Part shown: in pieces, positions 1 to 64,000 of the stretch
How positions within the stretch are numbered: position 1 is the stretch's first letter
Layout of the letters: the number at the start of each line of letters is the position of its first letter
IMG/VR virus record: IMGVR_UViG_3300044981_000315
Coordinates: 1,588-65,587 of that record
Source of the DNA: a virus
Lineage: Duplodnaviria; Caudoviricetes
DNA length: 64,000 nucleotides
Reading direction: 5' to 3' (one strand)
Position numbers and translations under genes: made by a program
The notes under the pieces: generated by a model
Databases searched by the model: none
Told to the model about the DNA's origin: nothing
What the model saw: the letters and a program-made list of their open reading frames with translations, nothing else

Positions 1-1
1 C

Positions 2-3000
2 AGAGGTTTTATTGTTGATACCTATTATGATCGTAATCTCAAGAGAGTGATTGCCCTTTGCGCTTTGGATAAAGCTGGCTATCCACAATTGGCTCGCAAT
101 GTTTCCACGGGTATTTCTAATTGCGTTTCCATGGGAACTGCGGTAGGTCGAGCTATCTGTTCTGACTGTGCTCGTGTGGCTCGTACTGAACAAGACTTCT
201 GTCAGCATATGAAGAACAAGTCTTGTTATGGTGAAATTAACGTAGATCTAAATCCCATTGAATTATCTATAGTTATGAATGGTGCCGATAACAGAGCTAC
301 CATTAAACATGTGTTGGCTGCCGCCAATACTCTCAATACCTATGTAGAAAATAAAGCCCAAGAATTGGCAAAACTGGCTGATTTAGGCTTTTCTGCAGAT
401 TTACACTTACAGGATCCGAAAGGTAATGAGGGCGGGGGCTCTACTGACATTCATATTAATGCCAATAATATTGAAAAGTTTAAGGCTGATTTAGATGAAG
501 CCTTCCAAAGATTGGCTGAAATTGCTCAATCTACAAAAATTTCTGAAAAAGATACTAATTCTTCAGTATATAATCAGTCGTCAGGTTCTATAGCCATGGA
601 TGAAGGCGCACCGACGGATTCGGGATTGGCTCTCCAAACTCCGCAAACTGCAAGGTTTGCATCTGCTGAAGAGGCAGGTATTAGCGAGCTTCGTGAAGTT
701 ACAGCCGCTATCGAAGCCAAGTTAAACCAAATGAAACAAAGCTTGGATAAGTTAGCAAAAACTTCTATTAATACACAAGAGGAAAATATGACTGGATCAA
801 ACGAACTTAATAAAAAGGGCTACTTCCAGGGTGCTGGTGGCGTAAACGAACCAACCCCAGGTCAAGTGAAATATCCTAAAGACCCACTCAACGAACAACT
901 TCGTGAGCATGAGGACAAGCAAATGGTAGGACAACCTCCATTTCCAGAAGTCGGTCCAGTTGATGGAATGCATCCATCCCCAGCTTCCGCTGATCCATCA
1001 GATGAACTAGCTCGTAAGAAGATGTTAGCTCGTGCTGAAGTGGAAGAGCGTGCTATGCGACGTGAAGCTATCGTTCAATTAGCTAAAGATGCTCTAGAGA
1101 GCAAGTCTTACTACCAAGGTGGCGGTGGTGTTAATGAACCAACCCCAGGTAAAGCTAAGTACCCCAAGGATAAGCTCAATGAAGAGCTACGTGAGTATGA
1201 AGATAAGCAGATGGTTGGACAACCACCTTTTCCAGGTGTGGGTCCAGTTGATGGTCTTCACCCTTCTCCAAGCTCTGCTGAGCCAAAAGACGAACTCAAG
1301 CGTAAAGAAATGTTAGCCCGCGCCTCTTTGAGAGCTCGTTTTATCAAGGCTTCTAACGAAGATGGTACCCAAAACCTAGGCAAGAGTGCCTGGGAAGTTT
1401 TCTTGGGTGACAAACTATTATTGACCGCATCAGTGGATGACTTATCCGCTGGTCGTTCTGAGATATTTTATGACAGCATTGCTACCAAGCCATTCGGCGC
1501 CAAATTAATTGAAAAGATTAAGTTGGAAGGCGCTCCTGCTGTAGCCAAACTTATCAAGAAAGCACAAGTTGCTCCACCTGCCCCAGATATGGGCGCTCCA
1601 GGTGGTGATGTAGGCGCTCCTCCAGGTGGTCCAGATACGGCTGCCCCTCCAGCTGAAGATACCGGTAAGTCTGGTGATCCAAAAGCTACTGCTGTTGAAT
1701 TGGCTGAAAAAGTAAGAGACCTCAGCTCCGATCTAGTAGAAGCCGTCCGCGCTTTAACTGGTGAACAAGCTGAAATGGGTACTGAAGATGGTTCTAGTGC
1801 TCCTCCAGCAGGCGATATGGGTGGCGTAGGCGGTCCAGCAGGTGGTCCTGCCGCTATGGCTGATGATTCTTCCAAGTCTGCTTCCGATCTTACCTCTATG
1901 AGGAAGCACATTAATGGTTCTTTGATTCAGGCTATGAAAGAGTCTGTTGCTGAACTCAATGATCACAAGCAAGAGCTTGAAATGATTATCAGTTTATATG
2001 ACAAAGGCATTAATGAAACTAGCAAGGAATTACTTAATTCCCTAGTGGGTGATGCTTTCAATCAATCTAAGTCTGCTGTGGCAGACGGCTTTAAGTTGAT
2101 GGCTGCTTTCGTGAAGTATGCTCGTGGTACTAATGCCATCGTTAAGCGCGCTGAAATCGAGGCAGAACTTGATGCATTAGCTACCGACGAAGGAGATGCT
2201 ATGAGCGATAAAAAGGATAGTCACTCCGCTGATGGTGGTGACTTAATGGGACTAATTAACGACACCAATGCAGATTTGGATGCCGTTCATAGTCTAATGA
2301 ATGACGAGGGTCTTGCTGATGATGAACTAGAAGCTCTCGATGGAGAACTAGAAGCTGCTGCTGAAGATAATAATGATGCAGTGACAGTTAAAACACCACA
2401 AGAGGCTGCTATGATTGCTAAACAAAACCCAGATGCCAGCGTAACGGTGCAAGCTTCTTTGAATACCAGAGAAGGTCGTGCCGCACTACGTGCCAAGTTG
2501 GCTGCCGATGCTTTGGGCAAGGAAGAAACTGGAGAAATCCAAGACGCTTCCAAGCTTCAATTCAGCGACATGCTAGACCAAGCTGACAGACTAGCTGACG
2601 GTCAAACTCAACTAGACACTAAGCCATCCGATTCTCTCGGATTGGTTGAGACCCTACCAGAAGTTAATAAGGCTATGTTGGAAGTTGCTAAAGCTCCACC
2701 AAAGGTTCGTAAGGAAGCAGAAGCTATTCAAAAGTTGGTATCTGAGGGTTCTCTAGATCCAGCCGACCTAGATGCTCTAGTAGCCGAAGGTTTAGACAAG
2801 GACGCCGTTGCTTACTGGAAGAAATACTACGGTCAAACTGACGGTGGTAGCGAATTTGCTAGCGAACTAGTTAAAGAGCATGTAAAGGCTCAACTAGAAG
2901 AGCAACTAAACAAGTATCGTGTCAAATTGGCCAGAGCTTATGAGCTAGCCTATGACATGGCTGAACGTGGTTTAGTCAATGCTGACAGAGCTTCTATCTC

Positions 3001-3226
3001 TCTACAGGTAGACGAAGTTATGAAGTTTGATGACCCAAGCTTTGAATCTCTCAAGAGAGTAGTTGCCAGACACCCAGTGACTGGTTTACGTAAGCAAGCC
3101 GGACGTCTACCATTAGTTGGTGTGAAAGACGAAAGCGAACTACAAGCAGTTGCTGCCGAAGGAACTGAAGAAGATGCATATTCACAACTATCTTCAATGT
3201 TCGGTACCAAAAAAGGTGCATTCTAA
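2..3226 (+). CDS. Prohead (capsid maturation) protease fused to a long scaffold/core region; 5'-truncated by the window edge
   Basis: The frame is open from base 2 (RGFIVDTYYDRNLKRVIAL...). It carries VSMG, a CSDC...CQH zinc-like insert and ELSIVMNGAD, typical of phage/herpes-fold maturation proteases. The remainder is acidic, coiled-coil and Pro/Gly-rich, and the gene lies upstream of the capsid genes. Confidence 0.75.
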   Translation, partial: RGFIVDTYYDRNLKRVIALCALDKAGYPQLARNVSTGISNCVSMGTAVGRAICSDCARVARTEQDFCQHMKNKSCYGEINVDLNPIELSIVMNGADNRATIKHVLAAANTLNTYVENKAQELAKLADLGFSADLHLQDPKGNEGGGSTDIHINANNIEKFKADLDEAFQRLAEIAQSTKISEKDTNSSVYNQSSGSIAMDEGAPTDSGLALQTPQTARFASAEEAGISELREVTAAIEAKLNQMKQSLDKLAKTSINTQEENMTGSNELNKKGYFQGAGGVNEPTPGQVKYPKDPLNEQLREHEDKQMVGQPPFPEVGPVDGMHPSPASADPSDELARKKMLARAEVEERAMRREAIVQLAKDALESKSYYQGGGGVNEPTPGKAKYPKDKLNEELREYEDKQMVGQPPFPGVGPVDGLHPSPSSAEPKDELKRKEMLARASLRARFIKASNEDGTQNLGKSAWEVFLGDKLLLTASVDDLSAGRSEIFYDSIATKPFGAKLIEKIKLEGAPAVAKLIKKAQVAPPAPDMGAPGGDVGAPPGGPDTAAPPAEDTGKSGDPKATAVELAEKVRDLSSDLVEAVRALTGEQAEMGTEDGSSAPPAGDMGGVGGPAGGPAAMADDSSKSASDLTSMRKHINGSLIQAMKESVAELNDHKQELEMIISLYDKGINETSKELLNSLVGDAFNQSKSAVADGFKLMAAFVKYARGTNAIVKRAEIEAELDALATDEGDAMSDKKDSHSADGGDLMGLINDTNADLDAVHSLMNDEGLADDELEALDGELEAAAEDNNDAVTVKTPQEAAMIAKQNPDASVTVQASLNTREGRAALRAKLAADALGKEETGEIQDASKLQFSDMLDQADRLADGQTQLDTKPSDSLGLVETLPEVNKAMLEVAKAPPKVRKEAEAIQKLVSEGSLDPADLDALVAEGLDKDAVAYWKKYYGQTDGGSEFASELVKEHVKAQLEEQLNKYRVKLARAYELAYDMAERGLVNADRASISLQVDEVMKFDDPSFESLKRVVARHPVTGLRKQAGRLPLVGVKDESELQAVAAEGTEEDAYSQLSSMFGTKKGAF
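821..1324 (+). repeat. Two ~72-aa intragenic repeats, 288 bp apart, in the protease/scaffold
   Basis: YFQGAGGVNEPTPGQVKYPKDPLNEQLREHEDKQMVGQPPFP...ELARKKMLARA vs YYQGGGGVNEPTPGKAKYPKDKLNEELREYEDKQMVGQPPFP...ELKRKEMLARA. Confidence 0.95.
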
Positions 3227-3248
3227 AACTAGGAATAGGGATTAAACG

Positions 3249-4037
3249 ATGAAAAACCAAAGCGTATCAGATTTTGTCGCCGCAGCAATGGATGCGGTAT
3301 TAAAAAGCCAAGAGCACAAATCTCTATTCGGCACTCAATACAAGTTCGCAAGTGACTTGAATGATGCTAAGGACAAGTGCCCCAAATGCAGCAAAGATAA
3401 GGATAGTTGCATGTGTGATTCTGCTATGGCAGATGATAACGAAGCCAAAAAGGGCAAGTGCTCTGAATGTGGTAAACCAAATTTCCTTTGTAAGTGTGAT
3501 AAGGGAAGTGCGGATGACCAAGATGCCAAGAAAAAGAAGGATTCTTCCAAGGACTCTTCCTCTGCTGATGACAACGATGCTAAGAAGCACAAGGATTTCA
3601 AGGATAGTAGCAAGGATTCGTCTTCCGCTGATGATAACGATGCTAAAAAGAAGGATTCTTCTAAGGACTCTTCCTCTGCTGACGATCAAGACGCCAAAAA
3701 GAAGAAGGAAGATTCTTCTGAGGCTGATGATTCTGAAGAAAAAGTATCTTCTGCCTTTGATGTTGCTATCGACAGTTTGCTAACCGCATCTGCCGCTCTA
3801 GATAACGTCGGTCTCGTCAGAGGCGCCTCTCTCAGCTTGAAACTAGCCTCTTTGGTAGTAGAAGCTAAGAAGAAGGAAAAGGATTCTAAGAAGTCTAAGA
3901 AGGATTCTAAGAAGTCTGATTCCAAGAAATCAGATTCTAAGAAGGATTCTCATTCCGCTAAGGACAAGAAGAGCGATTCTAAAAAGAGTGACTCCAAGAA
4001 AGATTCTAAGGATTCCAAGAAGTCTTCCAAAAAGTAA
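3249..4037 (+). CDS. K/D/S-rich low-complexity head protein with two CxxC..CxC clusters (possible DNA-condensing internal protein)
   Basis: CPKC..CMC and CSEC..CKC; repeated SSADDNDAKKKDSSKD units; basic KKSDS tail; located in the head cluster. Confidence 0.6.
   Translation: MKNQSVSDFVAAAMDAVLKSQEHKSLFGTQYKFASDLNDAKDKCPKCSKDKDSCMCDSAMADDNEAKKGKCSECGKPNFLCKCDKGSADDQDAKKKKDSSKDSSSADDNDAKKHKDFKDSSKDSSSADDNDAKKKDSSKDSSSADDQDAKKKKEDSSEADDSEEKVSSAFDVAIDSLLTASAALDNVGLVRGASLSLKLASLVVEAKKKEKDSKKSKKDSKKSDSKKSDSKKDSHSAKDKKSDSKKSDSKKDSKDSKKSSKK
3508..3730 (+). repeat. Degenerate in-frame tandem repeat encoding SADD(N/Q)DAKKK(K)DSSKDS
   Basis: About 4 units with synonymous variation (gctgatgacaacgatgctaag, gctgatgataacgatgctaaa, gctgacgatcaagacgccaaa). 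Confidence 0.9.
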
Positions 4038-4054
4038 CTCATAAGTAGGTGCCA

Positions 4055-4270
4055 ATGTTCAAACAACAAGCCGACGGAGACGAAATCTTTCGTTCGATGG
4101 AAAAGACTTTGGTTAAAAGCCAGGTGGAAAATACATACGGACTAAGCAAACTAGCCAAAGCTGTTGATTATTTGAACGATGCCGCTGCTATTTTTGAGCG
4201 TGCCGGTATGCTTGAAGAAGCCGCTTTAATCACGACAGTCTTACAGGGCCTAGCTAAGGACGTTCAATGA
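4055..4270 (+). CDS. Small head-associated helical protein
   Basis: ATG after AGGT; LNDAAAIFERAGMLEEAALI module shared with neighbouring genes; ATGA overlap with the next gene. Confidence 0.65.
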   Translation: MFKQQADGDEIFRSMEKTLVKSQVENTYGLSKLAKAVDYLNDAAAIFERAGMLEEAALITTVLQGLAKDVQ

Positions 4271-4770
4271 TTAAAAAATCCGTTTTTGAGAACGATTTAA
4301 TCGTTGGAATGCAACAAGAACTACGCAAACAAGCCTCGGGAGAAACTCCTGATTTGGTGAAGGCGGGTGAGTGTTTGCATGCTGCTTTGGAAATTCTAGA
4401 AGAAGCTGGATTACAGGTTAGAGCCGAGCAAGTGCTACAAGTTTTGACTAAAATTGCCATTAAGCATCACAAAAAGGATAAGGTTAAGGATCCTGGAAAG
4501 CCTCATAATTTCCATATGAAGAACCTAACTCCAGAACGTATGGTAGAAAATCTGAAACATCATGGTACTGTTTTCAATATGGCGGATGACCAAGGTGCTG
4601 ACAATGCTGATTTCGACCCCGAAGTGGCAGAAGCATTAGACGCCATGAGTGTGGATGATTTGCGAGCAGATGAGTTGTTTGATATGGATATTGCCGATGT
4701 TGATGATAACTTAAATATTAACATGGATACTTTGGAAGACTTTGAGGATGAAGTATCGTCTCCTAAATAA
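4267..4770 (+). CDS. Head-associated protein with acidic C-terminus, paralogous to the preceding gene
   Basis: LHAALEILEEAGLQVRAEQV module; RKQAS motif. Confidence 0.65.
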   Translation: MIKKSVFENDLIVGMQQELRKQASGETPDLVKAGECLHAALEILEEAGLQVRAEQVLQVLTKIAIKHHKKDKVKDPGKPHNFHMKNLTPERMVENLKHHGTVFNMADDQGADNADFDPEVAEALDAMSVDDLRADELFDMDIADVDDNLNINMDTLEDFEDEVSSPK

Positions 4771-4954
4771 GCGCATTAAACTCAAGATATTTTTCATATT
4801 TGCGTAGTAGATAGATAGTGGCGTCTTGGTACAGCCAGTCTAAAGACATATGCCTTTTCTTCTGTATCAATAATATCAAAGAAGTTTTCGTTGGATATAT
4901 ATTCTTGTATATGACTGTGGAGTTAGCCGGGTTGAAATTTTACGAGGAATAAAA

Positions 4955-5017
4955 ATGAAAACAGTTAGAATGCCGAACATTGCGGCTCCAAAAAACTCAA
5001 TGATTTCAGGTAGTTAA
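4955..5017 (+). CDS. 20-aa leader ORF (MKTVRMPNIAAPKNSMISGS) directly abutting the next ATG
   Basis: GAGGA Shine-Dalgarno at 4944-4948; TAA 5015-5017 immediately followed by the in-frame ATG at 5018. Confidence 0.35.
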   Translation: MKTVRMPNIAAPKNSMISGS

Positions 5018-5707
5018 ATGCTCAGACTTGTTCAAGTGGGCAACACGCTCCCAGTATCTTTTATATGTGATCCTAGTGCGGAGTTTCAACCAGGGATGGT
5101 GGCTGAGCTTACCGTTATTGGTAATCAAGTAATGTGTACCGTTAGTAATGGTACGGCTCCTATCGGCATCATTGACGATATTAAAACCAAAGCTTTTACC
5201 AATGTCTCTTGGAATGAAGTGGTTATTGTGCCGGCGATTGGTGTGCCAGGGCCCAACAATACTATCGTTACCCCAGTAGCTATCAATTATGCTTTGAGAA
5301 GGCCCAATATTGTCCCTTCTAGTTTTAATTCTACTGTTAATGTAGTATTAAATCCAATTAATGGTATTGTTACTTTTGTTTCCGGAACTCAACTTAATTT
5401 GGATCTAAATGGTAGTGGAACCCCTAATGCTATTAGGGCGGTAGTTAATTACACTTATCAAGTAGCTAATATTCCAGGTGATGATAGCACACAGGGTTCG
5501 GGTCGTATGACAGTATGGTTTGAGCGTATGTTCTTCCAGACTGACCAATACGAAAGCAATCAACAATACCCGGTCCGTGCCAATTTATACTGTAGCGAAG
5601 TGGGCTTCTTGACCACTCGTAGGCCTAGTCCCATTCATCCTGCTATTGCGATGGTGACAGCCCCGCCTACGCCCATGAATCCAATGATTGAATGCCTTCT
5701 CTATTGA
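5018..5707 (+). CDS. Capsid decoration/cement-like protein (paralog of 12376..13173)
   Basis: Beta-rich; MLRLVQVG / PIGIIDD / STQGSGRMTVW align with MSLKLLQPG / PVFLADD / TATGSGKMTLW. Confidence 0.55.
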   Translation: MLRLVQVGNTLPVSFICDPSAEFQPGMVAELTVIGNQVMCTVSNGTAPIGIIDDIKTKAFTNVSWNEVVIVPAIGVPGPNNTIVTPVAINYALRRPNIVPSSFNSTVNVVLNPINGIVTFVSGTQLNLDLNGSGTPNAIRAVVNYTYQVANIPGDDSTQGSGRMTVWFERMFFQTDQYESNQQYPVRANLYCSEVGFLTTRRPSPIHPAIAMVTAPPTPMNPMIECLLY

Positions 5708-5860
5708 AAATATCAATAAGTGGGTAAGTACGGTTTCGTATGCTGTGCCATGGTAGGTTGGACCGTTAAATGCCCCAACATAGCTGCATAAACTATTATT
5801 TATGGTAGGAGCTTTCTATATTCTGGTATAATATAGACATTTACTCATTGAGGCCCGCCT

Positions 5861-7324
5861 ATGACTTATAAACATATAGATTTTTCATCGTCTCCCACCA
5901 TGAGATCACTTGAACGAGTGGCCAAGGAAAAAGGCTGGATTAAAGAGGAGCCTTTGACTAAAACCGCTGCGGTAAAAACCGATCTAACTCCTTCTAATAG
6001 TTTGTTAGATAATGTGCTCAAACTATGCGCTGGTTTACGTGATCGTGGTTTTGAGAAACAGGCCAGTGAATTGGAAATTAATCTTCTCAATTACAAACAA
6101 GCTCAAACTTTATATGAAACTACGCCTGAAAAAGGTGAAGATTTGGTGCATGCTGCTCATCCACAAGGCAGCCATAAACTAGAGGGTCTTGATGCCGAGA
6201 ATGATGGGGCAGTGGTGGAAGACATTTTAGATCAACATGCTAAAAACCTACAAATGATAGAGAAAAAACCTACTGGTAAGTTAGCTTCCATTTCAGAGGC
6301 CATCGAGGCAGTAAAGGTAGCTATAGGTGCTCCCCCTTTAGTAGTAAAAAGGGCAGCTAAGGTTTCCTTAGGTGCCGTTCCAGTAGTGTTCGACCCAGCG
6401 GGCGGGTATGCTTATGGTGGTGGCTGGAGCAAATTAATGGGCCTATTAGGTTCAGGCGGAACTACGGCGGAAGGCGCTTCTGCGGCTACTGTTGGTGCTA
6501 TGGGCGCTTTAGCTGGTACAGCCCTAGTCAGTGCCATAGGTGGTGCTATGGTGGGTAATGCTTTATTCAAAGATTTTCTATCACCAAATATAATTCAGGA
6601 TGCGGGTCAAAAATTAATTGAGGCCACACAAAAATCACTCACTGATTACGATAGTGATGATACTAAGTATTCTGTTCCTATTCAGAAGGCTTTATCAGAT
6701 TTTGATAGCATTTTCGGGCAAATAAAAGAAAACTATTCAGCTATTTCTGAAGTACAAGCCAATCCATCGAAAGAAACTTTAGCAAAATTAAAAATACTAG
6801 ATGATTTGATTTGGAAAAGTCGTCAATCAGCTCAAGCTATTTGGAGTTGGACACAATCTTTCAAAGACGAATCTGTAGTAAGAACTTATATGCCCTTTTT
6901 CAACATCTATATGGATGTAGTAGCTTTGGCTAAAAATTATATGGAGAGAGCGGCTAGCCTGAACGCTCTTAATGACAAGTTTGCAAATGATGCTGTTGCC
7001 AAGATAACATCTCAAACTCAACAACAATCATCTTCACAAGGTGGTGATGCTGCGACACAGCTTTCCCAAAATTATCAAGATCTTTTGAATCAAATTAAGG
7101 GCTATGTGGTTCAAATACAAGCTAATAGGCCAACTAATCAAGTCGCCGCTCTCAACTGGTTAAATAGTAAAAGTCAACAAATTACGAGTGAACAATCTAA
7201 GTTTGATAGTGCCCCACCAGAATACAAAGATAAAGCAGTAGCCGGTTTTGCTGGCAGATTAAATGGCGCTAATGGCTATAAAGCTCAGTTAGATGCTTTT
7301 AGAAATTATATGAAGTTATCGTGA
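5861..7324 (+). CDS. Internal virion (ejection/pilot-like) protein with a glycine-zipper hydrophobic segment
   Basis: GAMGALAGTALVSAIGGAMVG segment, helical Q-rich C-terminus; N-terminal region homologous to 10995..12260. Confidence 0.5.
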   Translation: MTYKHIDFSSSPTMRSLERVAKEKGWIKEEPLTKTAAVKTDLTPSNSLLDNVLKLCAGLRDRGFEKQASELEINLLNYKQAQTLYETTPEKGEDLVHAAHPQGSHKLEGLDAENDGAVVEDILDQHAKNLQMIEKKPTGKLASISEAIEAVKVAIGAPPLVVKRAAKVSLGAVPVVFDPAGGYAYGGGWSKLMGLLGSGGTTAEGASAATVGAMGALAGTALVSAIGGAMVGNALFKDFLSPNIIQDAGQKLIEATQKSLTDYDSDDTKYSVPIQKALSDFDSIFGQIKENYSAISEVQANPSKETLAKLKILDDLIWKSRQSAQAIWSWTQSFKDESVVRTYMPFFNIYMDVVALAKNYMERAASLNALNDKFANDAVAKITSQTQQQSSSQGGDAATQLSQNYQDLLNQIKGYVVQIQANRPTNQVAALNWLNSKSQQITSEQSKFDSAPPEYKDKAVAGFAGRLNGANGYKAQLDAFRNYMKLS

Positions 7325-7330
7325 GAGAAT

Positions 7331-8383
7331 ATGAGCAAATCAAATAGTAAACAGATAGTAGAAAAAATCAAAAAGTTGGCACAAAATATGCCAGTTGGAC
7401 TGACAGGGTTTTTTCCTGGTTCGGAGCCTAAAGGAACTACTACGCCTGCTGTCCCCGGTACAACTTCTTTTGTTGGTCCACCTGCGCCTGATACAGCAGT
7501 TCCAGCTGGTGTTGGAGGACATACTCCTCGTGATGTAGCTAGAATGCAATCCGAGCTAATGAATTTATCTCGTGCTGTCAGTAGTCAAATAGCCACTCCT
7601 GCTACAGGTACTCCACAAACACCAGAAGAAAAGAAAGAGGCTGATAGTCGTCTTTCTTTTAATAATTTTATTGTAGAACATTATTTGCGTCCAGCTGGTG
7701 GTGTAGAGTTCGATGCCGATCCATCTCAAACACAGATGGCTAACAAAAATCCTAATCAACCTGCCAGAATGAATATGATCGCTGATACCATGTCCAGAGT
7801 GGGTGGTCCTGCTAATGAACTATCTGCGGATAATAACTGGGGACCACGTACCAACGGAGCTTTGTGGGATGCCTATGCTTTAGCTTCCGGTTTATTGAAG
7901 ATGGCTCATGATTTTCATCTTGTATCACAAGTTTTTGATGATGCAAATCTATCTAATCTCAAAGAAATGCTTCCATATAAGGCTACCGATCTAACTCCCC
8001 AAGAAAAAACAGAGAGAGCCCAAAAATTAGAAGGATATATTGTAGCTATTAGGCATTTATTCAATGAAGTGCAACAACACATCTTGAATAAGCCAGCTTA
8101 TCGTGCCACCATTGAAGGAGATCAGGCTTATCTTACCTATAAAGCTCAACCTACTTCTCAATTAGCCCCTCAACAAGTGGAAGCTATTAAACAAAAGTTT
8201 CCTAATGGATTTTCGGTTCCATTGGATCAACAGGGCAAGCAGAATGCACAGTTTACGGTAGATGATTTGGTGAATTTAGCCTCTCTCAATAAAAAAATTG
8301 ATAGCGTAAATACACAATACCAAGTCAAATTAGATCCATATAATACTTTGACGGCTATTAGTAATCAAATTGGTGGGAGTTAA
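7331..8383 (+). CDS. Putative internal virion protein
   Basis: 350-aa ORF in the head cluster; short basic N-terminus ending KKLAQ, then a Pro-rich linker. Confidence 0.5.
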   Translation: MSKSNSKQIVEKIKKLAQNMPVGLTGFFPGSEPKGTTTPAVPGTTSFVGPPAPDTAVPAGVGGHTPRDVARMQSELMNLSRAVSSQIATPATGTPQTPEEKKEADSRLSFNNFIVEHYLRPAGGVEFDADPSQTQMANKNPNQPARMNMIADTMSRVGGPANELSADNNWGPRTNGALWDAYALASGLLKMAHDFHLVSQVFDDANLSNLKEMLPYKATDLTPQEKTERAQKLEGYIVAIRHLFNEVQQHILNKPAYRATIEGDQAYLTYKAQPTSQLAPQQVEAIKQKFPNGFSVPLDQQGKQNAQFTVDDLVNLASLNKKIDSVNTQYQVKLDPYNTLTAISNQIGGS

Positions 8384-8384
8384 T

Positions 8385-9875
8385 ATGTCTTTTATTTACA
8401 ACGACCCCAAATTAATAAAACAGCTAGTCGAACATGGATTAGAGTTTGAGAAGAAGTTTCTCAAAAAAGGTCAAACTGTTCCAGATCCTGCATCGCCTCC
8501 CCCAGATATGGCTGCTTTGCAAAACCATATTAAACAATTGCAGGCACAATTGCGCCCACCAGCTAAAGATCCCAATGCTCCAGCTGTTGGTTCTCAGAGT
8601 GGTAATGATGTATCGTTAGATGTTACGCATCTCAAAAACTTAGCCACTCTAATAGCTTGGTTGGCTAATAATCAAATTGTGATGGATGGTAAGCGTGTAG
8701 CTTATGCCCCTAATGAAAATGTGCAAGATCCCTCCTATCAGCTTTACAAGTTAGAAGGTGTTGCCGATACACGAGATCCAAAAGCTCAAAACATTCAGTA
8801 TAACTATCGTGTCAATAAGGATTTGTTGGTGGCTTATGTGACTAGTGTACAGGCTCATTTGGCCCAGAATCCCAATCCAGTCTTGAATGTACAACTACAA
8901 AATATTATTCAGCAAGCCAATGATCAATTAGATGCCAATATAAGTTCTACCTATAAAGAACCGGCAAAAACTTTAACGCCCGATAAAGTGGTAGATAATG
9001 TGCCACAAAATATACAAACTCAAGAAACTAATGAAGATGGCAATATACCTTTGACTTTTGGTGATATTAGTTCTAAGACTGCTTTTAATGCGTGGATACA
9101 AAAGAATAATATTTTTGTTGATGGTAAAAATTGGAAAACTCTACAGTATGATACGATGTTAACCGCTTTATACAAGAGGGCTCAAGATGATAAACAACGA
9201 GCTAAGTCTGATGATGCCGAACTAACTGCTACTGTTTATGTGGCGCAGATACCTAAGTTGGCCCAAATGTTCAATGTGACTTTGGGTGTGGGAACTACCC
9301 CCTCTACTTCTTCACAAGAAGGTCAAAGTGGCGCTACTGCACAACCACTTCCGGGTTTAGAACAACTCATTAGTGCTCTTCCATTAGATACCAACCAACT
9401 ATATTTCGGAAAAGTTAGGGACTTCATCAATCTATATCGTAGTACCGTACTATCCAGTACTGATCCCGCCAGAAAACAACAGGCTAGTACCGCTATGCAA
9501 CAAGCAGAGCAGTATATGCAAGGAGCCACTCAGAATACGATAGATAATAGAATAAACTTTAATATGGATGGTTTAACGGCTAGCGATTTGATGAGTTGGT
9601 CTACTCCCGCTTCGCCAGGTCAAGCTGTTCGTTCTCGAGGTAGTGCTAGGGCTTTAGCTGACTATTTAGAATATACTGTGCGCGCAGTAGGCACGCTCAT
9701 CAATGACTTATATAATGCTCATTATGAGCAATTATCTAAAAACCCGCAATTATTACAAGCTATTGAGCAACAAGTGGGAGGTCATAGTATTCCATATGGT
9801 AGTTCCATCGAAGCTAGTAATTTGGATAGTATCAGCGCAGCTCGTTCCAGCTTACCTCAAGCAGGAGCACAATGA
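8385..9875 (+). CDS. Putative internal virion protein
   Basis: GGGAG RBS before ATG 8385; Q/N-rich helical; N-terminus ends LKKGQ, then a Pro-rich linker. Confidence 0.5.
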   Translation: MSFIYNDPKLIKQLVEHGLEFEKKFLKKGQTVPDPASPPPDMAALQNHIKQLQAQLRPPAKDPNAPAVGSQSGNDVSLDVTHLKNLATLIAWLANNQIVMDGKRVAYAPNENVQDPSYQLYKLEGVADTRDPKAQNIQYNYRVNKDLLVAYVTSVQAHLAQNPNPVLNVQLQNIIQQANDQLDANISSTYKEPAKTLTPDKVVDNVPQNIQTQETNEDGNIPLTFGDISSKTAFNAWIQKNNIFVDGKNWKTLQYDTMLTALYKRAQDDKQRAKSDDAELTATVYVAQIPKLAQMFNVTLGVGTTPSTSSQEGQSGATAQPLPGLEQLISALPLDTNQLYFGKVRDFINLYRSTVLSSTDPARKQQASTAMQQAEQYMQGATQNTIDNRINFNMDGLTASDLMSWSTPASPGQAVRSRGSARALADYLEYTVRAVGTLINDLYNAHYEQLSKNPQLLQAIEQQVGGHSIPYGSSIEASNLDSISAARSSLPQAGAQ

Positions 9876-10945
9876 GCAGTGCCGATATCAGATTTTATGT
9901 AGATACTTTGATAGTGGAAACCATTATGGGAGATCCCTCTTTAGTAAAAAGAGGGGATACTAATGGCATGTTATCCGGTGTTGCTCCACTCATTACTGAT
10001 TATGTCAGTCAACATATCAACCCAGAAGATAAGGTGGGCAGCGTTATCGATATGTTAGCTCCAACTGCCATTTTTGGTCTCTTCAAATTATTTGGTCATG
10101 GTACTTTAGGATTATTGTTTGGTGTATTGGCTAGTGCTCTGCACATTAATATAGGTGGTATGGTAGAAGTATTGTGGCAAGAAGTTAAAAACACTTTAAG
10201 TAATGGGCAAAAAGTAGTTCCATCTCAAATAGACAGTGCGGTTTCTCAAGCCGTGCAACAATATGCTCCACAAGAAGAGGATCAATCTCCAGCCGATACC
10301 ATGGAAAATAGTATAGCCCAGGATTTGAGACATGCTCGTGGGTTAAGGCTGTCTCTAGAACAATATGATAGACAATTATTTCGACTCACCAAACAAACTA
10401 TTCCCGAGCAGCAACTTTTTGCCTATGCTATTGGTCGAGGTGCTAGAACTACTAGTATGTTAGGTAGGATTTTAGGATGGATTTTTAAGGTAGCATTAAT
10501 GTCTGCCGGTTTTATGGTGGCAGGTGATGTGGCTAATAAGATGTTGGGTCGACCTAATGCTTTAAGTGGTAATTATCAAGCCGGTTCGCCACAAACTGCC
10601 AGTCCAGCTGCTGTTCCTACGCCCATTACTACTCAAACCACATTTAAGGTTAACCCCTCCTATCAAAATACGCCGGCGCCACAACCTTGGGCAGAAAATG
10701 TGACTAACGATGCTAGTTCTATTGAAAATATGCTGGTCAATTTCACTAAAGACGTCTACGCCGGACTAGACGGTAAAGAAAGTGCCATTCAATCCTCCCC
10801 CACTTTCCAAGCTGTTAGGGACCAAATTGTGTGGTATAATCATGCTGCCGCCGGAGAACCTAAAGTTTATCTTCCTTCTATGTATGCCAATAAAAAAGCT
10901 ATTGTGGATCATTATATCGATGAGGTCGCAAAAGCATCCGTATGA
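9872..10945 (+). CDS. Putative internal virion protein with transmembrane segments
   Basis: Hydrophobic AIFGLFKLFGHGTLGLLFGVLASALHI and MLGRILGWIFKVALMSAGFMVAG; ATGA overlap with the previous gene. Confidence 0.5.
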   Translation: MSSADIRFYVDTLIVETIMGDPSLVKRGDTNGMLSGVAPLITDYVSQHINPEDKVGSVIDMLAPTAIFGLFKLFGHGTLGLLFGVLASALHINIGGMVEVLWQEVKNTLSNGQKVVPSQIDSAVSQAVQQYAPQEEDQSPADTMENSIAQDLRHARGLRLSLEQYDRQLFRLTKQTIPEQQLFAYAIGRGARTTSMLGRILGWIFKVALMSAGFMVAGDVANKMLGRPNALSGNYQAGSPQTASPAAVPTPITTQTTFKVNPSYQNTPAPQPWAENVTNDASSIENMLVNFTKDVYAGLDGKESAIQSSPTFQAVRDQIVWYNHAAAGEPKVYLPSMYANKKAIVDHYIDEVAKASV

Positions 10946-10994
10946 TTTACCTGCATATTAAGGAATATCCATATAATTTACCCATGGTGATAAA

Positions 10995-12260
10995 ATGAGA
11001 CGATCTGAAATATTTGAGTCATTTGTCAAAATAGCCGAAGAGAAGGGCTTAGTGTCCAAAGCTACTCCCGAAGAAAATAAGGCTGATCTTGAGAAAACTC
11101 ATCGTGCTGACTCTTTGAGCATCGATGATATTGCTCATTTATATGGCGTTAAGCCTCCAGCTCCTAAAGAAGTAGAATATAAGCGTAATATTGTGGAAGT
11201 GGCTCATCCCAATCCATTAGTATTGGCACCATCTTATGATAAACTTAATGGTTTGGTGGAAAATGTCAATGAACGTCAAGATATTTTATTACATATCGTC
11301 AATAAAAATAACACTGGCTCTATTGTGCAAACCAAATATGCGGAACGCGAATTGGTTTTATCTTTAGTACGTGTGGGCAACGAAATGGATAATAGGGGGC
11401 ATGACGAGCTAAGAACTTTAGCGGACGTCTGTCTTAGGCAAGCTAGCTCAAAAACTCTAAAAAAACAAGGTCTGTTAGGGCAAATGGTTTTGGGCGGAAT
11501 AGTGGCCCTCTTGGCTGGCTGGTATGCTAAGCAACATTTACCTTTCCATAGTGATGGTTTTGATATCGATTATCAAAAAGCGGTTAGTGAACTAAATGAC
11601 TTAATTACTTCCAATGATAATTTGGGTTGGGGATATAAATTAACTGATGATACTATTGAACAAGCCCATGATATTAAAGCTAAATTAGATCAGTTAAAAC
11701 AAGCAATTAATCGAGTAATGCCAGCCATCAATAATATAAGTAAGCCACGAATGGGTGGCGATTTAGCCCAAATGTTAGGGCCTATAGAACAAGAAGCTGC
11801 CGCCGCTTATCAGCAATTAGATACAGTAGTTAAGCAAATAAGTCCCTATTTACAACAAGTTATTGCTAATTTTCAGAATAGCGTCTATAAACAACAACAT
11901 ATTGCTGAAAAAGGTGTGATCACTCAAATGATAGATGCAACTGGCATTTTGCACGGTGGTCATGGTAATATTGCTGGTGATTTAGAAGGTGGCGGTCTAA
12001 TAGCTGATGATTTTGATGACGTGGCCCACGCTTTAGAAGCCATTCTAAAAGATGTAACCGATCTGGAAACATTACTAACTAACTGTAATAATCAGGCCAA
12101 AGTCACTGTAGATACTGTAGCTGCTAATGCCCAAAATACCTCTCCTACTAAAGTAACTACGCCAGCTGGTACCACCATTCAAGAAGATGATGAATTGCAC
12201 ACTAAAGAACTAGAAAATAGCCCAGATATGATAGATTTGATGGAGCAATTCGGCTCTTAA
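10995..12260 (+). CDS. Putative internal virion protein with a TM segment (paralog of 5861..7324)
   Basis: FVKIAEEKGLV / VEVAHP..GLVEN..KNNTG match RVAKEKGWI / HAAHP..AVVED..KKPTG; LLGQMVLGGIVALLAGWY hydrophobic segment. Confidence 0.5.
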   Translation: MRRSEIFESFVKIAEEKGLVSKATPEENKADLEKTHRADSLSIDDIAHLYGVKPPAPKEVEYKRNIVEVAHPNPLVLAPSYDKLNGLVENVNERQDILLHIVNKNNTGSIVQTKYAERELVLSLVRVGNEMDNRGHDELRTLADVCLRQASSKTLKKQGLLGQMVLGGIVALLAGWYAKQHLPFHSDGFDIDYQKAVSELNDLITSNDNLGWGYKLTDDTIEQAHDIKAKLDQLKQAINRVMPAINNISKPRMGGDLAQMLGPIEQEAAAAYQQLDTVVKQISPYLQQVIANFQNSVYKQQHIAEKGVITQMIDATGILHGGHGNIAGDLEGGGLIADDFDDVAHALEAILKDVTDLETLLTNCNNQAKVTVDTVAANAQNTSPTKVTTPAGTTIQEDDELHTKELENSPDMIDLMEQFGS

Positions 12261-12375
12261 TCAATTAAGTTGCAATATTTTATCACATTTCTGGTAATAA
12301 TTGTATATGTAGTTATTGTAAGTCCAAAGTGTAAGACCAGCGTTTAATATACGCTTTAATTTCAAGGAAAATAAA

Positions 12376-13173
12376 ATGTCTCTAAAACTTTTACAGCCAG
12401 GTACAGAACCCCTTGGCCAATTTGATGTTCGTGATGCCGAACTAACCTCCTTTAAGGGTGGCGAAGTTTGTGCTTTTGCTGCTGTTCCAACCAACACTCA
12501 ACCAGGCGTTACTACCGCTGGTCTAGACCAAGCCGCTTATGATGTATTCGACGGTTATGTTCAAGAAACTGCCGGCATCTATATGCGTCCAGCCGTTTCT
12601 AAGAACTGGGTTGCTTCCAACTCCGCTCTTCCAGCTGTTCAATTTCCAAACTATACTTCTCTAGCTGCTGCTACTCGTCCAGTCTTCTTGGCTGACGATG
12701 GTATCTTAGGATACGGTACTCTATTCGGCGCTGTCGTCGGTGGAACTGTCGGTCAACAAGTAAACGGTCCTAACACCTACACTGGTGCCATCCTCGGACC
12801 TAACACTGCTACTGGCTCTGGCAAGATGACTTTGTGGGATAAGCCAGGTCTTTACGCCGTCTCTTTGGACGCCGTGGATACCACTGCTTCTACTGGTCTA
12901 GTACCAACTAACCTCACCTTAACTGTCGGAACTCAACTGTCCTTCACTTCTGGATCTTTCGGTCTCGGTGGTGGTTTGTTAACCCCAGTCGGTGGAAACC
13001 CAGCCCTTGCAACCTATGTTGTAGGAACTTTCATTGAGTTCAACACCAACGGTTCTTTGGTAACTACTCCTAATTACTTGGTTGCCGCTCTCAACAGCCC
13101 ATCCGGTAACGTTAGCTCTGTAACCAACAGAAACTTCCAGTTCGCAACTATCGCTTTCAGACCATTCGTCTAA
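12376..13173 (+). CDS. Major head decoration/cement protein
   Basis: Directly upstream of the MCP; AAGGA RBS; strongly biased codon usage like the MCP; followed by a terminator. Confidence 0.6.
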   Translation: MSLKLLQPGTEPLGQFDVRDAELTSFKGGEVCAFAAVPTNTQPGVTTAGLDQAAYDVFDGYVQETAGIYMRPAVSKNWVASNSALPAVQFPNYTSLAAATRPVFLADDGILGYGTLFGAVVGGTVGQQVNGPNTYTGAILGPNTATGSGKMTLWDKPGLYAVSLDAVDTTASTGLVPTNLTLTVGTQLSFTSGSFGLGGGLLTPVGGNPALATYVVGTFIEFNTNGSLVTTPNYLVAALNSPSGNVSSVTNRNFQFATIAFRPFV

Positions 13174-13196
13174 TTAGCTGACTAGTTAAAAATATT

Positions 13197-13232
13197 AAAC
13201 GACCTATCAGAAACGGTAGGTCGTTTTCTTTT
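13197..13232 (+). terminator. Intrinsic terminator between the decoration gene and the MCP
   Basis: aaacgacctatc-agaaac-ggtaggtcgttt stem-loop followed by a T-rich tract. Confidence 0.8.
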
Positions 13233-13339
13233 GTGTTTTTATTTTTCAATTATGGGAATAATTTGTTATTCAATTAACGCGCTTTTGCGTGGCTGGTCTG
13301 ATGACTGGCAAATAATTCCTATAATAAGTGGAGACACTG

Positions 13340-14353
13340 ATGAATATGTTTAATAACCAAAACCAAGTAAATGCAAGCTCACTACGTGACTGTTTGCAAA
13401 CTTTGGTTAAATATGCAGCAATTTTGGAAGAGAACACTCCTTCCAATCAAGGTCTAGCAGGCCAACCATCCCTCAGTGATGACAAACGTGACGAATTAAT
13501 TTCTCGCGCTATCATGACTCAAGACGGTAAAATTGCTCTAGCTCAGGCTATGGCAAACCCAATCCGTAGAAACCTCGATTACCACGGTATCGCTCGTCGT
13601 GCCCTAGTTGTCGATCCATTGCCACAAGGTGCTATGCCAACTTACGATAGAGATATCGACGTTGCCGCTGTAGTTATCTCTAGCAACGGTACTGGTCCAG
13701 AATCTCGTGTCTTCGGTGACCGTGTAGTGGTTCCAGAATTCGAAATCTACGCAAACCCAACGGTGAGAATCGCTGAAGTTAAGCGTCGTAGATTCAACGT
13801 CATTGACAGAGCTGTGCAGAAGGCTCGTCAAGAAATCATGGCTCAAGAAGACGCAAACGTTTTCGCAGCCTTGGACGCAGCCTCTTCTGTGGAAAACACC
13901 CTAACTGACATCGCTGATGCTGGTCTTCTCAAGAGAGACTTGGTTGAAATCAAGCAACAGATTGATCGTTGGGACTTAGTTACTACCAAGTACTTCATGA
14001 ATATCAATGAATTCACTGATATTCTAAAGTGGGGTAGCGGTGGTGGACAAGGCGTAGGCGGCGGTGATTTCGATCCCGTAACCATGCGTGAAGTTCTACA
14101 AACTGGTCTATATGCCCATATCTGGGGTACTGACATTATGGTATCTAAGATCGTCCCACCTGGAACTATATACGGCGTAGCTGATCCGGAGTTTGTTGGG
14201 GTCATGCCAATTCGTCAGGACATTGAAGTTCTACCAGCCGACGAGCCAAAGCAATTGAAGCTTGGATGGGTAGTTTCAGAAATTATTGGTATCGCTATTG
14301 TGAACCCACGTGGTTGCGCAGCCGGGCGCAAATCGGTCGTAATCGGAGCTTGA
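13340..14353 (+). CDS. Major capsid protein (HK97 fold)
   Basis: ALAQAMANPIRRNLDY..ARRALVVDPLPQG, FEIYANPTVRIAEV, IWGTDIMVSKIVP and GWVVSEIIGIAIVNP fit an HK97-like layout; GGAG RBS before ATG 13340; high-expression codon bias. Confidence 0.9.
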   Translation: MNMFNNQNQVNASSLRDCLQTLVKYAAILEENTPSNQGLAGQPSLSDDKRDELISRAIMTQDGKIALAQAMANPIRRNLDYHGIARRALVVDPLPQGAMPTYDRDIDVAAVVISSNGTGPESRVFGDRVVVPEFEIYANPTVRIAEVKRRRFNVIDRAVQKARQEIMAQEDANVFAALDAASSVENTLTDIADAGLLKRDLVEIKQQIDRWDLVTTKYFMNINEFTDILKWGSGGGQGVGGGDFDPVTMREVLQTGLYAHIWGTDIMVSKIVPPGTIYGVADPEFVGVMPIRQDIEVLPADEPKQLKLGWVVSEIIGIAIVNPRGCAAGRKSVVIGA

Positions 14354-14391
14354 TCAATAATATCAAGTAGTTAGATAACGAAATAAATATT

Positions 14392-14426
14392 GAAAAAGCT
14401 ACCTCTTAACGGGTAGCTTTTTCTTT
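14392..14426 (+). terminator. Intrinsic terminator after the MCP (possibly bidirectional)
   Basis: gaaaaagctacc-tcttaacg-ggtagctttttc stem-loop plus T tract. Confidence 0.85.
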
Positions 14427-14466
14427 GTTATATAGCAGGTGTATATGCATAATCAGGGATATAATT

Positions 14467-15354
14467 ATGAACCTAATTCCAATAAAACAACGCAACACCA
14501 AGGCTAACGCGCTCATTGACACGCATATCGAAGAAATAAATGCTCTTTATGAGGGCGGTATGTCTTTAACTAAAATTAGTAAAAAACTATCGATAGACCG
14601 AAAGGCACTTGCCCGACTATTAAAAAATAATGGAGTTGAGTCGCGCAAAGGGTTTTCTTATGCACGCAAATACGATCTTAATGAGCACTACTTCGACGTT
14701 ATCGACATCGAAGAAAAGGCCTATATTCTGGGCTTTATTTATGCAGACGGCAATAATTTATTTCGCACTAATAGGATATCTATCCACCTATCTAAAACGG
14801 ACGAAGAGATACTTCAGAAAATGTCGCAAATCTTTTATGGAGAAGAGATCCTCAAATATAATACGCGTAAAAATAAGAATGGAAAGATATTTTACTATGT
14901 ATGGCTTAACCTTCATAGCAAGCATATGAGCCAACATCTCGCTACTCTTGGCGTGGTCGAAGCCAAATCGCATAAAATTGTCTTTCCCGAATGGCTGGAT
15001 AAATCCCTATACCGCCATTTTATCCGAGGACTAATCGATGGAGATGGCTGGATCTATCTGCCCAAAATAGAAGATAATAGAAACAGTCCTAACGTGGGAC
15101 TAATTTGCACTCGTAAATTAAATGATTTTCTGAAGGAATACTTTGAGGAAGAATTGGGGCTCAAATCCTATTTGATCAAGGCACACAAACAAGACTTTGA
15201 AGTTATGTGCGAGATCCGAGTCAAGAACTATCATCAATGCAAGATATTTTTGGACTGGCTATATAAGGATGCTACCATCTTTTTGCAGAGGAAGCACAAT
15301 TTGTATTTGGACTTCTTGAATAGATATAATCAATTGAGGGAGCAGAATAAATAA
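14467..15354 (+). CDS. Free-standing LAGLIDADG homing endonuclease with N-terminal HTH
   Basis: YILGFIYADG and FIRGLIDGDG motifs; WLYKDATIFLQRK C-terminal motif. Confidence 0.9.
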   Translation: MNLIPIKQRNTKANALIDTHIEEINALYEGGMSLTKISKKLSIDRKALARLLKNNGVESRKGFSYARKYDLNEHYFDVIDIEEKAYILGFIYADGNNLFRTNRISIHLSKTDEEILQKMSQIFYGEEILKYNTRKNKNGKIFYYVWLNLHSKHMSQHLATLGVVEAKSHKIVFPEWLDKSLYRHFIRGLIDGDGWIYLPKIEDNRNSPNVGLICTRKLNDFLKEYFEEELGLKSYLIKAHKQDFEVMCEIRVKNYHQCKIFLDWLYKDATIFLQRKHNLYLDFLNRYNQLREQNK

Positions 15355-15358
15355 GTTT

Positions 15359-15679
15359 TCATCGCTTATAGTGATCGTGTGGACCAATACTGACAATAAG
15401 AATGCGACCTTGTGGTTTCGGTATGTCTTCTGATGGTTTTGGTGTATTATAAACCCAGCAAATACGGTAATCATCATTAGCACGCGAATGCCACAACTCT
15501 CTTCCGTCATCTGAAGTTTGACCAGTTAATTTGGAAGTGCCTTTACGTCCAAGTTGACCAGCTGCCAAATAATCTAATGCTTTCTCTATAGATTTCAAAA
15601 GTGGTTCTTGTGATTTGTCTTCTTTAAGACTTTTGAGAGTATCGTGTGCTTTCTTGCTGAAATCTAATATAAAATTCAT
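15359..15679 (-). CDS. RelE/YoeB-superfamily toxin-like ribonuclease
   Basis: 106 aa; FSKKAHDTLKSL..KLTG..LWHSRANDDYRICW..ILIVSIGPHDHY follows the RelE-fold layout. Confidence 0.7.
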   Translation of the reverse strand: MNFILDFSKKAHDTLKSLKEDKSQEPLLKSIEKALDYLAAGQLGRKGTSKLTGQTSDDGRELWHSRANDDYRICWVYNTPKPSEDIPKPQGRILIVSIGPHDHYKR

Positions 15680-15700
15680 AAATACTTACTCATCATATTC

Positions 15701-15895
15701 TTATTTAGATAAGAATTCTTTCCAGTTCCATCCAGATATGATTTTACCTTCTTTGATATCTTTAAGACCAGCTTTGATTTCAGCTTGAACCTCTGGCGAC
15801 AAAGATGCAAATTCTACCTCTGTAATTTCTGTGTTTTTTGCTGGAGATGCTCCAGTTATATTTTCTTGGACTTCCATTTTTTCCTCTTTGACCAT
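15701..15895 (-). CDS. Putative cognate antitoxin
   Basis: Small acidic protein immediately upstream of the toxin; PEVQAEIKAGLKDIKEGKII resembles type II antitoxin C-termini. Confidence 0.6.
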   Translation of the reverse strand: MVKEEKMEVQENITGASPAKNTEITEVEFASLSPEVQAEIKAGLKDIKEGKIISGWNWKEFLSK

Positions 15896-15921
15896 ACTAA
15901 TATACCGAACCAGCCGCAGTT

Positions 15922-17139
15922 TTACAACAATTTTTTAACTACCGTATTCAACAAATAGTCTCTATTATTATTCTCCGGGTGTTCCAATATTTCCAAGTAG
16001 CATCCATCCAAGAGCATTTTAAGAATTGGTCCGGCTGCAAACCCATGGGCCATCAAGTCAATGCCGTCAATGGCCAACTCTTTGCGAGCATACACCACCA
16101 CGTTTTGGTGTTGATCCAACCAGTCTTGGATTGGGGCACCAAGGGCCCTGGTTAACTCTACAAATTGAGATAAGGCATGTTCCCAAGCATCGGGGGCTTC
16201 ATTCTTAAAGCGCGCTATAAACGCTGTATAGTTGGTGTGGTCATGAAGATTTAGGGTTTCCAACAAAAAATTGACATGTTTAATTTCTTTATTAGAAAAC
16301 TTTAGGTTCACTAATTCTTCTTTAGCTATTTTAGTGGGCACAAAAGCATACATAAGGGCCAATCTAGTTTCTAATTCGCCCGAATAATTCCCATATAAGG
16401 GAAATAAGTGGGTGGGCTGATCCATTAAACGTGGGCAAATAATAGCTAATGCCCCACATACCGATAGGTATTGCAATCCTAAAGAAGGGTAATTGGTCAT
16501 CAATGTTTTGCGCAATTCATCGCTAATGCGTTCTTTTGACACTTTTTTGAGAGTCTCAATACTATCTTTCATTCCTTGTAAAGTATTGGATTTTACTTGA
16601 TAACCAAAACGAGCTGCAAAACGAGCTGCTCGCATGATGCGAAGACCATCCTCTTGAAATCTTTCTACCGGGTTACCCACGGCACGGATAACGCCATCTT
16701 GCAAATCTTGCCAACCATTAAAGGGATCGACTATTATATTATTAACCGGATCATAAGCCATGGCATTGATGGTTAAGTCTCGACGAGCCAAGTCTTCTTC
16801 CACATTTTGCACAAAATGGACTTCTTCCGGTCTTCGACCATCCAAGTATTTACCTTCCACTCGAAAAGTAGTTACCTCAAAGTGGTTCTCTGCCCCTTCA
16901 TCCATACACACCGTCACCGTCCCGTGTTGCAGTCCGGTAGGGATAGTGCGAGAAAATAATTGTATCACCTGTTCAGGAGTTGCGCTAGTGGTGATATCCC
17001 AGTCTTTGGGTGCGATATTGAGATACAAATCTCTGACACATCCGCCTACAATGAAGGCTTGATAGCCGGCTTCCTGTAAGGTCAGACATATTTTTATGGC
17101 CAACGGATGGATGGGCTGTTGAAACTGGGAAATAAACAT
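15922..17139 (-). CDS. cca: Class II tRNA nucleotidyltransferase (CCA-adding enzyme)
   Basis: VGGCVRD, DWDITT, EVTTFR, RRDLTINAMA, EDGLRIMRAARFAAR and SKERI motifs; EGKYLDGRRP flexible loop; no HD domain seen. Confidence 0.9.
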   Translation of the reverse strand: MFISQFQQPIHPLAIKICLTLQEAGYQAFIVGGCVRDLYLNIAPKDWDITTSATPEQVIQLFSRTIPTGLQHGTVTVCMDEGAENHFEVTTFRVEGKYLDGRRPEEVHFVQNVEEDLARRDLTINAMAYDPVNNIIVDPFNGWQDLQDGVIRAVGNPVERFQEDGLRIMRAARFAARFGYQVKSNTLQGMKDSIETLKKVSKERISDELRKTLMTNYPSLGLQYLSVCGALAIICPRLMDQPTHLFPLYGNYSGELETRLALMYAFVPTKIAKEELVNLKFSNKEIKHVNFLLETLNLHDHTNYTAFIARFKNEAPDAWEHALSQFVELTRALGAPIQDWLDQHQNVVVYARKELAIDGIDLMAHGFAAGPILKMLLDGCYLEILEHPENNNRDYLLNTVVKKLL

Positions 17140-17228
17140 CCGGATAATGTAAAACACGTAAAATAGGCTGTCAAGTGTTGGATAAGATAATATTTTGATA
17201 TACTAATGTAATCTCACCGGAAAACCAT

Positions 17229-17942
17229 ATGAAGCTTGATCAACTAACCGATTTATACAATTTGATTTCCAGGGGCACGGAAAATGTGTCTTCTCGAAAG
17301 CTATCTCTAAAATTGAGAAAATCAGGTTTTGAGTCTGCGGTTAATAATATCGGTTTTACCAAATTAGCTTTTGACACCCGTCGAATTGATCAAGAAACAG
17401 AATATAACCCAAGACGAGGTTTACAGAATTATAATCGTAGTGAGGCTTTCATTACAGAAGCCATGTCACAAAAGATTATTAATTTTAGCAAATTGCGTAA
17501 AGTATTAATTGGTCTCAAAGAAGTATATGGTAAAGAACCAGAATGGCAAGATAGTAATGCTCGTGTTCTATTATCTACTTTAGATAATGGTTTGCGAACT
17601 ATTACTAAAGATGGTGATTTTACTGAAAGTCAACCTGGTATGGGTAGTTTTGACTATCTAGAAGAATTAATGCACGTTAGATATCGTCTAGGGTTTGATA
17701 ATTTAGCTAAAATGAATGAAGAAGAGTTAAAAAGAGTTATATTATCTAAAGATGAAGAGTTAATTCGTAAGGGCGTTAATCAGGCTTTAGAAATTACTAA
17801 GCAAGATGTAGCTAAAGAAGGGTATGACTCATTGATCAATAAATTATTCGATGGATGTCGTGCTAGTGCCGAAAATCCAAATGTAGAACGAAGTATAACG
17901 ATAACGATCAGAGATACATTTTTAGATAAAAAGGGAAGTTAA
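17229..17942 (+). CDS. Hypothetical protein, possibly head-associated
   Basis: 237-aa ORF preceded by the late-type motif; FTKLAF site. Confidence 0.55.
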   Translation: MKLDQLTDLYNLISRGTENVSSRKLSLKLRKSGFESAVNNIGFTKLAFDTRRIDQETEYNPRRGLQNYNRSEAFITEAMSQKIINFSKLRKVLIGLKEVYGKEPEWQDSNARVLLSTLDNGLRTITKDGDFTESQPGMGSFDYLEELMHVRYRLGFDNLAKMNEEELKRVILSKDEELIRKGVNQALEITKQDVAKEGYDSLINKLFDGCRASAENPNVERSITITIRDTFLDKKGS

Positions 17943-17943
17943 A

Positions 17944-18627
17944 ATGGATGTCTTTGCTCCAGGTCGTAATGAATGTGGGATGTTCATTGTCAGGAACATT
18001 TCGCCCCAAAAAAAGACCATTAACATTTTTCAATACCCCATCAATTTAGGTTATACTAGAGATTTGCTTCAGATTCCTGGTGTTTCCGAAGGTGATATTA
18101 AATCAGCTTTGATGAAGGGTGAAATACGACATAAGTTCAAGGTCGGCGATATTCAATTAGTTTTCAGCAATATTGATTTATTACAATTTAATGATTGTGG
18201 CATTCAATATCTAGAAGGTTATGGATTTACTACTGGTGTTCAAGTAGGATTCGATCAACTTGACGGTTATGTACAGAACTTAATCACTCAAGGTGGCGGT
18301 GGTGGTCTTACTCCCGATGAACACGAAACGCTTCGACAACTCATTCACTTTATTGATGAGGGTCCAGGACATGGTTTTGCTGCCACTGCTTATAAGGTAA
18401 TTTTGCCTACTGGGAATCCATTTCCTACTAGTATGACTTGGTATTTAGATGCCGGACTAACTATTAAATTAGTGGATAAATTAATTACCTACAATGCCAT
18501 GAAGTTCCCAACTATTCTCGAATGGAGAATGTATGATACCGATGGTGTCACCATTATTCATACCGTTACCGATACCATTACCTATAGTTCCGCATTTGAG
18601 TCTACTCGAACGCGTATGGTGACGTAA
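17944..18627 (+). CDS. Virion structural protein
   Basis: First gene of the fibre/appendage cluster; Gly linker; one DGY. Confidence 0.55.
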   Translation: MDVFAPGRNECGMFIVRNISPQKKTINIFQYPINLGYTRDLLQIPGVSEGDIKSALMKGEIRHKFKVGDIQLVFSNIDLLQFNDCGIQYLEGYGFTTGVQVGFDQLDGYVQNLITQGGGGGLTPDEHETLRQLIHFIDEGPGHGFAATAYKVILPTGNPFPTSMTWYLDAGLTIKLVDKLITYNAMKFPTILEWRMYDTDGVTIIHTVTDTITYSSAFESTRTRMVT

Positions 18628-20306
18628 TGTCTAATGAGTCGCCTGCGGCAATTATTTTTGATGAGTTAGGTAATCCAGTTGGTGTTACTAATGCGGATGA
18701 TGGATATTATCGCCTTCAAGTAGATTCTACTACTGTAAAAATTATTCCTACTGTTTCAGTTGCAAACTCCACCACCACACCTTTAGGAGCTGGTGCTACT
18801 TTTAGCGGATCTTCTGAAGATGTTTCTGGTTTCGTTTCTGCCGATATTACTGTTTTATCTGATGTAGCTAGTGCCGATGGTGGATTACTTTTTGAATGGT
18901 CTCAAGATAACATTACTTTTGATTATTCAGAATCGTTTACTATTTTAGCTGGTGTTGGGTCCTTTTATTCTTTATCTGCTAGAGCCAAGTATTTTAGATT
19001 AAGTTATACCAATGGTGCCGCCCCCCAAACTAGTTTTGCTTTATCCACCGTTTATTATCCAATAGATAGATCTATTTTTATTCAAAATCTAGATACCGAT
19101 ATTCCTGCCCAAAAAGCAGTAGAAGTAGTTAGATCAGTATTATCCGCCCAAAAAACAGGTGGAGTTAGTAATAATTACACCAACTTGCAAGCTACTACTG
19201 GTGGTGTTTTAAGAGTTTCTGTAGATACTACAACGGTTCCAGCACTTGGACCAGCTGCGGTGGTACAGCAAGCTAGTATTGGCCCCACTATTGGAACCTC
19301 TTTTTCTCAAACTGTTGCCGATACGGTGTTGGGTAATGCACTTATTGTTTTAGTTATGCAGGGTCAGGGATCTGCAGGCGCTACCTATAATTTTTTTGAT
19401 TCTCAAGGTAATTTATATGCTCAAAATGGTTCAGTTGAAACTCCAGGAGTAGGGCAAATTGATTTATGGTCTACTATCACACAAAATGGTCCCTGTACCG
19501 TTACAGCTGATAATTTCAGTTCAGTTTCGACCGTGGTACTACAGTGTTATGAAGTATCTGGATTGCTTAGTTCAGCACATATTTTTGATCAAATTAGCAC
19601 TAATACGGGAGTAGGTACTTCACTTTCGGCGGGCTCAGTTACGACAAATTATGATGGAGAGTTTTGTATTGCCGCTTTTGCTACTTCTGGCTCCTCTACC
19701 ATTACGGCTGGAGCAGGCTGGACTCAAGATTTGAGTGTGATTGATTTTGGAAGTGAATCTCAAACCCAAAGTGTTGGTGGCATTTTATCTGGAACTGCCA
19801 CGGCAACGCCTTCTGTTCCTTATGTTGGTTTGTTAGCTACTTTTTTTCCAGCTCTTACCTCTAGACCTCTCGTAACCAATTCCAGCGGTCAACTGATAAC
19901 ATTAACAGAAATTACAGATGGTTATGGTAATGGACCGGTTGCAGTTGCGCCACCATTCACATCCGCCACTGCGGCTCAACCAGCTTTGGTTGTTGCTTTT
20001 TCTCCCAATACTCCTCTTACCGTTACTGAAGCCCGTCCTTCTGTCAATACTACTCATAGTGTCGCAGCATCTCTGACCAACGTATCCCTTTTATCATCTA
20101 ATAGCATTAGGCTGGGAGCCACCCTTTATAATGACTCTTCCTCTGTTCTATATGTTAAGTTAGGAACTTTAGCTAGTTTAACTGATTTTACTATTCGACT
20201 ATTTCCATTTTGTTATTATGAGATACCATATGGGTATGTAGGCGAGATTGATGGATTTTGGACACGGGCAACGGGCTTTGCCCGTGTTGGAGAACTAACA
20301 CTTTAA
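18627..20306 (+). CDS. Fibre/appendage structural protein (MSxESP family)
   Basis: S/T/G/A-rich beta protein; N-terminus MSNESPAAIIFD paralogous to 20365 and 21993; C-terminal domain shared with 20365. Confidence 0.6.
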   Translation: MSNESPAAIIFDELGNPVGVTNADDGYYRLQVDSTTVKIIPTVSVANSTTTPLGAGATFSGSSEDVSGFVSADITVLSDVASADGGLLFEWSQDNITFDYSESFTILAGVGSFYSLSARAKYFRLSYTNGAAPQTSFALSTVYYPIDRSIFIQNLDTDIPAQKAVEVVRSVLSAQKTGGVSNNYTNLQATTGGVLRVSVDTTTVPALGPAAVVQQASIGPTIGTSFSQTVADTVLGNALIVLVMQGQGSAGATYNFFDSQGNLYAQNGSVETPGVGQIDLWSTITQNGPCTVTADNFSSVSTVVLQCYEVSGLLSSAHIFDQISTNTGVGTSLSAGSVTTNYDGEFCIAAFATSGSSTITAGAGWTQDLSVIDFGSESQTQSVGGILSGTATATPSVPYVGLLATFFPALTSRPLVTNSSGQLITLTEITDGYGNGPVAVAPPFTSATAAQPALVVAFSPNTPLTVTEARPSVNTTHSVAASLTNVSLLSSNSIRLGATLYNDSSSVLYVKLGTLASLTDFTIRLFPFCYYEIPYGYVGEIDGFWTRATGFARVGELTL

Positions 20307-20364
20307 TACTATGAATAAAAACACATTATACATAGAAAGATAACTCTTACTTACAGGAATACTC

Positions 20365-21843
20365 ATGTCAGGACAATCCCCCGCCGTCGTACTTTATTCT
20401 AGCGATGGTACCGAACTTACCGTACCTAGTGGCAGCATAGTTCCTGCTGGTACACGAACAGTTCTCATTTCAGGACGGAACCCAGCTAGTGATGCTCTCT
20501 ACGTACCAAGCGCAATTAATGGCAATCTAGGTATTGCCATCATGAGCGATGGATACTATGTGCAATCGTCTGCTACAGTAACCGCTTCAGGTTCTCAAAT
20601 TGTTGCGCTTAATTATTTCGGTACCCAAGAAATTGCTCTCATCGTTAATGTTGGAACAGTAACTGGTGCCGGCTCTATTCAATACACCATTCAAGAACTT
20701 GATCCAGGTGACGGTGTAACGGTCTATGGTAATTCTGCCACTACTTCTGTTATCAACTCTGGTAATACTCCTGGCGTCTTTACTGCTGTTTTAAACGTTA
20801 CCACTAGCCCATCGGTTAAAGTTACTTGGACCGTCACTGGCACTTTCAGTGCAACCATTTACTCTACTATCTCCACTAAGAGTACTCCAGCTACTCAGAC
20901 TATTAATGGTACCGTTGCTGTCAGTTCTGTCGGCGGTACTGTCGCTGTTACCCAATCTACTAGTCCTTGGGTAGTAAGCGGAACCATAACTGCTAATCAA
21001 GGTACTCCAAACAGTTTAGCTAACGCATGGCCAATTGAAATAACCGATGGTTATGGCAATATTCAGGGTTCATCTGTTAATCCGGTCTGGGTGCAAGGTT
21101 CTATTATGGTTGCCAACCCATCTGTTGGTCCAACTGCTTCTGCTCCCCCAGCAGACGCTACTTATGTTGGCGCCTTGGTTACTACAGCTGCTGAATCTGG
21201 CTTGACCAGCGGTGATATGTATCCATTCAACTTAACTACTACCGGTCAATTACGTATCGACGGTGTGTACCCACTTACTACGGCTGTAGCTACAGCAGTT
21301 GATATGAATCAAGTTGGTGGAGTTGTGACTACAGCTGCACCAACTTATACTACGGCTACGGTTAATGCTTTATCTTTAACTACTGCTGGTTTGTTGCGTA
21401 TTGATGGTGTGTATCCGATCAACGCTACTACCCCAACTACTGACGTAACTTTCGTAGGTGGTGCCGTAACTACTTCTGCTCCAACTTATACTACCGGTCA
21501 GTTAAGTGCCCTATCTTTGGATACTCTTGGTAATTTGCGCGTCACTGCTTTGACTAACAAAGCAAGTACATCTAACGTTACTTCTGTGGCTGTTACTGCA
21601 AACGCTGCAACTCAATTATTAGCAGCTAACACTACCCCTAGAATTTTTGCATCACTTTATAATAATACTAACAAAAGTGCTTACATTTTATATGGATCCG
21701 GAACGGCTAGTGCTACTAACTTTTCTATCGTATTATTGCCAAGCTCTTATTTGGAAGTTCCAGTTGATTGGATTGGGATTGTGAGTGAATTTTCTCCATC
21801 GGGCGCGTCAGGAAATTTCCTCTGTACAGAACTCACACCATAA
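20365..21843 (+). CDS. Fibre/appendage structural protein with internal repeats
   Basis: Three VGGxVTTxAPTYTT..LSLTTxGxLRIDG-type repeats; MSGQSPAVVLY N-terminus. Confidence 0.6.
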   Translation: MSGQSPAVVLYSSDGTELTVPSGSIVPAGTRTVLISGRNPASDALYVPSAINGNLGIAIMSDGYYVQSSATVTASGSQIVALNYFGTQEIALIVNVGTVTGAGSIQYTIQELDPGDGVTVYGNSATTSVINSGNTPGVFTAVLNVTTSPSVKVTWTVTGTFSATIYSTISTKSTPATQTINGTVAVSSVGGTVAVTQSTSPWVVSGTITANQGTPNSLANAWPIEITDGYGNIQGSSVNPVWVQGSIMVANPSVGPTASAPPADATYVGALVTTAAESGLTSGDMYPFNLTTTGQLRIDGVYPLTTAVATAVDMNQVGGVVTTAAPTYTTATVNALSLTTAGLLRIDGVYPINATTPTTDVTFVGGAVTTSAPTYTTGQLSALSLDTLGNLRVTALTNKASTSNVTSVAVTANAATQLLAANTTPRIFASLYNNTNKSAYILYGSGTASATNFSIVLLPSSYLEVPVDWIGIVSEFSPSGASGNFLCTELTP

Positions 21844-21992
21844 CAGATCTAACTGTATGATATGATTGGTGAAAATCAAATATTAGGTGACTATAGACCG
21901 TTGATATATAATGATAGTAATGAGAAAGAAAGTTTGATGAAATCAATTTATATCAATGAGGTAAGAAGAGCCGCTCAAAAAAGGAAAATACA

Positions 21993-22952
21993 GTGAGCGG
22001 AGAATCCCCTAACGTTATCCTATATGATGTCAATGGGCAGGAAATGTCCGTCTCTAATGGGGCGGCTATTCCTGCTGGCACATCAGCATTGATGATTGCT
22101 GGTTCTGATGGTACCAACTCCAGATTTTTAACACTAGATACATCAGGAAGACAAATTGTAGTTGGCGCTGCCGCAGCGAACGCCACTCCGGCAGGTAATC
22201 CTCTTTATGTTGGTGGTAGCGTAACAACCTCTGCTCCTACCTATACTACTGCTACTGTTAATCCTTTATCTTTGACTACAATTGGACAATTGAGAATCGA
22301 TGGCGCCTATCCACTGACAACAGCAGTGGCAACAGCCGTGGATATGCATCAGGTGGGTGGTGTGGTTACTACCTCCTCCCCATCTGGTTATACTAACGCT
22401 ACTATTAACGCATTGTCATTGACTACTGCTGGTGCTTTACGTGTGGATGGATCTGCCGTTACTCAGCCGGTTTCAGGCACAGTGACTGCTAACCAAGGAA
22501 CCGCAAATACACTCGCCAATGCTTGGACAACAGAAATCACCGATGGTACTCATGGCCCAGTTTCTGTTACAGCAGCCTCCACTTCTGCAGTAGCTACTAA
22601 TCCAGCATTAGTGGTATCTCAAACACCTAATCTTCCACTCACCAATACTACTACTTCAGTTAATATTAATGCTAGTACCAATGGTAACAATACTTTAGTG
22701 GCTGGTGTAGCCGGGAAGACTGTTCGAGTTTTTAAGGTAGCTCTAGTTTTTTCAGTAGGAGGCACTGTTATTTTCCAAGATGGTAATTCTACGGCATTAT
22801 CAGGTCCCTTTATATTGAATGCTGGGGCTACTATTGTGTTGGATATGGATATCACTAATCCATGGTTTCTAACTTCTACTGGTAATGCTTTTGTTATTAA
22901 CTTGTCGGGTGGAGCTGCCGTTGGTGGCGTTTTATACTATACACAATCCTAA
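21993..22952 (+). CDS. Fibre/appendage structural protein (paralog of 20365)
   Basis: AAGGA RBS with GTG start; same repeats and ANQGTxNxLANAW module. Confidence 0.6.
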   Translation: MSGESPNVILYDVNGQEMSVSNGAAIPAGTSALMIAGSDGTNSRFLTLDTSGRQIVVGAAAANATPAGNPLYVGGSVTTSAPTYTTATVNPLSLTTIGQLRIDGAYPLTTAVATAVDMHQVGGVVTTSSPSGYTNATINALSLTTAGALRVDGSAVTQPVSGTVTANQGTANTLANAWTTEITDGTHGPVSVTAASTSAVATNPALVVSQTPNLPLTNTTTSVNINASTNGNNTLVAGVAGKTVRVFKVALVFSVGGTVIFQDGNSTALSGPFILNAGATIVLDMDITNPWFLTSTGNAFVINLSGGAAVGGVLYYTQS

Positions 22953-22960
22953 AGGTCTAT

Positions 22961-23269
22961 ATGAGTTATATTTTTAATCCAAGTTCCGGTAGTACATTTT
23001 CTCCAGGATCTATTGATGTGGTATTGAATGGAAAATCTGATGAAACATTGGGGTCCGTAACTGGGCTTTCGGGAACACCGGCGCATGTGATAGCTGTTTC
23101 TTTATATGAAGAAAGTGTAACCGTTCAAAGTGGGTTAATTTATGCATTTAATGTGACTGCTCTCAATTCTAATGGTTTTTCTTATAGACTACATGTCACT
23201 GGAAATGAATATTGGCCCGGTACTAGCTCAGTTACGATCAAGGTCAATTATGTCTGGTCAAGCGTATAA
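22961..23269 (+). CDS. Small beta-rich structural protein
   Basis: 102-aa ORF with AAGG RBS in the fibre cluster. Confidence 0.5.
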   Translation: MSYIFNPSSGSTFSPGSIDVVLNGKSDETLGSVTGLSGTPAHVIAVSLYEESVTVQSGLIYAFNVTALNSNGFSYRLHVTGNEYWPGTSSVTIKVNYVWSSV

Positions 23270-23328
23270 AAGGCAAATAATATGTCGCAATTTTGTAATT
23301 TTAACTCTGCCATCCAAAAAGGTATATT

Positions 23329-24885
23329 ATGAGTCTTGTACAAGATCCAGCTACGGCGACAGCTGCTAATGTAGCACCTGCAGGTAATGCAGCTACCACC
23401 GGTGAAGCTGCCCTAGTTGTAGCTATAAGTCCTAATTCTCCAATTCCAACAGGTACCAATAGTATTGGTTCGGCGAAAGTACAGGGGCTAGAAGTTGTAG
23501 GTAACGCCCCGTCTTTCAATCCGCTTTTCCAAGCTTATATTGATATTAACGGTAATGTTAGGTATCCAACTACCAATGTTGTTGCTGGTGGTGGTTTCGG
23601 CGGGCCTACGACGTATTCCAATGTCGTCACTGACCTAGAAGGATTTAGAGACGACTTCCAGGGCACGAATCTCATACAGAACATTGCGGGCACGTGCACG
23701 TTTACGAACGGACAAGCGACAGTCATGGGTTCCGGAACTTCGTTCATTAGCGCGCTCAATACCGCCGACATTTACGTCAAACTCTCAACAGACCCAAATT
23801 CAGATTTTACGAAGCTTGCCGTCCAACCATTCTATGAGTCAATAAATGGCAACACCGTTCTTCAACTTGTCTCCAACTATCCGGGTAGCACAGGATCGGG
23901 CACAGGCGTTTGGACCTATTGGGCTCCTACTATTGGGACGGGAGGATCTATCGTAGAAGGTTCTTCACCTGCAGCTGCATCTCAAGTAGCTTTAGAGACT
24001 GGTACAACGAATGGTAGCTATACGTATTTGCAACACGGAACGCATTTTATCGCCCCCTGCAACATTACGGTTTACGCATCGGTTTCGCAAGCCATTGCTA
24101 ACCAAGAATTTGCTATTGGCTTGGTCGATAATATTACGTCTCCAGGTTTTCAGTGTTTGCTTATTTTTAACGGAACTAATAATACGCAAGTTACATTGCG
24201 AACTGGTACACCCGCTGTCAATGGCGGAAGCGCGGCAATTGAAAATGAAGTTGGAGTTCTTCCTAATTCTCTAACTACGGCAACACAAATACGTTATAGA
24301 ATAGTTGCGTCCGAGGATGCGGTTATTCTTTTTGCGAATGATGTACCGATTGCTCGTAATAAGCTACATTTGCCAACGCTATATAATCCACAACCATTGA
24401 CAATAGCGGCGTATAACACAGGAACACCAGGCTCATCTACCAACCTTATTGTGGATGTAATCGGTATCACTGCTCACGACAAGGTTGAAGTGGAAATGGC
24501 GACCACACCGCAACCGGCACCTTCCCAGATTTCTGGATTTGATGCAAGCGGAAATTATCAGCAAGCTACCGTAGTTGGTAATGGCGCAACATCAGTCACC
24601 ACCTCCTCTTCTTTGGTGGTAGCTATAAGCCCTAATTCTCCGTTGCCAGCAGGAACTAATGCTGTTGGCACTGTGACGGTAACGGGAACCAATCCTGATG
24701 GCACCATATTTACTGGAAATCCTGTGATTGGTGGCGGTGTGGATCTTAATAGTTTAACGCAGAATATTTCAGCATTAAATTGGAATGGTTCAACATTGTT
24801 ACAGGTGATAGATCCCCAAACGCAAAATAAATTAGATACTATAATTTTGCTTTTGACAGACATTAGAGAAGCATTATTAAAATGA
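23329..24885 (+). CDS. Fibre/appendage protein with a central lectin-like beta-sandwich
   Basis: LVVAISPNSP module at both ends flanking a compositionally distinct central domain. Confidence 0.55.
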   Translation: MSLVQDPATATAANVAPAGNAATTGEAALVVAISPNSPIPTGTNSIGSAKVQGLEVVGNAPSFNPLFQAYIDINGNVRYPTTNVVAGGGFGGPTTYSNVVTDLEGFRDDFQGTNLIQNIAGTCTFTNGQATVMGSGTSFISALNTADIYVKLSTDPNSDFTKLAVQPFYESINGNTVLQLVSNYPGSTGSGTGVWTYWAPTIGTGGSIVEGSSPAAASQVALETGTTNGSYTYLQHGTHFIAPCNITVYASVSQAIANQEFAIGLVDNITSPGFQCLLIFNGTNNTQVTLRTGTPAVNGGSAAIENEVGVLPNSLTTATQIRYRIVASEDAVILFANDVPIARNKLHLPTLYNPQPLTIAAYNTGTPGSSTNLIVDVIGITAHDKVEVEMATTPQPAPSQISGFDASGNYQQATVVGNGATSVTTSSSLVVAISPNSPLPAGTNAVGTVTVTGTNPDGTIFTGNPVIGGGVDLNSLTQNISALNWNGSTLLQVIDPQTQNKLDTIILLLTDIREALLK

Positions 24886-24955
24886 TGTAGGTGAGCCGAG
24901 GATATAATGTGCATTTTTGTGCATGAATAATAAGATAAAGTTTAGGAGATAAGTT

Positions 24956-25597
24956 ATGGCTATAGAAATTAATGGACGTACTGGTATTATGGGGCAACAG
25001 ACATCATTGAGTGATGGGATCAACATTGATCCATGGTTGGGGCCACAATCTCAAACGATGGTTGCTGATTGGGCTCCACGTTATTCCGAATTGGCTAGAA
25101 AAGGTATGCTATTCAATGGAGCTAATCAAGCCTCTCAAGCTGTTACGTCTCTGAATGCAACGGCTACCGGTTTAATTCTTATAAATCCATTAGGTTCTGG
25201 AAAAAACTTATGGGTAGTTGAAATAATGGTTGCTCAAACTTCAACTGCTGCAGCTACTGCTAATGCTGCCGTTACTCTAGCAGCTAATACTAATCCGCTT
25301 GCTTTAGGATCATATACACTCACTACATCTCTTACTATTAACTCAGCATTGCTTGGTAGCATTGCTACTCCAGTAGGTAAACTTTTATCATCTGCAACAT
25401 TACCTGCAGCCCCAGTTATCGTCCGCAGCATTTGGCAACCCAGCGTAAGCGCTACCGCTACTACTGCTATTCCGCCTTTTATTAAGGATGAAGTAGCCGG
25501 TGCAGTTGGCGTTGCTCCAGGATGTGCCATTTCTCTTTCAGCAGCATCTGCTTTGTCAGCCATTTCTTCGATAACTTGGTGCGAACTACCACAATAA
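24956..25597 (+). CDS. Virion structural protein
   Basis: AGGAG RBS; A/T/S-rich beta protein in the fibre cluster. Confidence 0.55.
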   Translation: MAIEINGRTGIMGQQTSLSDGINIDPWLGPQSQTMVADWAPRYSELARKGMLFNGANQASQAVTSLNATATGLILINPLGSGKNLWVVEIMVAQTSTAAATANAAVTLAANTNPLALGSYTLTTSLTINSALLGSIATPVGKLLSSATLPAAPVIVRSIWQPSVSATATTAIPPFIKDEVAGAVGVAPGCAISLSAASALSAISSITWCELPQ

Positions 25598-25623
25598 TCT
25601 TATAAATAGGATATGGTCAGTAT

Positions 25624-26094
25624 ATGAGTTTAATTCAAGACCCGACTACCAGTACTGCTGCCAATGTAATGTCGCCGAACCAGGTAGTTACAGATGGATA
25701 TGCAGCCTTAGTTGTCACCATTTCTCCTAATAGCCCTACTACTACCATTTCGTCCGCTACGACGATTTTTAGGCTATTATCAGCTGCAACAACCAATGCA
25801 ACTAGCATTAAAGCTTCTACTGGTGTTTTGTATGGATGGTCTATCCAAAATACTAACGCCTCGCAAAGATATATTAAATTATATAATAAAGCCTCTGCTC
25901 CTGCGGTTGGAACAGATACGCCGGTAATGACTTTGCTTATTCCTGGTGCTTCTGCTGGTGCTGGTAATAACTTAGCAGGGATAGCTATCAATTTTAGTAC
26001 CGGAATTGCGTTAGCCACTACGGTTAATCCAACAGATTCTGATACCACAGCAGTGGCTCTAGACGACTTAATTATTAATCTGTTTTACATCTAA
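25624..26094 (+). CDS. Small fibre-associated structural protein
   Basis: MSLIQDPTTSTAANV..LVVTISPNSP N-terminus shared with 23329. Confidence 0.55.
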   Translation: MSLIQDPTTSTAANVMSPNQVVTDGYAALVVTISPNSPTTTISSATTIFRLLSAATTNATSIKASTGVLYGWSIQNTNASQRYIKLYNKASAPAVGTDTPVMTLLIPGASAGAGNNLAGIAINFSTGIALATTVNPTDSDTTAVALDDLIINLFYI

Positions 26095-26102
26095 GGAAGA
26101 AA

Positions 26103-27257
26103 ATGACTATATCGCAACAAATAATTGTACTGAATGTAGCTGGCGAATTAGATGGTTCGTTCCAAGTATCAGGTGTCTTTTGGCTCGTTACTCCAGCCAA
26201 CGATGTGGTGGCGAATCCATTATTTCGCAGTGAGGTGCCTAATATCCTCGTTTCTGACCTGGCCTATTTGCGTGCCGGAACCAATCTTGAAGTTCCGTTC
26301 AATACTCAAACTTTCCTATCTAACAATGGCACGTTTCCTCCTGGAACGACACTGGCTACTGTGCAGGCAGATCTGCAGGCCCAGTATACCGTGGTGCAGA
26401 ACCAGCTCAACACAACGAATCCAGTATTATCCAACTTGATCGAAACATCCTATAACGGTACCAGTTGGGCATCATATGCTGGAGTAGCACCTCCAGAATA
26501 TTTGTTGGGTAACCTAGTCAACGTGTCGACGACGTTAGATTTTCGTTTATCGGTGGCTATTGGATTACTTCCTAGCGTCATTTCTGGTCATACGACGGGT
26601 TATGTTGCTGCAGCATCAGCTGGAAATACCAACGTACGAGCTACCACCTACGTTCCACAGACCTCACAAGGTCAGCGCAGCCTGGTTTCCACTAGCGCAC
26701 TTGATGCATCTGCTGGCGTTGGCGCCCGTACCATCACTATTAACTACCTCAACAATTCCATGCAACTGTTGCAAGACGTTGTTACGCTCAACGGCACCAC
26801 AGCGGTGAACACCAACGCAACCGACATTCAGTTCATTGAGAACATGTATGTGTCAAGCTGTGGTACCGATCTAATCAATGAAGGTACCGTATCGATGATG
26901 ACAGGACTAGCTGGTGCAGGAACGGCAATGGCTTCCATCAATGCTCTTGATGGGGCTACGTTCTACGCTCACCACTATGTTCCACCAGGTGTCAATTGTT
27001 ACATAACCAAGGGTACAGGTAGTGGAACATTAGCTGTGGGTCGTTCTTATCTCACTGTCGGCGGTGATCCTCGAACAACTGCGCCCAAGTTACAGATCGG
27101 CGACATTGTTGTACATCTGGCTGGAGGAACCGAAGACCACGAGTACGATACGCCCCTTGTCGTAGCTGGACCCAACTATATTCTCGCATGTGAATTTCCC
27201 GTGAGCGCAGTCGCTAGCAACACGGCTTACGCTTCTTTTGACTGGATGCAGGTGTAA
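26103..27257 (+). CDS. Virion structural protein
   Basis: AAGGA RBS; 384-aa beta-rich ORF. Confidence 0.55.
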   Translation: MTISQQIIVLNVAGELDGSFQVSGVFWLVTPANDVVANPLFRSEVPNILVSDLAYLRAGTNLEVPFNTQTFLSNNGTFPPGTTLATVQADLQAQYTVVQNQLNTTNPVLSNLIETSYNGTSWASYAGVAPPEYLLGNLVNVSTTLDFRLSVAIGLLPSVISGHTTGYVAAASAGNTNVRATTYVPQTSQGQRSLVSTSALDASAGVGARTITINYLNNSMQLLQDVVTLNGTTAVNTNATDIQFIENMYVSSCGTDLINEGTVSMMTGLAGAGTAMASINALDGATFYAHHYVPPGVNCYITKGTGSGTLAVGRSYLTVGGDPRTTAPKLQIGDIVVHLAGGTEDHEYDTPLVVAGPNYILACEFPVSAVASNTAYASFDWMQV

Positions 27258-27259
27258 TT

Positions 27260-27649
27260 ATGACAGTAGCACGATCAACAGGCGCTTTTGTAGGAACCAG
27301 CGAAACCGTTGGTGTCACTATTGGTAATGGTTCAACTACTACTGGTTCAGAAGTGGATTTATTTGGCAACAATACCTCAGAAGGTTGGTTTAATTTATAT
27401 CTTGCTTTCACATCTACGGTGACAGCGGGATCACTTAATGTAACTTTGTACTATGGACGTGTAACAGGTGAAGAAGCGCAACAACAGGCTAACATTGTGG
27501 CTTCTTTTGCCCCCATCAATGGAAATCAAATCATTTATTGTGGCGCCTTTCAGGCAAGCCGTTTTATGATTGGTGCGGTTACTAATAGTTCCACGGGCGC
27601 CTCAGCTACCAACGTTTCACTCCTGTATGAATTGTTCCAGGAGAGTTAA
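27260..27649 (+). CDS. Small structural protein
   Basis: 129-aa beta-rich ORF, translationally coupled to the next gene. Confidence 0.5.
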   Translation: MTVARSTGAFVGTSETVGVTIGNGSTTTGSEVDLFGNNTSEGWFNLYLAFTSTVTAGSLNVTLYYGRVTGEEAQQQANIVASFAPINGNQIIYCGAFQASRFMIGAVTNSSTGASATNVSLLYELFQES

Positions 27650-28443
27650 TGATTATTTATCCTAATTCCAGAAGAATTGCCACCAATCAAGGAAGTCTTA
27701 ACTTCAATGGCTTTTCCAACAATGGAAATGGGCTGTACGTAGCTAACAACTTGTCCCAATTTGGGCTGTCGCAGCAGTCGTTCACTGTTACCATGTGGAT
27801 CTATATCCCATATGGGTACCAGACGAACGACACCATGGCGCTGTTCAACTTCGGATCATCTGGCACGGCAGGCGTGTTGGTCAACATGTCTACCTACAAT
27901 CCGGTTCAAGTCGTGGTCTATTGTGATGGCAACTATACGCCGGGCCCAGATTTGGCCATCGGATGGAACTTCGTGGCGTACACCGGTAATGGCACGACTG
28001 GCATAGAGTATGCTCGTTCGCCGCAAACTGCATTTTCATCCGTGACCGTGACCAATTCGACGGCTACTGGGGGCGCCGGCACCAACCTCGTCTGCGGTAA
28101 TTCTGTCGGTCTTAACAACTCCATGTACGTCGGCTACATGAGCGATATGAAGCTCTACAACTACCCGAAAACGCAAGCTGAACTGATGGTGGAGAGCCGC
28201 CAGCGTCAGCCCATCTCTAAGCGAGGATTGAAGTCCTATTTGCCATTGCGAAATGTTGGCAGCATGCAAAATGATGTATTTAACAATATACAATGGACTC
28301 TTAATGGAACTCGTAGCAACTTTTTAAATTCGTTGCAGGGCTCTCCAGCTCCAGAGGTTGCAACTGTACGAAGGGCCAGATTTCTTAGCCACGCTGCTGC
28401 TTCTCAAAGTCATTTATACATGACAATGGGTGTAGGAAGCTAA
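27649..28443 (+). CDS. LamG/concanavalin-A-like domain protein (candidate receptor-binding)
   Basis: SFTVTMWIY, GWNFVAYT and GYMSDMKLYNYPKTQAEL match the Laminin_G_3 pattern. Confidence 0.7.
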   Translation: MIIYPNSRRIATNQGSLNFNGFSNNGNGLYVANNLSQFGLSQQSFTVTMWIYIPYGYQTNDTMALFNFGSSGTAGVLVNMSTYNPVQVVVYCDGNYTPGPDLAIGWNFVAYTGNGTTGIEYARSPQTAFSSVTVTNSTATGGAGTNLVCGNSVGLNNSMYVGYMSDMKLYNYPKTQAELMVESRQRQPISKRGLKSYLPLRNVGSMQNDVFNNIQWTLNGTRSNFLNSLQGSPAPEVATVRRARFLSHAAASQSHLYMTMGVGS

Positions 28444-28494
28444 GTGAACCGTCATTAAATGATATATTGTATATGGGCATAAGTTAGAGGTCAT

Positions 28495-29175
28495 ATGGCG
28501 AACAAATTTTATATTTATTTAATTACCAACCTGAAAAATGGCAAAGTGTATGTTGGAAAGAGCGTAAACCCCAATAGAAGGTGGAAACGTCATATTAGCA
28601 CCGCTCTCGGTGGTAAAGAAAAATATCCTAAGGAATTTTTTGCACTGCATGCCGCTATGCAAAAATATGGTGTTGAAAAATTTGAAATGAAAGTAGTTGA
28701 AGAGTGTGATAGTGAGGAACATTCATATAAATTAGAAAATGAATGGATGGATAAGCTTCAATCTTTTGAAAGAGAAAAGGGATATAATATTGATAGAGGC
28801 GATAGACATTCAAAAATACCATCGCCAGAAACTCTTAAAAAATTAAGTGATTTGATGTTAGGAGAGAAAAATCCATTTTATGGTAAGCAACACTCCGAGG
28901 AATCAAAAAATAAAATAAGTGAAAGCAAGAAAGGAAGTCAAACTAGATTGGGCGCCGTTCTTTCCGAAGAAACTAAACAGAAGATATCAGAAGGTAATAT
29001 GGGAAAAGCTGCTGGTGAAAAAAGTGGAATGGCAAAATTAAATGATAGCAAAGTACAAGAAATACGCAAACTATATTCAAGTGGTATTTCGGCTGGAAAG
29101 TTAGCAAAATTATATAATGTAGTTAAAAGCACTATTTTAAGCATAATACATAGACGAACTTGGAAGCACATATGA
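28495..29175 (+). CDS. GIY-YIG homing endonuclease with NUMOD3 repeats
   Basis: YIYLITNLKNGKVYVGKS, GYNI, NPFYGKQHSEESKNKISE; C-terminal HTH. Confidence 0.9.
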   Translation: MANKFYIYLITNLKNGKVYVGKSVNPNRRWKRHISTALGGKEKYPKEFFALHAAMQKYGVEKFEMKVVEECDSEEHSYKLENEWMDKLQSFEREKGYNIDRGDRHSKIPSPETLKKLSDLMLGEKNPFYGKQHSEESKNKISESKKGSQTRLGAVLSEETKQKISEGNMGKAAGEKSGMAKLNDSKVQEIRKLYSSGISAGKLAKLYNVVKSTILSIIHRRTWKHI

Positions 29176-30032
29176 AAGCCTTGTGCCTATCTGGGGGAGG
29201 GGTGAAAGGATCGTGGCAAGTAGGCGTATTAATTCATCTTTTAGGCGAATTAGAAACTAAATATGACATAATTTCTGGCGTTTCAGTAGGAGCTGTAAAT
29301 TGTGGGTTTTTAGCTCAATATAAGCACGGACAAGAAAAAGAATCTATTGCAAAATTACAAGAACTATGGTTACAATTAATTAATTCCAAAATATATAAGC
29401 CCTGGAAAATTTGGGGTCGTTTAGCTGCTCTTTGGAGACCAAGTTTTTTCGATAGTCAGCCTCTTGTTGATCTGCTCAATGATCATATTGATCTAAATAA
29501 AATTCGTGCTACTGGCAAAAAAGCTAGTGTTGGTGCAGTCAATATGAGTTCAGGAAAGTATACTCTTTTTCATCAAGATAATGATGATTTTATTAAAGCC
29601 ATTGCGGCATCAGCATCCTTTCCTGGCGTTCTTCGTCCAGTTAAGATAGGCGAGCATTTATGGGCAGATGGAGGAATTAAAGAAATAACTCCTCTTCGTG
29701 CAGCAATTGATCTTGGAGCTACTGACATAGATATTTTAACTACCTCACCGGAAAAAAGAAATAAGCTTTTTATGGAAAAACCAAACACATTAGATATGTT
29801 TAAGCGATCTATCGATTTGTCGGCTGATAAAATTATGTCTAATGATATTGAAAAGTTTCAATTGCATAACAAATTAGCGGAATACGGAATCCCTGGTTAT
29901 CAATATATTAAACTTAATATTATTCGTCCTCAATACAACTTAATTGAAGACTTTTTGGATTTTAACCCTATAAAAATAAAGAAAATGATGGAGATTGGGT
30001 ATTTGGACGCCCAAAAAGCATCGATAATGTAA
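29172..30032 (+). CDS. Patatin-like phospholipase
   Basis: LSGGGVKG (oxyanion loop), GVSVG (GxSxG), ASASFP and DGG catalytic motif; ATGA overlap with the upstream gene. Confidence 0.9.
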   Translation: MKALCLSGGGVKGSWQVGVLIHLLGELETKYDIISGVSVGAVNCGFLAQYKHGQEKESIAKLQELWLQLINSKIYKPWKIWGRLAALWRPSFFDSQPLVDLLNDHIDLNKIRATGKKASVGAVNMSSGKYTLFHQDNDDFIKAIAASASFPGVLRPVKIGEHLWADGGIKEITPLRAAIDLGATDIDILTTSPEKRNKLFMEKPNTLDMFKRSIDLSADKIMSNDIEKFQLHNKLAEYGIPGYQYIKLNIIRPQYNLIEDFLDFNPIKIKKMMEIGYLDAQKASIM

Positions 30033-30078
30033 TAATTATACATACTATTGTAGTAAAGCGTTCTAGGAGCATATCAGA

Positions 30079-30426
30079 ATGACTAATAATTTCCCTGGTA
30101 TTGGATATACAAATTACGGGCGTAATTTCAACTTCTTTCAGAAGATAACGGTTACTGCTACCACTTTTGGTGGTTCTTCGATTGATGGATACCAACCTGA
30201 TATAATAATAACGTTTCCTACTCAAACGATTTTGCTTTTAAATGAAGATGGTTATGGTGCCATTGTACAGGTCTCGTATAATGGGATCACGGTGGATGAC
30301 GAATTGAACAGTAATTTACCGTCCAAAGGAATTGCCTATGATAATAGAGTAGTATCCAAGATATGGTTTAGGATTACTTCGGGAAGTTCGTGTGTCGTTT
30401 CAGTTAGGGCTTACGGTACCAGGTAA
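30079..30426 (+). CDS. Small beta-rich structural protein
   Basis: AGGAG RBS; two DGY motifs. Confidence 0.55.
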   Translation: MTNNFPGIGYTNYGRNFNFFQKITVTATTFGGSSIDGYQPDIIITFPTQTILLLNEDGYGAIVQVSYNGITVDDELNSNLPSKGIAYDNRVVSKIWFRITSGSSCVVSVRAYGTR

Positions 30427-30496
30427 AGCATTAAATATATTTTTAGTTATATATTAACACTCATTTGATGTTGCTAATAAAAGCATATAATATCAA

Positions 30497-31225
30497 ATGA
30501 GCGGTTTTCTTAATAATAGCAGTTCTGGGGGTACCGGCGGACCGCCAACTGGTCCAGCCGGAGGAGATCTATCAGGAAATTTCCCCAATCCAACTGTAGT
30601 ATCCGTAGCAGACGTAACTACTGGTGTTCTGCCGGCAGCCAATCAAGCTGCTCAGACTATGGGCGGTGATGTTACTGGTACCACCGCCGCTTCTGTCGTA
30701 ACTAAAATTCAAGGTGTTACTATTTCTGGTACCCCTCAAGACGGTTACGTTTTAGAGGCGACAAGCTCCACCGCTGCCTCTTGGCAAAGTCCTACTAGTG
30801 CAAGTTTGTTGTTTTCTAATTTTTACGGGCTGCAAGGTACCGACAATGCGGCTACGATCGCCCAGAATGCGCCAGTATTCTTCCCACGAAATGGACCCTC
30901 CAATGGTGCGGCAACATCTCTGGGCGCCGGCTACTTCAATCTACCAGCTATTGGTACCTATGAGGTTTCGTGGCAAGTAAGTATTGACGAAGCAGGGCAA
31001 TTAATGCTAGCTATCGGAGGGGTCGGTTTAGCTGATACGGTAGTGGGACGAGCCACTGGTAATTCTCAAATTGTTGGCAACACTATGATCACAACAACTG
31101 TTATCAATTCGCAACTTTCCGTTATAAATCCGGTGGGGAATCCCATAGCTTTGACAGTAACTACTAATGCGGGTGGTGCGACTGCTGTTAGCTGCACACT
31201 TTCAATTAAGCTGTTATCAAGTTAA
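30497..31225 (+). CDS. Short fibre protein with a BclA C-terminal-like (C1q/TNF) trimeric tip
   Basis: GPAGGDLSGNFPNP; FNLPAIGTYEVSWQVS..GQLMLAIGG..SQIVG domain, also present in 32021. Confidence 0.65.
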   Translation: MSGFLNNSSSGGTGGPPTGPAGGDLSGNFPNPTVVSVADVTTGVLPAANQAAQTMGGDVTGTTAASVVTKIQGVTISGTPQDGYVLEATSSTAASWQSPTSASLLFSNFYGLQGTDNAATIAQNAPVFFPRNGPSNGAATSLGAGYFNLPAIGTYEVSWQVSIDEAGQLMLAIGGVGLADTVVGRATGNSQIVGNTMITTTVINSQLSVINPVGNPIALTVTTNAGGATAVSCTLSIKLLSS

Positions 31226-31918
31226 TTTTACCCATTTAATCACTGATTTGATATTACATCCAACTATTTTGGATATTTTATTGTAGGATAAGCCAGATAA
31301 TCGTAATATTTTCATTTGTTGAAGTTGATCATCAGAAAGCCTGCATTTACCTAAGTTTATTTTGTTGCCTTTCATATTTTCTGACATTTTCTTCGTATGC
31401 GTTTCAGATAGTTTTCTGCCACTCATCGTTTCCGATTGTTTTTTCTTTTGATCTTCTGAGCAGGGTTTGTCTTTATTATGAGCAATTTTGCCTTTATTAG
31501 ATTTACTTATCTTATCTTTGATCTCTTGAGGCACGTCATGATGTAAAACATACCTACCGCTATGATGTTCTAAGTTTTTATGGCTCTCTGATATTTTATT
31601 TTTCGTTATTTCTGAAAGGTTTTTACCTCTAGTCGACGAATCTCCGCCATCGCTTATGTTGTAGACATTTTCTTTGTCTAACAGATCTCTGGCACGAGCA
31701 ATCCATTCTATTTCCGTATAATCAGCCTGTTCTGTCGTATCAACTTCGGTAATCACATTAAGAGAAAAATTAGCTCTTCCATATTTTTTAATAGCATAGT
31801 CAAATGGTATATTCTTATCGCCAGTTTTGTGTTGCCTGTCTCTATTTTTCAGATCATTAGTCTGCCCGATATACACTTTGCCGTTAATCAGATTTTCATA
31901 AATATAAATTGATATCAT
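31217..31918 (-). CDS. GIY-YIG homing endonuclease with NUMOD3-like repeats
   Basis: MISIYIYENLINGKVYIGQT; YNISDGG; repeated SExTKxKIS; lies between two fibre paralogs. Confidence 0.9.
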   Translation of the reverse strand: MISIYIYENLINGKVYIGQTNDLKNRDRQHKTGDKNIPFDYAIKKYGRANFSLNVITEVDTTEQADYTEIEWIARARDLLDKENVYNISDGGDSSTRGKNLSEITKNKISESHKNLEHHSGRYVLHHDVPQEIKDKISKSNKGKIAHNKDKPCSEDQKKKQSETMSGRKLSETHTKKMSENMKGNKINLGKCRLSDDQLQQMKILRLSGLSYNKISKIVGCNIKSVIKWVKLT

Positions 31919-32020
31919 TTTGCCCCAAAAGTCCCTATTATCTATATATCCATCGGCACTCGTATCGTTAGTTATATGCAAAATTATTGGGCTGCCAATG
32001 CCATAATTCTGTATATAGGC

Positions 32021-35000
32021 ATGAGCGGATTTCTTCAAAGTGGTGGCGGAGGGGGAGGCACAAATACCCCAACAGGTCCAGCAGGCGGCGATTTAGGAGG
32101 AACTTATCCTGATCCGACGGTGACCTCTATTCAAGGTAATCCTGTAGAAGCTGAAACTTTGGGCGCCTTGCAAGATGGCTATGTTTTAACTTGGGTTAAT
32201 GCGGATGGTAAATTAGAGTTTTTGCCATCGCCTTCTGGTACTCTGTATTCTCACTTTTTTGCCTTGATGCCATCGGACAACTCTGCTACTATTGCAGTAG
32301 GTGCTCCGGTATTATTTCCTCAGAACGGTCCTTCCACAGGTGCTGCCGCCTCTTTAGGTGGGGGTATATTTAATCTACCTTCTATTGGTACTTACGAAAT
32401 TAGTTGGCAAGTCAGCGTGTCGGAAGCAGGACAACTTTCTTTAGCCATTGGAGGCGTTGGTTTACCAGATACCGTAGTCGGACGCGCCGCCTTGACCAGT
32501 CAAATTGTGGGTTTTGCCGTTATTACCACTGTTGTGGCCAACTCACATTTATCTGTTATCAATCCAGCTGGAAACTCGACCGCATTAACCATAACTCCAG
32601 ATGCGGGTGGTAATAATGCAGTCAGCGCTACTTTAACTATTAAATACAATGTCAGCGGTTCTGGCGGTGTACCGGGTGTGCCGCCCACTGGTCCAGCTTT
32701 CGGAGACTTATCTGGTAATTATCCGGATCCCATTGTGGTGGGTTTGCAGGGTCATGCCATTTCTTCTTCTTCTCCATTAACGGGCAATCTTTTAGAGTGG
32801 ACTGGATCCGATTGGACTCCAAGCTCTCTTAATTTAGCTGGTGGATCTAATTATGTGACAGGAGCTTTACCATCAGCTAATCAAGCTGCTCAGACTATGG
32901 GAGGTGCAGTTGGTGGTACTACTGCAGCTTCTACCATTAACTTAACTGGTAATGCTTCTATTACTGGATCTTTACCAACTACCAATCAGGTAGCACAAAG
33001 TTTAACTCTCACTGGTGATGTAACAGGTTCAGGTACCACGGCTGGAACCACCACTACTGTGGCAAAAATACAGGGCGTCACTATCTCCGGAGCCCCTCTT
33101 ATAGGATATGTATTAGAGGCAACTTCTCCTACCGCCGCCTCTTGGCAACTTCCTTCTCCTCAAACGATGGGTGGTGATGTTACTGGTACCACTGCCATAT
33201 CAACTGTAGCTAAAATACAGGGCAATGCTGTTACTCCACAATCTTTGGGTGCTAGTCAAGATGGTTATACTTTAACTTGGAATGGTGCTGACTGGTTAGC
33301 CTTACCCATCAATAGTATTATTAGTAGTGCCGTTGCGGCGCCAGGTACGCCAGCCTATAATCCAACTTGGTATGCGGCAACTAACATCTACTGGGATCCA
33401 GCAGGAACAGTTGGTGGCAGTGATGCTAATAGCGGAACAGTTATTGGTTCTCCACTTCTAACATTTGCTGAAATTGTACGACGTTATGGTTCTACCACTC
33501 CTGAGATGAACTACGGACAAAATGTTACCATCCATCAACTAACTTCACAACCTGCGGGCATTGATCCGGTTTTCTTTTCTCCGTTACTCTCTGGTGGCGG
33601 TTATATCGCACTTATTGGAACTCTGATTGCTAATGGTGCATCTTCCACCATTTCAGGTCTTATTGCAAAAAACAGAACCACTAACACATTTCTTCAGATT
33701 TCAACTTTTGGTTCTCTCGTCCAAAGAAACCTTATCTACAATGTAACGCGAAATAGTTACGCTTTTGCTTATGGAGTCGGTGGTGGCGTGGCGACAATGA
33801 CACAGCCTATTCCCGCTAGTGTGATCACAACCATTACCTTTCCCACACTCGCCGAAGATGATACTTGGGCAAACGGCGACACGGTTCAGGCATATGAACT
33901 GCCATTCTGCAATCTAAAACAATTTGCTAGCACTGGTGGCGATGCTTTAGGAACTAGCCGTTGTGCTTCGTGGCTTCAGTTTATAAAAGTTAGTGATAGT
34001 TCTAGTGCTGATAATAGTTTCTTTCCAGCTGTCAGTCGTGGCAACGCGCTTCCTGTTTTCTCAGCTTGTCATTTCACAGCACGAACACAAATTGCTGGCA
34101 ATACAGGAGATGAAGAAGGGTCCATGTTTATCGGTTGCTCTATGGATGGATTTACCATTCTAACTACGGGCCCGTGGCTTGTGTATGGTGGTTGCTTCGG
34201 AACACCTTTCACCCAATATGGTGGAATTTCGTTTGCAGGTGGCGATTGTCTTTTTGCTGGTGGCACTTTTATCTATGGTGGTGTTTTCTACAATTTGGGG
34301 CCAGGTCTTGAACTCTCGAGCAATAATACGGTAACCAACGGGGGCAGCATTGAAAATGCTGGTATTATATGGGGTGGCGGCGCCATAACGATAGAGCCAG
34401 GAAGTACATTTTGGAATGTCACTGGAAGTACGTTTGCATCGACACTTTTTACCGGTACTCTTATGCTTGGCTCTAATACAACTGGTAGCTCATTTAATAC
34501 AACTAACGGACTATTTGCTAGTGGTATTCCAATAACACCTGCTAATCTGGATACCAATGGTGGTCTACAAGATCCGTCTACCGGAGCAAGATTCGCCAAC
34601 ACCAGTGGTGGTACCGGATCAGCAGGATATACGGCACATTCGGTACTAGTTGGTGGTGGAACTGGTGCTATTGTCGGAGTGGGCCCAGGTACATCTGGAC
34701 AAGTTTTAATAGGTCAAGGAGTTAGTACCAATCCCTCCTTTGTTACTTTATCTGGGGGAGCCACCGTTTCTAATACTGGTGTAGTGACCTTATCTGCTAT
34801 TAACTTAGCTGGTGGAAGTAGTTCTGTAACTGGAATTTTGCCAGCAGCCAATCAAGCCGCACAAACAATGGGAGGTGATGTAACTGGTACTACCGCTGCG
34901 GCTACCGTAGTAGCTATACAGGGTAATGCAATTCAATCGGGAACTTTGGGAGCTCCTCAAGATGGTTATGTTCTGACTTGGACTGGTACTCAATGGGCGC

Positions 35001-36166
35001 CAGAAGTCGTCACCAGTGGTTCTACTATTTTAGCTGGAGATGTCACTGGAATATCCACCGCCACTCATGTCATCTCTATTACTGGTGCCTCTGGTGTGGT
35101 TAATATTGCTTCTACCGGCAACATATTTACTTGGGCAGCCGCTACTACCGCCCCTGGTCTAACTCAAGCAGCCAACACTACTGCCTCTACTACGGGCGCA
35201 GCTCTTACCATTCAAGCTCAAAACTCTACTGGATCAACTTCTATTGGAGGTAATTTAGTTCTAACTTCTGGGACAGGAACCTCTACTAATGGCACTTTGT
35301 TATTAGAGGTGGGTGGTACTACTATCGGTAGCTTTGCTAAAAATAGTACTAATGACTTTATCGCTTTGGGCGCTATTCCATCTACTACGGGTGCTGTTCG
35401 ATTGGCCAACAATACTTTTATTAAGGAACGCAATCCAGCCAATAGTGCCGATGTTCAATTAATTGGTGTTAATAGTGCGGGCGCCCCAATCATTGGTGAT
35501 AATACTCAGGGTGGAGCAATGATAATTCAATCATTGACCAACATATCTATACAGCCACAAGATAATTTGACTTTGGCTCAACAAACGGCTGGTAATATAA
35601 TAGCTATTTCTTTTAATAGTATGTTATTAGAATTACCATTGGTGGAGTTTCAGTTTAATCAAGTTTCTCCTGTTATTACTCAAGTTGCTCAAATTGGTAA
35701 TAGTGCTACTACTTCGTTGACGATAGCGGCTCAATCAGCTTTTTCTGGCGCCACTGGCACCAATCAAAATGGTGGCAATCTCCTATTGAATGGTGGACTT
35801 TCTTCCGCAGCAGGATCTGGACATGGTGGTGATATCATCTTGTTGGGCGGGCAACAAGTGGGCACTGTCACTAAATCAGCCGCCTACACGGTAGATACAG
35901 GATCTCAAACTTCCGACTACGTTATCTTCATGACTGGTAATGCCTTTACCGTTACATTACCAGCCCCTACTCCGGGACGCTTTTTGATCTTTAAGGATAT
36001 TGCCGGCAATGCCTCCACTCAAAACAAAACCATAGCACCACACGCCTCTGAAACCATTGATGGAGCCAGTAGCTATGTACTCAATCTCAATTATGCAGGC
36101 ATCAAACTTATTAGTGATGGAACTAATTGGTGGGTTACGGCAGAATATAATGGCACAGTAATTTAA
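32021..36166 (+). CDS. Long modular tail/collar fibre protein
   Basis: Start assigned by paralogy (MSGFLQSGG vs MSGFLNNSS); BclA-C-like domain; repeated GGDVTGTT/KIQG/QDGYVLTW modules; C-terminal TLPAP..IFKD..ETIDG..SDGTNW fibre-tip motif. Confidence 0.75.
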   Translation: MSGFLQSGGGGGGTNTPTGPAGGDLGGTYPDPTVTSIQGNPVEAETLGALQDGYVLTWVNADGKLEFLPSPSGTLYSHFFALMPSDNSATIAVGAPVLFPQNGPSTGAAASLGGGIFNLPSIGTYEISWQVSVSEAGQLSLAIGGVGLPDTVVGRAALTSQIVGFAVITTVVANSHLSVINPAGNSTALTITPDAGGNNAVSATLTIKYNVSGSGGVPGVPPTGPAFGDLSGNYPDPIVVGLQGHAISSSSPLTGNLLEWTGSDWTPSSLNLAGGSNYVTGALPSANQAAQTMGGAVGGTTAASTINLTGNASITGSLPTTNQVAQSLTLTGDVTGSGTTAGTTTTVAKIQGVTISGAPLIGYVLEATSPTAASWQLPSPQTMGGDVTGTTAISTVAKIQGNAVTPQSLGASQDGYTLTWNGADWLALPINSIISSAVAAPGTPAYNPTWYAATNIYWDPAGTVGGSDANSGTVIGSPLLTFAEIVRRYGSTTPEMNYGQNVTIHQLTSQPAGIDPVFFSPLLSGGGYIALIGTLIANGASSTISGLIAKNRTTNTFLQISTFGSLVQRNLIYNVTRNSYAFAYGVGGGVATMTQPIPASVITTITFPTLAEDDTWANGDTVQAYELPFCNLKQFASTGGDALGTSRCASWLQFIKVSDSSSADNSFFPAVSRGNALPVFSACHFTARTQIAGNTGDEEGSMFIGCSMDGFTILTTGPWLVYGGCFGTPFTQYGGISFAGGDCLFAGGTFIYGGVFYNLGPGLELSSNNTVTNGGSIENAGIIWGGGAITIEPGSTFWNVTGSTFASTLFTGTLMLGSNTTGSSFNTTNGLFASGIPITPANLDTNGGLQDPSTGARFANTSGGTGSAGYTAHSVLVGGGTGAIVGVGPGTSGQVLIGQGVSTNPSFVTLSGGATVSNTGVVTLSAINLAGGSSSVTGILPAANQAAQTMGGDVTGTTAAATVVAIQGNAIQSGTLGAPQDGYVLTWTGTQWAPEVVTSGSTILAGDVTGISTATHVISITGASGVVNIASTGNIFTWAAATTAPGLTQAANTTASTTGAALTIQAQNSTGSTSIGGNLVLTSGTGTSTNGTLLLEVGGTTIGSFAKNSTNDFIALGAIPSTTGAVRLANNTFIKERNPANSADVQLIGVNSAGAPIIGDNTQGGAMIIQSLTNISIQPQDNLTLAQQTAGNIIAISFNSMLLELPLVEFQFNQVSPVITQVAQIGNSATTSLTIAAQSAFSGATGTNQNGGNLLLNGGLSSAAGSGHGGDIILLGGQQVGTVTKSAAYTVDTGSQTSDYVIFMTGNAFTVTLPAPTPGRFLIFKDIAGNASTQNKTIAPHASETIDGASSYVLNLNYAGIKLISDGTNWWVTAEYNGTVI

Positions 36167-36196
36167 TTATATGTCCCTCTTAATAAGGAATAAAAT

Positions 36197-36490
36197 ATGT
36201 TATTATCAGTTAATTTTCCCGTCGCCCCAGTATTACCAGCAGTAGCACAACTACAGATATTACAACATAATTTTTCTGAACTGGATAATCTTATTTATTT
36301 ATCATATAATGAATTAGATGTTGATGGTTATTTTATATCCAATAAAAATATGGTTTTGGATCCAAGTGATACCAGCTCGTTCTTTGCAACGTCGGTAGAT
36401 GGCTATGTAACTTTACAAGACGTTTTTGATGCTGCCGTTGCAGCAGTATTGGCTAATATTTATGGTCCTGTTACTATTACCATTCCATAA
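36197..36490 (+). CDS. Small fibre-associated protein/chaperone
   Basis: AAGGA RBS; directly follows the fibre gene; two DGY motifs. Confidence 0.55.
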   Translation: MLLSVNFPVAPVLPAVAQLQILQHNFSELDNLIYLSYNELDVDGYFISNKNMVLDPSDTSSFFATSVDGYVTLQDVFDAAVAAVLANIYGPVTITIP

Positions 36491-36532
36491 TAATATAGAG
36501 TGATATTGCGGTATTAAGAGTATAAGGTCCCC

Positions 36533-37057
36533 ATGGTTAATTCAGCGAAACTCGATCCAACCGATAATGTACGTGAATTGCTTGCTATCAACACGGAACG
36601 ATCCGACTCTTTGCGACTTGCCGAACAGCAACGCGTCAATGAATTAATGGAAGCGGAACGACGCCGAGTTAATGAGCAAATGCAATTGCGTGCGGAGTAT
36701 GATGCTAAACTTGCCGATGCTGAATCGAAACGCATCGACGCCATCAGGAGTGTCGACGTTAATGCACTTGCAGTAGCAAGTGACAGGGCCAGTGCTCAAG
36801 CTATTGTATTGGCCAATCAAGTGACGGTATCTGCCGAAACACTACGAGCCCTAGTGGCTTCTACTGCCGCTACTCAAGCCACCCAACTAGCTCAACTAAC
36901 CACTCAGCTAACGGATCGTTTAGCCTCTTTAGAAAAATCCCAATATGAAAGTAAGGGATCTGGATCTGGCATGAGGGATATGTATGCTTGGATTTTTGCA
37001 GCGGTTATGGGTCTGGTAACTGTCGGTTCGGTGCTTTTCAATATATTTCATCATTGA
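36533..37057 (+). CDS. Coiled-coil protein with a C-terminal TM helix (possibly lysis-related)
   Basis: Long heptad region, then YAWIFAAVMGLVTVGSVLF. Confidence 0.55.
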   Translation: MVNSAKLDPTDNVRELLAINTERSDSLRLAEQQRVNELMEAERRRVNEQMQLRAEYDAKLADAESKRIDAIRSVDVNALAVASDRASAQAIVLANQVTVSAETLRALVASTAATQATQLAQLTTQLTDRLASLEKSQYESKGSGSGMRDMYAWIFAAVMGLVTVGSVLFNIFHH

Positions 37058-37122
37058 CGAAGTCTGAGAAGACTTCTTAAATGTCTTCGACGAAGGATAT
37101 AAAGTAAGTTTAGAGGTGTAAG

Positions 37123-37467
37123 ATGGTATTTAAGTTAGATGAAAACGGGCAAATTGATCTCAATAATCCAGAAGATTGGAAAGTAGCTACCGAAAGAGAA
37201 ACTCGCACTAAGTTATTGTCATGGGCGAGGCAGCTTGGATATGAAAAAGATATGTTATTGTTGTGGGCCAAGTTTGATAAGATGCTTAAAAACTGTCCTA
37301 ACGAGGAAGAACGTAAGGATATGGCTAAATTGGGCTGGCATGAGACCCTGAAATTAATGGGTTCATACGGCACTTTTTTGATTGATGGTAAAGTGGTATA
37401 TTCTAAAGAAGAGGATCAGAGATACTCTTTACTACTAAATAAAGAAACAGGAAATAAAGATGAGTGA
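37123..37467 (+). CDS. Hypothetical protein
   Basis: GAGGT RBS; 114 aa. Confidence 0.55.
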   Translation: MVFKLDENGQIDLNNPEDWKVATERETRTKLLSWARQLGYEKDMLLLWAKFDKMLKNCPNEEERKDMAKLGWHETLKLMGSYGTFLIDGKVVYSKEEDQRYSLLLNKETGNKDE

Positions 37468-37699
37468 AGATAATACAGTATACTGTGGTGAAGTGATCTG
37501 GTTTGACCCCAAAAAAGGTTATGGATTCGTATCATGGAAAATTGAGGAAATCCAACAGCGTGACATTTTTTGTCACTTTAGTGACTTAGTCATGTCGAAT
37601 TTTAAAACTTTATACAAGGGACAGCGTGTGTCATTTTCTATCGGCACCAACCGTCACGGTGACCCCAAGGCCATCAACGTTACCGTTCTAAAGAACTAA
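37460..37699 (+). CDS. Cold-shock domain (CspA-like) protein
   Basis: GEVIWFDPKKGYGFV (RNP1), DIFCHFS (RNP2), FKTLYKGQRVSF, KAINV. Confidence 0.9.
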   Translation: MSEDNTVYCGEVIWFDPKKGYGFVSWKIEEIQQRDIFCHFSDLVMSNFKTLYKGQRVSFSIGTNRHGDPKAINVTVLKN

Positions 37700-37987
37700 T
37701 TATTTATCTAGCTCTCTAATAATAGTATCTAATTTATTATTGACATTATTTGTTAGATCTCTAACCTGATCTGTTAGGCCTTGCACTTTAGTATTTAGAG
37801 TTGTAATATCTTTAGCATCCTCTAAGATATGTTCTGTTAAGCTTTTTTGTATGCCATCTAACTGGTCATTTTGTTTTTGTCTAGATGATTTAATTAGGCT
37901 TACAACAGAAATAATTACAGCTATCATCACACCAAAGGAGCTAATAGCATCTCTAACTATTTCCCAAGTAGTTATTGGATCACTCAT
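37700..37987 (-). CDS. Single-TM coiled-coil protein (holin-like)
   Basis: AISSFGVMIAVIISVVSLI TM followed by a coiled coil. Confidence 0.5.
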   Translation of the reverse strand: MSDPITTWEIVRDAISSFGVMIAVIISVVSLIKSSRQKQNDQLDGIQKSLTEHILEDAKDITTLNTKVQGLTDQVRDLTNNVNNKLDTIIRELDK

Positions 37988-38174
37988 TTGTATCTCTTTT
38001 AATTTTAATTTTAGTAATAGCCTTTTTGATTTTTATTTTAGTAATTATAGCGTCGCATTTATCACTAATACTATTACAGTCTTCTACAATATTAATATGA
38101 ACAGTTGGAGTATTTGCCGTGTCATCGGTTAATATTGGTTCAATTTTTTGAGCTAATTGGTCACGTTTTGCCAT
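37980..38174 (-). CDS. Small hypothetical protein with a duplicated ITKIKIK tail
   Basis: ATG 38174 just after the stop of 38176..38586; overlaps the next minus-strand gene by 8 nt. Confidence 0.45.
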   Translation of the reverse strand: MAKRDQLAQKIEPILTDDTANTPTVHINIVEDCNSISDKCDAIITKIKIKKAITKIKIKRDTNE

Positions 38175-38175
38175 G

Positions 38176-38586
38176 TTAACCCTTAGTATTGGTGGGAGGT
38201 TGCACGTCAATTTCCATATCGGAGCTTTCATCAGCGAACTGCTCTTCTTTCTTTTTTTGTTCTTCTGGAAGATCTAGCTCTTCATAATGAGTTTCTTTAA
38301 TGGATAGGATAGATCTTTCTCTGGATGGAATATAAGTTTCCTCTAAAAATGGCATGTTTACTTTAATGACGGTGGGGGCCACTTGACGCACGGATAATTT
38401 ATCTCTTTTATGGAAAAGGGAGCCATTTTCTGCCGACTTCTCAAGCTGTTCCATAGTATAGGAATAATGCTTTTTATCTAGCAAATTGATAGATCGAAAT
38501 GCAGGCACAGTCAGATTTAGGTCTGCTAGACTAACATTACGGTTGCACAGGTTAGTTATCCAAAAAGTTGGAGCTGGTTTAGCCAT
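38176..38586 (-). CDS. Hypothetical protein, weakly resembling the N-terminus of 17944
   Basis: GAGGA RBS and the late-type motif upstream; FWITNL..NLL..KSAENGSLFHK vs FIVRNI..DLL..KSALMKGEIRHK. Confidence 0.55.
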   Translation of the reverse strand: MAKPAPTFWITNLCNRNVSLADLNLTVPAFRSINLLDKKHYSYTMEQLEKSAENGSLFHKRDKLSVRQVAPTVIKVNMPFLEETYIPSRERSILSIKETHYEELDLPEEQKKKEEQFADESSDMEIDVQPPTNTKG

Positions 38587-38599
38587 TTATCCTCTATCT

Positions 38600-38627
38600 T
38601 ATGTGAGTATATTACTAATTTGCTATA
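38600..38627. promoter_or_regulatory. Divergent pair of candidate late promoters
   Basis: Minus strand AATAtactcaCATA (38600-38613); plus strand ACTAatttgcTATA (38614-38627). Confidence 0.5.
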
Positions 38628-38642
38628 ATACAAGAGGCAACG

Positions 38643-39074
38643 ATGACGACTGAGCAACTTTCTTATTTCCCCGGCATGATTGCGACCATCTTTCTAGAAA
38701 CTCTAGATGGTTATGGTCAGCGTACTGATGACGGATATGATGGGTATACCGTGCCAGTAGTTACACGTATTATTCTTCCCAGTGGTACTCTGGCTACTGG
38801 TTATCCACAACCTATGGTACAATTAGATACTGGCTTATATAATTTTCAATTCACCCTACCTAGTGGAGCTATTTCTATAGGCAGTTATTTGGTGGATGTG
38901 GCCTATATTAACTATCTAGGATATGTTAATTATCAGACCTATCAGATTATAGTTACGGCGCCTTTTGGTACATATTCTGTTGGACTGCCAACGGGTGCAG
39001 TAGCAGGTTATCACTCAGATCATTCAGATCATCATTATCCGGGTCATCGTCATCCAGGTCGTCATCATGACTAA
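38643..39074 (+). CDS. Ig-like neck-associated protein with a His-rich tail
   Basis: DTGLYNFQFTLP..GSYLVDV Ig-like pattern; three DGY motifs; HSDHSDHHYPGHRHPGRHHD tail. Confidence 0.55.
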   Translation: MTTEQLSYFPGMIATIFLETLDGYGQRTDDGYDGYTVPVVTRIILPSGTLATGYPQPMVQLDTGLYNFQFTLPSGAISIGSYLVDVAYINYLGYVNYQTYQIIVTAPFGTYSVGLPTGAVAGYHSDHSDHHYPGHRHPGRHHD

Positions 39075-40020
39075 TTCTTTCGTAGGTGATATGCCAGACT
39101 TTTTTCCGGGCTATAATCCAGGACGCATTAAGGCGCGTGGCGAATTAATTGACGTTACCGATCAAGTTAATCTAATCGTACAATTTAGGGACATATCAGG
39201 AGCCCCCATCAATACGGACTCCTTTCCTCAAATTTCTATTGTTCAACCAAGTGGCTTGGTGCTGTTGGCTCCTACTTCAGTGGGAGTGACTCAATTTGAT
39301 ACTGGAAGATATTCCTATATTTTTACGGTGCCTATTAATGGACCGTACGGAGTTTTTAACGATGTTTGGAGTGGCTATATTAATGGTTTTCGTGTAGAGG
39401 CTACTTTAAGTTTTATCGTCAATCATACTCAAGTTCCAGCCATTAACACAGATGGTCATGTTCATTTGGGGGATGATCCGGGATTTGATTACTCCCAATG
39501 TGCCATCAAGAACATTAATAAGTTGATGAAGTCCTTAAGGGCCAGATTGAACAGTTCTGGAAAGTCCAAATCGGTAGATGGGTATGGCAACACCACGTAT
39601 GTGGATTGTGATATTTTCTCGGTCAGTATGTTAACCACTTTTCTTGCCACGGCTTTGTGGGATTTCAACCAAGTGCCTTATTTTACTTGGTTTACTTTCG
39701 ATGAAGATAGTTTTGTGGATCAATTTGGTGAAATATTGGTGGAAGGGGCTACGTTGTATGCGCTGGCTTCACAGGCGCTGATTGAAAGAGGTAGGGAGTT
39801 TCAGATTACCGATAATGGCCTCAATTTCTCACCTCCAACTGTGAGTGAGTTGTTGCAGACACAGTATAGTACTTTGTTATCGAATTATTGGGAAAAACTC
39901 AAGTATATTAAGAATTCACTCAGACCTCATCCAAAGGGACTTGGGGTATTCTCAATGAATAGTGGGCTGAACCCGGCTTTTGCGAGAATGAGGCACTTGA
40001 GAGCCCGTAGAATAGTGTGA
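39067..40020 (+). CDS. Head-tail adaptor/neck protein with an N-terminal Ig-like domain
   Basis: Helical C-domain ALWDFNQVP..EILVEGATLYAL..EFQITDNGLNF resembles adaptor proteins; synteny. Confidence 0.55.
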   Translation: MTNSFVGDMPDFFPGYNPGRIKARGELIDVTDQVNLIVQFRDISGAPINTDSFPQISIVQPSGLVLLAPTSVGVTQFDTGRYSYIFTVPINGPYGVFNDVWSGYINGFRVEATLSFIVNHTQVPAINTDGHVHLGDDPGFDYSQCAIKNINKLMKSLRARLNSSGKSKSVDGYGNTTYVDCDIFSVSMLTTFLATALWDFNQVPYFTWFTFDEDSFVDQFGEILVEGATLYALASQALIERGREFQITDNGLNFSPPTVSELLQTQYSTLLSNYWEKLKYIKNSLRPHPKGLGVFSMNSGLNPAFARMRHLRARRIV

Positions 40021-40024
40021 TATA

Positions 40025-40900
40025 TCAAGCACTTACACGCTCTTTTAGCCATTCATCGTTTGGATATTTGGTCAATAAATAGTTGATGGCAATAGACTTT
40101 TTTCGTTCCATCCATACCGGTGGATCGTGGTATAGGAACTTAACTATTTGATAGATATTTTTATACCCACCATATTCAACTACTTTAACGAAATTAGTAT
40201 TTTTCTGCGATCCCAATTTCGTTTTTGATATATGGCACCTATCAATCAAAATTTCTTGGAATGTTTGTGCAAATTCTGTTGGTGCGATAAAATTGAAGTT
40301 CAGAAGTTTTACATCTGGTTTTTTATAGTGTGTTTTTAGGCAAAAGCTGCCATCACTATCTACCAAGCCTAACATATAATAACATAAGAGCGTCTTTGAT
40401 AGTTTTGGAAAGTCCATATAATGAGTTTTGTCTTTATGAAACCCATATTTTCTTAAATCGGATACTATTTTTTTATTAGTCAATCGCAATTCATATGACA
40501 TAGAGAAGGTACCGTCATTTTTGAGCCCATTATTTTTTAATGTAATAGGATGATTAGACTGTAAAAACTCTCGCAATTTATATACATATTCTTTATCGGA
40601 CTGCTCCAACGATAGTCCAATATCGTTATCGTCAGTTATCCAGCCATCACCAGTTAGCATACCCAACCAGTAAGCCTTTTCAGGCGTATTTATGTTCTCG
40701 AAAATATCTTCGTTTATAGCATATTTTTGTTGGCAGTGTGAAAAATCACGTAGTAAAATATCTTGCTCTCGTAGGAGGGCGTTGATAGTTTGTTTAGAGC
40801 AGTTAAATTGTTTTCCAATTTGTTTACACGATGTTCTACTCTGATATAATTCGATGATTTTGCTAGTTTCTTGTTCGCTAAATATTATTTTCTTTGGCAT
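40025..40900 (-). CDS. Free-standing LAGLIDADG homing endonuclease
   Basis: YWLGMLTGDG and YMLGLVDSDG; FLYHDPPVWMERK; same architecture as 14467. Confidence 0.9.
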   Translation of the reverse strand: MPKKIIFSEQETSKIIELYQSRTSCKQIGKQFNCSKQTINALLREQDILLRDFSHCQQKYAINEDIFENINTPEKAYWLGMLTGDGWITDDNDIGLSLEQSDKEYVYKLREFLQSNHPITLKNNGLKNDGTFSMSYELRLTNKKIVSDLRKYGFHKDKTHYMDFPKLSKTLLCYYMLGLVDSDGSFCLKTHYKKPDVKLLNFNFIAPTEFAQTFQEILIDRCHISKTKLGSQKNTNFVKVVEYGGYKNIYQIVKFLYHDPPVWMERKKSIAINYLLTKYPNDEWLKERVSA

Positions 40901-40955
40901 AAGACCCTCACCTCACTATTATGGTGTCTTATGCATATAACACGAGAAAATTATT

Positions 40956-41519
40956 TTACAAGCCCGATAATTTCTCAAATATCTCAATTTCCCTCATCAA
41001 ACCCGCATGCTTATGCGACTGCCCCAAGGGAAAATTGACGATGATTTTGTCATGCATTTCTTGCCCGCCCCATAAGGTAATTTCCTCCACCTTAAATTGA
41101 ATGGCATGCATTTTCTTATCTTGCTTGGGCTCTTCTTCTGCATATGACAAGGTGATATGCGGTTTATATTCCTTAAATTGTTTGGAATATTCAATATTGG
41201 CTTGATCCAACTTTTGGGCCAATGTACCGCGCATGCGATGCAATTCCGTCGATTCCACTTTGGCAATGACGGCGCATTTGCCCTCTCGATGCCCCGGAAA
41301 GTGAGTAACCAAGGCGGTGCTAACGGTAAAGGGTTGCGTTTTGCCGGCTACTTCTTGGATAACGGGCAGGCATTTGGATATTTCCGAGACGGACCATTGA
41401 TCTCCAAAATACATTAAAGTAATGTGTAATTCGGCGGGATCCGATTTTTCGCCCGGCACCTGTATCTTGGAAAGGAGATGAGCCGCTTCGGGAGGAACTT
41501 GAATACCCATGAATGCCAT
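40956..41519 (-). CDS. 2H phosphoesterase (LigT/ThpR/Acb1-like)
   Basis: Two HxT motifs: LHITLMY and PHITLSY. Confidence 0.85.
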   Translation of the reverse strand: MAFMGIQVPPEAAHLLSKIQVPGEKSDPAELHITLMYFGDQWSVSEISKCLPVIQEVAGKTQPFTVSTALVTHFPGHREGKCAVIAKVESTELHRMRGTLAQKLDQANIEYSKQFKEYKPHITLSYAEEEPKQDKKMHAIQFKVEEITLWGGQEMHDKIIVNFPLGQSHKHAGLMREIEIFEKLSGL

Positions 41520-41547
41520 GTTAATATGACTATTTAAGCATATTTAT

Positions 41548-42276
41548 ATGTCCAAAAACGAAAAGATCCCACTTTCCCAGGTTAAGAAGCTGCCCTATCA
41601 ATCTCTTAACCGCATGATTAAGAAGATGCGTGAGTATCTGAAGAAAAACGAAGTGGTACAAAAGATGTTCAAGGAATATGAGGTGGATATCTCCGAGATC
41701 GATTTGATTCCGATGATGTTTGGCAATTTGGATGTTTCTGCCAAAACGGATCATGGTGTCATTATTTACAACTACCGACTATTAACGGATGGCGACTTCT
41801 TTAAGGACTTTTCCTATGGGGTGCATGAGATGACCCATTGGTTGCAACAAACCACCGGCAACAAAGCTACCAGAAGTTCGGATGATGGCAATTATTTGGA
41901 TAACCCGTACGAACAAGAAGGCTTCCAAAACCAAGTAGAATACATCTCCGATCAATTCGGTAAACCAGAAGCCGAAAAATATGTGGATGATTTGTTGGAA
42001 CATCATGAGGTGGATAGCAAGAAAGAGAAAGAGGAGAAGAAAGAAGTGTTGATGGCCAATGCTTCTCCAGAAACCAAGGTCAGAGTTAGTGCTATCAAAC
42101 GATTGCTTCAGAAATACCATCCCGATAACCCAGAGACGGCTGATGTGGAGAAGTTTTTGCTTCTCAAACAGGAATTGCACAAATTGCAGAATGAAGATTC
42201 CAAAGCCCTGGCAAGATCTCTGCCCTCATCATCAACGCCTAAAAGTCATCCTTGGGGTGATTGGTATAAACCATAA
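41548..42276 (+). CDS. HExxH zincin-like protein with a C-terminal J-domain-like HPD hairpin
   Basis: VHEMTHWLQ..YLDNPYEQEGF; then KRLLQKYHPDNPETADVEKFLLLKQ. Confidence 0.6.
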   Translation: MSKNEKIPLSQVKKLPYQSLNRMIKKMREYLKKNEVVQKMFKEYEVDISEIDLIPMMFGNLDVSAKTDHGVIIYNYRLLTDGDFFKDFSYGVHEMTHWLQQTTGNKATRSSDDGNYLDNPYEQEGFQNQVEYISDQFGKPEAEKYVDDLLEHHEVDSKKEKEEKKEVLMANASPETKVRVSAIKRLLQKYHPDNPETADVEKFLLLKQELHKLQNEDSKALARSLPSSSTPKSHPWGDWYKP

Positions 42277-42301
42277 ATTATTCATAATTTGATATTATGA
42301 T

Positions 42302-44281
42302 ATGGTTGAATATGCTTCTAAAGTTAGAGTAGGATTATCTCGAGTCTCCAGTCTCGGAGATGGTTATACCATTAATTTGCGGTGGTTTCAGGCTTATCCT
42401 AATGTACAGAGCAATAAAATTGCTTATCATATTTATTATGGCTCCAGAAGTCAAGATGTCATTCATGGTGCTGAAGAGCCTGATATTTTTGAGGAAGGTG
42501 TCAAACTAGTAGTTATTGACGGATCTTTAGAAGCTAATGTTATTAGTTTAACACCTGGACAATTGTATTGGTTCTGTGTGCGTCCTGTGGAGTATGATCC
42601 CACCATTTTTGATTTGGCTAATTTACCAGTAGCTTACGACAATATACGCTTTTATCCTAGTAGCATATTGAGTCAAAATATGACAGCTACTGATCTGATC
42701 GTGCCTTTAATGGATGTGACCGGATTTCCTAGCACTGGCATTGTCAAAGTTGGATATGAGTTAATTCTGTATACTGCCGTGGATGTGCCGGATAATGAAC
42801 TATTGGTCCCTGGAGGAATCGATCCTATCAGTGGTCATTTGCTTTTGCAACCTGATGGATATTACTATACTGCCAGCACAAATAATATAGGTCAAGGAAC
42901 CATAAACTCTTTAACTTTAGTGGGCGGGGATGTTAATGAAACTTGGAGCATCCGCTGTATTTTTATCCAGCGTGATAGTAGCGGTAATCCGATTGCTGGC
43001 ACTGCCAAATTTGAAGCTATCGGTTCTATTACCGGACCTCCAGTAGATGGCTATGGTAACTTTTTTGTTTGGTCAGTTAATGGGCCCGTGGTTTCTAATG
43101 GTTATTTGAGTTTTTCCATCACCGAAACGGTGCCTTTCGTACCCGGAGACAATTTTGTGGCGCAAGTGGTAGGAGCTGTACCGGGCGTCAATGGGGGTCG
43201 TGGTTTTGCCAATACCCCTATCACGCCTCACTACATTAATGGTTTTGATGGATATTACCGTCATAACCCACAAGTTCAAGTTTTCACTTTGACCGAATCT
43301 CGAATATTCGATAACATTTATGCGTGTCTGTCTCGTTTTGAGTATCCAAATTTCGCTTTTACTATTCTGGATGGATATAAACAAGTACCAATAGATTACT
43401 TGAGCACCGATGACTCCGCAGCTGATGCCGCTAACATTACTTTTCCTCCCTATGATTATTGTGGTTATCACAGAACGGATCCAGTTTTGTTATTGAACGG
43501 TACTTGTGTAGGCAGTTATATTGGGGGCCAAATGGGAGGTATTGATGCTAATGGTAATTATAGTTTGTATCGTGGCATGTCATTGCAACAACAAAATACC
43601 CAAAGAGAAGATGTATTATTGTCGGTAACTGGACAGCCGGCTGTGCTGATTAAAAGACAACAAACGGGCATCGTGTGTAGTTGTTATTTATCCACTAGCG
43701 AATATCCAGATGACCGTTGTCCTTTCTGCTATGGCACTAAGTTTGTCTTTGGATATGAGCAATATTTCAATCCTCTGGAATCGGATGGTCGTATTCTGGT
43801 AAGATTGGGGCCCACCGCTGAAAACCTCAAGATGCAAGAAGCAGGTTTAGAGTCCACTTTTCCCTTGGATATGTGGACCTTAACCGTGCCCACCGTTAAG
43901 ACGCGTGATGTCATTGTGCTATTCGATCAAGACGACAATGAATCCTTCCGATATGAAGTGGGGGATGTGATTAGAAATAACACCATTCTAGGTTTGGATG
44001 GCGGTCAACACTTGAAGACTTTCAGAATCCGAAAGACAGATCCAGCTTACCAAATCAGAATTTTCCGAAATACTTCGGAGTTCCCAGATACTCTCAATAC
44101 CACTTTGGGCTTTACTCCCGGAATCCCACCCCATACCCACACGGTGGTCGTCAACGAAAAAGTGTTGGCAGTTAGCCAAATTAATCAGACAACAGGAATT
44201 ACTCAAGGTCATAACCATCCTATAATTAATGGTGTGGTAATGGAAGTTCTGGGGCACACACATCAAATTTTGCTCCCCTGA
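42302..44281 (+). CDS. Multidomain neck/head-closure protein (FN3-like + sheath-like beta domain + Zn-binding stopper + His-rich tail)
   Basis: LTPGQLYWFCVRPV (FN3-like); CSC..CPFCYGTKFVFGY; HTH..GHNH..GHTH; five DGY motifs. Confidence 0.55.
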   Translation: MVEYASKVRVGLSRVSSLGDGYTINLRWFQAYPNVQSNKIAYHIYYGSRSQDVIHGAEEPDIFEEGVKLVVIDGSLEANVISLTPGQLYWFCVRPVEYDPTIFDLANLPVAYDNIRFYPSSILSQNMTATDLIVPLMDVTGFPSTGIVKVGYELILYTAVDVPDNELLVPGGIDPISGHLLLQPDGYYYTASTNNIGQGTINSLTLVGGDVNETWSIRCIFIQRDSSGNPIAGTAKFEAIGSITGPPVDGYGNFFVWSVNGPVVSNGYLSFSITETVPFVPGDNFVAQVVGAVPGVNGGRGFANTPITPHYINGFDGYYRHNPQVQVFTLTESRIFDNIYACLSRFEYPNFAFTILDGYKQVPIDYLSTDDSAADAANITFPPYDYCGYHRTDPVLLLNGTCVGSYIGGQMGGIDANGNYSLYRGMSLQQQNTQREDVLLSVTGQPAVLIKRQQTGIVCSCYLSTSEYPDDRCPFCYGTKFVFGYEQYFNPLESDGRILVRLGPTAENLKMQEAGLESTFPLDMWTLTVPTVKTRDVIVLFDQDDNESFRYEVGDVIRNNTILGLDGGQHLKTFRIRKTDPAYQIRIFRNTSEFPDTLNTTLGFTPGIPPHTHTVVVNEKVLAVSQINQTTGITQGHNHPIINGVVMEVLGHTHQILLP

Positions 44282-44288
44282 AATAGCC

Positions 44289-44302
44289 AATAAAAGAACA
44301 TA
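44289..44302 (+). promoter_or_regulatory. Candidate late promoter AATA-N6-CATA, 5 nt before a leaderless ATG
   Basis: AATAaaagaaCATAcaattATG; the same spacing recurs at many intergenic sites. Confidence 0.55.
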
Positions 44303-44307
44303 CAATT

Positions 44308-45471
44308 ATGTCCAAACCACTCACCCCCAATTATGTACCAGGCGTAGGTCGCTTAACCACCTATCGTTTGCAATTGGAAAACCATGTTAATGGAACTGAA
44401 TTCAGACAAAACGCCACCACCATAGATTTAGAGCCCAATCTTGAAGGTTTTACTACGGTGCAGGAAGCTTTGGCTGCTTTAATTTCTGATTTTCCTCCGG
44501 TTATTCCGTCAGCTACTGTTGGCATTACGTCTAGTAATCTGGGTTTAATTACTTTAGGTGGGGATTTGAGTGGGGTCGGCTCTACCGCTTTAACTCCACG
44601 AGTTGGTGGTTTACAAGGGCGTCCAGTACAAAATATAACACCATCAGTCGGACAAGTTTTAGCTTGGATTCCCGTCGTGGGAGGCGGCTTTGCTTGGGGT
44701 CCAGCCTCTTCTAGCGGTTCAGTTCCTGGTGGACCAGCTGGTGGTGATTTAGGAGGAACTTATCCTAATCCGACAGTGTTATCTGTAGCACATGTCACCA
44801 CTGGTGTGTTGCCCACCGCCAATCAAGCTGCTCAAACTATGGCAGGCGATGTTACTGGTACCACTGCCGCTTCAGTTGTATCAGCTATTAGTGGCGCTTC
44901 TCCTATTTTGATTACACCTGACATCTTAGAATTCACTGCTGGCACTGTTTCACCAACTATTACTCAAGCCATCACTACCTCATCACCAGCGGCTAATTTA
45001 ACTATTTCGGCTCAATCTACTACAGGTCCTGAGGGCGGCAATTTGATTCTTAATGCAGGAAATGGTACAAGCGTTTCTGGCGTTATTTCACTAAATATTA
45101 CAGGTGGTAACCAAGCGCTTGTTATTGGTAATGATGGATTACAATATGGCAAACCATTTACGTATCCAACTACACTGACATTTACTGGTACCCCTCCAAC
45201 CGCAACCTTAACTGCACAACAATTACAGTTTCCATATTTGGTTTTTAACGGAACTATATCGGATGAAAGTGTTATTGATTTTGGTTCAGTAACTATTGGA
45301 GCCACATGGATACTCGATTTAACTGCCTTCACTTTTGGAGGCAATACTATTCAATTAAAGGCTAACGGGATTCTTGGGGCAACAATGGCAATTGCTAATG
45401 GTACATCTTTATATCAGGTTGTTTGTGGTGGTCTCGGCGCCCTGTATGGTGTTGCTTTGGGACCATTCTAA
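44308..45471 (+). CDS. Collar/fibre protein sharing modules with 30497 and 32021
   Basis: GPAGGDLGGTYPNP and ANQAAQTMAGDVTGTTAAS. Confidence 0.6.
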   Translation: MSKPLTPNYVPGVGRLTTYRLQLENHVNGTEFRQNATTIDLEPNLEGFTTVQEALAALISDFPPVIPSATVGITSSNLGLITLGGDLSGVGSTALTPRVGGLQGRPVQNITPSVGQVLAWIPVVGGGFAWGPASSSGSVPGGPAGGDLGGTYPNPTVLSVAHVTTGVLPTANQAAQTMAGDVTGTTAASVVSAISGASPILITPDILEFTAGTVSPTITQAITTSSPAANLTISAQSTTGPEGGNLILNAGNGTSVSGVISLNITGGNQALVIGNDGLQYGKPFTYPTTLTFTGTPPTATLTAQQLQFPYLVFNGTISDESVIDFGSVTIGATWILDLTAFTFGGNTIQLKANGILGATMAIANGTSLYQVVCGGLGALYGVALGPF

Positions 45472-45540
45472 AATAAAAACCAATAATTACGTCGAAAATT
45501 GCAATATACCAATTATTTCGTATAAGTGCGAGGAGTTGCT

Positions 45541-45714
45541 ATGATTGATGCCGTTCAAATTACGCATATGATAGTATCTGGTTTAACCAGTGCAGCGGCA
45601 CTATATTTTAAGTCGGCTCATAGCAAACTACTTACAAAAGTAGCTATTTTGGAAGAAAGAATCCAAAACGAAAAGGAACGACTAGATAGGTTAGAAAGTG
45701 GTAGGAAAAAATGA
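45541..45714 (+). CDS. Small membrane/coiled-coil protein (holin-like)
   Basis: GAGGAG RBS; N-terminal hydrophobic stretch, then VAILEERIQ coiled coil. Confidence 0.45.
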   Translation: MIDAVQITHMIVSGLTSAAALYFKSAHSKLLTKVAILEERIQNEKERLDRLESGRKK

Positions 45715-46085
45715 ATATTTTTAATGGACTCGGAGAACTTATTACGTCTCCTTCTGGTATTTTTTCGCTTATTTCATTAGTGGTATTATCGGTGTTGACT
45801 TGGCATTTTCCTGCTTATATGGGTGGCGCTCCTTGGTGTGCATTCTTCGGAATTATTCCAGCCGCGCTTGGATATTTTGAGCATAAGGAGACTTTAGCTC
45901 AAATGAGTTTATCACAACAAACGCCTCCACCTCCGCTCGCTCCACTTTGCGATCCAGCAGCAACTATACCTCCTGCACCAGGCGCAACCACTACAACCGC
46001 AGCTCCTACGCCAGCCATTGTTGCGCCCACTACCGCTACCATAACTATTCCGTTAGCTAATCTGCCAGCCAGAGGAACACTTTAA
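45711..46085 (+). CDS. Two-TM membrane protein with a Pro/Thr-rich tail (holin-like)
   Basis: GIFSLISLVVLSVLTW and WCAFFGIIPAALGY hydrophobic segments. Confidence 0.5.
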   Translation: MNIFNGLGELITSPSGIFSLISLVVLSVLTWHFPAYMGGAPWCAFFGIIPAALGYFEHKETLAQMSLSQQTPPPPLAPLCDPAATIPPAPGATTTTAAPTPAIVAPTTATITIPLANLPARGTL

Positions 46086-46088
46086 CTC

Positions 46089-49000
46089 ATGAGCAACTAC
46101 CCCACTGCATTAGATACGGATGTTACGCTAACTCCAGTTAATGACAATTTGTCTCAAATTGGTGATATGGCGATCAACCAACTTCGTGACGCAGTATTTG
46201 CTATAGAGCAATATGTTGGTACCAATCCTAATGGTGTTAGCATTGAGTCCAGGTTAGGGCTCTTGGTCAATCAAGAGGGTATGATTAATTCTTCAGTTAT
46301 TACCTCTTTGGGTTTAGTGACGCTGCCCATTACGCAAGACCAAATTGCCGACAACGCTGGTATTCCAGAATCCAAATTACAGTTAAACTTTCCAACTCTT
46401 ACTTTGTATAACTACATCAGAGATTTATCTAAAGATGTTAATTTGGCTTTGGGTTGGATCGCCGTAACTGGCTCCAAATTGGAACCGCATTTAATTGGTG
46501 CTATCTATCGTCACCAAATGTCAGATATTGATGTGAGTGAAAACCCTGCACAGTATTTGGATAACGTTTTCCGTACCCAACGCAATAATACTAATTCTTA
46601 TACTTTAGTTAATGATATCAACAACGAACTATTGGCTCATCAATGGGCAGATGGTTCCCCCTTTGGTACCCTACAAAATATCACGACTAATGATGGTTCC
46701 ACGTATCCATCTTACTACTCTCATGTAGCTAGTTCCATTTTTCTGGATACCAGCAGCTTTGTTACTATCTCGCAGACTGCCGATGACTTGCAGTTGTTTG
46801 CTGATTTTATTGATCACTCCAGCATTTTCTTGTTGGGTACTAGAATACAAAACTTGTATGCTAACGGCATTTCTAGAGTTTCCACTTCTTCTAGTTTATT
46901 GATTGATGGTTATGGTCAATCCATAGTTCCGTCTACTCCAGTCATTACTTATTTGCTAGGACAGTTCGGTAATAGTAGTTCCCCGATGGATAATATCAAT
47001 TTTGGTGATGATATCGTGCAATTTATGCCGACCAACACCTCTAATAATGTTTTTGCTTCACAGTTTGCTGCCGTTAATGTGGGAGATATTATCTATGTTA
47101 ATTATGGCACGGTAGAAGTTGGTTTTATTATTCAAGAGAAAAGATACAACCAAAATGGTGGTAATGCCGTTTATACTATCCGTATCAATGGCAAGAATTT
47201 AGCTTTTAATTCTACTACTGCTACCGCTTATATTGATCGCTCCCTCATCAACACCAATAAATATGGCGTGTTGGCGATGGCTCCTGCATTTATTCCAGGT
47301 GTTCCTCTTGGCGAACCTAGTCTCATCATTGGTAATCCTCGTGGTGCTCAGGCCCTAGGTAATGGTTTTGATGCTAGCCAGTTAAATAGCACTCATTACC
47401 TGCTATATTTAGGTTTATATCCTGATGGTATTCCTGCTGATGGTTATTCTATTTTACCAGCCATTGATATAACAGGTAATGCTGGTGCCACTCCAGGATC
47501 TTATACTTTGGATAGTGTAGTACAGACAGCCAATTTAGCTTTTAGACAACCCGGTTTTAACTATCGATTTATTGCGTTTGAGTATCAGGGTAATTTTGGT
47601 ATCATGCTTGCCGACCCATACAACAACGCTTCTTTCTCCATTTTCAATGGCGTAGTTAATAGTGTTGGAGGTTATGATCCTACTGCTACTGCTATTGCTT
47701 TTCCCAACAACGTGGTAGATGTTTTTACCGATGGATATGCTGCCGCCGTAGATCCTTTGGGATTTGGATTGGGTGGTGCTAATATCGCTAGCCCTCCATA
47801 TCAATCTTCTTACACCGTAGGATCAGCCTCTCTACCCACTCAATTATTTGTGCCACTCAAGAGAAATAACTATTACGTTAACGGTGTAGAAAAAGAGGAA
47901 ATGGCTCCAGACGGATATCAAGTTACCGACACTTATGGTGATGGATACTGGGTAGCTACGGTAGACGGTTATTATATTAATCCAGGCGTTAGTGTAGAAA
48001 AAACTTATAGTATTACATATGATTTATCTGCTACAGGACTAGAAGTAGGTAAAACCATCGTAGTGCAATCTTTGGGAGGAGATGGAACTTTTCCATTAGA
48101 TTTTGGTCGATTCATTATTAGTGCCGTTAATTTTGGTTGCTGTCCCAATGCTAGCACCACTATCACGGTGTACGATTCTGTTCAGGGTATTGGTTTTTCA
48201 CCAGATAGTACGTCCGGAACCAATACTATTACAAGTGGAAAAGTAGCTATTTATTTTAGTTCCGATTCTGTCTCATTTAATGCGGAGTCAGCTACCGATT
48301 TTAGTGCAGTTAATTTCCCATTCAAGAGACATTTTGAGGTATACATCGATCAAAATGCTCATACTTTCACTCATGAGAGAGGAAGGATGAATGTCTCTGG
48401 ATCTAATCAGCTCATTAATCCTCCATCAGTGGGTGGTATAACTTTAGCTAGCACCCCAAGTCTTTCCTATTTTGACCTAGTAGCCATCTCTCCTAAATTG
48501 CGTGGCTATCCATTTGGTAATGGTGTAACTAAAATTACACTTAATATACTTAGTTACAACAGTGTTACTGGTGTATATTCTGGATATTTATGCTCCAGTT
48601 TAGGCAATAATTTGGGACCACTCACTGTTGGTAAGCAGGGAGAGATAACTAGGTTCTATGATGAGACTAATATTGACTACATCGATATTAATCTAAACTC
48701 TACTGTTGCTATTAGTTCTTTTGCTAACCAGCAAATTGATATCCAATTGTTCCCAACTTTGGCACTAGACGAACAGATTATGATTTTGGGAAGTTGCCAG
48801 TTAAACGATACGAACCAACAACTAACTTATCTGACCGATAGACGACAGTTTGGTAATGTTAGCGAGGCACAACTAACTACTTCTGCTCTAGATTATATTG
48901 CAGCTCCTACTCGACTTCTCCAAGAGAATGGCATTGTCAGGGGCTTTGATGTAGTTTCTTCGCCTACAGGTGCCGCACCTTTTTCCAGCGAAATAGTAAT

Positions 49001-51251
49001 GAGTGGTGGTGTAGCGGTTGTTAATGGCAATATCGTTCAAGTCAACAATAGAACCATCAATGTTCCGGTAGTGTATGAAGTAATTGGCGCATCACACACC
49101 ATCAACAATACTATTACCTGGTTTATTTGCATCAATCAAGATGGAGAATATGAGTTTATCGCTTGTACGGATTTCAATCCAAATAGTGCGCCCATTTATT
49201 TGGACAACGGTTTGGATGAAAATAGAATTTTCTATGTAGCCAACCCTAACAACAGCCTGAGCAACTATTATCCAGTTCGCGCTACTTATTTAGCCGATTT
49301 AGTTGAGAATCAAAAAGATGTAGTGTTGGTAGGTATGATTACCTCTACCGTTACTTTACAAGACAGCGTCTATGCTATTACTATCGCCACCCCTACTGTT
49401 GATATTGATGCTCGCCGATTTGTAGCCAATGGTTATGGCGGTTTAACCGCTCCATTTGTCTTAGGTCCACAAGGCAGTTTCCGAAACTTTACTTCTTTAA
49501 CCAACTGGTTAACTCAACTAGCTAATAGTAACTCTACTGTTGATGGATATAATGACGTTGGACAAACTATCAAAGTGGTGGGCAACACCACAGTTTCCTC
49601 TACCTATACTTTGGATTATTTAAGTCAGGTAACTTTTGAAGGCATGGGTGGAAGCATCACTATCACTAACGATATTGGTTTTGCGTTAGGTAGCAATGTT
49701 GCCTTCAAAAACGTGACGGTTGATTATCTATATGATCCAGTAGTTAATAGCGATCCTGATTATTCAGATGGCTATGTATCTAACCCTCTTAAGGCAGCAT
49801 TTTACGCTTCGGCTGGTGATGGTTATGGTGAACTGGCTATACCTGGGCGACTTCAGAATGTCACCTTCGAGGATTGTTTATTTACTTCTCCGAACCAAAG
49901 TAGATTTGCCTTTCTCGGTTTCAACCTTGTTTCCAGCCTTTCCACTATGCAAAATATCAGAGTAGTGAACAACAAGTTCCAAACCAGTTTTGATGGTGAT
50001 GATAGACGAGCCGTTATCACTTTCGTTGGACCGACTGTTCAATCGCTTCCAACCGTGGATGCTCCTAATGGTCCGCTTCTCAACAATTGTTTAATTGATA
50101 ATAACTTGTGTAATAAGAATCAGCTTATCTTGATTAGTTCGCCATATGTTAGTGGAACAGGTCCAAGTCCTGTTGTTACGAGTTTTGCTGTCCTCGGTGC
50201 TTCTACCGTTACTAATACGGGACCCACTGTTGTTACTGGTGATGTTGGCGTTTCTCCTGGAACTTCTATTACCGGTTTCCCTCCTGGTACTGCCACAGGT
50301 GGTACTCATTCTAATGATTCTGATGCTATCGCTGCTGCGGTAACTCTTAATGCCGCATATTTGGCTGCTCAAGCACCGCAAGGTGGCACGCTTATCGTAG
50401 CTGGTACCTATGCTAATGGTGCCGTCATAACTCCAGGCGTTTATTTCGCTACTAGCTCCCTTAACTTAACTGGTGGTACTGTTACCTTGAATGGTGCAGG
50501 TAATTATACTTTCCAAATTGCTTCTACGCTAGTAACAGCCTCCAATACTATTATTGCTTTAACTAATGGTGCTAATGCCGCCAATGTAACATGGGCAGTG
50601 GGTAGCTCAGCCACCCTTGGTACCGGTACTGTCTTTAATGGTAGTATTTTGGCTCTAGTTTCTATTACTGATAATGGTGGTTCAACTGTTAATGGTCAAT
50701 TATTTGCATCAACTGCCGCTGTTACTCTTAATGATACAACTGTTACCATCCCAGGTGCGCCTGCAGCAATAACGCCAGTGTCAGAACTAATAGCTGCTAG
50801 CAACCTTAAGATTGTAGGCAACACTTGTGGCGCCATCAACGTCCTGGTCAAACGAAATATTACGTCTCAACTTCTCGATGATGTCTATAATTTTATGCAG
50901 GCATCAGGTACCATTATCTCTGGCAATACTTGTCCATTTATTTACTCAGGATATGCTAATGGAAATATCTGTGATGGCGCTGGTAATAGACCGTTTATGA
51001 ATGGCATCTTGCCAGCTAGCGCAACTCCACCCATTTATACAGGATACATGTTAATTTCTAACAATGTATGTTCTTACATTCAGACGGGACGCCAGGTTTC
51101 CTATGAAGATCCCTTTGAAGGAACCTCTCCGTTGATTATAGTCAACAATCAACTACAAGCCTATCCCAATATCAATTATTTGACACCTTACTATGATGGT
51201 CAAGCTGTGCAACTAATTGCTATTCTGGTGGACGAGGTATCGGTGATATAA
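46089..51251 (+). CDS. Large neck/collar structural protein with a beta-helix C-terminus and an inserted DUF3494 domain
   Basis: MSNYPTALD N-terminus; right-handed beta-helix-like repeats (IDNNLC, IVGNTC, ISGNTC, ISNNVC); nine DGY motifs. Confidence 0.65.
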   Translation: MSNYPTALDTDVTLTPVNDNLSQIGDMAINQLRDAVFAIEQYVGTNPNGVSIESRLGLLVNQEGMINSSVITSLGLVTLPITQDQIADNAGIPESKLQLNFPTLTLYNYIRDLSKDVNLALGWIAVTGSKLEPHLIGAIYRHQMSDIDVSENPAQYLDNVFRTQRNNTNSYTLVNDINNELLAHQWADGSPFGTLQNITTNDGSTYPSYYSHVASSIFLDTSSFVTISQTADDLQLFADFIDHSSIFLLGTRIQNLYANGISRVSTSSSLLIDGYGQSIVPSTPVITYLLGQFGNSSSPMDNINFGDDIVQFMPTNTSNNVFASQFAAVNVGDIIYVNYGTVEVGFIIQEKRYNQNGGNAVYTIRINGKNLAFNSTTATAYIDRSLINTNKYGVLAMAPAFIPGVPLGEPSLIIGNPRGAQALGNGFDASQLNSTHYLLYLGLYPDGIPADGYSILPAIDITGNAGATPGSYTLDSVVQTANLAFRQPGFNYRFIAFEYQGNFGIMLADPYNNASFSIFNGVVNSVGGYDPTATAIAFPNNVVDVFTDGYAAAVDPLGFGLGGANIASPPYQSSYTVGSASLPTQLFVPLKRNNYYVNGVEKEEMAPDGYQVTDTYGDGYWVATVDGYYINPGVSVEKTYSITYDLSATGLEVGKTIVVQSLGGDGTFPLDFGRFIISAVNFGCCPNASTTITVYDSVQGIGFSPDSTSGTNTITSGKVAIYFSSDSVSFNAESATDFSAVNFPFKRHFEVYIDQNAHTFTHERGRMNVSGSNQLINPPSVGGITLASTPSLSYFDLVAISPKLRGYPFGNGVTKITLNILSYNSVTGVYSGYLCSSLGNNLGPLTVGKQGEITRFYDETNIDYIDINLNSTVAISSFANQQIDIQLFPTLALDEQIMILGSCQLNDTNQQLTYLTDRRQFGNVSEAQLTTSALDYIAAPTRLLQENGIVRGFDVVSSPTGAAPFSSEIVMSGGVAVVNGNIVQVNNRTINVPVVYEVIGASHTINNTITWFICINQDGEYEFIACTDFNPNSAPIYLDNGLDENRIFYVANPNNSLSNYYPVRATYLADLVENQKDVVLVGMITSTVTLQDSVYAITIATPTVDIDARRFVANGYGGLTAPFVLGPQGSFRNFTSLTNWLTQLANSNSTVDGYNDVGQTIKVVGNTTVSSTYTLDYLSQVTFEGMGGSITITNDIGFALGSNVAFKNVTVDYLYDPVVNSDPDYSDGYVSNPLKAAFYASAGDGYGELAIPGRLQNVTFEDCLFTSPNQSRFAFLGFNLVSSLSTMQNIRVVNNKFQTSFDGDDRRAVITFVGPTVQSLPTVDAPNGPLLNNCLIDNNLCNKNQLILISSPYVSGTGPSPVVTSFAVLGASTVTNTGPTVVTGDVGVSPGTSITGFPPGTATGGTHSNDSDAIAAAVTLNAAYLAAQAPQGGTLIVAGTYANGAVITPGVYFATSSLNLTGGTVTLNGAGNYTFQIASTLVTASNTIIALTNGANAANVTWAVGSSATLGTGTVFNGSILALVSITDNGGSTVNGQLFASTAAVTLNDTTVTIPGAPAAITPVSELIAASNLKIVGNTCGAINVLVKRNITSQLLDDVYNFMQASGTIISGNTCPFIYSGYANGNICDGAGNRPFMNGILPASATPPIYTGYMLISNNVCSYIQTGRQVSYEDPFEGTSPLIIVNNQLQAYPNINYLTPYYDGQAVQLIAILVDEVSVI
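50181..50753 (+). other. DUF3494 (ice-binding-like) domain inserted in the 1720-aa protein
   Basis: SFAVLGASTVTNTGPTVVTGDVGVSPGTSITGFPPG..AY..TPGVY..FQI..A.NVTWAVGSSATLG..F.GSILA..SIT..VNG.L.A..AVTL. Confidence 0.9.
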
Positions 51252-52540
51252 TGGCTATTTCAACAAACTCAAATATATTGATACAGGGTAATACCGTTGA
51301 TTACGGCACCAACATGGACGCTATCAATGGAAACGGTTATACCAACTGTATTAACTTGAATTTGGATCTTAATCAAGTGGCAGATCCTGAAGCTCAATAT
51401 GCTCAACCTGGTTATGCTAAAATTACTGATAACTTTTTAAGTGGCATACCAGACGCGCCAACCACAAGCGTCCACATCGCTTTAGTAGGTGGCTCTACCA
51501 TAATAACTAATAACACTTTTATAGGTCCCGGCATCCAAAACCAAGGTATCAATATTAAAGCCTATATTACCGTTGATAGCCTTAACGATCAGGTCATTAC
51601 GGACAATATTTTTGATAGTCCAACTGTAGATAGCTTGTTGGCTGGAGTTAATGAGACACTGGTTCTTGGAGTGGGTACTAATAGCTTTACCACCACCTCT
51701 ACTTATCACTCTAACAAAAACCAAACAGGCTATTTGCCAATTAGTAAAACACCTAATCTCATTGATTTTGATTATAAATCAGGGCCAGCAGCAACTACTC
51801 CTATACAAAGTTTTTATAGTTTTGATTCCGATCCCGGTAACACCACGGATGGATATGTTAGATGCAAATATGGCAATTTTACTATCGGTACAAAACCATC
51901 CCTATCAAATCCATTTGACAACATGGTACCACCCTATACTCCACCTCCTCCCGTTAGCACTGGAACGCCCAACTATATAGGTTGTGAAGGAACAGCAATT
52001 CTTTATGGACCTAGTGATACTAGCGTAATTAGTTATACTTTTTCTATTGATGTTAATGAGTATTTACCCAATAATGTCCAAATACTTAATTTTGTTGTAG
52101 GTATAACGGCTGATGGTTACACTCTAGAAACTGGTGTAGCTAATTATCAATTATGGTCTGCTAGTAGCGTATCAGCTGTTCCAGTTGCCCCTCCAACAGC
52201 TTATAACTCTTTCACTATCTCTACTATATTAGCAAACAGTTTAGCGGATGTGAGAAATACTATTGGTGTTCCACCCGCTTCACAAACTACGCCAGTAGTA
52301 GCTTCTGAGCAAACGGCTGGTTTGCAAGTAAAAAATCCAGCTGGCGCTAACCAAGTTACTGCCGCACAACTCAATAGTGCCACTCAATATATATTTTTGG
52401 ACGTATCTGGAGAGCCACAATATTTTGTAACTCCTGGCACTAGAATATCCGTTGTGTATCAAGCAACTACTGCAGTAAGTGGTAATACATCTCCAGTTTA
52501 TATTTATGAGTCGCCACTTATTGTTAAATATCGTTGGTAA
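51251..52540 (+). CDS. Beta-helix-containing structural protein
   Basis: IQGNT, ITDNF, ITNNT and ITDNI repeats; translationally coupled to the previous gene. Confidence 0.55.
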   Translation: MAISTNSNILIQGNTVDYGTNMDAINGNGYTNCINLNLDLNQVADPEAQYAQPGYAKITDNFLSGIPDAPTTSVHIALVGGSTIITNNTFIGPGIQNQGINIKAYITVDSLNDQVITDNIFDSPTVDSLLAGVNETLVLGVGTNSFTTTSTYHSNKNQTGYLPISKTPNLIDFDYKSGPAATTPIQSFYSFDSDPGNTTDGYVRCKYGNFTIGTKPSLSNPFDNMVPPYTPPPPVSTGTPNYIGCEGTAILYGPSDTSVISYTFSIDVNEYLPNNVQILNFVVGITADGYTLETGVANYQLWSASSVSAVPVAPPTAYNSFTISTILANSLADVRNTIGVPPASQTTPVVASEQTAGLQVKNPAGANQVTAAQLNSATQYIFLDVSGEPQYFVTPGTRISVVYQATTAVSGNTSPVYIYESPLIVKYRW

Positions 52541-52560
52541 ATAAATGAGCACCAATATTG

Positions 52561-53406
52561 ATGGTGCTAGGAGAGTGCGTCATTTCATCAAACAACTTCT
52601 TCAAGTCGGACCTTTATGGCATCTATCACATCGTGCAAGCGTCGATGATGGTGTATCCTAAGGAAATGATAATAGACACTTTACGTAACTTTTTTTCCAA
52701 AGATAGCTATTATCATTATTCTAAGGACGTTTATGGTTTCGCCAATACCACTGATCATACCGATTTGCCGCCTGGTGCTGACTTGCCTTATGGTCCGGGC
52801 GCCCATCCTGAACTCAATCCTAACCCAATTCTCCCTACTCGTTTGTTTATTGGAGAAAATTATCGTTACGATAGTATTTACTATCCAGCTATTTTAGTAA
52901 AAAGTGGCGGCTCTACCTACGTACCAATTTCTATTAATAGAAACCAAGGCACCATCTACTATAGCGAAATGATATTGGAAGACGGCTATGGCAACCAAAC
53001 CTTGCTCCGTAGACCTCAATCCTATGTGACTGCCGGTGTATGGGAGGGCTCTATCATTGTAGATGTTTATTCCCGAAGTTTAAGGGCTAGGGATGATTTA
53101 GTGGAATTAGTTGGAATGTGTTTTGCCGAAGTGAGTTTTGATACTTTACATGAAGTGGGCATTATCGTCAAACCTCCAGTGATTGGGGCGCCTACCGAGG
53201 GAGATGATCGAAATGATAAGTTATTTAGGCAAAGTATCACATTAAATATAAGAACTGAATGGCGCAGGGAGATCCCAATTGAGGATTTAATCGATACCAT
53301 TCTTTTTACCGTAACCTTTGGAGGTTTAACGGCAAATAGTCCGGTGGCGGCTAATTTGACTATCGATACTGAGGTTAGTATTATCGATATGCTAATAAAC
53401 ACGTAA
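52561..53406 (+). CDS. Tail terminator/completion protein (start uncertain)
   Basis: YPAILVK..IIVDVYSRSLRARDDLVELV..LFRQSITLNIRTEW; immediately upstream of the sheath. Confidence 0.6.
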   Translation: MVLGECVISSNNFFKSDLYGIYHIVQASMMVYPKEMIIDTLRNFFSKDSYYHYSKDVYGFANTTDHTDLPPGADLPYGPGAHPELNPNPILPTRLFIGENYRYDSIYYPAILVKSGGSTYVPISINRNQGTIYYSEMILEDGYGNQTLLRRPQSYVTAGVWEGSIIVDVYSRSLRARDDLVELVGMCFAEVSFDTLHEVGIIVKPPVIGAPTEGDDRNDKLFRQSITLNIRTEWRREIPIEDLIDTILFTVTFGGLTANSPVAANLTIDTEVSIIDMLINT

Positions 53407-53491
53407 ATAGTCGTAATCAATAAATGGGTAAATTAGAAACATTAAGACCAACAAAGCTAACAAAACGCATTAATATATCCTGGAGAATAGG

Positions 53492-53505
53492 AATATTATT
53501 ACATT
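53492..53505 (+). promoter_or_regulatory. Candidate late promoter for the tail sheath gene
   Basis: AATAttattaCATT. Confidence 0.5.
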
Positions 53506-53547
53506 TTAGTAGGCAACCCATCAAACAGAGTGAGATAAGGATTTAAC

Positions 53548-56500
53548 ATGGCGGATATCCAAGGAGCTACAAATGCATTACCAGGCGTCTTTACGCTAGT
53601 TCAGACGCAAGCCGCTGGTGCCGCTATTCCAGGCGGTTCTCGCGTAACTGCTATGATTGGTCAAGGCCAAACCAACGGTACCATCGTGGCTCAGGCTCAA
53701 GGTGGCGGTCTAGACGGTTTAGATCCAACTTATACTTCTACTAGTGGTTCTGACGGTAGGCACTTTCTTATTACTGGTGCCCCTCTTATTCCAAATAGAA
53801 CGACTTTGTTTTTGAACGGTATTCCTTTGGTGGGTATGGAGTCTGTCATTACCGCTACCACTACTTTTAGCAATCAGTTTCAGTATTTGCTAGATCCAGT
53901 TACCGGTGAAATTTTACTACAATCTGCTTATATAGTTAATCAAGGTGGCGCTTTTTATGTGCCACTTTCCACTAACGTAGGTTTGGGAGTTATCAACGGC
54001 TTGACCTTAGTGGATGTTAACGCTCCACCAGAGACTTGGACCGTTCGTTGTATAGCTGTGCAAAGAAACTCTATGAATCAACCTATCGGCGGTACTGCTC
54101 AGTTTATCGCCATCGGTTCTGTTTCTGGTGCTCAAGTAGATGCTAATGGCAACCCAATCATTTGGATGGTAGCTAATGGTTCCGCTCCATCAATTCTATC
54201 TTTTGGTATTTTGGCAGGTTCTGGTATTACTAATACCGGAGCTTCTACAGTTACTGGCGATGTTGGTACCTATCCAACTACCACCGAAACAGGTTTCGGA
54301 ACCCTCACCATTAATGGTACCAACCATATGGGAGACTCGGTAACTCAAGCCGCCAAAACTGCCTTAACTGCTGCCTATAATGCGGCTCAAGCTCTATCTG
54401 GTGCTGTTACCATTCCAACCGACCTTAATGGACAGACTTTAACTCCTGGTGTTTATAGTTCTCTTTCTGGAACTTTTATGAACACTGGAACACTAACCCT
54501 TAATGGTGCTGGTAGCTATACTTTCCAGATGGCCACCACCCTAGTGACTGCTGCCTCCAGTACTGTCGTTTTGACAGGTGGTGCAACTGCTGCTAATATT
54601 ACCTGGGCAGTAGGCAGTTCTGCTACTCTCGGTACCTCTTCTCATCTTGAAGGTAGTATTCTCGCCCTCACTTCTATCACTGCTACTACTGGCGCTACTG
54701 TTAATGGTAGTTTGTTAGCTCAAAACGGCGCTGTGACTTTGGATACCAATACTATTACAGCGACTGCGACTCCATCTACTTCACCATCAGGTACTGTCTC
54801 TAATGGTATTTTGAAATTCAGTATCTCTGAAACGCAAGTGATGAATGTGGTGGTTTCGCCATTCGTACCAGGCGATGCTTTCACCATTGTTGTTAATAGT
54901 GGTGTGTTGCTGAAGAATGATGCCTTAACTGCTACTTATATTCCGGTAGCCAACATTAATGCTCCTACTTTGACTCAGGGTCTTAACCAAGTAGTTACTC
55001 AATTTGGAACTCCTAGTTTAGATAATAGCTTGTCTTTGGGTGCTCAATTGTTCTATGCTAATGGAGCTTCCAGCCTTATTTGTGTACAGGCAGCCCCTCC
55101 ACTTCCACGTAGAACTTTCTTCAACCTATCTCCTTCGGTCAATGCTGCCTCCACTAATGATGATGATTTTATCTTCCCATTGCCAGTGGGCGTGGTACCA
55201 GCTTTTGATGATGATATCTATTTCTTTGTCACCAACAACAGCACCCAGGTAGAAACACAACTTTTACCTAACAAACAAACTTACTATACCCTAGGCACTG
55301 CCGGTAATCCAACTCAAAATCAATTCATTATGAGCAATGCTCCAGCTCCTACTGGTTTCTCCTACTTTTATACCGTCATTCAAAGTTTCGAGACGGTAGT
55401 TAGTGGTTTTGACGGATATATAGCTCCAATCAACTCAGCTCTACCTAACCAGGGCGCCTTTAGTTCTTCGGTTACTTTTGACAATACTTACATCGGTTTA
55501 GAACTTAAAGTCATTGATGCTGTTAACTTCGCCAACATCAATACGTATACGGTAACTAACGTAGTTAATGGTGTCTTGTATGTAACTGGACCCGTACCTC
55601 TTGCTAATTTCACAAACCAGAATCCAACTACTTTCGAGTTGATTGACCCAGTGGATGGCTTACCTGTAACAGGTGGCAGTGGTACTGACGGCGTATTGAC
55701 TATTGCTGGTGCTGGGCTAGGTAACTTAACTAGCACGGCTGTCGATTTCTCCCCTTTTAATAGCAAGCTCAATATCAACGGATACCAGCTTCAAATCAAT
55801 GGATCTGCCAACAATGATGGTCTTTACTATATTGTTGGATTTGACTCCATAACCAATACGTTAACCCTACAAACTACAGTGGTATCCGAACATAATCTTC
55901 GTTATGAGGTTATCAATCCAGCTTTGGAAAGCAACTATATCGTTGTCAACCATAACGTAGTACCAAATGGTTATGGTCTCAGCGTCAGTTTGGTAGATAA
56001 CCGTGATGCTACTTTCTACGATGCTGGATGGATCAATGCCCTAGCTGCTCTAGAAACAGTAGAATGCGATATTTTGGTTCCACTACCAAACCAGACCATT
56101 AGCGTTATTTTCCAGAACTGTGTTAACCACTGTATTGCCATGAGCAACATTGTTAACAAGAAGGAACGCGTATTGTTCATCGGAGCTATCAACGGTTTGA
56201 CTCCAGCCAACTTGACTGGTGCTCAATTAGCCGCAGTAGAAGACCTAGGACCACTAGAAGGTATTCCAGGTTCCAACCCAAGCTTGATTCTACAGGCCAA
56301 CCCACAAGACTTAGCCAACTATTCTGTCGCTGCCGCTTATGGTGATACTTACCGTGTAGTCTACTTCTACCCTGACCAAATCATTGTAGCTGTATCAAGT
56401 GGTAATATCCTTATCGATGGTTTCTACATCGCTGCCGCTGCCGCTGGTTATGAGTCTGCGGATATAATCATACAAAACCCAATTACCAACAAGGTATTTT

Positions 56501-56958
56501 CAGGCTTCACTATCCTAGGTAATAAAACCTTCTCTACTCTAACTTTGGAACAACTAGCTGCTGCCGGAGTCTGTACTCTACAACCAGTAGCCGGAGGCGG
56601 TACTGTCATTTGGGGCATCACTACTTCTCAAAGCGGTTTTCCAGAAGAACAAGAAGTTTCTATCGTCTTTATCCGAGACAGAGTGGCCAAGGTATTAAGA
56701 GCTGCCTTCAAAGGTTTCATTGGCACTCCGCAAGATGTTAATACGGCTGCCGCCCTTAATACGGAAGCTGTGGAAACCCTTAACTCCTTGGTTGGTCAAG
56801 GATTGCTAACTGCTTATACTAACTTGAATGTTTATCAGGACACTGTAGACCCTCGTCAATGGAACATCTCAGTATTGGTTAGCCCAGCTTTCCCAATCAA
56901 CTGGATCTTTATAACCGTTAATGTTGGCAATCTAAATCTTGCTAGCTCTACTGGTTAA
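53548..56958 (+). CDS. Contractile tail sheath protein with inserted domains including DUF3494
   Basis: PGVFT N-terminus; HCIAMS..KKER, LAAAGVCTL, IWGITT, EVSIVFIRD and PAFPINWIFITV sheath C-terminal motifs. Confidence 0.9.
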   Translation: MADIQGATNALPGVFTLVQTQAAGAAIPGGSRVTAMIGQGQTNGTIVAQAQGGGLDGLDPTYTSTSGSDGRHFLITGAPLIPNRTTLFLNGIPLVGMESVITATTTFSNQFQYLLDPVTGEILLQSAYIVNQGGAFYVPLSTNVGLGVINGLTLVDVNAPPETWTVRCIAVQRNSMNQPIGGTAQFIAIGSVSGAQVDANGNPIIWMVANGSAPSILSFGILAGSGITNTGASTVTGDVGTYPTTTETGFGTLTINGTNHMGDSVTQAAKTALTAAYNAAQALSGAVTIPTDLNGQTLTPGVYSSLSGTFMNTGTLTLNGAGSYTFQMATTLVTAASSTVVLTGGATAANITWAVGSSATLGTSSHLEGSILALTSITATTGATVNGSLLAQNGAVTLDTNTITATATPSTSPSGTVSNGILKFSISETQVMNVVVSPFVPGDAFTIVVNSGVLLKNDALTATYIPVANINAPTLTQGLNQVVTQFGTPSLDNSLSLGAQLFYANGASSLICVQAAPPLPRRTFFNLSPSVNAASTNDDDFIFPLPVGVVPAFDDDIYFFVTNNSTQVETQLLPNKQTYYTLGTAGNPTQNQFIMSNAPAPTGFSYFYTVIQSFETVVSGFDGYIAPINSALPNQGAFSSSVTFDNTYIGLELKVIDAVNFANINTYTVTNVVNGVLYVTGPVPLANFTNQNPTTFELIDPVDGLPVTGGSGTDGVLTIAGAGLGNLTSTAVDFSPFNSKLNINGYQLQINGSANNDGLYYIVGFDSITNTLTLQTTVVSEHNLRYEVINPALESNYIVVNHNVVPNGYGLSVSLVDNRDATFYDAGWINALAALETVECDILVPLPNQTISVIFQNCVNHCIAMSNIVNKKERVLFIGAINGLTPANLTGAQLAAVEDLGPLEGIPGSNPSLILQANPQDLANYSVAAAYGDTYRVVYFYPDQIIVAVSSGNILIDGFYIAAAAAGYESADIIIQNPITNKVFSGFTILGNKTFSTLTLEQLAAAGVCTLQPVAGGGTVIWGITTSQSGFPEEQEVSIVFIRDRVAKVLRAAFKGFIGTPQDVNTAAALNTEAVETLNSLVGQGLLTAYTNLNVYQDTVDPRQWNISVLVSPAFPINWIFITVNVGNLNLASSTG
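54199..54759 (+). other. DUF3494 (ice-binding-like) domain inserted in the tail sheath
   Basis: SFGILAGSGITNTGASTVTGDVG..AKTALTAAYN..DLNGQTLTPGVY..FQM..AANITWAVGSSATLG..GSILALTSIT..VNGSLLAQNGAVTLDTNTIT. Confidence 0.92.
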
Positions 56959-56968
56959 ATAGATAAGG

Positions 56969-56982
56969 CATAATTACACATA
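56969..56982 (+). promoter_or_regulatory. Candidate late promoter for the tail tube gene
   Basis: CATAattacaCATA. Confidence 0.5.
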
Positions 56983-57016
56983 GTGATATAGTTTTAACTA
57001 TCTAGGGAGTTTCAAT

Positions 57017-57685
57017 ATGGCCACCGCGCCCAACACAGGTTCTACACTAACTTATCCAAACGGTGCGAATAAAACCTCCACCGCTATCTCGACTAATATC
57101 ATCATTACGGTGAGAACTCCAGCTGGACCCGTTCCGGTAGGTGCCGTTCAATCCATGGCCATCTCCGAAAAGAGATCCATCAAGATGATCGATGAAGTGG
57201 GTACTGATGGGCATATCGACTCCGTCCCCAACCAATCTACCAATATTACGGGTACTTGTCAGCGTGTTAGATTCGACCGACTACGTATTGCAGAAGCTTT
57301 CGATCGTGGTTTTATCCATGTCGCTTCTCAAATCTACCCTTTTGATATTATCATCTTTGATAAGCAAAAGTTAGCTGTCGGTTTGCAAATTTCTACCACT
57401 ATTAAGAACGTTTGGATTGCTGGTATCGACTACACTTACCAAATCAGCGATTGGGTTATTACCGATAGCATGACTTGGGAAGCGGAAACAATTTATTCTA
57501 TTTTGAATAATGGATCTAATACACCAGTGGCTCAAGGCGGCGAAATTGGTTTGGCCTTTAGCAATATCCCAATTGAACGTGCTACTGATACGGGTCTTAA
57601 TGGTCGTCGTGGATCGTTAGATTCGCCCGGATTGATCGACCTCGGATCGGCTGCTTATAGTCCTCCTGGCACCGCAATCTTCTAA
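57017..57685 (+). CDS. Tail tube protein
   Basis: Directly follows the sheath; VGAVQS..EVG..PFDI..IKNVWI..Y..ITDSMTWEAE tube-like pattern. Confidence 0.8.
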   Translation: MATAPNTGSTLTYPNGANKTSTAISTNIIITVRTPAGPVPVGAVQSMAISEKRSIKMIDEVGTDGHIDSVPNQSTNITGTCQRVRFDRLRIAEAFDRGFIHVASQIYPFDIIIFDKQKLAVGLQISTTIKNVWIAGIDYTYQISDWVITDSMTWEAETIYSILNNGSNTPVAQGGEIGLAFSNIPIERATDTGLNGRRGSLDSPGLIDLGSAAYSPPGTAIF

Positions 57686-57727
57686 TCAATTTTTAATTTA
57701 GTCTAATACTCCCTAATATAGACTAAG

Positions 57728-57773
57728 AAGGCCTTTTACTGGTTATATAATACAGTAAGAGGCTTTTGCTTTT
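57728..57773 (+). terminator. 14-bp stem-loop/terminator after the tail tube gene
   Basis: aaggccttttactg-gttatataata-cagtaagaggcttt followed by tgctttt; a second ttagtcta/tagactaa hairpin at 57698-57726. Confidence 0.65.
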
Positions 57774-57784
57774 ATGGAGTTAAT

Positions 57785-58459
57785 ATGGCTGGTTATGATA
57801 GTCCAATAGGAAAGAAACAATTTACGGGACAACCTTTAAGGGAAACGGTTATTCCAGATGCTACTGGTTATTCTCGTTCGGTAGGTCGCCCACCACCCGA
57901 TCAGCAACCGATGGATGAGGCAGCATTGCGCGACTTTGCAGCTCGTATGAACGGTGTTCCACCTCAAATGCCACCTATGTCTCAAGAGCAGGCTGCTTTG
58001 GAACAAGAGTTTCGACAAGCTCGCGAAGCTAAGAGGACTGGACAGGAAAGATTGAGCGATGGGGCTAGACGTCGCATTGAAATGTTAGTAGGTATGACTC
58101 GCGGTCATCGTACAGTGCAAATCGAAAACAATGCTTACGTGTTGCAAACGCTCCGAGATAAAGAGTTGTCTGATGCTATTTTACAAGCTTCCGCTTTTGA
58201 TGGCACCGTACGATCTCCTTTCGAGATTAGAAAACAATTGTTATCTCGTTCTCTAGTCCAAATAGCAGGTATGGAGCTTGATCAGTTTATCGGATCTAAT
58301 GAGCTAGAAGCTAAATTAGAGTTTATTGGAGAGATGGATCATTATTTGTTGGGCAGGCTGTATGATGAATATTTAGAAATGGTAAAAGAAGCCAGAGAAA
58401 GATATGCTATCAAAAATGAAACGGATGCTCAGGAGGTAGTAGAAGATCTAAAAAAATAA
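57785..58459 (+). CDS. Tail assembly chaperone (gpG-like)
   Basis: Between the tube and tape measure genes; ends CTA AAA AAA TAA. Confidence 0.8.
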   Translation: MAGYDSPIGKKQFTGQPLRETVIPDATGYSRSVGRPPPDQQPMDEAALRDFAARMNGVPPQMPPMSQEQAALEQEFRQAREAKRTGQERLSDGARRRIEMLVGMTRGHRTVQIENNAYVLQTLRDKELSDAILQASAFDGTVRSPFEIRKQLLSRSLVQIAGMELDQFIGSNELEAKLEFIGEMDHYLLGRLYDEYLEMVKEARERYAIKNETDAQEVVEDLKK

Positions 58460-58827
58460 TACATGAACCGGAACATCGTTTCACGTGGTATCTATGTAGA
58501 GAAGTTTTTCACACCACGCCCGATGATCCTCGTATTACCGATATGGACCCGGTTCAGAAAATTTGGATGTTTCATCACTGGGTGGGCGACCAAATTGATG
58601 ATGCCGAACTAGCTAAAAATCACGCATATCTATTAGCCTCCTTTGATCATCCAGAAGAAGTGAAGAAATTGATGGGTGATGGAGATGTCCATATGTCTAC
58701 CGACGAAGAGTTTGAGGAATCCAGCAAGATGGTTAGGGAAGCAAGTCTTCAAGCACTTAACGCCCAAAATGCTACACTTAAGAAAAAGAGAAAGAAAAAG
58801 CTTACTTTACAACCCGATAAACAATGA
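58450..58827 (+). CDS. -1 frameshift extension of the tail assembly chaperone (gpGT-like)
   Basis: Slippery A AAA AAA at 58450-58456; the -1 frame is open from 58456 (IIHEPEHRFTWYLCREVFHTTPDDPRITD) into ORF 58543..58827. Confidence 0.8.
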   Translation, partial: KKIIHEPEHRFTWYLCREVFHTTPDDPRITDMDPVQKIWMFHHWVGDQIDDAELAKNHAYLLASFDHPEEVKKLMGDGDVHMSTDEEFEESSKMVREASLQALNAQNATLKKKRKKKLTLQPDKQ

Positions 58828-58835
58828 GATAATTA

Positions 58836-61115
58836 ATGGTTAACATTCCACCTTCAGGCACAGATCCTACAGTACCCAGTGCTGCCTCCATTAATGATAC
58901 AGCTCAGGCTACCCAGAACCTAACTACCAACACTATTGCGCAGACTGCTGCCTATCATGACCTAAACACTGTTAGTGATTTGGTGCAAACCGGTATGGAT
59001 GGTATTGAGCAAGCGGCTAAAGATGCGGGCGTTAGTTTAGGCAGTCTAACTGATTTAACACAGGAACAATCAGAAAAGTTCGCTGTTTTCACCTCAGCTG
59101 CCGTGAATGCTAGAATTGCTTTTGCTGGTTTTTCTAATGTAGATTACAGCGGGCTTTCTACTTTTACTGACCAGATTAAAGTGCTGAGAGAAGCTTTGGA
59201 AAATACCCCTCTGACCCAAACAGTAGCTGCTGTGAAAATGCTTGCACAAGGGTTAGTAGGTGCTGGTGCTAGCCAATCTTCAGTCAATACGGCTTTAGCT
59301 AAAGGTAAAGATGCAGTATTGGCCTTAGCCACTAATATGGCCACTCATGCCGATAACATGGCTCGTGCCCAAACTGCTTATGTGCAGATGGCGGCTCGTA
59401 CTGGTGAATTAGGCGATGTGATGACAAAAGCTGGCGCTGGTCTGAAAGATATGAATGCTTTATTAGAAAAGCAACAAATGATGTTGCAATACACGAGAGA
59501 GGCTACTGGTTTAACTGCTAAACAAACGGAAGAATGGTATAGTCAATTAGGTTCCATTCCTGGAGCCCTTAAAGAAACCGTTTCATTAGGGGATAAGGCT
59601 GGCGCCTCCACCAGTATGTTAACGGCTACTATTCAAGCAGCTACCGGCTCTGGTCGTAGTATGGCTGATGTGATGAAAGATCTCAGTACGGCTTTTAGAG
59701 ATTATGGTTTAGTGGGAGAAAAGGCGTTACTCTTTTCTGTGCGTATGAGTGACGTTTCTACTAGACTAAAAGCCCCCATTGAAGATGTTAGCAGCGCTTT
59801 ACGCGGGTCAGCTGATGCTTTTAAAATGTTTGCTACCGGACAGGAGAATGCTGCCTCTTCAGCAGAAAGTTTAGCTAAAACACTCAATACATATGGCAAG
59901 GCTTTAGAGTCTACTGGATTAAGCGCTACTGCAGCAGTAGAAGTAGCTGGCCAATTGAATACTCAAGTAGCTAAATTAAACACTGGGCAGCTAGCTTTCA
60001 TTTCCCAACAGACAGGTGGTGCCGGGGGATTGCAGGGCGCAGCACAAGAAACCCTCAAATTACAGAAGGATCCTGGCGCTGTTGTAGAAGATGCTATGAA
60101 GACTTTACAGCAACAGTTTGGTAAAATAGTGACAGTACAAGAAGCCGCTACTAGTCAAGCTGCTGCCTCTCAAAACATTAAACAAACAACTATGTTACAG
60201 ACCTTATTAGGTCCATTAGCTAAGGATCAAGCTTCCGCTAACAGATTATTGGAAGCTATGAAAAATAAGGCAGAAGGTAATCCTAAAGCTATTGCTGATG
60301 CTTTGAGTGAACATCCTATCCAAGATGCCACTCAAAAAGGTGCAGAAATGCAAGCCAAAACTTATGGCGTCACTACCAAAATTATGAACTTAGTAGAGCA
60401 AATACGTGATATGGGAGATCGCGGCTCTTCTAATTTAGCAGGTAAAATGACGGCTGGCGCTACTAGTCAGACACTCACTACTGCTGAGGGCGCATTTAAA
60501 GATAGTTTAAAGCGACAAATGGCCATTTCAAGTGCGGCTGGTGGAGAACAAGTTAAAAAGGCCAATGAAGGAACTTCAGGTGGTTTAGTTAAAGATACTA
60601 GTAATAGAGACGCAGCAGCCAATATACAACAAGCCTTATCCTCTCTCAAAGATATCCCTACCTTTTTACGAGCCTCTTTCGATACGTTGACTGGAGCTTT
60701 TCGTTCGGGCGATAAAGAAGGTGTCAGTGCTGAAGAAAATTTGTTAAAAGAGATGATAGAATCTCGTAAACTAACGGTTAAGCAATTAGAGGGCTCTCCA
60801 GGTCAAGCTCAAGCCATGTCAGAACTCAAAGCTGCTCAAACCTTATTGAATGCTGCGGAATCAGTTAGTTCTCCTTCTGGTAAAAGAGTGGGAACTGCCG
60901 CTCAACATGCAGTAGCCTATAGTGCTCCAGGCGCGGCTCATACTCCAGGCACGGGCTCTGCCTCAGCTCACGTTCCTTATAGCGCTCCGGGCTCTGCTAA
61001 CGCACTTCACATCATTGGTAAGATAACTATCGATTGTCCTCACTGTGGTAAGGCACACGATGCAAGTAGTCAGTTTAAAGCCTATACTGGACCTGCCGGA
61101 CAATCACAACAATAA
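58836..61115 (+). CDS. Tape measure protein
   Basis: 759-aa A/Q/T-rich helical protein following the chaperone pair. Confidence 0.8.
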   Translation: MVNIPPSGTDPTVPSAASINDTAQATQNLTTNTIAQTAAYHDLNTVSDLVQTGMDGIEQAAKDAGVSLGSLTDLTQEQSEKFAVFTSAAVNARIAFAGFSNVDYSGLSTFTDQIKVLREALENTPLTQTVAAVKMLAQGLVGAGASQSSVNTALAKGKDAVLALATNMATHADNMARAQTAYVQMAARTGELGDVMTKAGAGLKDMNALLEKQQMMLQYTREATGLTAKQTEEWYSQLGSIPGALKETVSLGDKAGASTSMLTATIQAATGSGRSMADVMKDLSTAFRDYGLVGEKALLFSVRMSDVSTRLKAPIEDVSSALRGSADAFKMFATGQENAASSAESLAKTLNTYGKALESTGLSATAAVEVAGQLNTQVAKLNTGQLAFISQQTGGAGGLQGAAQETLKLQKDPGAVVEDAMKTLQQQFGKIVTVQEAATSQAAASQNIKQTTMLQTLLGPLAKDQASANRLLEAMKNKAEGNPKAIADALSEHPIQDATQKGAEMQAKTYGVTTKIMNLVEQIRDMGDRGSSNLAGKMTAGATSQTLTTAEGAFKDSLKRQMAISSAAGGEQVKKANEGTSGGLVKDTSNRDAAANIQQALSSLKDIPTFLRASFDTLTGAFRSGDKEGVSAEENLLKEMIESRKLTVKQLEGSPGQAQAMSELKAAQTLLNAAESVSSPSGKRVGTAAQHAVAYSAPGAAHTPGTGSASAHVPYSAPGSANALHIIGKITIDCPHCGKAHDASSQFKAYTGPAGQSQQ

Positions 61116-61126
61116 ACGAGTAGACC

Positions 61127-61993
61127 ATGCCATTTTCTTTTAACGACCTTATTAACAATACCAATGCTGCACAAGCTAGTGTTAATGCAGCCACTCCAAT
61201 TACCAGTAGTCTGGCTAGTACAGTGCAAAGTATTGGTAATGGCTTACCTTACAGTTTTGTTCCTAATACGGCGGATGCAGTTTTGCAGCGCAATATTATT
61301 TCATGGTTTGTACCACAGTATGGCGTAGCGCAGATGTTTATTAACCCACAGAATATTAGCTATGCCAACAAAAAGTTAATTACCAAGGATAGAACCAAAG
61401 GCGGATTCACTTTACAATATTGGGGTGAGGATTTGACTACCATCAATATCTCTGGCACTACGGGTAGCGCTGGCATTGAAGGTCTCAACATGTTAGAGGA
61501 AATCTATCGTGCCGAACAGTATGCTTTTGATGCGGTAGGCTTAACCTTGGCTGGTAATAATGCTTTTGCCGATATCACTCAAAATCTAGTTAACAATGTA
61601 GGTGGTAACCTAGGTCAATTTACCAATAGCTTAACGCCACCCAATACCCAAGTAGGTCCCACTGCCTCCGCTCCCGGAGCTGGTTTGTTAGGCGGTATTT
61701 TAGGGATGGATTCTCCTAACAATACCATGTCAGCTAGAAATATTCCATCGCTGGCTCAATTAGCTTTTACAGTGCAGATGTATTACAATGGATGGATTTT
61801 TACTGGCTATTTTGATAGCATGACTTTTACTGAAAGAGCTGATAACTTTTTAATTGATTATCAAATGATCTTTATGGCTACACAGCGTAGCGGATATAGA
61901 ACTAACTATTTTCCTTGGACACATGCCGCCAACACTGGTTATAGTGAATACAATACGCCTAACTCTTTTAGTGGGAATATTGTGGGACAGTAA
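61127..61993 (+). CDS. Tail tube initiator/baseplate protein
   Basis: MFINPQNIS..RTKGGFTLQYWGEDLTTINISGTTG..GYFDSMTFTE..Y tube-like fold after the tape measure. Confidence 0.7.
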   Translation: MPFSFNDLINNTNAAQASVNAATPITSSLASTVQSIGNGLPYSFVPNTADAVLQRNIISWFVPQYGVAQMFINPQNISYANKKLITKDRTKGGFTLQYWGEDLTTINISGTTGSAGIEGLNMLEEIYRAEQYAFDAVGLTLAGNNAFADITQNLVNNVGGNLGQFTNSLTPPNTQVGPTASAPGAGLLGGILGMDSPNNTMSARNIPSLAQLAFTVQMYYNGWIFTGYFDSMTFTERADNFLIDYQMIFMATQRSGYRTNYFPWTHAANTGYSEYNTPNSFSGNIVGQ

Positions 61994-62005
61994 AAGGAAT
62001 AAGTC

Positions 62006-64000
62006 ATGAGTTTTTTGGGACAATTAGCAGATCAAATATCAAGTCAATATCCGCTGGATAATAATTCAGCTTATGGTATGAACTCTGTTATTGATGGTTC
62101 CAATAATAAATATTCCAGTCTTGGTGATATTTCTCAAAATATCAATAGGACTACGGAGCGCAAATATGTGGAAGAGGGGTACTTAAGAAATAACCCATAC
62201 ACTACTACTCCTAAGCAATTTGAGATTCTCATGCAGGAACCCAATGCTACCATTCTGGTTAAGAAGAGAATGTTCTCTTCCGTTGGAGATAATTATAGAC
62301 CAGATTTTATGGATAATAGTGAAAAATTATTCTATAAAGCTAGTCGTTTTCTTTTTCAGAACAAATGCAATCAAATAGCTGCTTTGGAAAGGTTATCTAA
62401 AATTGCCAAGATTACGGCTGCCGTAGGTAATGTTAATGAACAATTACTTCCTTTGATTATTACACTAACTGATCAGCTTAATTATAGTGGGCCTACCTCT
62501 CAAGTGCCCACTAGTTCAGGTTTATTCGGTTCCATTCCGGACTCTAACACCTACAGCACCAACCAAATTAGTAGTTTTACTTCAGTAATTGATAAATTAA
62601 GAAAAGTGTATGCTTTCAATAGAAGCGCACCCTATACTACTTGGATTACTGATAACATGGATTTATTTCAGTCTACTTTGGGTGCTGGTACTGGAGTAAT
62701 TGAAATTACTAATTTTACTGGTCTTAATACTTCTACTACCGTAGATTTGAGTGCTGGGGGTAATTTTAACTTTAGTATTTCTGATCCTTATGAATCTATG
62801 CTAATTACCGATTATGATATTGAAATAGCTCTAAGTGATGCCACTAACTTATTTTATAATAGTAAACTTTTTCAATTTGGCTCTCAAGCTGCTAACAATG
62901 TAATTCAGTCTGCCCAATCACAATTTAATCAATTAAGAAGTGCTCGCGGGGCCAGTCTTTTGACTATTAGTACTAAGCCGATTACTTTGATAAATGCTCC
63001 TTCTACTGTAGAGGTTATTGTCAACGCTACTGGCCAACAATTACTGTTCGATTACAACGGTAGTGGTCTTAATGGATTTGCTGGTTTGGGCGGTTCGGCT
63101 GGTAGTGTTAATGTATCTCCAGAATACTTACAGGGTGGTGCAGCCCTAGGTTTTAACGGATTATCTTCTAGCGAATTAACTGCTTTCCAAACACTTATTT
63201 CCGCTATTTATGCTCAATTACAGCTTCAATCTAGTACACAGACAGCTCTCAAGAATAGCACTACTAATAGCTTTAAGGATAAAGCTATGCAGGATGCTAG
63301 GAGAAGAATGCGCTTTAATTACTCTGGTCAAGTGATTATCCAACCTATGGATGTAGTACATATCTATATTTCTTCTAAAAGTAGATTTGATAATAAATTG
63401 CTTTCTGGCCTTAATAACATGTTATCTGGTGCAGGCATTCTACAGAATATTAATAATACGGTCACAGATTTTGCAAATAGTTTTGATTCCATCTTTAGGC
63501 CATCTGGCAGCATTCCTTTACAGTTAGAGAAGGCAACCTATGTAGGTACCGATTTTCCTAATTTTTTGTGGAGCTTGCTACGCACACAATTCGTGACCGA
63601 ACAACAAGGCACTCATGTCTTTGGTGGGGTAGTAGATGATGCTACTGATAACTGGTCAGATGGACATTTCACTATAGATGTTAGGGGTAGAGATAATTCG
63701 GTATACTTCGAGCAAGGCAAAGTCAATTTCAAACCAGGTGTGGATGTGTTTAATGGAGCTTGGTTCGATCCGCTAACTCCTTTTCAGACTAACTTTGACA
63801 CCATTAGTTATGATGCTAAGGCACAAACGCCAAAACTGTTGGATGAAAATATGGCAGTAGTAGCTAACACAGCCGCCGGTTCCTTAGCCAAGTTTAAGTT
63901 GGGCCCTTTTGCTGGTACCAAAATGACTACTTCTAATTTTATTCAAGATAAGAGTGTAGATCCTTTAACTGGACTGGTTACTAAGACTTTCTATGCTCCT
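62006..64000 (+). CDS. Baseplate hub-like protein, 3'-truncated by the window edge
   Basis: AAGGA RBS; the frame reads open at start, middle and end (MSFLGQLADQ...IIQPMDVVHIYISSK...HVFGGVV...IDVRGRDN...KTFYAP); absent from the ORF track, consistent with having no stop in the window. Confidence 0.65.
   Translation, partial: MSFLGQLADQISSQYPLDNNSAYGMNSVIDGSNNKYSSLGDISQNINRTTERKYVEEGYLRNNPYTTTPKQFEILMQEPNATILVKKRMFSSVGDNYRPDFMDNSEKLFYKASRFLFQNKCNQIAALERLSKIAKITAAVGNVNEQLLPLIITLTDQLNYSGPTSQVPTSSGLFGSIPDSNTYSTNQISSFTSVIDKLRKVYAFNRSAPYTTWITDNMDLFQSTLGAGTGVIEITNFTGLNTSTTVDLSAGGNFNFSISDPYESMLITDYDIEIALSDATNLFYNSKLFQFGSQAANNVIQSAQSQFNQLRSARGASLLTISTKPITLINAPSTVEVIVNATGQQLLFDYNGSGLNGFAGLGGSAGSVNVSPEYLQGGAALGFNGLSSSELTAFQTLISAIYAQLQLQSSTQTALKNSTTNSFKDKAMQDARRRMRFNYSGQVIIQPMDVVHIYISSKSRFDNKLLSGLNNMLSGAGILQNINNTVTDFANSFDSIFRPSGSIPLQLEKATYVGTDFPNFLWSLLRTQFVTEQQGTHVFGGVVDDATDNWSDGHFTIDVRGRDNSVYFEQGKVNFKPGVDVFNGAWFDPLTPFQTNFDTISYDAKAQTPKLLDENMAVVANTAAGSLAKFKLGPFAGTKMTTSNFIQDKSVDPLTGLVTKTFYAP

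Follow-up and report, generated by a model that had tools for sequence, protein, structure and literature searches.

Selection for a lineage-specific Asp-Gly-Tyr motif in the virion proteins of a huge-phage clade

The analysis presented here shows that, in a clade of huge phages, selection acts at the peptide level on the tripeptide Asp-Gly-Tyr (DGY) in the late (virion) gene blocks, and that the motif is specific to this lineage. In practice, the motif is a tyrosine that directly follows an Asp-Gly turn. The DNA analysed, referred to as the window, is a 64,000-nt stretch of a phage related to Bacillus phage G; the phage is known from metagenomes only, with genomes of ~430-480 kb, and the protein encoded at 42302 (proteins are designated by gene start) served as the marker gene for the clade. 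No published DGY sequon was found in the literature searched.

The DGY excess and the level of selection

An earlier note on the window had counted 37 DGY in 16 proteins by hand. Translation of 58 long, non-overlapping, mechanically called ORFs (20,209 residues) reproduced this total and the per-protein counts exactly, the only discrepancy being start codons (ORFs 31976 and 52558 here, 32021 and 52561 there). Per-protein composition predicts 2.87 occurrences (Poisson p = 4e-28) and a first-order (dipeptide) model predicts 6.7, while in 2000 per-protein residue shuffles the count averaged 3.0 and never exceeded 9. DGY is by a wide margin the most deviant of all tripeptides in the window, the runner-up having p = 1e-5, and the excess is far beyond chance. 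Tyrosine follows 37 of the 122 DG dipeptides, and aspartate precedes 37 of the 94 GY dipeptides. Genes from 12376 to 56958 contain all 37 motifs, and window ORFs beyond that span (6188 residues, 24 DG) contain none. The protease/scaffold ORF (2-3226) has nine DG, none followed by Y, as had been claimed, and all eight peptide strings quoted earlier are present. Family matches cover three structural assignments only: the major head protein (13328-14353), the tail sheath and the protease-like ORF at 2-3226, for which the match is weak and N-terminal only.

An artefact or DNA-level signal would have to stem from chance, wrongly called ORFs, a DNA or RNA motif of 9 nt, recent slippage or homologue redundancy. 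Mechanical ORF calling throughout and the inclusion of homologous proteins in pooled counts leave room for such an origin, but the shuffles fall well short of the observed count and the motif is locked to frame: 37 of 39 plus-strand GAYGGNTAY sites in the window are in frame 0, and only four sites lie on the minus strand. Codons for D, G and Y within 1032 motifs in relatives follow background usage, wobble positions included, and a 10-copy array is built from different codons and different spacers. Moreover, DGY still ranks first of all tripeptides once homologue redundancy is removed by counting alignment columns, and the same excess appears at loci retrieved with DGY-free patterns. An origin of this kind has next to no probability and is refuted as far as sequence analysis allows. 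Codon variation at the motif, and selection on the peptide rather than the DNA, had both been claimed earlier and are borne out by the frame locking and background codon usage. DGY is very probably a real, selected peptide motif.

Confinement to one clade and to virion proteins

Across 80 related loci (1240 non-identical ORFs), 1032 DGY were observed against 74.2 expected, a 13.9x enrichment. The first locus set was enriched 7.6-17.6x in 35 of 35 cases, and of 45 further loci, all retrieved by patterns without DGY, 41 had DGY as their top tripeptide. In other phages, enrichment ranges from 0 to 4.8x, and the clade stays far above the D-G-x usage of their structural proteins. A milder excess of 2.6-4.8x occurs in tail proteins of T4, Tunturi_5 and phage G, and in T4 the probability of Y after DG is 0.11 against a Tyr frequency of 0.041. 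We know of no system of this type in these three phages, and the signal is therefore partly generic to beta-rich virion proteins. The dispersed excess is absent in phage G, LR745208 and Tunturi_5.

None of the three residues is replaceable. In the pooled set, substitutes for Asp (NGY 0.69x, EGY 0.96x), Tyr (DGF 0.99x, DGW 0.91x, DGH 0.73x) and Gly (DAY 0.79x, DSY 1.5x) stay far below the 13.9x of DGY, and permutations reach 0.8-2.5x (GDY, DYG and YGD 0.8-1.4x). That Tyr alone serves in the position following DG is in keeping with chemistry at the phenolic hydroxyl. Given this intolerance of substitutes and the confinement to a single lineage, we infer that something specific reads DGY and that the Tyr hydroxyl matters.

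The comparison of structural with non-structural genes proposed earlier was made in a complete relative, G001, where the excess is limited to structural bins (72 DGY vs 8.6 expected) and is not found in other bins (8 vs 12.2); the probability of Y after DG is 0.21 in the former and 0.022 in the latter. Among orthologues in five diverged genomes, the motif is present in 37 of 46 for the DGY proteins of the window and in 2 of 108 for its DGY-free proteins. Judged from these orthologues, the split between DGY-bearing and DGY-free families is conserved across the five genomes.

DGY proteins and repeated gain of the motif

All DGY-bearing genes of the window lie on the plus strand. The first (12376..13173), directly upstream of the major head protein gene, encodes a 265-aa Gly-rich protein with DGY at residue 59 (nt 12550) and a weak glycine-zipper match under the Pfam cut-off; its orthologues have exactly one DGY in all five diverged genomes. 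A 227-aa protein (17944..18627) has one at residue 107 (nt 18262), with DGY in three of five orthologues. Two paralogues follow, of 559 aa (18627..20306; residues 25 and 431, nt 18699 and 19917) and 492 aa (20365..21843; residues 62 and 228, nt 20548 and 21046), related also to 21993. Small proteins of 156 aa (25624..26094; residue 24, nt 25693), 115 aa (30079..30426; residues 36 and 57, nt 30184 and 30247) and 97 aa (36197..36490; residues 43 and 68, nt 36323 and 36398) carry one or two copies, and the 30079 family has five distinct DGY columns in 32 sequences. Between them lie a 242-aa collagen-like/BclA_C-like fibre protein (30497..31225; residue 82, nt 30740) and a 1396-aa Gly-rich protein (31976..36166) in which a G-x-x-Q-DGY-[VT]-L-T-W unit occurs three times (DGY at residues 67, 429 and 996; nt 32174, 33260 and 34961). 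The 317-aa protein at 39067..40020 (residue 171, nt 39577) is the most conserved of the block, with ~80% identity to relatives, where the residue-171 column reads DAY, DSY, DGY or DSF; a second column has DGH in the window (residue 129) and DGY in 18 of 23 relatives.

The 659-aa protein at 42302..44281 has an FN3-like N-terminus, conserved Cys pairs and C-terminal H-x-H motifs, and carries DGY at residues 20, 185, 249, 316 and 357 (nt 42359, 42854, 43046, 43247 and 43370). Site 357 is DGY in 28 of 28 family members, site 316 in 22 and site 20 in 19, and sites 185 and 249 lie within an indel-rich insert; the family has 29 distinct DGY columns in 71 sequences. The 1720-aa protein at 46089..51251 has nine DGY (residues 273, 451, 548, 608, 618, 626, 1152, 1227 and 1244; nt 46905 to 49818), none of them in its ice-binding-like beta-solenoid domain (residues 1368-1553), and its family has 66 distinct columns in 60 sequences. 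A 429-aa protein (51251..52540; residues 200 and 288, nt 51848 and 52112) precedes a 282-aa protein (52558..53406; residue 142, nt 52981) whose site is DGY in 20 of 22 sequences, with the 20 flanking columns just 35% conserved. The last is the 1136-aa tail sheath with inserted domains (53548..56958), where DGY at residue 622 (nt 55411) lies between an ice-binding-like insert (221-404) and the sheath C-terminal domain; sheath orthologues have one or two DGY in five of five genomes.

The 143-aa protein at 38643..39074 has DGY at residues 22, 30 and 33 (nt 38706, 38730 and 38739). Its AlphaFold2 model (mean pLDDT 86) is an Ig V-like beta-sandwich, with V-set Ig domains as best Foldseek matches, and all three motifs fall within the long loop joining strands 13-19 and 39-44. 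In two models, following the mapping proposed earlier, DGY lies in loops or poorly ordered stretches and not inside regular strands. In 50 distinct sequences of the family, including that of the window, 0 to 10 copies occupy one CDR1-like loop as tandem arrays, (DGY-x0-2)n, and this small domain has 16 distinct DGY columns. The C-terminal tail of 38643 is His-rich, with HHHHHH in one homologue. Among 636 adjacent DGY pairs of the pooled set, spacings of 3, 4 and 5 are in excess (35, 32 and 31). DGY flanks are enriched in V, I and L, many sites having beta-branched or hydrophobic neighbours, and hydrophobic residues also make up array spacers such as II, VV and WI.

Repeated acquisition at differing positions of homologous proteins, as claimed earlier, is upheld by column counts and paralogue pairs. 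DGY occupies 127 distinct alignment columns in ten families, the most of any tripeptide (SSS is second with 96), which amounts to 2.67 columns per expected occurrence compared with 0.21-0.72 for 20 control tripeptides, and each column holds 6.6 sequences compared with ~2 for NGY, DGF and SGY. The earlier paralogue alignments were also reproduced. The N-terminal 41 residues of 25624 are 63% identical to 23329, which has TGE opposite DGY; DGYGN of 18627 aligns with DGT-H of 21993; 30497 aligns to three repeats of 31976, with IGY in place of DGY in the second; and the sheath, over residues 115-221, shares 48% identity with residues 173-273 of 42302. The motif has been acquired at many different positions and then retained. 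The folds involved are different ones, in line with the earlier claim: an Ig V-like sandwich, an FN3-like region, a sheath insertion and, in a relative, Kelch blades. The motif is shown to accumulate in loops and hypervariable inserts.

Candidate functions of the motif

A rather doubtful reading is that displayed Asp-Gly-Tyr is read but left unmodified, much as RGD-type tripeptides or Tyr-rich antibody loops are. The partner would be either a host-surface ligand or a protein of the phage itself (a chaperone for assembly, or a cement or decoration protein), and array length in the Ig V-like loop would tune avidity. The arrays in the CDR1-like loop of a V-set-like domain, the location of most sites in fast-evolving inserts, and the restriction to virion proteins of the same families across genomes agree with docking of this kind, and a specific partner would fit the strict residue order. 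However, no reader protein, including a multi-copy decoration protein, was identified, and some sites are invariant in conserved cores rather than variable tips, such as site 357 of 42302. Generic aromatic stacking on glycans should accept Trp or Phe, and a generic sticky Tyr/Gly/Asp loop would leave the order free, whereas neither substitution nor permutation is favoured. It is somewhat unlikely, too, that DGY merely represents the beta-hairpin or turn favoured in this lineage and has no external reader, with Asp-Gly making the turn, the Tyr hydroxyl and ring clamping it, and heavy duplication and shuffling of small beta domains spreading it among virion proteins. Loss of DGY at orthologous sites usually keeps DG and changes Y alone (DGQ/H/S/T at site 20 and DGI/L at site 316 of 42302), flanks are rich in V, I and L, a relative's Kelch-repeat DGY takes the usual D-G turn place before an I-Y-x-F-G-G strand, tail proteins of other phages show the milder excess, and the segment shared by 42302 and the sheath documents real domain shuffling. 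Yet a turn should take Asn for Asp and Phe or Trp for Tyr, none of which is enriched, and confinement to a single lineage at five times the level of other phages, back-to-back DGYDGY and arrays of period 4-5 are unexpected. Duplication also leaves unexplained the 16 columns of one 143-aa domain and the alternation of DGY and non-DGY at aligned paralogue positions. Quite improbable is metal binding, in which the Asp carboxylate and Tyr phenolate, joined by a flexible Gly turn, would coordinate for example ferric iron or calcium and so stiffen fibres or load the virion with metal. The His-rich tail of 38643 and the invariant Cys pairs and repeated H-x-H motifs of the 42302 family favour this, and phenolate ligation fits the need for Tyr over Phe; but Glu does not replace Asp, which is unusual in a carboxylate ligand, lone sites have too few ligands for a full coordination sphere, and none of the known metal-site families was matched.

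The leading reading, put forward tentatively as a possibility, is that a glycosylation module encoded by the phage uses DGY as its acceptor motif (sequon) and targets the tyrosine. The module would consist of a GT-B glycosyltransferase resembling GT4, an NDP-sugar 4,6-dehydratase/epimerase, a conserved 330-aa protein and, in most cases, a pair of GT2 enzymes. It follows the giant fibre genes immediately and shares their direction of transcription, and it would O-glycosylate displayed DGY tyrosines in the cytoplasm during assembly. O-glycans linked through Tyr are described on S-layer proteins (PMC2943079), and glycans on mycobacteriophage capsids (PMC12619734; PMC11256854). In G001, the order at 326829-333693, directly after three giant DGY-bearing proteins, is GT4-like enzyme, GT2, Fpg, 330-aa protein, second GT2 and NDP-sugar dehydratase; the GT4, 330-aa protein and dehydratase are kept in five of five genomes compared. 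The search for a co-varying glycosyltransferase proposed earlier found the GT4-like enzyme and dehydratase, placed just past the fibre genes, in 18 of 18 large clade genomes and 0 of 3 outgroups, a co-occurrence that is a single phylogenetic event and not independent replication. Beyond G001, a GT4-like homologue occurs in 17 of 17 other large clade genomes, where by arithmetic it always follows the marker gene at a distance of 41-53 kb, and is absent from phage G, LR745208 and Tunturi_5. Family searches found no glycosyltransferase in the window or its contig, the expected position of the module lying past the contig end. Two complete genomes without a PF00535 GT2 keep DGY enrichments of 4.6x and 5.4x (6.9-7.8x in three with GT2), and the GT2 enzymes are therefore at least dispensable for the signature.

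Other observations bear on the glycosylation reading. At the structural-block border in G001, the module adjoins an Fpg-type DNA glycosylase, a TubZ-like tubulin and a lysozyme, and with this location near Fpg it could equally serve DNA or host-envelope modification. Hydrophobic flanks and array spacers suggest that many sites belong to folded and partly packed structure and not to a free acceptor loop, and at site 316 of 42302 a total of 6 of 28 sequences have I or L for Y, as if the residue served in packing, which counts against a sequon. A promiscuous cytoplasmic writer might impose avoidance of DGY in non-virion proteins; the deficit in the other bins of G001 is not significant, a further point against a sequon. 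Of the other enzymes proposed earlier, no kinase was found, and radical SAM genes, which some of the genomes lack, are located far from the block. Searches for a sulfotransferase and an isoaspartyl methyltransferase found neither, and the tyrosinase search gave no match, its positive control being equally silent. Recognition of DGY by an enzyme, as first put forward, thus has a co-occurring GT4-like/dehydratase module in its favor and remains a lead only.

Finally, the DGY pattern points to an undescribed signal for surface recognition or modification. If the glycosylation reading is true, many different outer virion proteins of these phages would share a common glycan coat.

DGY as a peptide-level signal

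The 58 long ORFs of the window contain 37 copies of the tripeptide Asp-Gly-Tyr (DGY), in 16 proteins, where 2.87 are expected from per-protein composition (p = 4e-28). No other tripeptide deviates as strongly, and the lead of DGY exceeds 20 orders of magnitude. A dipeptide-based expectation gives 6.7 copies, 2000 shuffles gave at most 9, and Tyr is the residue that follows DG in 37 of 122 cases. The proteins and per-protein counts are identical to those of a hand count in an earlier note, and the strings it quoted and the contrasts it drew between paralogues are present in the sequence and align as described.

The signal resides in the peptide, as that note had proposed. On the plus strand, 37 of the 39 matches to GAYGGNTAY are in the coding frame, and the minus strand has 4 matches. 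Codon choice at the Asp, Gly and Tyr positions equals the background of the same proteins (1032 motifs in relatives). Frame, strand and wobble usage rule out a DNA or RNA motif such as a restriction, recombination or regulatory site. Recent slippage is ruled out as the origin of the arrays by ten copies with varied codons and spacers.

In a pooled set of 1240 non-identical ORFs (407,574 aa, the ORFs of relatives having been called mechanically), 1032 DGY were observed against 74.2 expected, an excess of 13.9x. Single-residue variants stand at 0.69x (NGY), 0.96x (EGY), 0.99x (DGF), 0.91x (DGW), 0.73x (DGH), 0.79x (DAY), 1.5x (DSY), 1.3x (DGV) and 1.8x (DGT). Permutations of DGY range from 0.8x to 2.5x; YDG is the highest, partly because tandem DGY creates YDG. 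A plain type I' beta-turn (Asx-Gly) does not account for this pattern, since Asn and Asp are not interchangeable and neither other aromatics nor beta-formers after the turn come near the excess with Tyr. The flanks have a mild preference only, for Val after the motif and Val, Ile or Leu before it, too weak for a longer motif.

Generic use of D-G-x is ruled out as a full explanation by phages outside the clade. T4 has 10 DGY against 2.69 expected in its structural region, 3 of them a motif of Seg endonuclease paralogues, and 1 against 0.94 in its fibres. Tunturi_5 has 5 against 1.95, LR745208 has 0 against 1.52, and Bacillus phage G has 2 against 1.72 in its head region and 14 against 2.2 to 2.92 in its tail cluster. 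These counts reveal that beta-rich virion proteins carry a generic 1-4x excess of DGY; the excess in the clade is about five times that level. Phage G resembles the clade in genome size and in having a tail-gene cluster with a DGY excess. Unlike in the clade, its DGY lies mostly within two longer repeat units of the giant tail proteins gp420-gp431 (L109, 316783-347675), N-G-R-H-T-DGY-W-Y-V-R-G with 6 copies and L-V-DGY-I-V-K-V-G-G-like with 5, both counting variants. The former may resemble cell-wall-binding hairpin repeats. That DGY is a strict, lineage-specific tripeptide selected as a peptide can be considered secure.

Distribution across the clade and within genomes

The window forms the final 64,000 bases of a 65,587-base IMG/VR record with a CheckV completeness of 15%, and its ORFs are dense and mainly on the plus strand (standard code). 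The major head protein (13328-14353) matches PHROG 2522 (E = 7e-77), the tail sheath (53548-56958) has a family match, and 2-3226 has a weak head-protease-like match at its N-terminus. Two LAGLIDADG homing endonucleases and one GIY-YIG enzyme with NUMOD3 (14425-15354, 28495-29175 and 40025-40900) are scattered in the structural block, and their genes occur patchily among relatives. A patatin-like phospholipase (29160-30032) is encoded on the coding strand within the block; a CCA-adding enzyme (15922-17157) and a 2H phosphoesterase with a weaker match to the anti-CBASS protein Acb1 (40956-41519, E = 3e-7) are encoded on the minus strand. At the thresholds used, 29 of 40 window proteins had no family match in PHROGs and 23 of 49 had none in Pfam.

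The nearest named phage is Bacillus phage G (Donellivirus gee), whose major head protein shares 53% identity with that of the window across 83% of the length (E = 5e-94), and the head module is shared with Donellivirus-related huge phages. A comparison of the 58 window proteins with gp420-gp435 of phage G gave no BLASTP match at E <= 1e-3 that would indicate shared tail or fibre proteins. The 659-aa protein at 42302, used as the marker of the clade, had no tblastn match in 50,697 GenBank phage records, and the marker region had no megablast match to GenBank phages. IMG/VR contains about 100 relatives of this protein, the longest of their contigs measuring 481 kb, and the lineage is known from more than 100 metagenomic contigs. 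Based on the head protein and on the confinement of 42302 relatives to IMG/VR, the window is by sequence a member of an uncultured huge-phage clade related to phage G. IMG/VR labels seven of the genomes as proviruses (G001, G004, G005, G009, G012, G015 and G017), and G010 and G014 have direct terminal repeats. The members so labelled are of 210-481 kb, and provirus calls for genomes this large look doubtful.

A first locus search, with two peptide patterns that contain DGY, returned 35 loci, all enriched in DGY by 7.6-17.6x. A second search used alignment-derived patterns without DGY as a guard against ascertainment bias, and DGY was the top tripeptide in 41 of 45 new loci (ratios 3.0 to 24.1), including relatives merely 39-45% identical in the marker protein. 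The equal outcome with DGY-free patterns rules out such bias.

Within genomes the motif is confined to particular regions. The complete 480-kb relative G001 has 80 DGY against 20.8 expected. Nine of its 20-kb bins, the structural ones at 60-100 and 260-400 kb, hold 72 (8.6 expected), whereas the remaining fifteen hold 8 (12.2 expected); the probability that Tyr follows DG is 0.21 in the former and 0.022 in the latter. In the window, G001 and the pooled set alike, DGY is over-represented on the candidate target proteins and not elsewhere, as an acceptor-type motif would be. Among five diverged genomes, DGY occurs in 37 of the 46 orthologues of proteins that have it in the window and in 2 of the 108 orthologues of proteins that lack it there, which makes DGY density a practical marker that sets particle-side proteins apart. 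The capsid protein, 84-95% identical among the five genomes, always has none; all seven families downstream of the sheath fall in the DGY-free group, and six non-structural families have DGY in a single alignment column. Gene position indicates that most DGY proteins are probably virion components.

Individual sites differ in how well they are conserved. In first-set alignments of the marker protein, DGY is present in 28 of 28 sequences at site 357, in 22 at site 316 and in 19 at site 20. Site 142 of the 282-aa protein 52558 is DGY in 20 of 22 sequences with flanks only 35% conserved. In the 317-aa protein 39067, a column that reads DGH in the window is DGY in 18 of 23 relatives, and where the window has DGY the relatives mostly have DAY or DSY. 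Where DGY has been lost, DG tends to persist and Tyr is altered. Redundancy among homologues was handled by counting each alignment column once. DGY remains the top tripeptide by this count, with 127 distinct columns in ten structural families (next, SSS with 96), so redundancy is not the source of the excess. DGY has 2.67 columns per expected occurrence, compared to 0.21-0.72 for twenty control tripeptides, and a mean of 6.6 sequences per column, compared to about 2 for NGY, DGF and SGY. These values indicate, at the level of sequence, that DGY is gained more often and retained longer.

Loops, arrays and domains that carry DGY

Two proteins were modelled, and exposure of DGY was judged from loop position and indel tolerance. 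The 143-aa protein 38643 is predicted to be a seven-strand sandwich (mean pLDDT 86). It has no family match in Pfam or PHROG; its best Foldseek matches are V-set immunoglobulin domains (TCR, antibody V domains, CRTAM and nectin; probability 1.00, target-normalised TM-scores up to 0.59), so the family is probably a V-set-like Ig beta-sandwich. All three DGY of 38643 lie in a 19-residue loop between strands 13-19 and 39-44, which corresponds to the CDR1 position of the matches. Across 50 distinct sequences, family members have 0 to 10 DGY, mostly in the CDR1-like loop and in arrays often of period 3-5; other lineages have DGY at two further positions of the domain too. In the pooled set, 98 of 636 adjacent DGY pairs are spaced 3, 4 or 5 residues apart.

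Ig-like accessory domains are known from phage particles, and antibody loops are rich in Tyr, Gly and Asp. The 38643 family is similar in its predicted V-like fold and in a B-C strand loop that varies in length and has Tyr-rich arrays. Unlike in antibody loops, residue order is strict, and non-Ig proteins are marked too. The 25 C-terminal residues of 38643 include about 10 His, and a distant homologue (L088, 3226-4128) has a run of six His plus many others; these tails suggest metal binding.

The model of the marker protein 42302 is poor (mean pLDDT 60, pTM 0.35) and unfit for site mapping; its five DGY sites fall in an FN3-like domain loop or in low-confidence segments, and Foldseek returned generic FN3 arrays only (query-normalised TM-scores about 0.1). 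Across 27 sequences this protein invariably keeps its Cys pairs near residues 459-476 (C-x-C and C-x-x-C) and, at the C-terminus, three or four H-x-H motifs, an arrangement that recalls the metal-binding tips of fibres. Its residues 173-273 share 48% identity with sheath residues 115-221, and a domain has therefore been shuffled between the two proteins. The sheath also has an inserted ice-binding-like beta-solenoid (PF11999, residues 221-404, E = 2e-47), and a second copy of this domain lies in the 1720-aa protein 46089 (residues 1368-1553, E = 1e-39); both copies lack DGY.

Other DGY proteins are built from repeats. The Gly-rich 1396-aa protein at 31976-36166 has three copies of the unit G-x-x-Q-DGY-[VT]-L-T-W, and a collagen/BclA_C-like protein (30497-31225) has one copy of the related unit PQ-DGY-VLEATS; one aligned repeat has IGY in place of DGY. 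The second DGY-rich region of G001 encodes Kelch-repeat beta-propeller proteins at 74784-75689 (minus strand) and 98306-99553 (plus strand), in one of which four blades have DGY at their D-G turn. That particle proteins display DGY mainly in loops and in variable inserts is considered secure.

A glycosyltransferase module and possible readings of DGY

Three giant DGY-bearing proteins of G001 (311467-326746) are followed immediately, on the same strand, by a module at 326829-335077 (L053, 6829-15077). The order is a 233-aa unannotated protein, a GT4-like glycosyltransferase, a GT2 glycosyltransferase, an Fpg-type DNA glycosylase, a 330-aa protein, a second GT2 and an NDP-sugar 4,6-dehydratase; the series continues with a TubZ/PhuZ-like tubulin and then a GH25 lysozyme. 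G004, G005, G010 and G012 have the same order with a variable Fpg gene, and none of the five genomes compared lacks the GT4-like enzyme, the 330-aa protein or the dehydratase. The 330-aa protein had no sequence match in the PDB (E = 0.83), and its best Atlas score, 0.87, is under the guide of 0.9. All 17 other large clade genomes have a GT4-like homologue, split into two ORFs in G008; by our arithmetic the gene follows the marker gene at a distance of 41-53 kb in 18 of 18. No glycosyltransferase was found in the window or its contig, and the expected GT4-like position is beyond the contig end. Of 18 large genomes, 16 carry GT2 genes. In a 100-kb block, two complete genomes without GT2 have 23 DGY against 4.95 expected and 26 against 4.78 (4.6x and 5.4x), compared to 30 against 4.08, 37 against 5.34 and 38 against 4.86 in three GT2-bearing genomes (6.9-7.8x).

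The earlier note had suggested that glycosyltransferase, radical SAM or kinase genes might co-vary with DGY. The GT4-like gene is present in 18 of 18 clade genomes and has no homologue in the three outgroups phage G, LR745208 and Tunturi_5, a pattern that represents one event on the tree. No kinase (Pkinase) exceeded the cut-off in five complete genomes, and radical SAM genes, present in four of the five, are distant from the block. Neither a sulfotransferase (PF13469) nor an isoaspartyl methyltransferase (PCMT) was found in four complete genomes. Tyrosinase matched none of five, in a search whose positive control was also silent.

Phe, Trp and His do not take the place of Tyr, nor Asn and Glu that of Asp. 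This absolute choice of residues and the restriction to one lineage speak for a specific reader of DGY and for chemistry at the Tyr hydroxyl. Given the conserved sugar-transfer module beside the fibre genes, O-glycosylation is the leading mechanism, although it is less likely than not. A fuller proposal, itself doubtful, is that DGY is a new Tyr-directed sequon. The phage dehydratase would feed the GT4-like enzyme, which would O-glycosylate Tyr residues displayed at Asp-Gly turns in over a dozen outer virion proteins that are unrelated to one another. The outcome would be a programmable glycan coat on the huge phages of the clade, with a density tuned by gain and loss of DGY, for example between 0 and 10 copies in the CDR1-like loop. 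Complex prediction for the GT4-like enzyme and the Ig-like DGY domain encoded alongside it in one genome gave a score of 0.00, which, obtained without controls, is neutral on binding.

The main objections to glycosylation are that the role of the module is ambiguous, as it borders DNA-metabolism genes, that co-occurrence of the GT4-like gene is a single event, that the flanks of DGY are hydrophobic, and that unrelated phages have a milder DGY excess. DGY could instead be a non-covalent docking or ligand motif, or it could be purely a structural turn. The former is unlikely, though little less probable than glycosylation, with the arrays in the CDR1-like loop and the strict residue order on its side; against it, DGW and DGF are not enriched, although Trp and Phe should serve equally well for aromatic stacking on glycans. 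The latter, likewise unlikely, has in its favour the generic excess in beta-rich proteins and the persistence of DG at lost sites; the strict choice of Asp and Tyr is against it. Metal binding, which the His-rich tails suggest for themselves, is very unlikely for DGY, given that Glu does not replace Asp.

Comparable codes exist elsewhere. HMW1C, a GT41 enzyme, glycosylates the large adhesin HMW1 in the cytoplasm at an N-X-S/T sequon with Asn as acceptor. The clade is similar in that a short candidate acceptor motif is repeated on large, beta-rich surface proteins and a candidate transferase gene adjoins genes of putative targets; it differs in the D-G-Y motif, in a candidate GT4-like enzyme of the GT-B fold and in at least 16 different candidate target proteins. 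Prohead proteases cleave motifs common to many head and internal proteins (L/I-x-E in T4, S/A/G-x-E in phiKZ-type phages), each lineage using one phage enzyme. DGY is likewise one short motif on many unrelated virion proteins of one lineage; unlike the protease motifs, it is found in neither the protease nor the head-side proteins, reaches 9 copies in one 1720-aa protein and is conserved in mature-looking domains. In mycobacteriophages, glycosyltransferase genes lie beside structural genes, and the glycans are reported to sit at the C-terminal ends of the capsid and tail tube subunits (PMC12619734, PMC11256854); the 'moraphage' paper treats a different lineage (PMC12619734). The clade is similar in that its transferase genes adjoin and are co-oriented with virion genes, and several proteins would share one coat. 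However, its capsid and putative tube-side proteins lack DGY, and the putative sites are Tyr residues within the chain, always part of one tripeptide. Tyr is an established O-glycan acceptor on Gram-positive S-layer proteins, as beta-Glc-Tyr and beta-Gal-Tyr, with transfer thought to be by an oligosaccharyltransferase during secretion; the review's account of these sites gives few per protein and no consensus (PMC2943079). Unlike S-layer glycosylation, modification of a phage virion would have to be cytoplasmic. The literature searched contained no description of a DGY motif in phages.

The results indicate that simple oligopeptide statistics can expose lineage-specific biology missed by homology searches. 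If an enzyme reads DGY, no Tyr-directed sequon would have been defined before it, nor a modification code spanning the whole virion of a tailed phage; one small domain and a three-gene module would suffice for a direct test, and glyco-engineering could make use of it. If a partner or a host ligand reads DGY, the tripeptide would be an assembly or adhesion code of a kind with RGD.

Follow-up and report, generated by a model that had tools for sequence, protein, structure and literature searches.

Why would the contractile tail sheath of a phage carry a domain of the DUF3494 ice-binding family? The question is raised by one gene in a 64,000-nucleotide stretch of viral DNA (the window; positions 1,588 to 65,587 of IMG/VR record IMGVR_UViG_3300044981_000315), for which a preliminary description, made from the sequence alone, had proposed such a domain grafted into a tail sheath. 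Accessory binding domains are a known feature of phage virions, but in the searchable literature we came upon no report of a sheath-borne DUF3494.

The sheath gene and its inserted segment

The features of the sheath gene, and of an uninterrupted copy of the domain that hosts the insert, are as follows.

53548..56958, + strand: contractile tail sheath gene (product P0001), an open reading frame of 1136 amino acids that carries the DUF3494 graft
53890..54165, + strand: host domain, first half (aa 115-206), aligning to aa 173 to ~260 of ORF 42302
54166..54795, + strand: inserted segment (aa 207-416), consisting of a short linker, the DUF3494 beta-solenoid and a Pro/Ser/Thr linker; missing at this site in 10 of 12 aligned sheath relatives
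54796..54942, + strand: host domain, second half (aa 417-465), aligning to aa 264-312 of ORF 42302
56419..56925, + strand: conserved C-terminal sheath core (aa 958-1126), matched by phrog_16991, PF17482 and phage LE2-3
42818..43237, + strand: uninterrupted copy of the host domain (P0002 aa 173-312) within ORF 42302..44281, located by BLASTP against P0001

The reading frame is uninterrupted and its product is a contractile tail sheath protein, as had been proposed, with strong matches in fold and weak ones in sequence. The full-length model returned 75 PDB matches at E ≤ 1e-3 in Foldseek, the top ranks listed being tail or CIS sheath entries, and VIA aligned it with phi812 (8q1i_B, Z 20.2) and with a Streptomyces CIS sheath (9gtp_3e, Z 20.0, rmsd 3.2, 229 aligned); solved sheaths align with only ~190-370 of its 1136 residues. 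In sequence, phrog_16991 (tail sheath) matches aa 958-1091 weakly (E 4.6e-5), PF17482 matches aa 1042-1126 below its cut-off (E 0.0027, 18.2 bits, cut-off 26.9) and reaches 27.3 bits in the relative P0028, and the ‘tail sheath protein’ of Eggerthella phage LE2-3 is 34% identical over aa 956-1126 (E 1e-9). Precomputed PF04984 and/or PF17482 assignments were present in 32 of the 120 relatives listed for P0001. These sheath-family sequence matches sit at aa 958-1126, and the insert lies outside this conserved core.

Such an arrangement has parallels among solved sheaths, which in cases such as T4 gp18 bear their extra inserted domains on the outside. Like P0001, gp18, phi812, KP1 and the phi-kp24 outer sheath build the core from their N- and C-terminal ends and place extra domains between; unlike them, P0001 has ~750 non-core residues, and one of its non-core domains itself hosts DUF3494. 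No PDB sheath among the matches listed aligned through that hosting domain.

The preliminary description had placed DUF3494 at 54199-54759, and the Pfam profile PF11999 (Ice_binding) finds its core almost exactly there, at 54208-54759 (aa 221-404, E 2.4e-47); the match scores 161.7 bits against a cut-off of 28.7, extends over profile positions 1-208 of 208, and was also recovered in the sheath by a six-frame search of the source record. The linkers were likewise as described, GSAPS ahead of the domain and ATATPSTSPSG behind it. An AF2 model of aa 206-416 (pLDDT 92.9) consists of a beta-solenoid of ~22 short strands with one long helix (model residues 59-76) and disordered ends, and these ends, together with the flexible Pro/Ser/Thr linkers, suggest a tethered rather than a packed module. 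All 31 of its Foldseek matches at E ≤ 1e-3 are ice-binding proteins and none of those listed is a sheath; TM scores against solved ice-binding proteins are 0.85-0.91 (7bwy_A: 0.87/0.91, 45% identity). The full-length model is much less certain (pLDDT 66, pTM 0.46) and poor over aa 210-290 and 387-414: MAFFT alignments of the sheath relatives with short DUF3494 homologues misplaced the short sequences outside the insert and were discarded, so that the model had two sequences over the insert, hence its low confidence there.

The junctions can be read against a second gene of the same window, as the preliminary description had pointed out. BLASTP aligns P0001 aa 115-221 with aa 173-273 of ORF 42302..44281 (48% identity, E 9e-22) and aa 417-465 with aa 264-312 (E 1e-4); as the two segments adjoin in that ORF, it is contiguous where the sheath has ~210 extra residues. 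The sheath relatives place the insertion site identically, with the first half of the host domain conserved in insert-less proteins as far as W206 and V417 and N419-G420 conserved after the insert. In tblastn searches with P0002 the host domain was also matched in the sheath genes of L004-L006; P0002 itself has no meaningful PDB sequence match, and in the ESM Atlas it falls with viral hypothetical clusters only. The insert is thus a canonical, full-length DUF3494 domain, cleanly inserted in a peripheral domain of the sheath. Because the first and last coils of the DUF3494 fold adjoin, as the available text of PMC11645318 describes, this fold tolerates insertion into loops.

Recurrent grafting in sheaths and other virion proteins

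PF11999 is carried by only four of the 120 relatives listed for P0001. One close relative, P0004 (1136 aa, on a 201,380-bp contig), is 99% identical to P0001, and the closest insert-less relative, P0005, is 92% identical; P0001 and P0004 are sister to P0005 (support 1.0) and nested within an insert-less clade. By this distribution and this tree, the insert is dispensable and recently gained in the P0001 lineage, the carrier protein persisting without it. One contig from a soil run passes directly from 54050 to 54853, skipping 802 nt, with 35 letters on its shorter side; it may derive from an insert-less relative, but the signal is too slight to be counted.

A second site, ~530 residues downstream of that in P0001, is occupied by DUF3494 in three relatives (P0022, P0023 and P0025), which group with three insert-less proteins in a clade of six (support 0.993). 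A second sheath family, whose core is only 21-28% identical to that of P0001 and of which three members match phrog_2839 at E ~1e-38, is similarly mixed: 14 of its first 48 matches listed have DUF3494 and 34 lack it, and the insert junction is again clean. DUF3494 has therefore been grafted independently at no fewer than three sheath positions in two sheath families.

The phage of the window also carries the domain in a second protein of its virion module. The relevant features are:

46089..51251, + strand: virion-module protein P0003, 1720 amino acids, with a second DUF3494 graft (PF11999; aa 1350-1553, nt 50136-50747)
57017..57685, + strand: probable tail tube gene directly 3′ of the sheath, proposed from ESM Atlas features and synteny
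58836..61115, + strand: probable tape-measure-like protein of 759 amino acids, a weak assignment through its L006 homologue

P0003 is beta-helix-like and holds its own clean DUF3494 graft: PF11999 matches aa 1368-1553 (E 1.1e-39), and this domain and the one in the sheath share 52% identity. The L005 homologue runs on unbroken at the graft (residues 263|264 of the segment that was compared), whereas ~204 residues are added there in P0003, and no PF11999 match was found in the L006 homologue. The setting is that of a tail module, with the order sheath, probable tube and, further on, probable tape measure, and with synteny kept in L004-L006. The putative tube ORF (222 aa) scores 0.97 in ESM Atlas features to viral clusters with PF26461 (Phi812_tail_tube) in 23-28% of their proteins, is syntenic in L004-L006, and has no Pfam or PHROG match and no meaningful PDB sequence match; the L006 homologue of the putative tape measure matches PF20155 (TMP_3) at E 1.7e-7, its 31.6 bits falling under the 41-bit cut-off.

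Beyond this phage, we scanned 60 of 80 IMG/VR ORFs holding DUF3494, from contigs some of which may include host DNA. By PHROG class, three were tail sheath, two head decoration, and one each baseplate wedge (also matching PF04865, Baseplate_J), tail fibre, minor tail and unknown function, and 51 had no class. Taken with the patchy distribution and the second graft in the same phage, this recurrence makes DUF3494 look like a recurrently grafted virion surface module, and points to it as an overlooked, common one in soil viromes.

This reading bears on how viral PF11999 genes are annotated. A stand-alone auxiliary metabolic gene (AMG) for host cryoprotection was considered for the window and rejected, DUF3494 lying in frame inside P0001 (aa 207-416) and P0003 (aa 1350-1553) with no ORF of its own. 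The PF11999 genes of Arctic marine viruses are likewise virus-associated, and in the available text of PMC11515562 they are treated as stand-alone AMGs for host cryoprotection; PF11999 on viral contigs, so far labelled in this way, may in some cases mark structural virion modules. The same text names homologues in the cultured phage S-SKS1, though a check of its record (208 kb) gave no match to PF11999. A tblastn search of the domain against 50,697 GenBank phage records returned nothing at E ≤ 1e-3, nor at E ≤ 5, which suggests that the low-complexity filter masked the T/S/A/G-rich query and makes the absence a weak one.

Two explanations of the insert that invoke no external ligand can be weighed against these patterns. 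First, DUF3494 might be a neutral passenger, a tolerated and functionless insertion from illegitimate recombination with a host or phage gene, as its patchiness and its clean, excision-like absence from close relatives would allow. However, the domain is full length, modelled with high confidence and kept in frame, the insert-bearing allele is present in contigs of three further soil runs (junctions bridged, ~95% nucleotide identity), and the independent grafts, at no fewer than three sites in sheaths of two families as well as in further virion proteins, point to a real selective benefit; we consider this explanation very improbable. Second, DUF3494 might be structural, cementing sheath neighbours or docking a part of the virion and so stabilising a very long tail; its partner could, for example, be the 1720-aa protein that also bears DUF3494, lying folded back against the tail. 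Huge phages often add sheath domains, and two virion proteins of the same phage share the fold, which is in keeping with such a role. Against it, the 92%-identical sheath works without the insert, and a specific lattice contact is hard to reconcile with insert sites that differ between lineages, which leaves a structural role improbable in our view.

Substrate adhesion or ice binding

The explanation that we propose begins with a very large, uncultivated soil phage whose contractile tail sheath is encoded by 53548..56958. A complete DUF3494 beta-solenoid (aa 207-416) with short flexible linkers has been spliced into a loop of a non-core domain of the sheath, and, since each subunit of the sheath bears the domain, the number of copies expected on the assembled tail equals the number of subunits, an estimated 100-200 per tail. 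We infer from the position of the insert that the copies would face outward and together bind in a multivalent way with low affinity, serving as an adhesin or decoration module and fixing the virion to a polymer or a solid, for example the host envelope, biofilm polysaccharide or another soil surface. Ice would be a possible, less likely, ligand. Multivalent adhesion or decoration is the reading of the sheath array that we favour over true ice binding, and we give it about an even chance of being right; adhesion to surfaces or host polymers had been offered in the preliminary description alongside ice binding.

The divergence of the module fits an adhesive role of this kind. P0022 and P0023 are 88% identical in scaffold and only 67% in DUF3494, and P0001 and P0022 are 65% identical in scaffold and 74% in DUF3494, a discordance such as a binding module that is exchanged or evolves fast would be expected to show; it could instead come from relaxed constraint rather than from the chasing of a ligand. 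Virion accessory domains such as Ig-like domains, T4 Hoc and those behind the idea of ‘adherence to mucus’ are similarly non-essential, surface-displayed, multi-copy and patchy among close relatives. The sheath DUF3494 differs from them in being a beta-solenoid rather than an Ig fold and in having a sheath rather than a capsid as its carrier.

True ice binding, in which the sheath array would adhere to ice or inhibit its recrystallisation in seasonally frozen soil, could benefit the phage by protecting the particle or by keeping it in liquid veins beside its hosts; on the present comparisons we think it possible but doubtful. PF11999 is full length in P0001, and the closest proteins with demonstrated function, AnpIBP and EfcIBP, are genuine ice binders of cold organisms, 42-46% identical to the insert (6eio, EfcIBP: 42%, sequence E 7e-38). 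Multivalent display would moreover boost a weak ice binder. A measured thermal hysteresis of 0.53 C at 50 uM is given for EfcIBP in the available text of the review PMC10992025, and that of PMC11515562 assigns a cryoprotective role to PF11999 genes of Arctic viral contigs. Soil can also freeze, and the titles of some homologue-bearing MAGs suggest permafrost, peat, palsa, bog or Siberian sites.

Several observations nevertheless cast doubt on an ice-binding function. The solved structures are biased to cold organisms, whereas the closest cellular homologues are spread over many ordinary lineages of soil, peat, freshwater and gut. Homologues at 50-65% identity were matched in 600 or more stretches of species-representative genomes, among them those of cultured actinomycetes (Sphaerisporangium, Streptosporangium, Kribbella, Streptomonospora, Streptomyces), Verrucomicrobia, Oscillospiraceae and a MAG titled Akkermansia muciniphila, none of which is known to be cold-specialised. 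The runs that contain the sheath gene are labelled only as soil, six further runs with small shares being left aside for habitat; the fast divergence of the module would be odd for an invariant ligand, and on other viral contigs DUF3494 occurs also in proteins that resemble fibre, baseplate and head-decoration proteins. DUF3494 is, further, described both as ice-binding and as substrate-binding or adhesive in the available text of PMC12337378.

The wider proposition, that arrays of working ice-binding domains cover the tails and further virion parts of these soil phages, we regard as unlikely. Were it true, each particle would act as an antifreeze or bind ice multivalently, surviving freeze-thaw or parked at ice-water interfaces with concentrated hosts, and such an adaptation to cold at the level of the virion would be new to the literature. 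If the domain binds ice, no ice-adhesive virion would precede this one; should it bind polymers, as the adhesion reading would have it, DUF3494 would gain a testable non-ice function. The relatives with and without the insert constitute a natural experiment for that function.

Comparison with known DUF3494 proteins shows how the sheath copy departs from them. AnpIBP (7bwx/7bwy) and EfcIBP (6eio) share with it the Pfam family and the fold, a discontinuous beta-solenoid in which a single long helix acts as a brace; they are free, secreted, single-domain proteins of cold-adapted organisms with measured ice activity, whereas the insert is an internal domain of a tail sheath from a soil metagenome. 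Closer in architecture are bacterial ice adhesins such as Shewanella frigidimarina SfIBP_1 (6bg8), in which, as in the sheath, DUF3494 sits on a long scaffold with other surface-protein domains; that scaffold is a cell-surface protein, whereas here it would be a helical phage tail with a far higher local copy number. The bacterial relatives of the insert also pair DUF3494 with Big-like, DUF11 and He_PIG domains, in the manner of surface proteins.

Identity of the tail sheath and its DUF3494 insert

The parent IMG/VR virus record, of which the window takes bases 1588-65587, is linear, 65,587 bp long and, by CheckV, 15% complete. As the sheath protein has a 99%-identical twin on a 201-kb contig, and the contigs of its relatives reach ~498 kb, the window is a piece of a very large phage.

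Genes of the sheath region in the window
42302-44281: 659-aa protein (P0002) with a domain of ~140 aa in common with the sheath
46089..51251: 1720-aa protein (P0003), upstream of the sheath, with the window's second PF11999 match (E 1.1e-39; insert ~50136-50747)
51251-52540: 429-aa ORF, between the 1720-aa protein and a 282-aa ORF
53548..56958, + strand: sheath protein (P0001), 1136 aa
57017..57685: next gene after the sheath, with tube-like Atlas features (0.97)

The sheath's own sequence gives weak profile matches (PF17482, E 0.0027, under the Pfam cut-off; phrog_16991 'tail sheath', E 4.6e-5), and its aa 956-1126 resemble the annotated tail sheath of Eggerthella phage LE2-3 (34% identity). 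Its identity, as proposed in the preliminary description, is in our judgement settled by relatives and predicted fold. PF04984 and/or PF17482, labels precomputed by the source database, occur in 32 of 120 relatives among the matches listed. A full-length AF2 model of moderate quality (67 family sequences; pLDDT 66, pTM 0.46) has 75 Foldseek matches in the PDB at E<=1e-3, the best listed ranks being tail/CIS sheaths (phi812, phiCD508, KP1, T4 gp18, P1, Mu, pyocin, AFP), and reaches a VIA Z of ~20 against solved sheaths (9gtp_3e: Z 20.0, rmsd 3.2, 229 aligned). Because just ~190-370 of the 1136 residues align with solved sheaths, and sheath-family sequence matches fall at aa 958-1126, most of the protein lies outside the sheath core. 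Its neighbours suit a tail module: beyond the tube-like gene, a homologue of a 759-aa ORF further along gives a weak tape-measure match, and the gene order of the region is kept in three related viral loci.

The DUF3494 domain, its coordinates and its linkers, all read earlier from sequence, agree with the protein sequence and with a match to the whole PF11999 (Ice_binding) profile at aa 221-404 (E 2.4e-47; 161.7 bits, cut-off 28.7). The internal control proposed for the insertion site, the ORF at 42302..44281, was reproduced by BLASTP as two collinear segments: sheath aa 115-221 on its aa 173-273 (48% identity, E 9e-22) and sheath aa 417-465 on its aa 264-312 (E 1e-4). Stronger evidence comes from a 12-sequence sheath alignment, in which W206 and V417 are separated by only two to four residues in ten relatives and by 210 extra residues in P0001 and its twin P0004. 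The closest insert-less protein among the matches listed, P0005 (932 aa), is 92% identical to P0001.

An AF2 model of aa 206-416 (50 homologues; pLDDT 92.9) predicts a beta-solenoid with one long helix, and superposes on the solved ice-binding proteins 7bwy_A (TM 0.87/0.91, rmsd 1.7, 45% identity) and 6eio (42% identity). In the canonical fold as described in PMC11645318, the last coil lies beside the first, so that both domain ends can tie into one loop. The flanks are short, flexible, Pro/Ser/Thr-rich and disordered in the model. We infer that the insert is displayed outward on the tail, in roughly 100-200 copies per tail if the usual approximations for sheath rise and for tail length are applied to the 759-aa tape-measure-like protein.

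Repeated grafting in sheaths and other virion proteins

By the same precomputed labels, PF11999 is present in only four of the 120 sheath relatives among the matches listed, and in P0022, P0023 and P0025 it occupies another site, ~530 residues further along the scaffold. In a midpoint-rooted FastTree phylogeny of 121 sheaths with inserts excised, P0001 and P0004 are sister to the insert-less P0005 (support 1.0), while the three carriers of the other site fall inside a distant six-member clade (0.993), two of them paired directly with an insert-less sister (P0023 with P0114, 0.986; P0025 with P0084, 1.0). These placements imply that the family gained the domain at least twice, with additional gains or losses besides.

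Scanning IMG/VR with the domain alignment yielded at least 126 stretches encoding a DUF3494 relative, 80 loci being kept; such collection scans use a few peptide patterns and list matches up to a cap, so their counts are lower bounds and not frequencies. Among these loci is a second DUF3494-bearing sheath family of 754-834 aa (phrog_2839 'tail sheath' in three members, E ~1e-38); eight members are 54-98% identical to each other, and their core is only 21-28% identical to P0001. Among the first 48 members of this second family listed in the protein database, 14 carry PF11999 and 34 lack it by the source's precomputed labels, and one junction is clean: aa 1-158 and 365-756 of the L040 protein correspond to aa 1-169 and 168-555 of the insert-less P0262.

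Grafting also extends beyond sheaths. The DUF3494 domain of the 1720-aa protein shares 52% identity with that of the sheath and accounts for ~204 extra residues where a homologue (L005) runs contiguous; by eye, it sits between beta-helix-like repeats. The first ~1300 residues of this protein are conserved in relatives (49-53% identity), and its C-terminal part is variable, like receptor-binding proteins. We scanned 60 DUF3494-bearing ORFs of viral contigs (the 80 loci minus 20 duplicate or truncated); PHROG matches included baseplate wedge (with PF04865, Baseplate_J), tail fibre, minor tail and head decoration proteins, 51 of the 60 had no PHROG match, and the DUF3494 region itself matched no PHROG family in any scanned protein. 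On one 117,836-bp IMG/VR contig (L041 and L042), two proteins ~17 kb apart both bear DUF3494, one a second-family sheath and the other 732 aa long with a C-terminus like that of minor tail proteins, mirroring the window's two grafts.

Full-text searches found no literature describing DUF3494 in a sheath or other virion protein. Virions are known to display accessory modules for binding, and the graft is best placed with these. In the nearest precedent, PMC11515562, viral contigs from the Arctic carry three PF11999 genes, which the paper reads as AMGs for host cryoprotection. In BFVD, only three Hyperionvirus sp. proteins (DUF3494; best 49% identity, TM 0.88) and no phage protein match the insert at E<=1e-3, so the fold also occurs in a metagenome-assembled giant virus of eukaryotes. 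A tblastn search of GenBank phages with the domain was null and is unreliable.

Candidate functions: adhesion or ice binding

We rank first, at about an even chance, a multivalent adhesion or decoration module. True ice binding, ranked second, is distinctly less probable. In its favour are the family name, the fact that soils do freeze, and the 42-46% identity to proteins whose ice activity has been measured; for one of them, EfcIBP, the review PMC10992025 gives 0.53 C of thermal hysteresis at 50 uM. However, the gene-bearing runs are labelled only 'soil metagenome', which argues against ice as the specific ligand. One of these, X1, is probably the run from which the window came. In three others (X2-X4), 25-38% of the sampled words are present, and contigs bridge the scaffold-insert junctions; sharing year and habitat label, these three may be one campaign. 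In a short X2 contig, 54050 is followed directly by 54853, the 802 nt left out including the insert; it may come from a co-occurring insert-less relative, but its shorter side is supported by only 35 letters.

Also against ice, species-representative genomes contain at least 600 stretches encoding homologues of 50-65% identity; their sources include cultured actinomycetes, Verrucomicrobia, Chloroflexota, Acidobacteriota, clostridial lineages and a MAG titled Akkermansia muciniphila, taxa that are not known as cold specialists. By the source's precomputed Pfam labels, bacterial relatives combine DUF3494 with Big-like, DUF11 and He_PIG domains, and the module diverges more than its carrier: scaffolds 88% identical bear DUF3494 domains only 67% identical, and scaffolds 65% identical bear domains 74% identical. 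Such a pattern resembles that of a binding module which can be exchanged or evolves fast, rather than that of an invariant-ligand device. The family is described in PMC12337378 as comprising ice-binding and substrate-binding or adhesive proteins across environments. Soil labels, a broad spread of taxa, adhesive family members, surface-domain partners and fast module divergence thus place adhesion or decoration above ice. A structural or docking role, third, seems improbable, and a neutral passenger, last, more improbable still.

Other genes of the window

The 659-aa protein has no match in Pfam, PHROG or the PDB; its homologues occupy the equivalent position in the syntenic loci L004-L006, and at its C-terminus, by eye, several H-x-H motifs and a cluster of Cys residues resemble those of fibre or spike tips. 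As the 429-aa ORF has neither a counterpart in these loci nor a family match, the tail module may have acquired it in this lineage only.

Further genes in the window
14425-15354 (+), 40025-40900 (-), 28495-29175 (+), 31217-32038 (-): four homing-endonuclease-like genes (two LAGLIDADG, two GIY-YIG/NUMOD3)
15922-17157, - strand: CCA-adding/poly(A) polymerase family enzyme (PF01743, E 9e-39)
27649-28443, + strand: Laminin_G_3 lectin-like protein (E 2e-8)
29160-30032, + strand: patatin-like phospholipase (E 1e-30)
40956-41519, - strand: 2H phosphoesterase (PF13563, E 4e-15; PF23474 'Anti-CBASS protein Acb1', 30.7 bits, cut-off 27, E 3e-7)

As a candidate anti-defence nuclease, the phosphoesterase would act on cyclic-nucleotide signals, and the homing-endonuclease-like genes are dispersed across the window.
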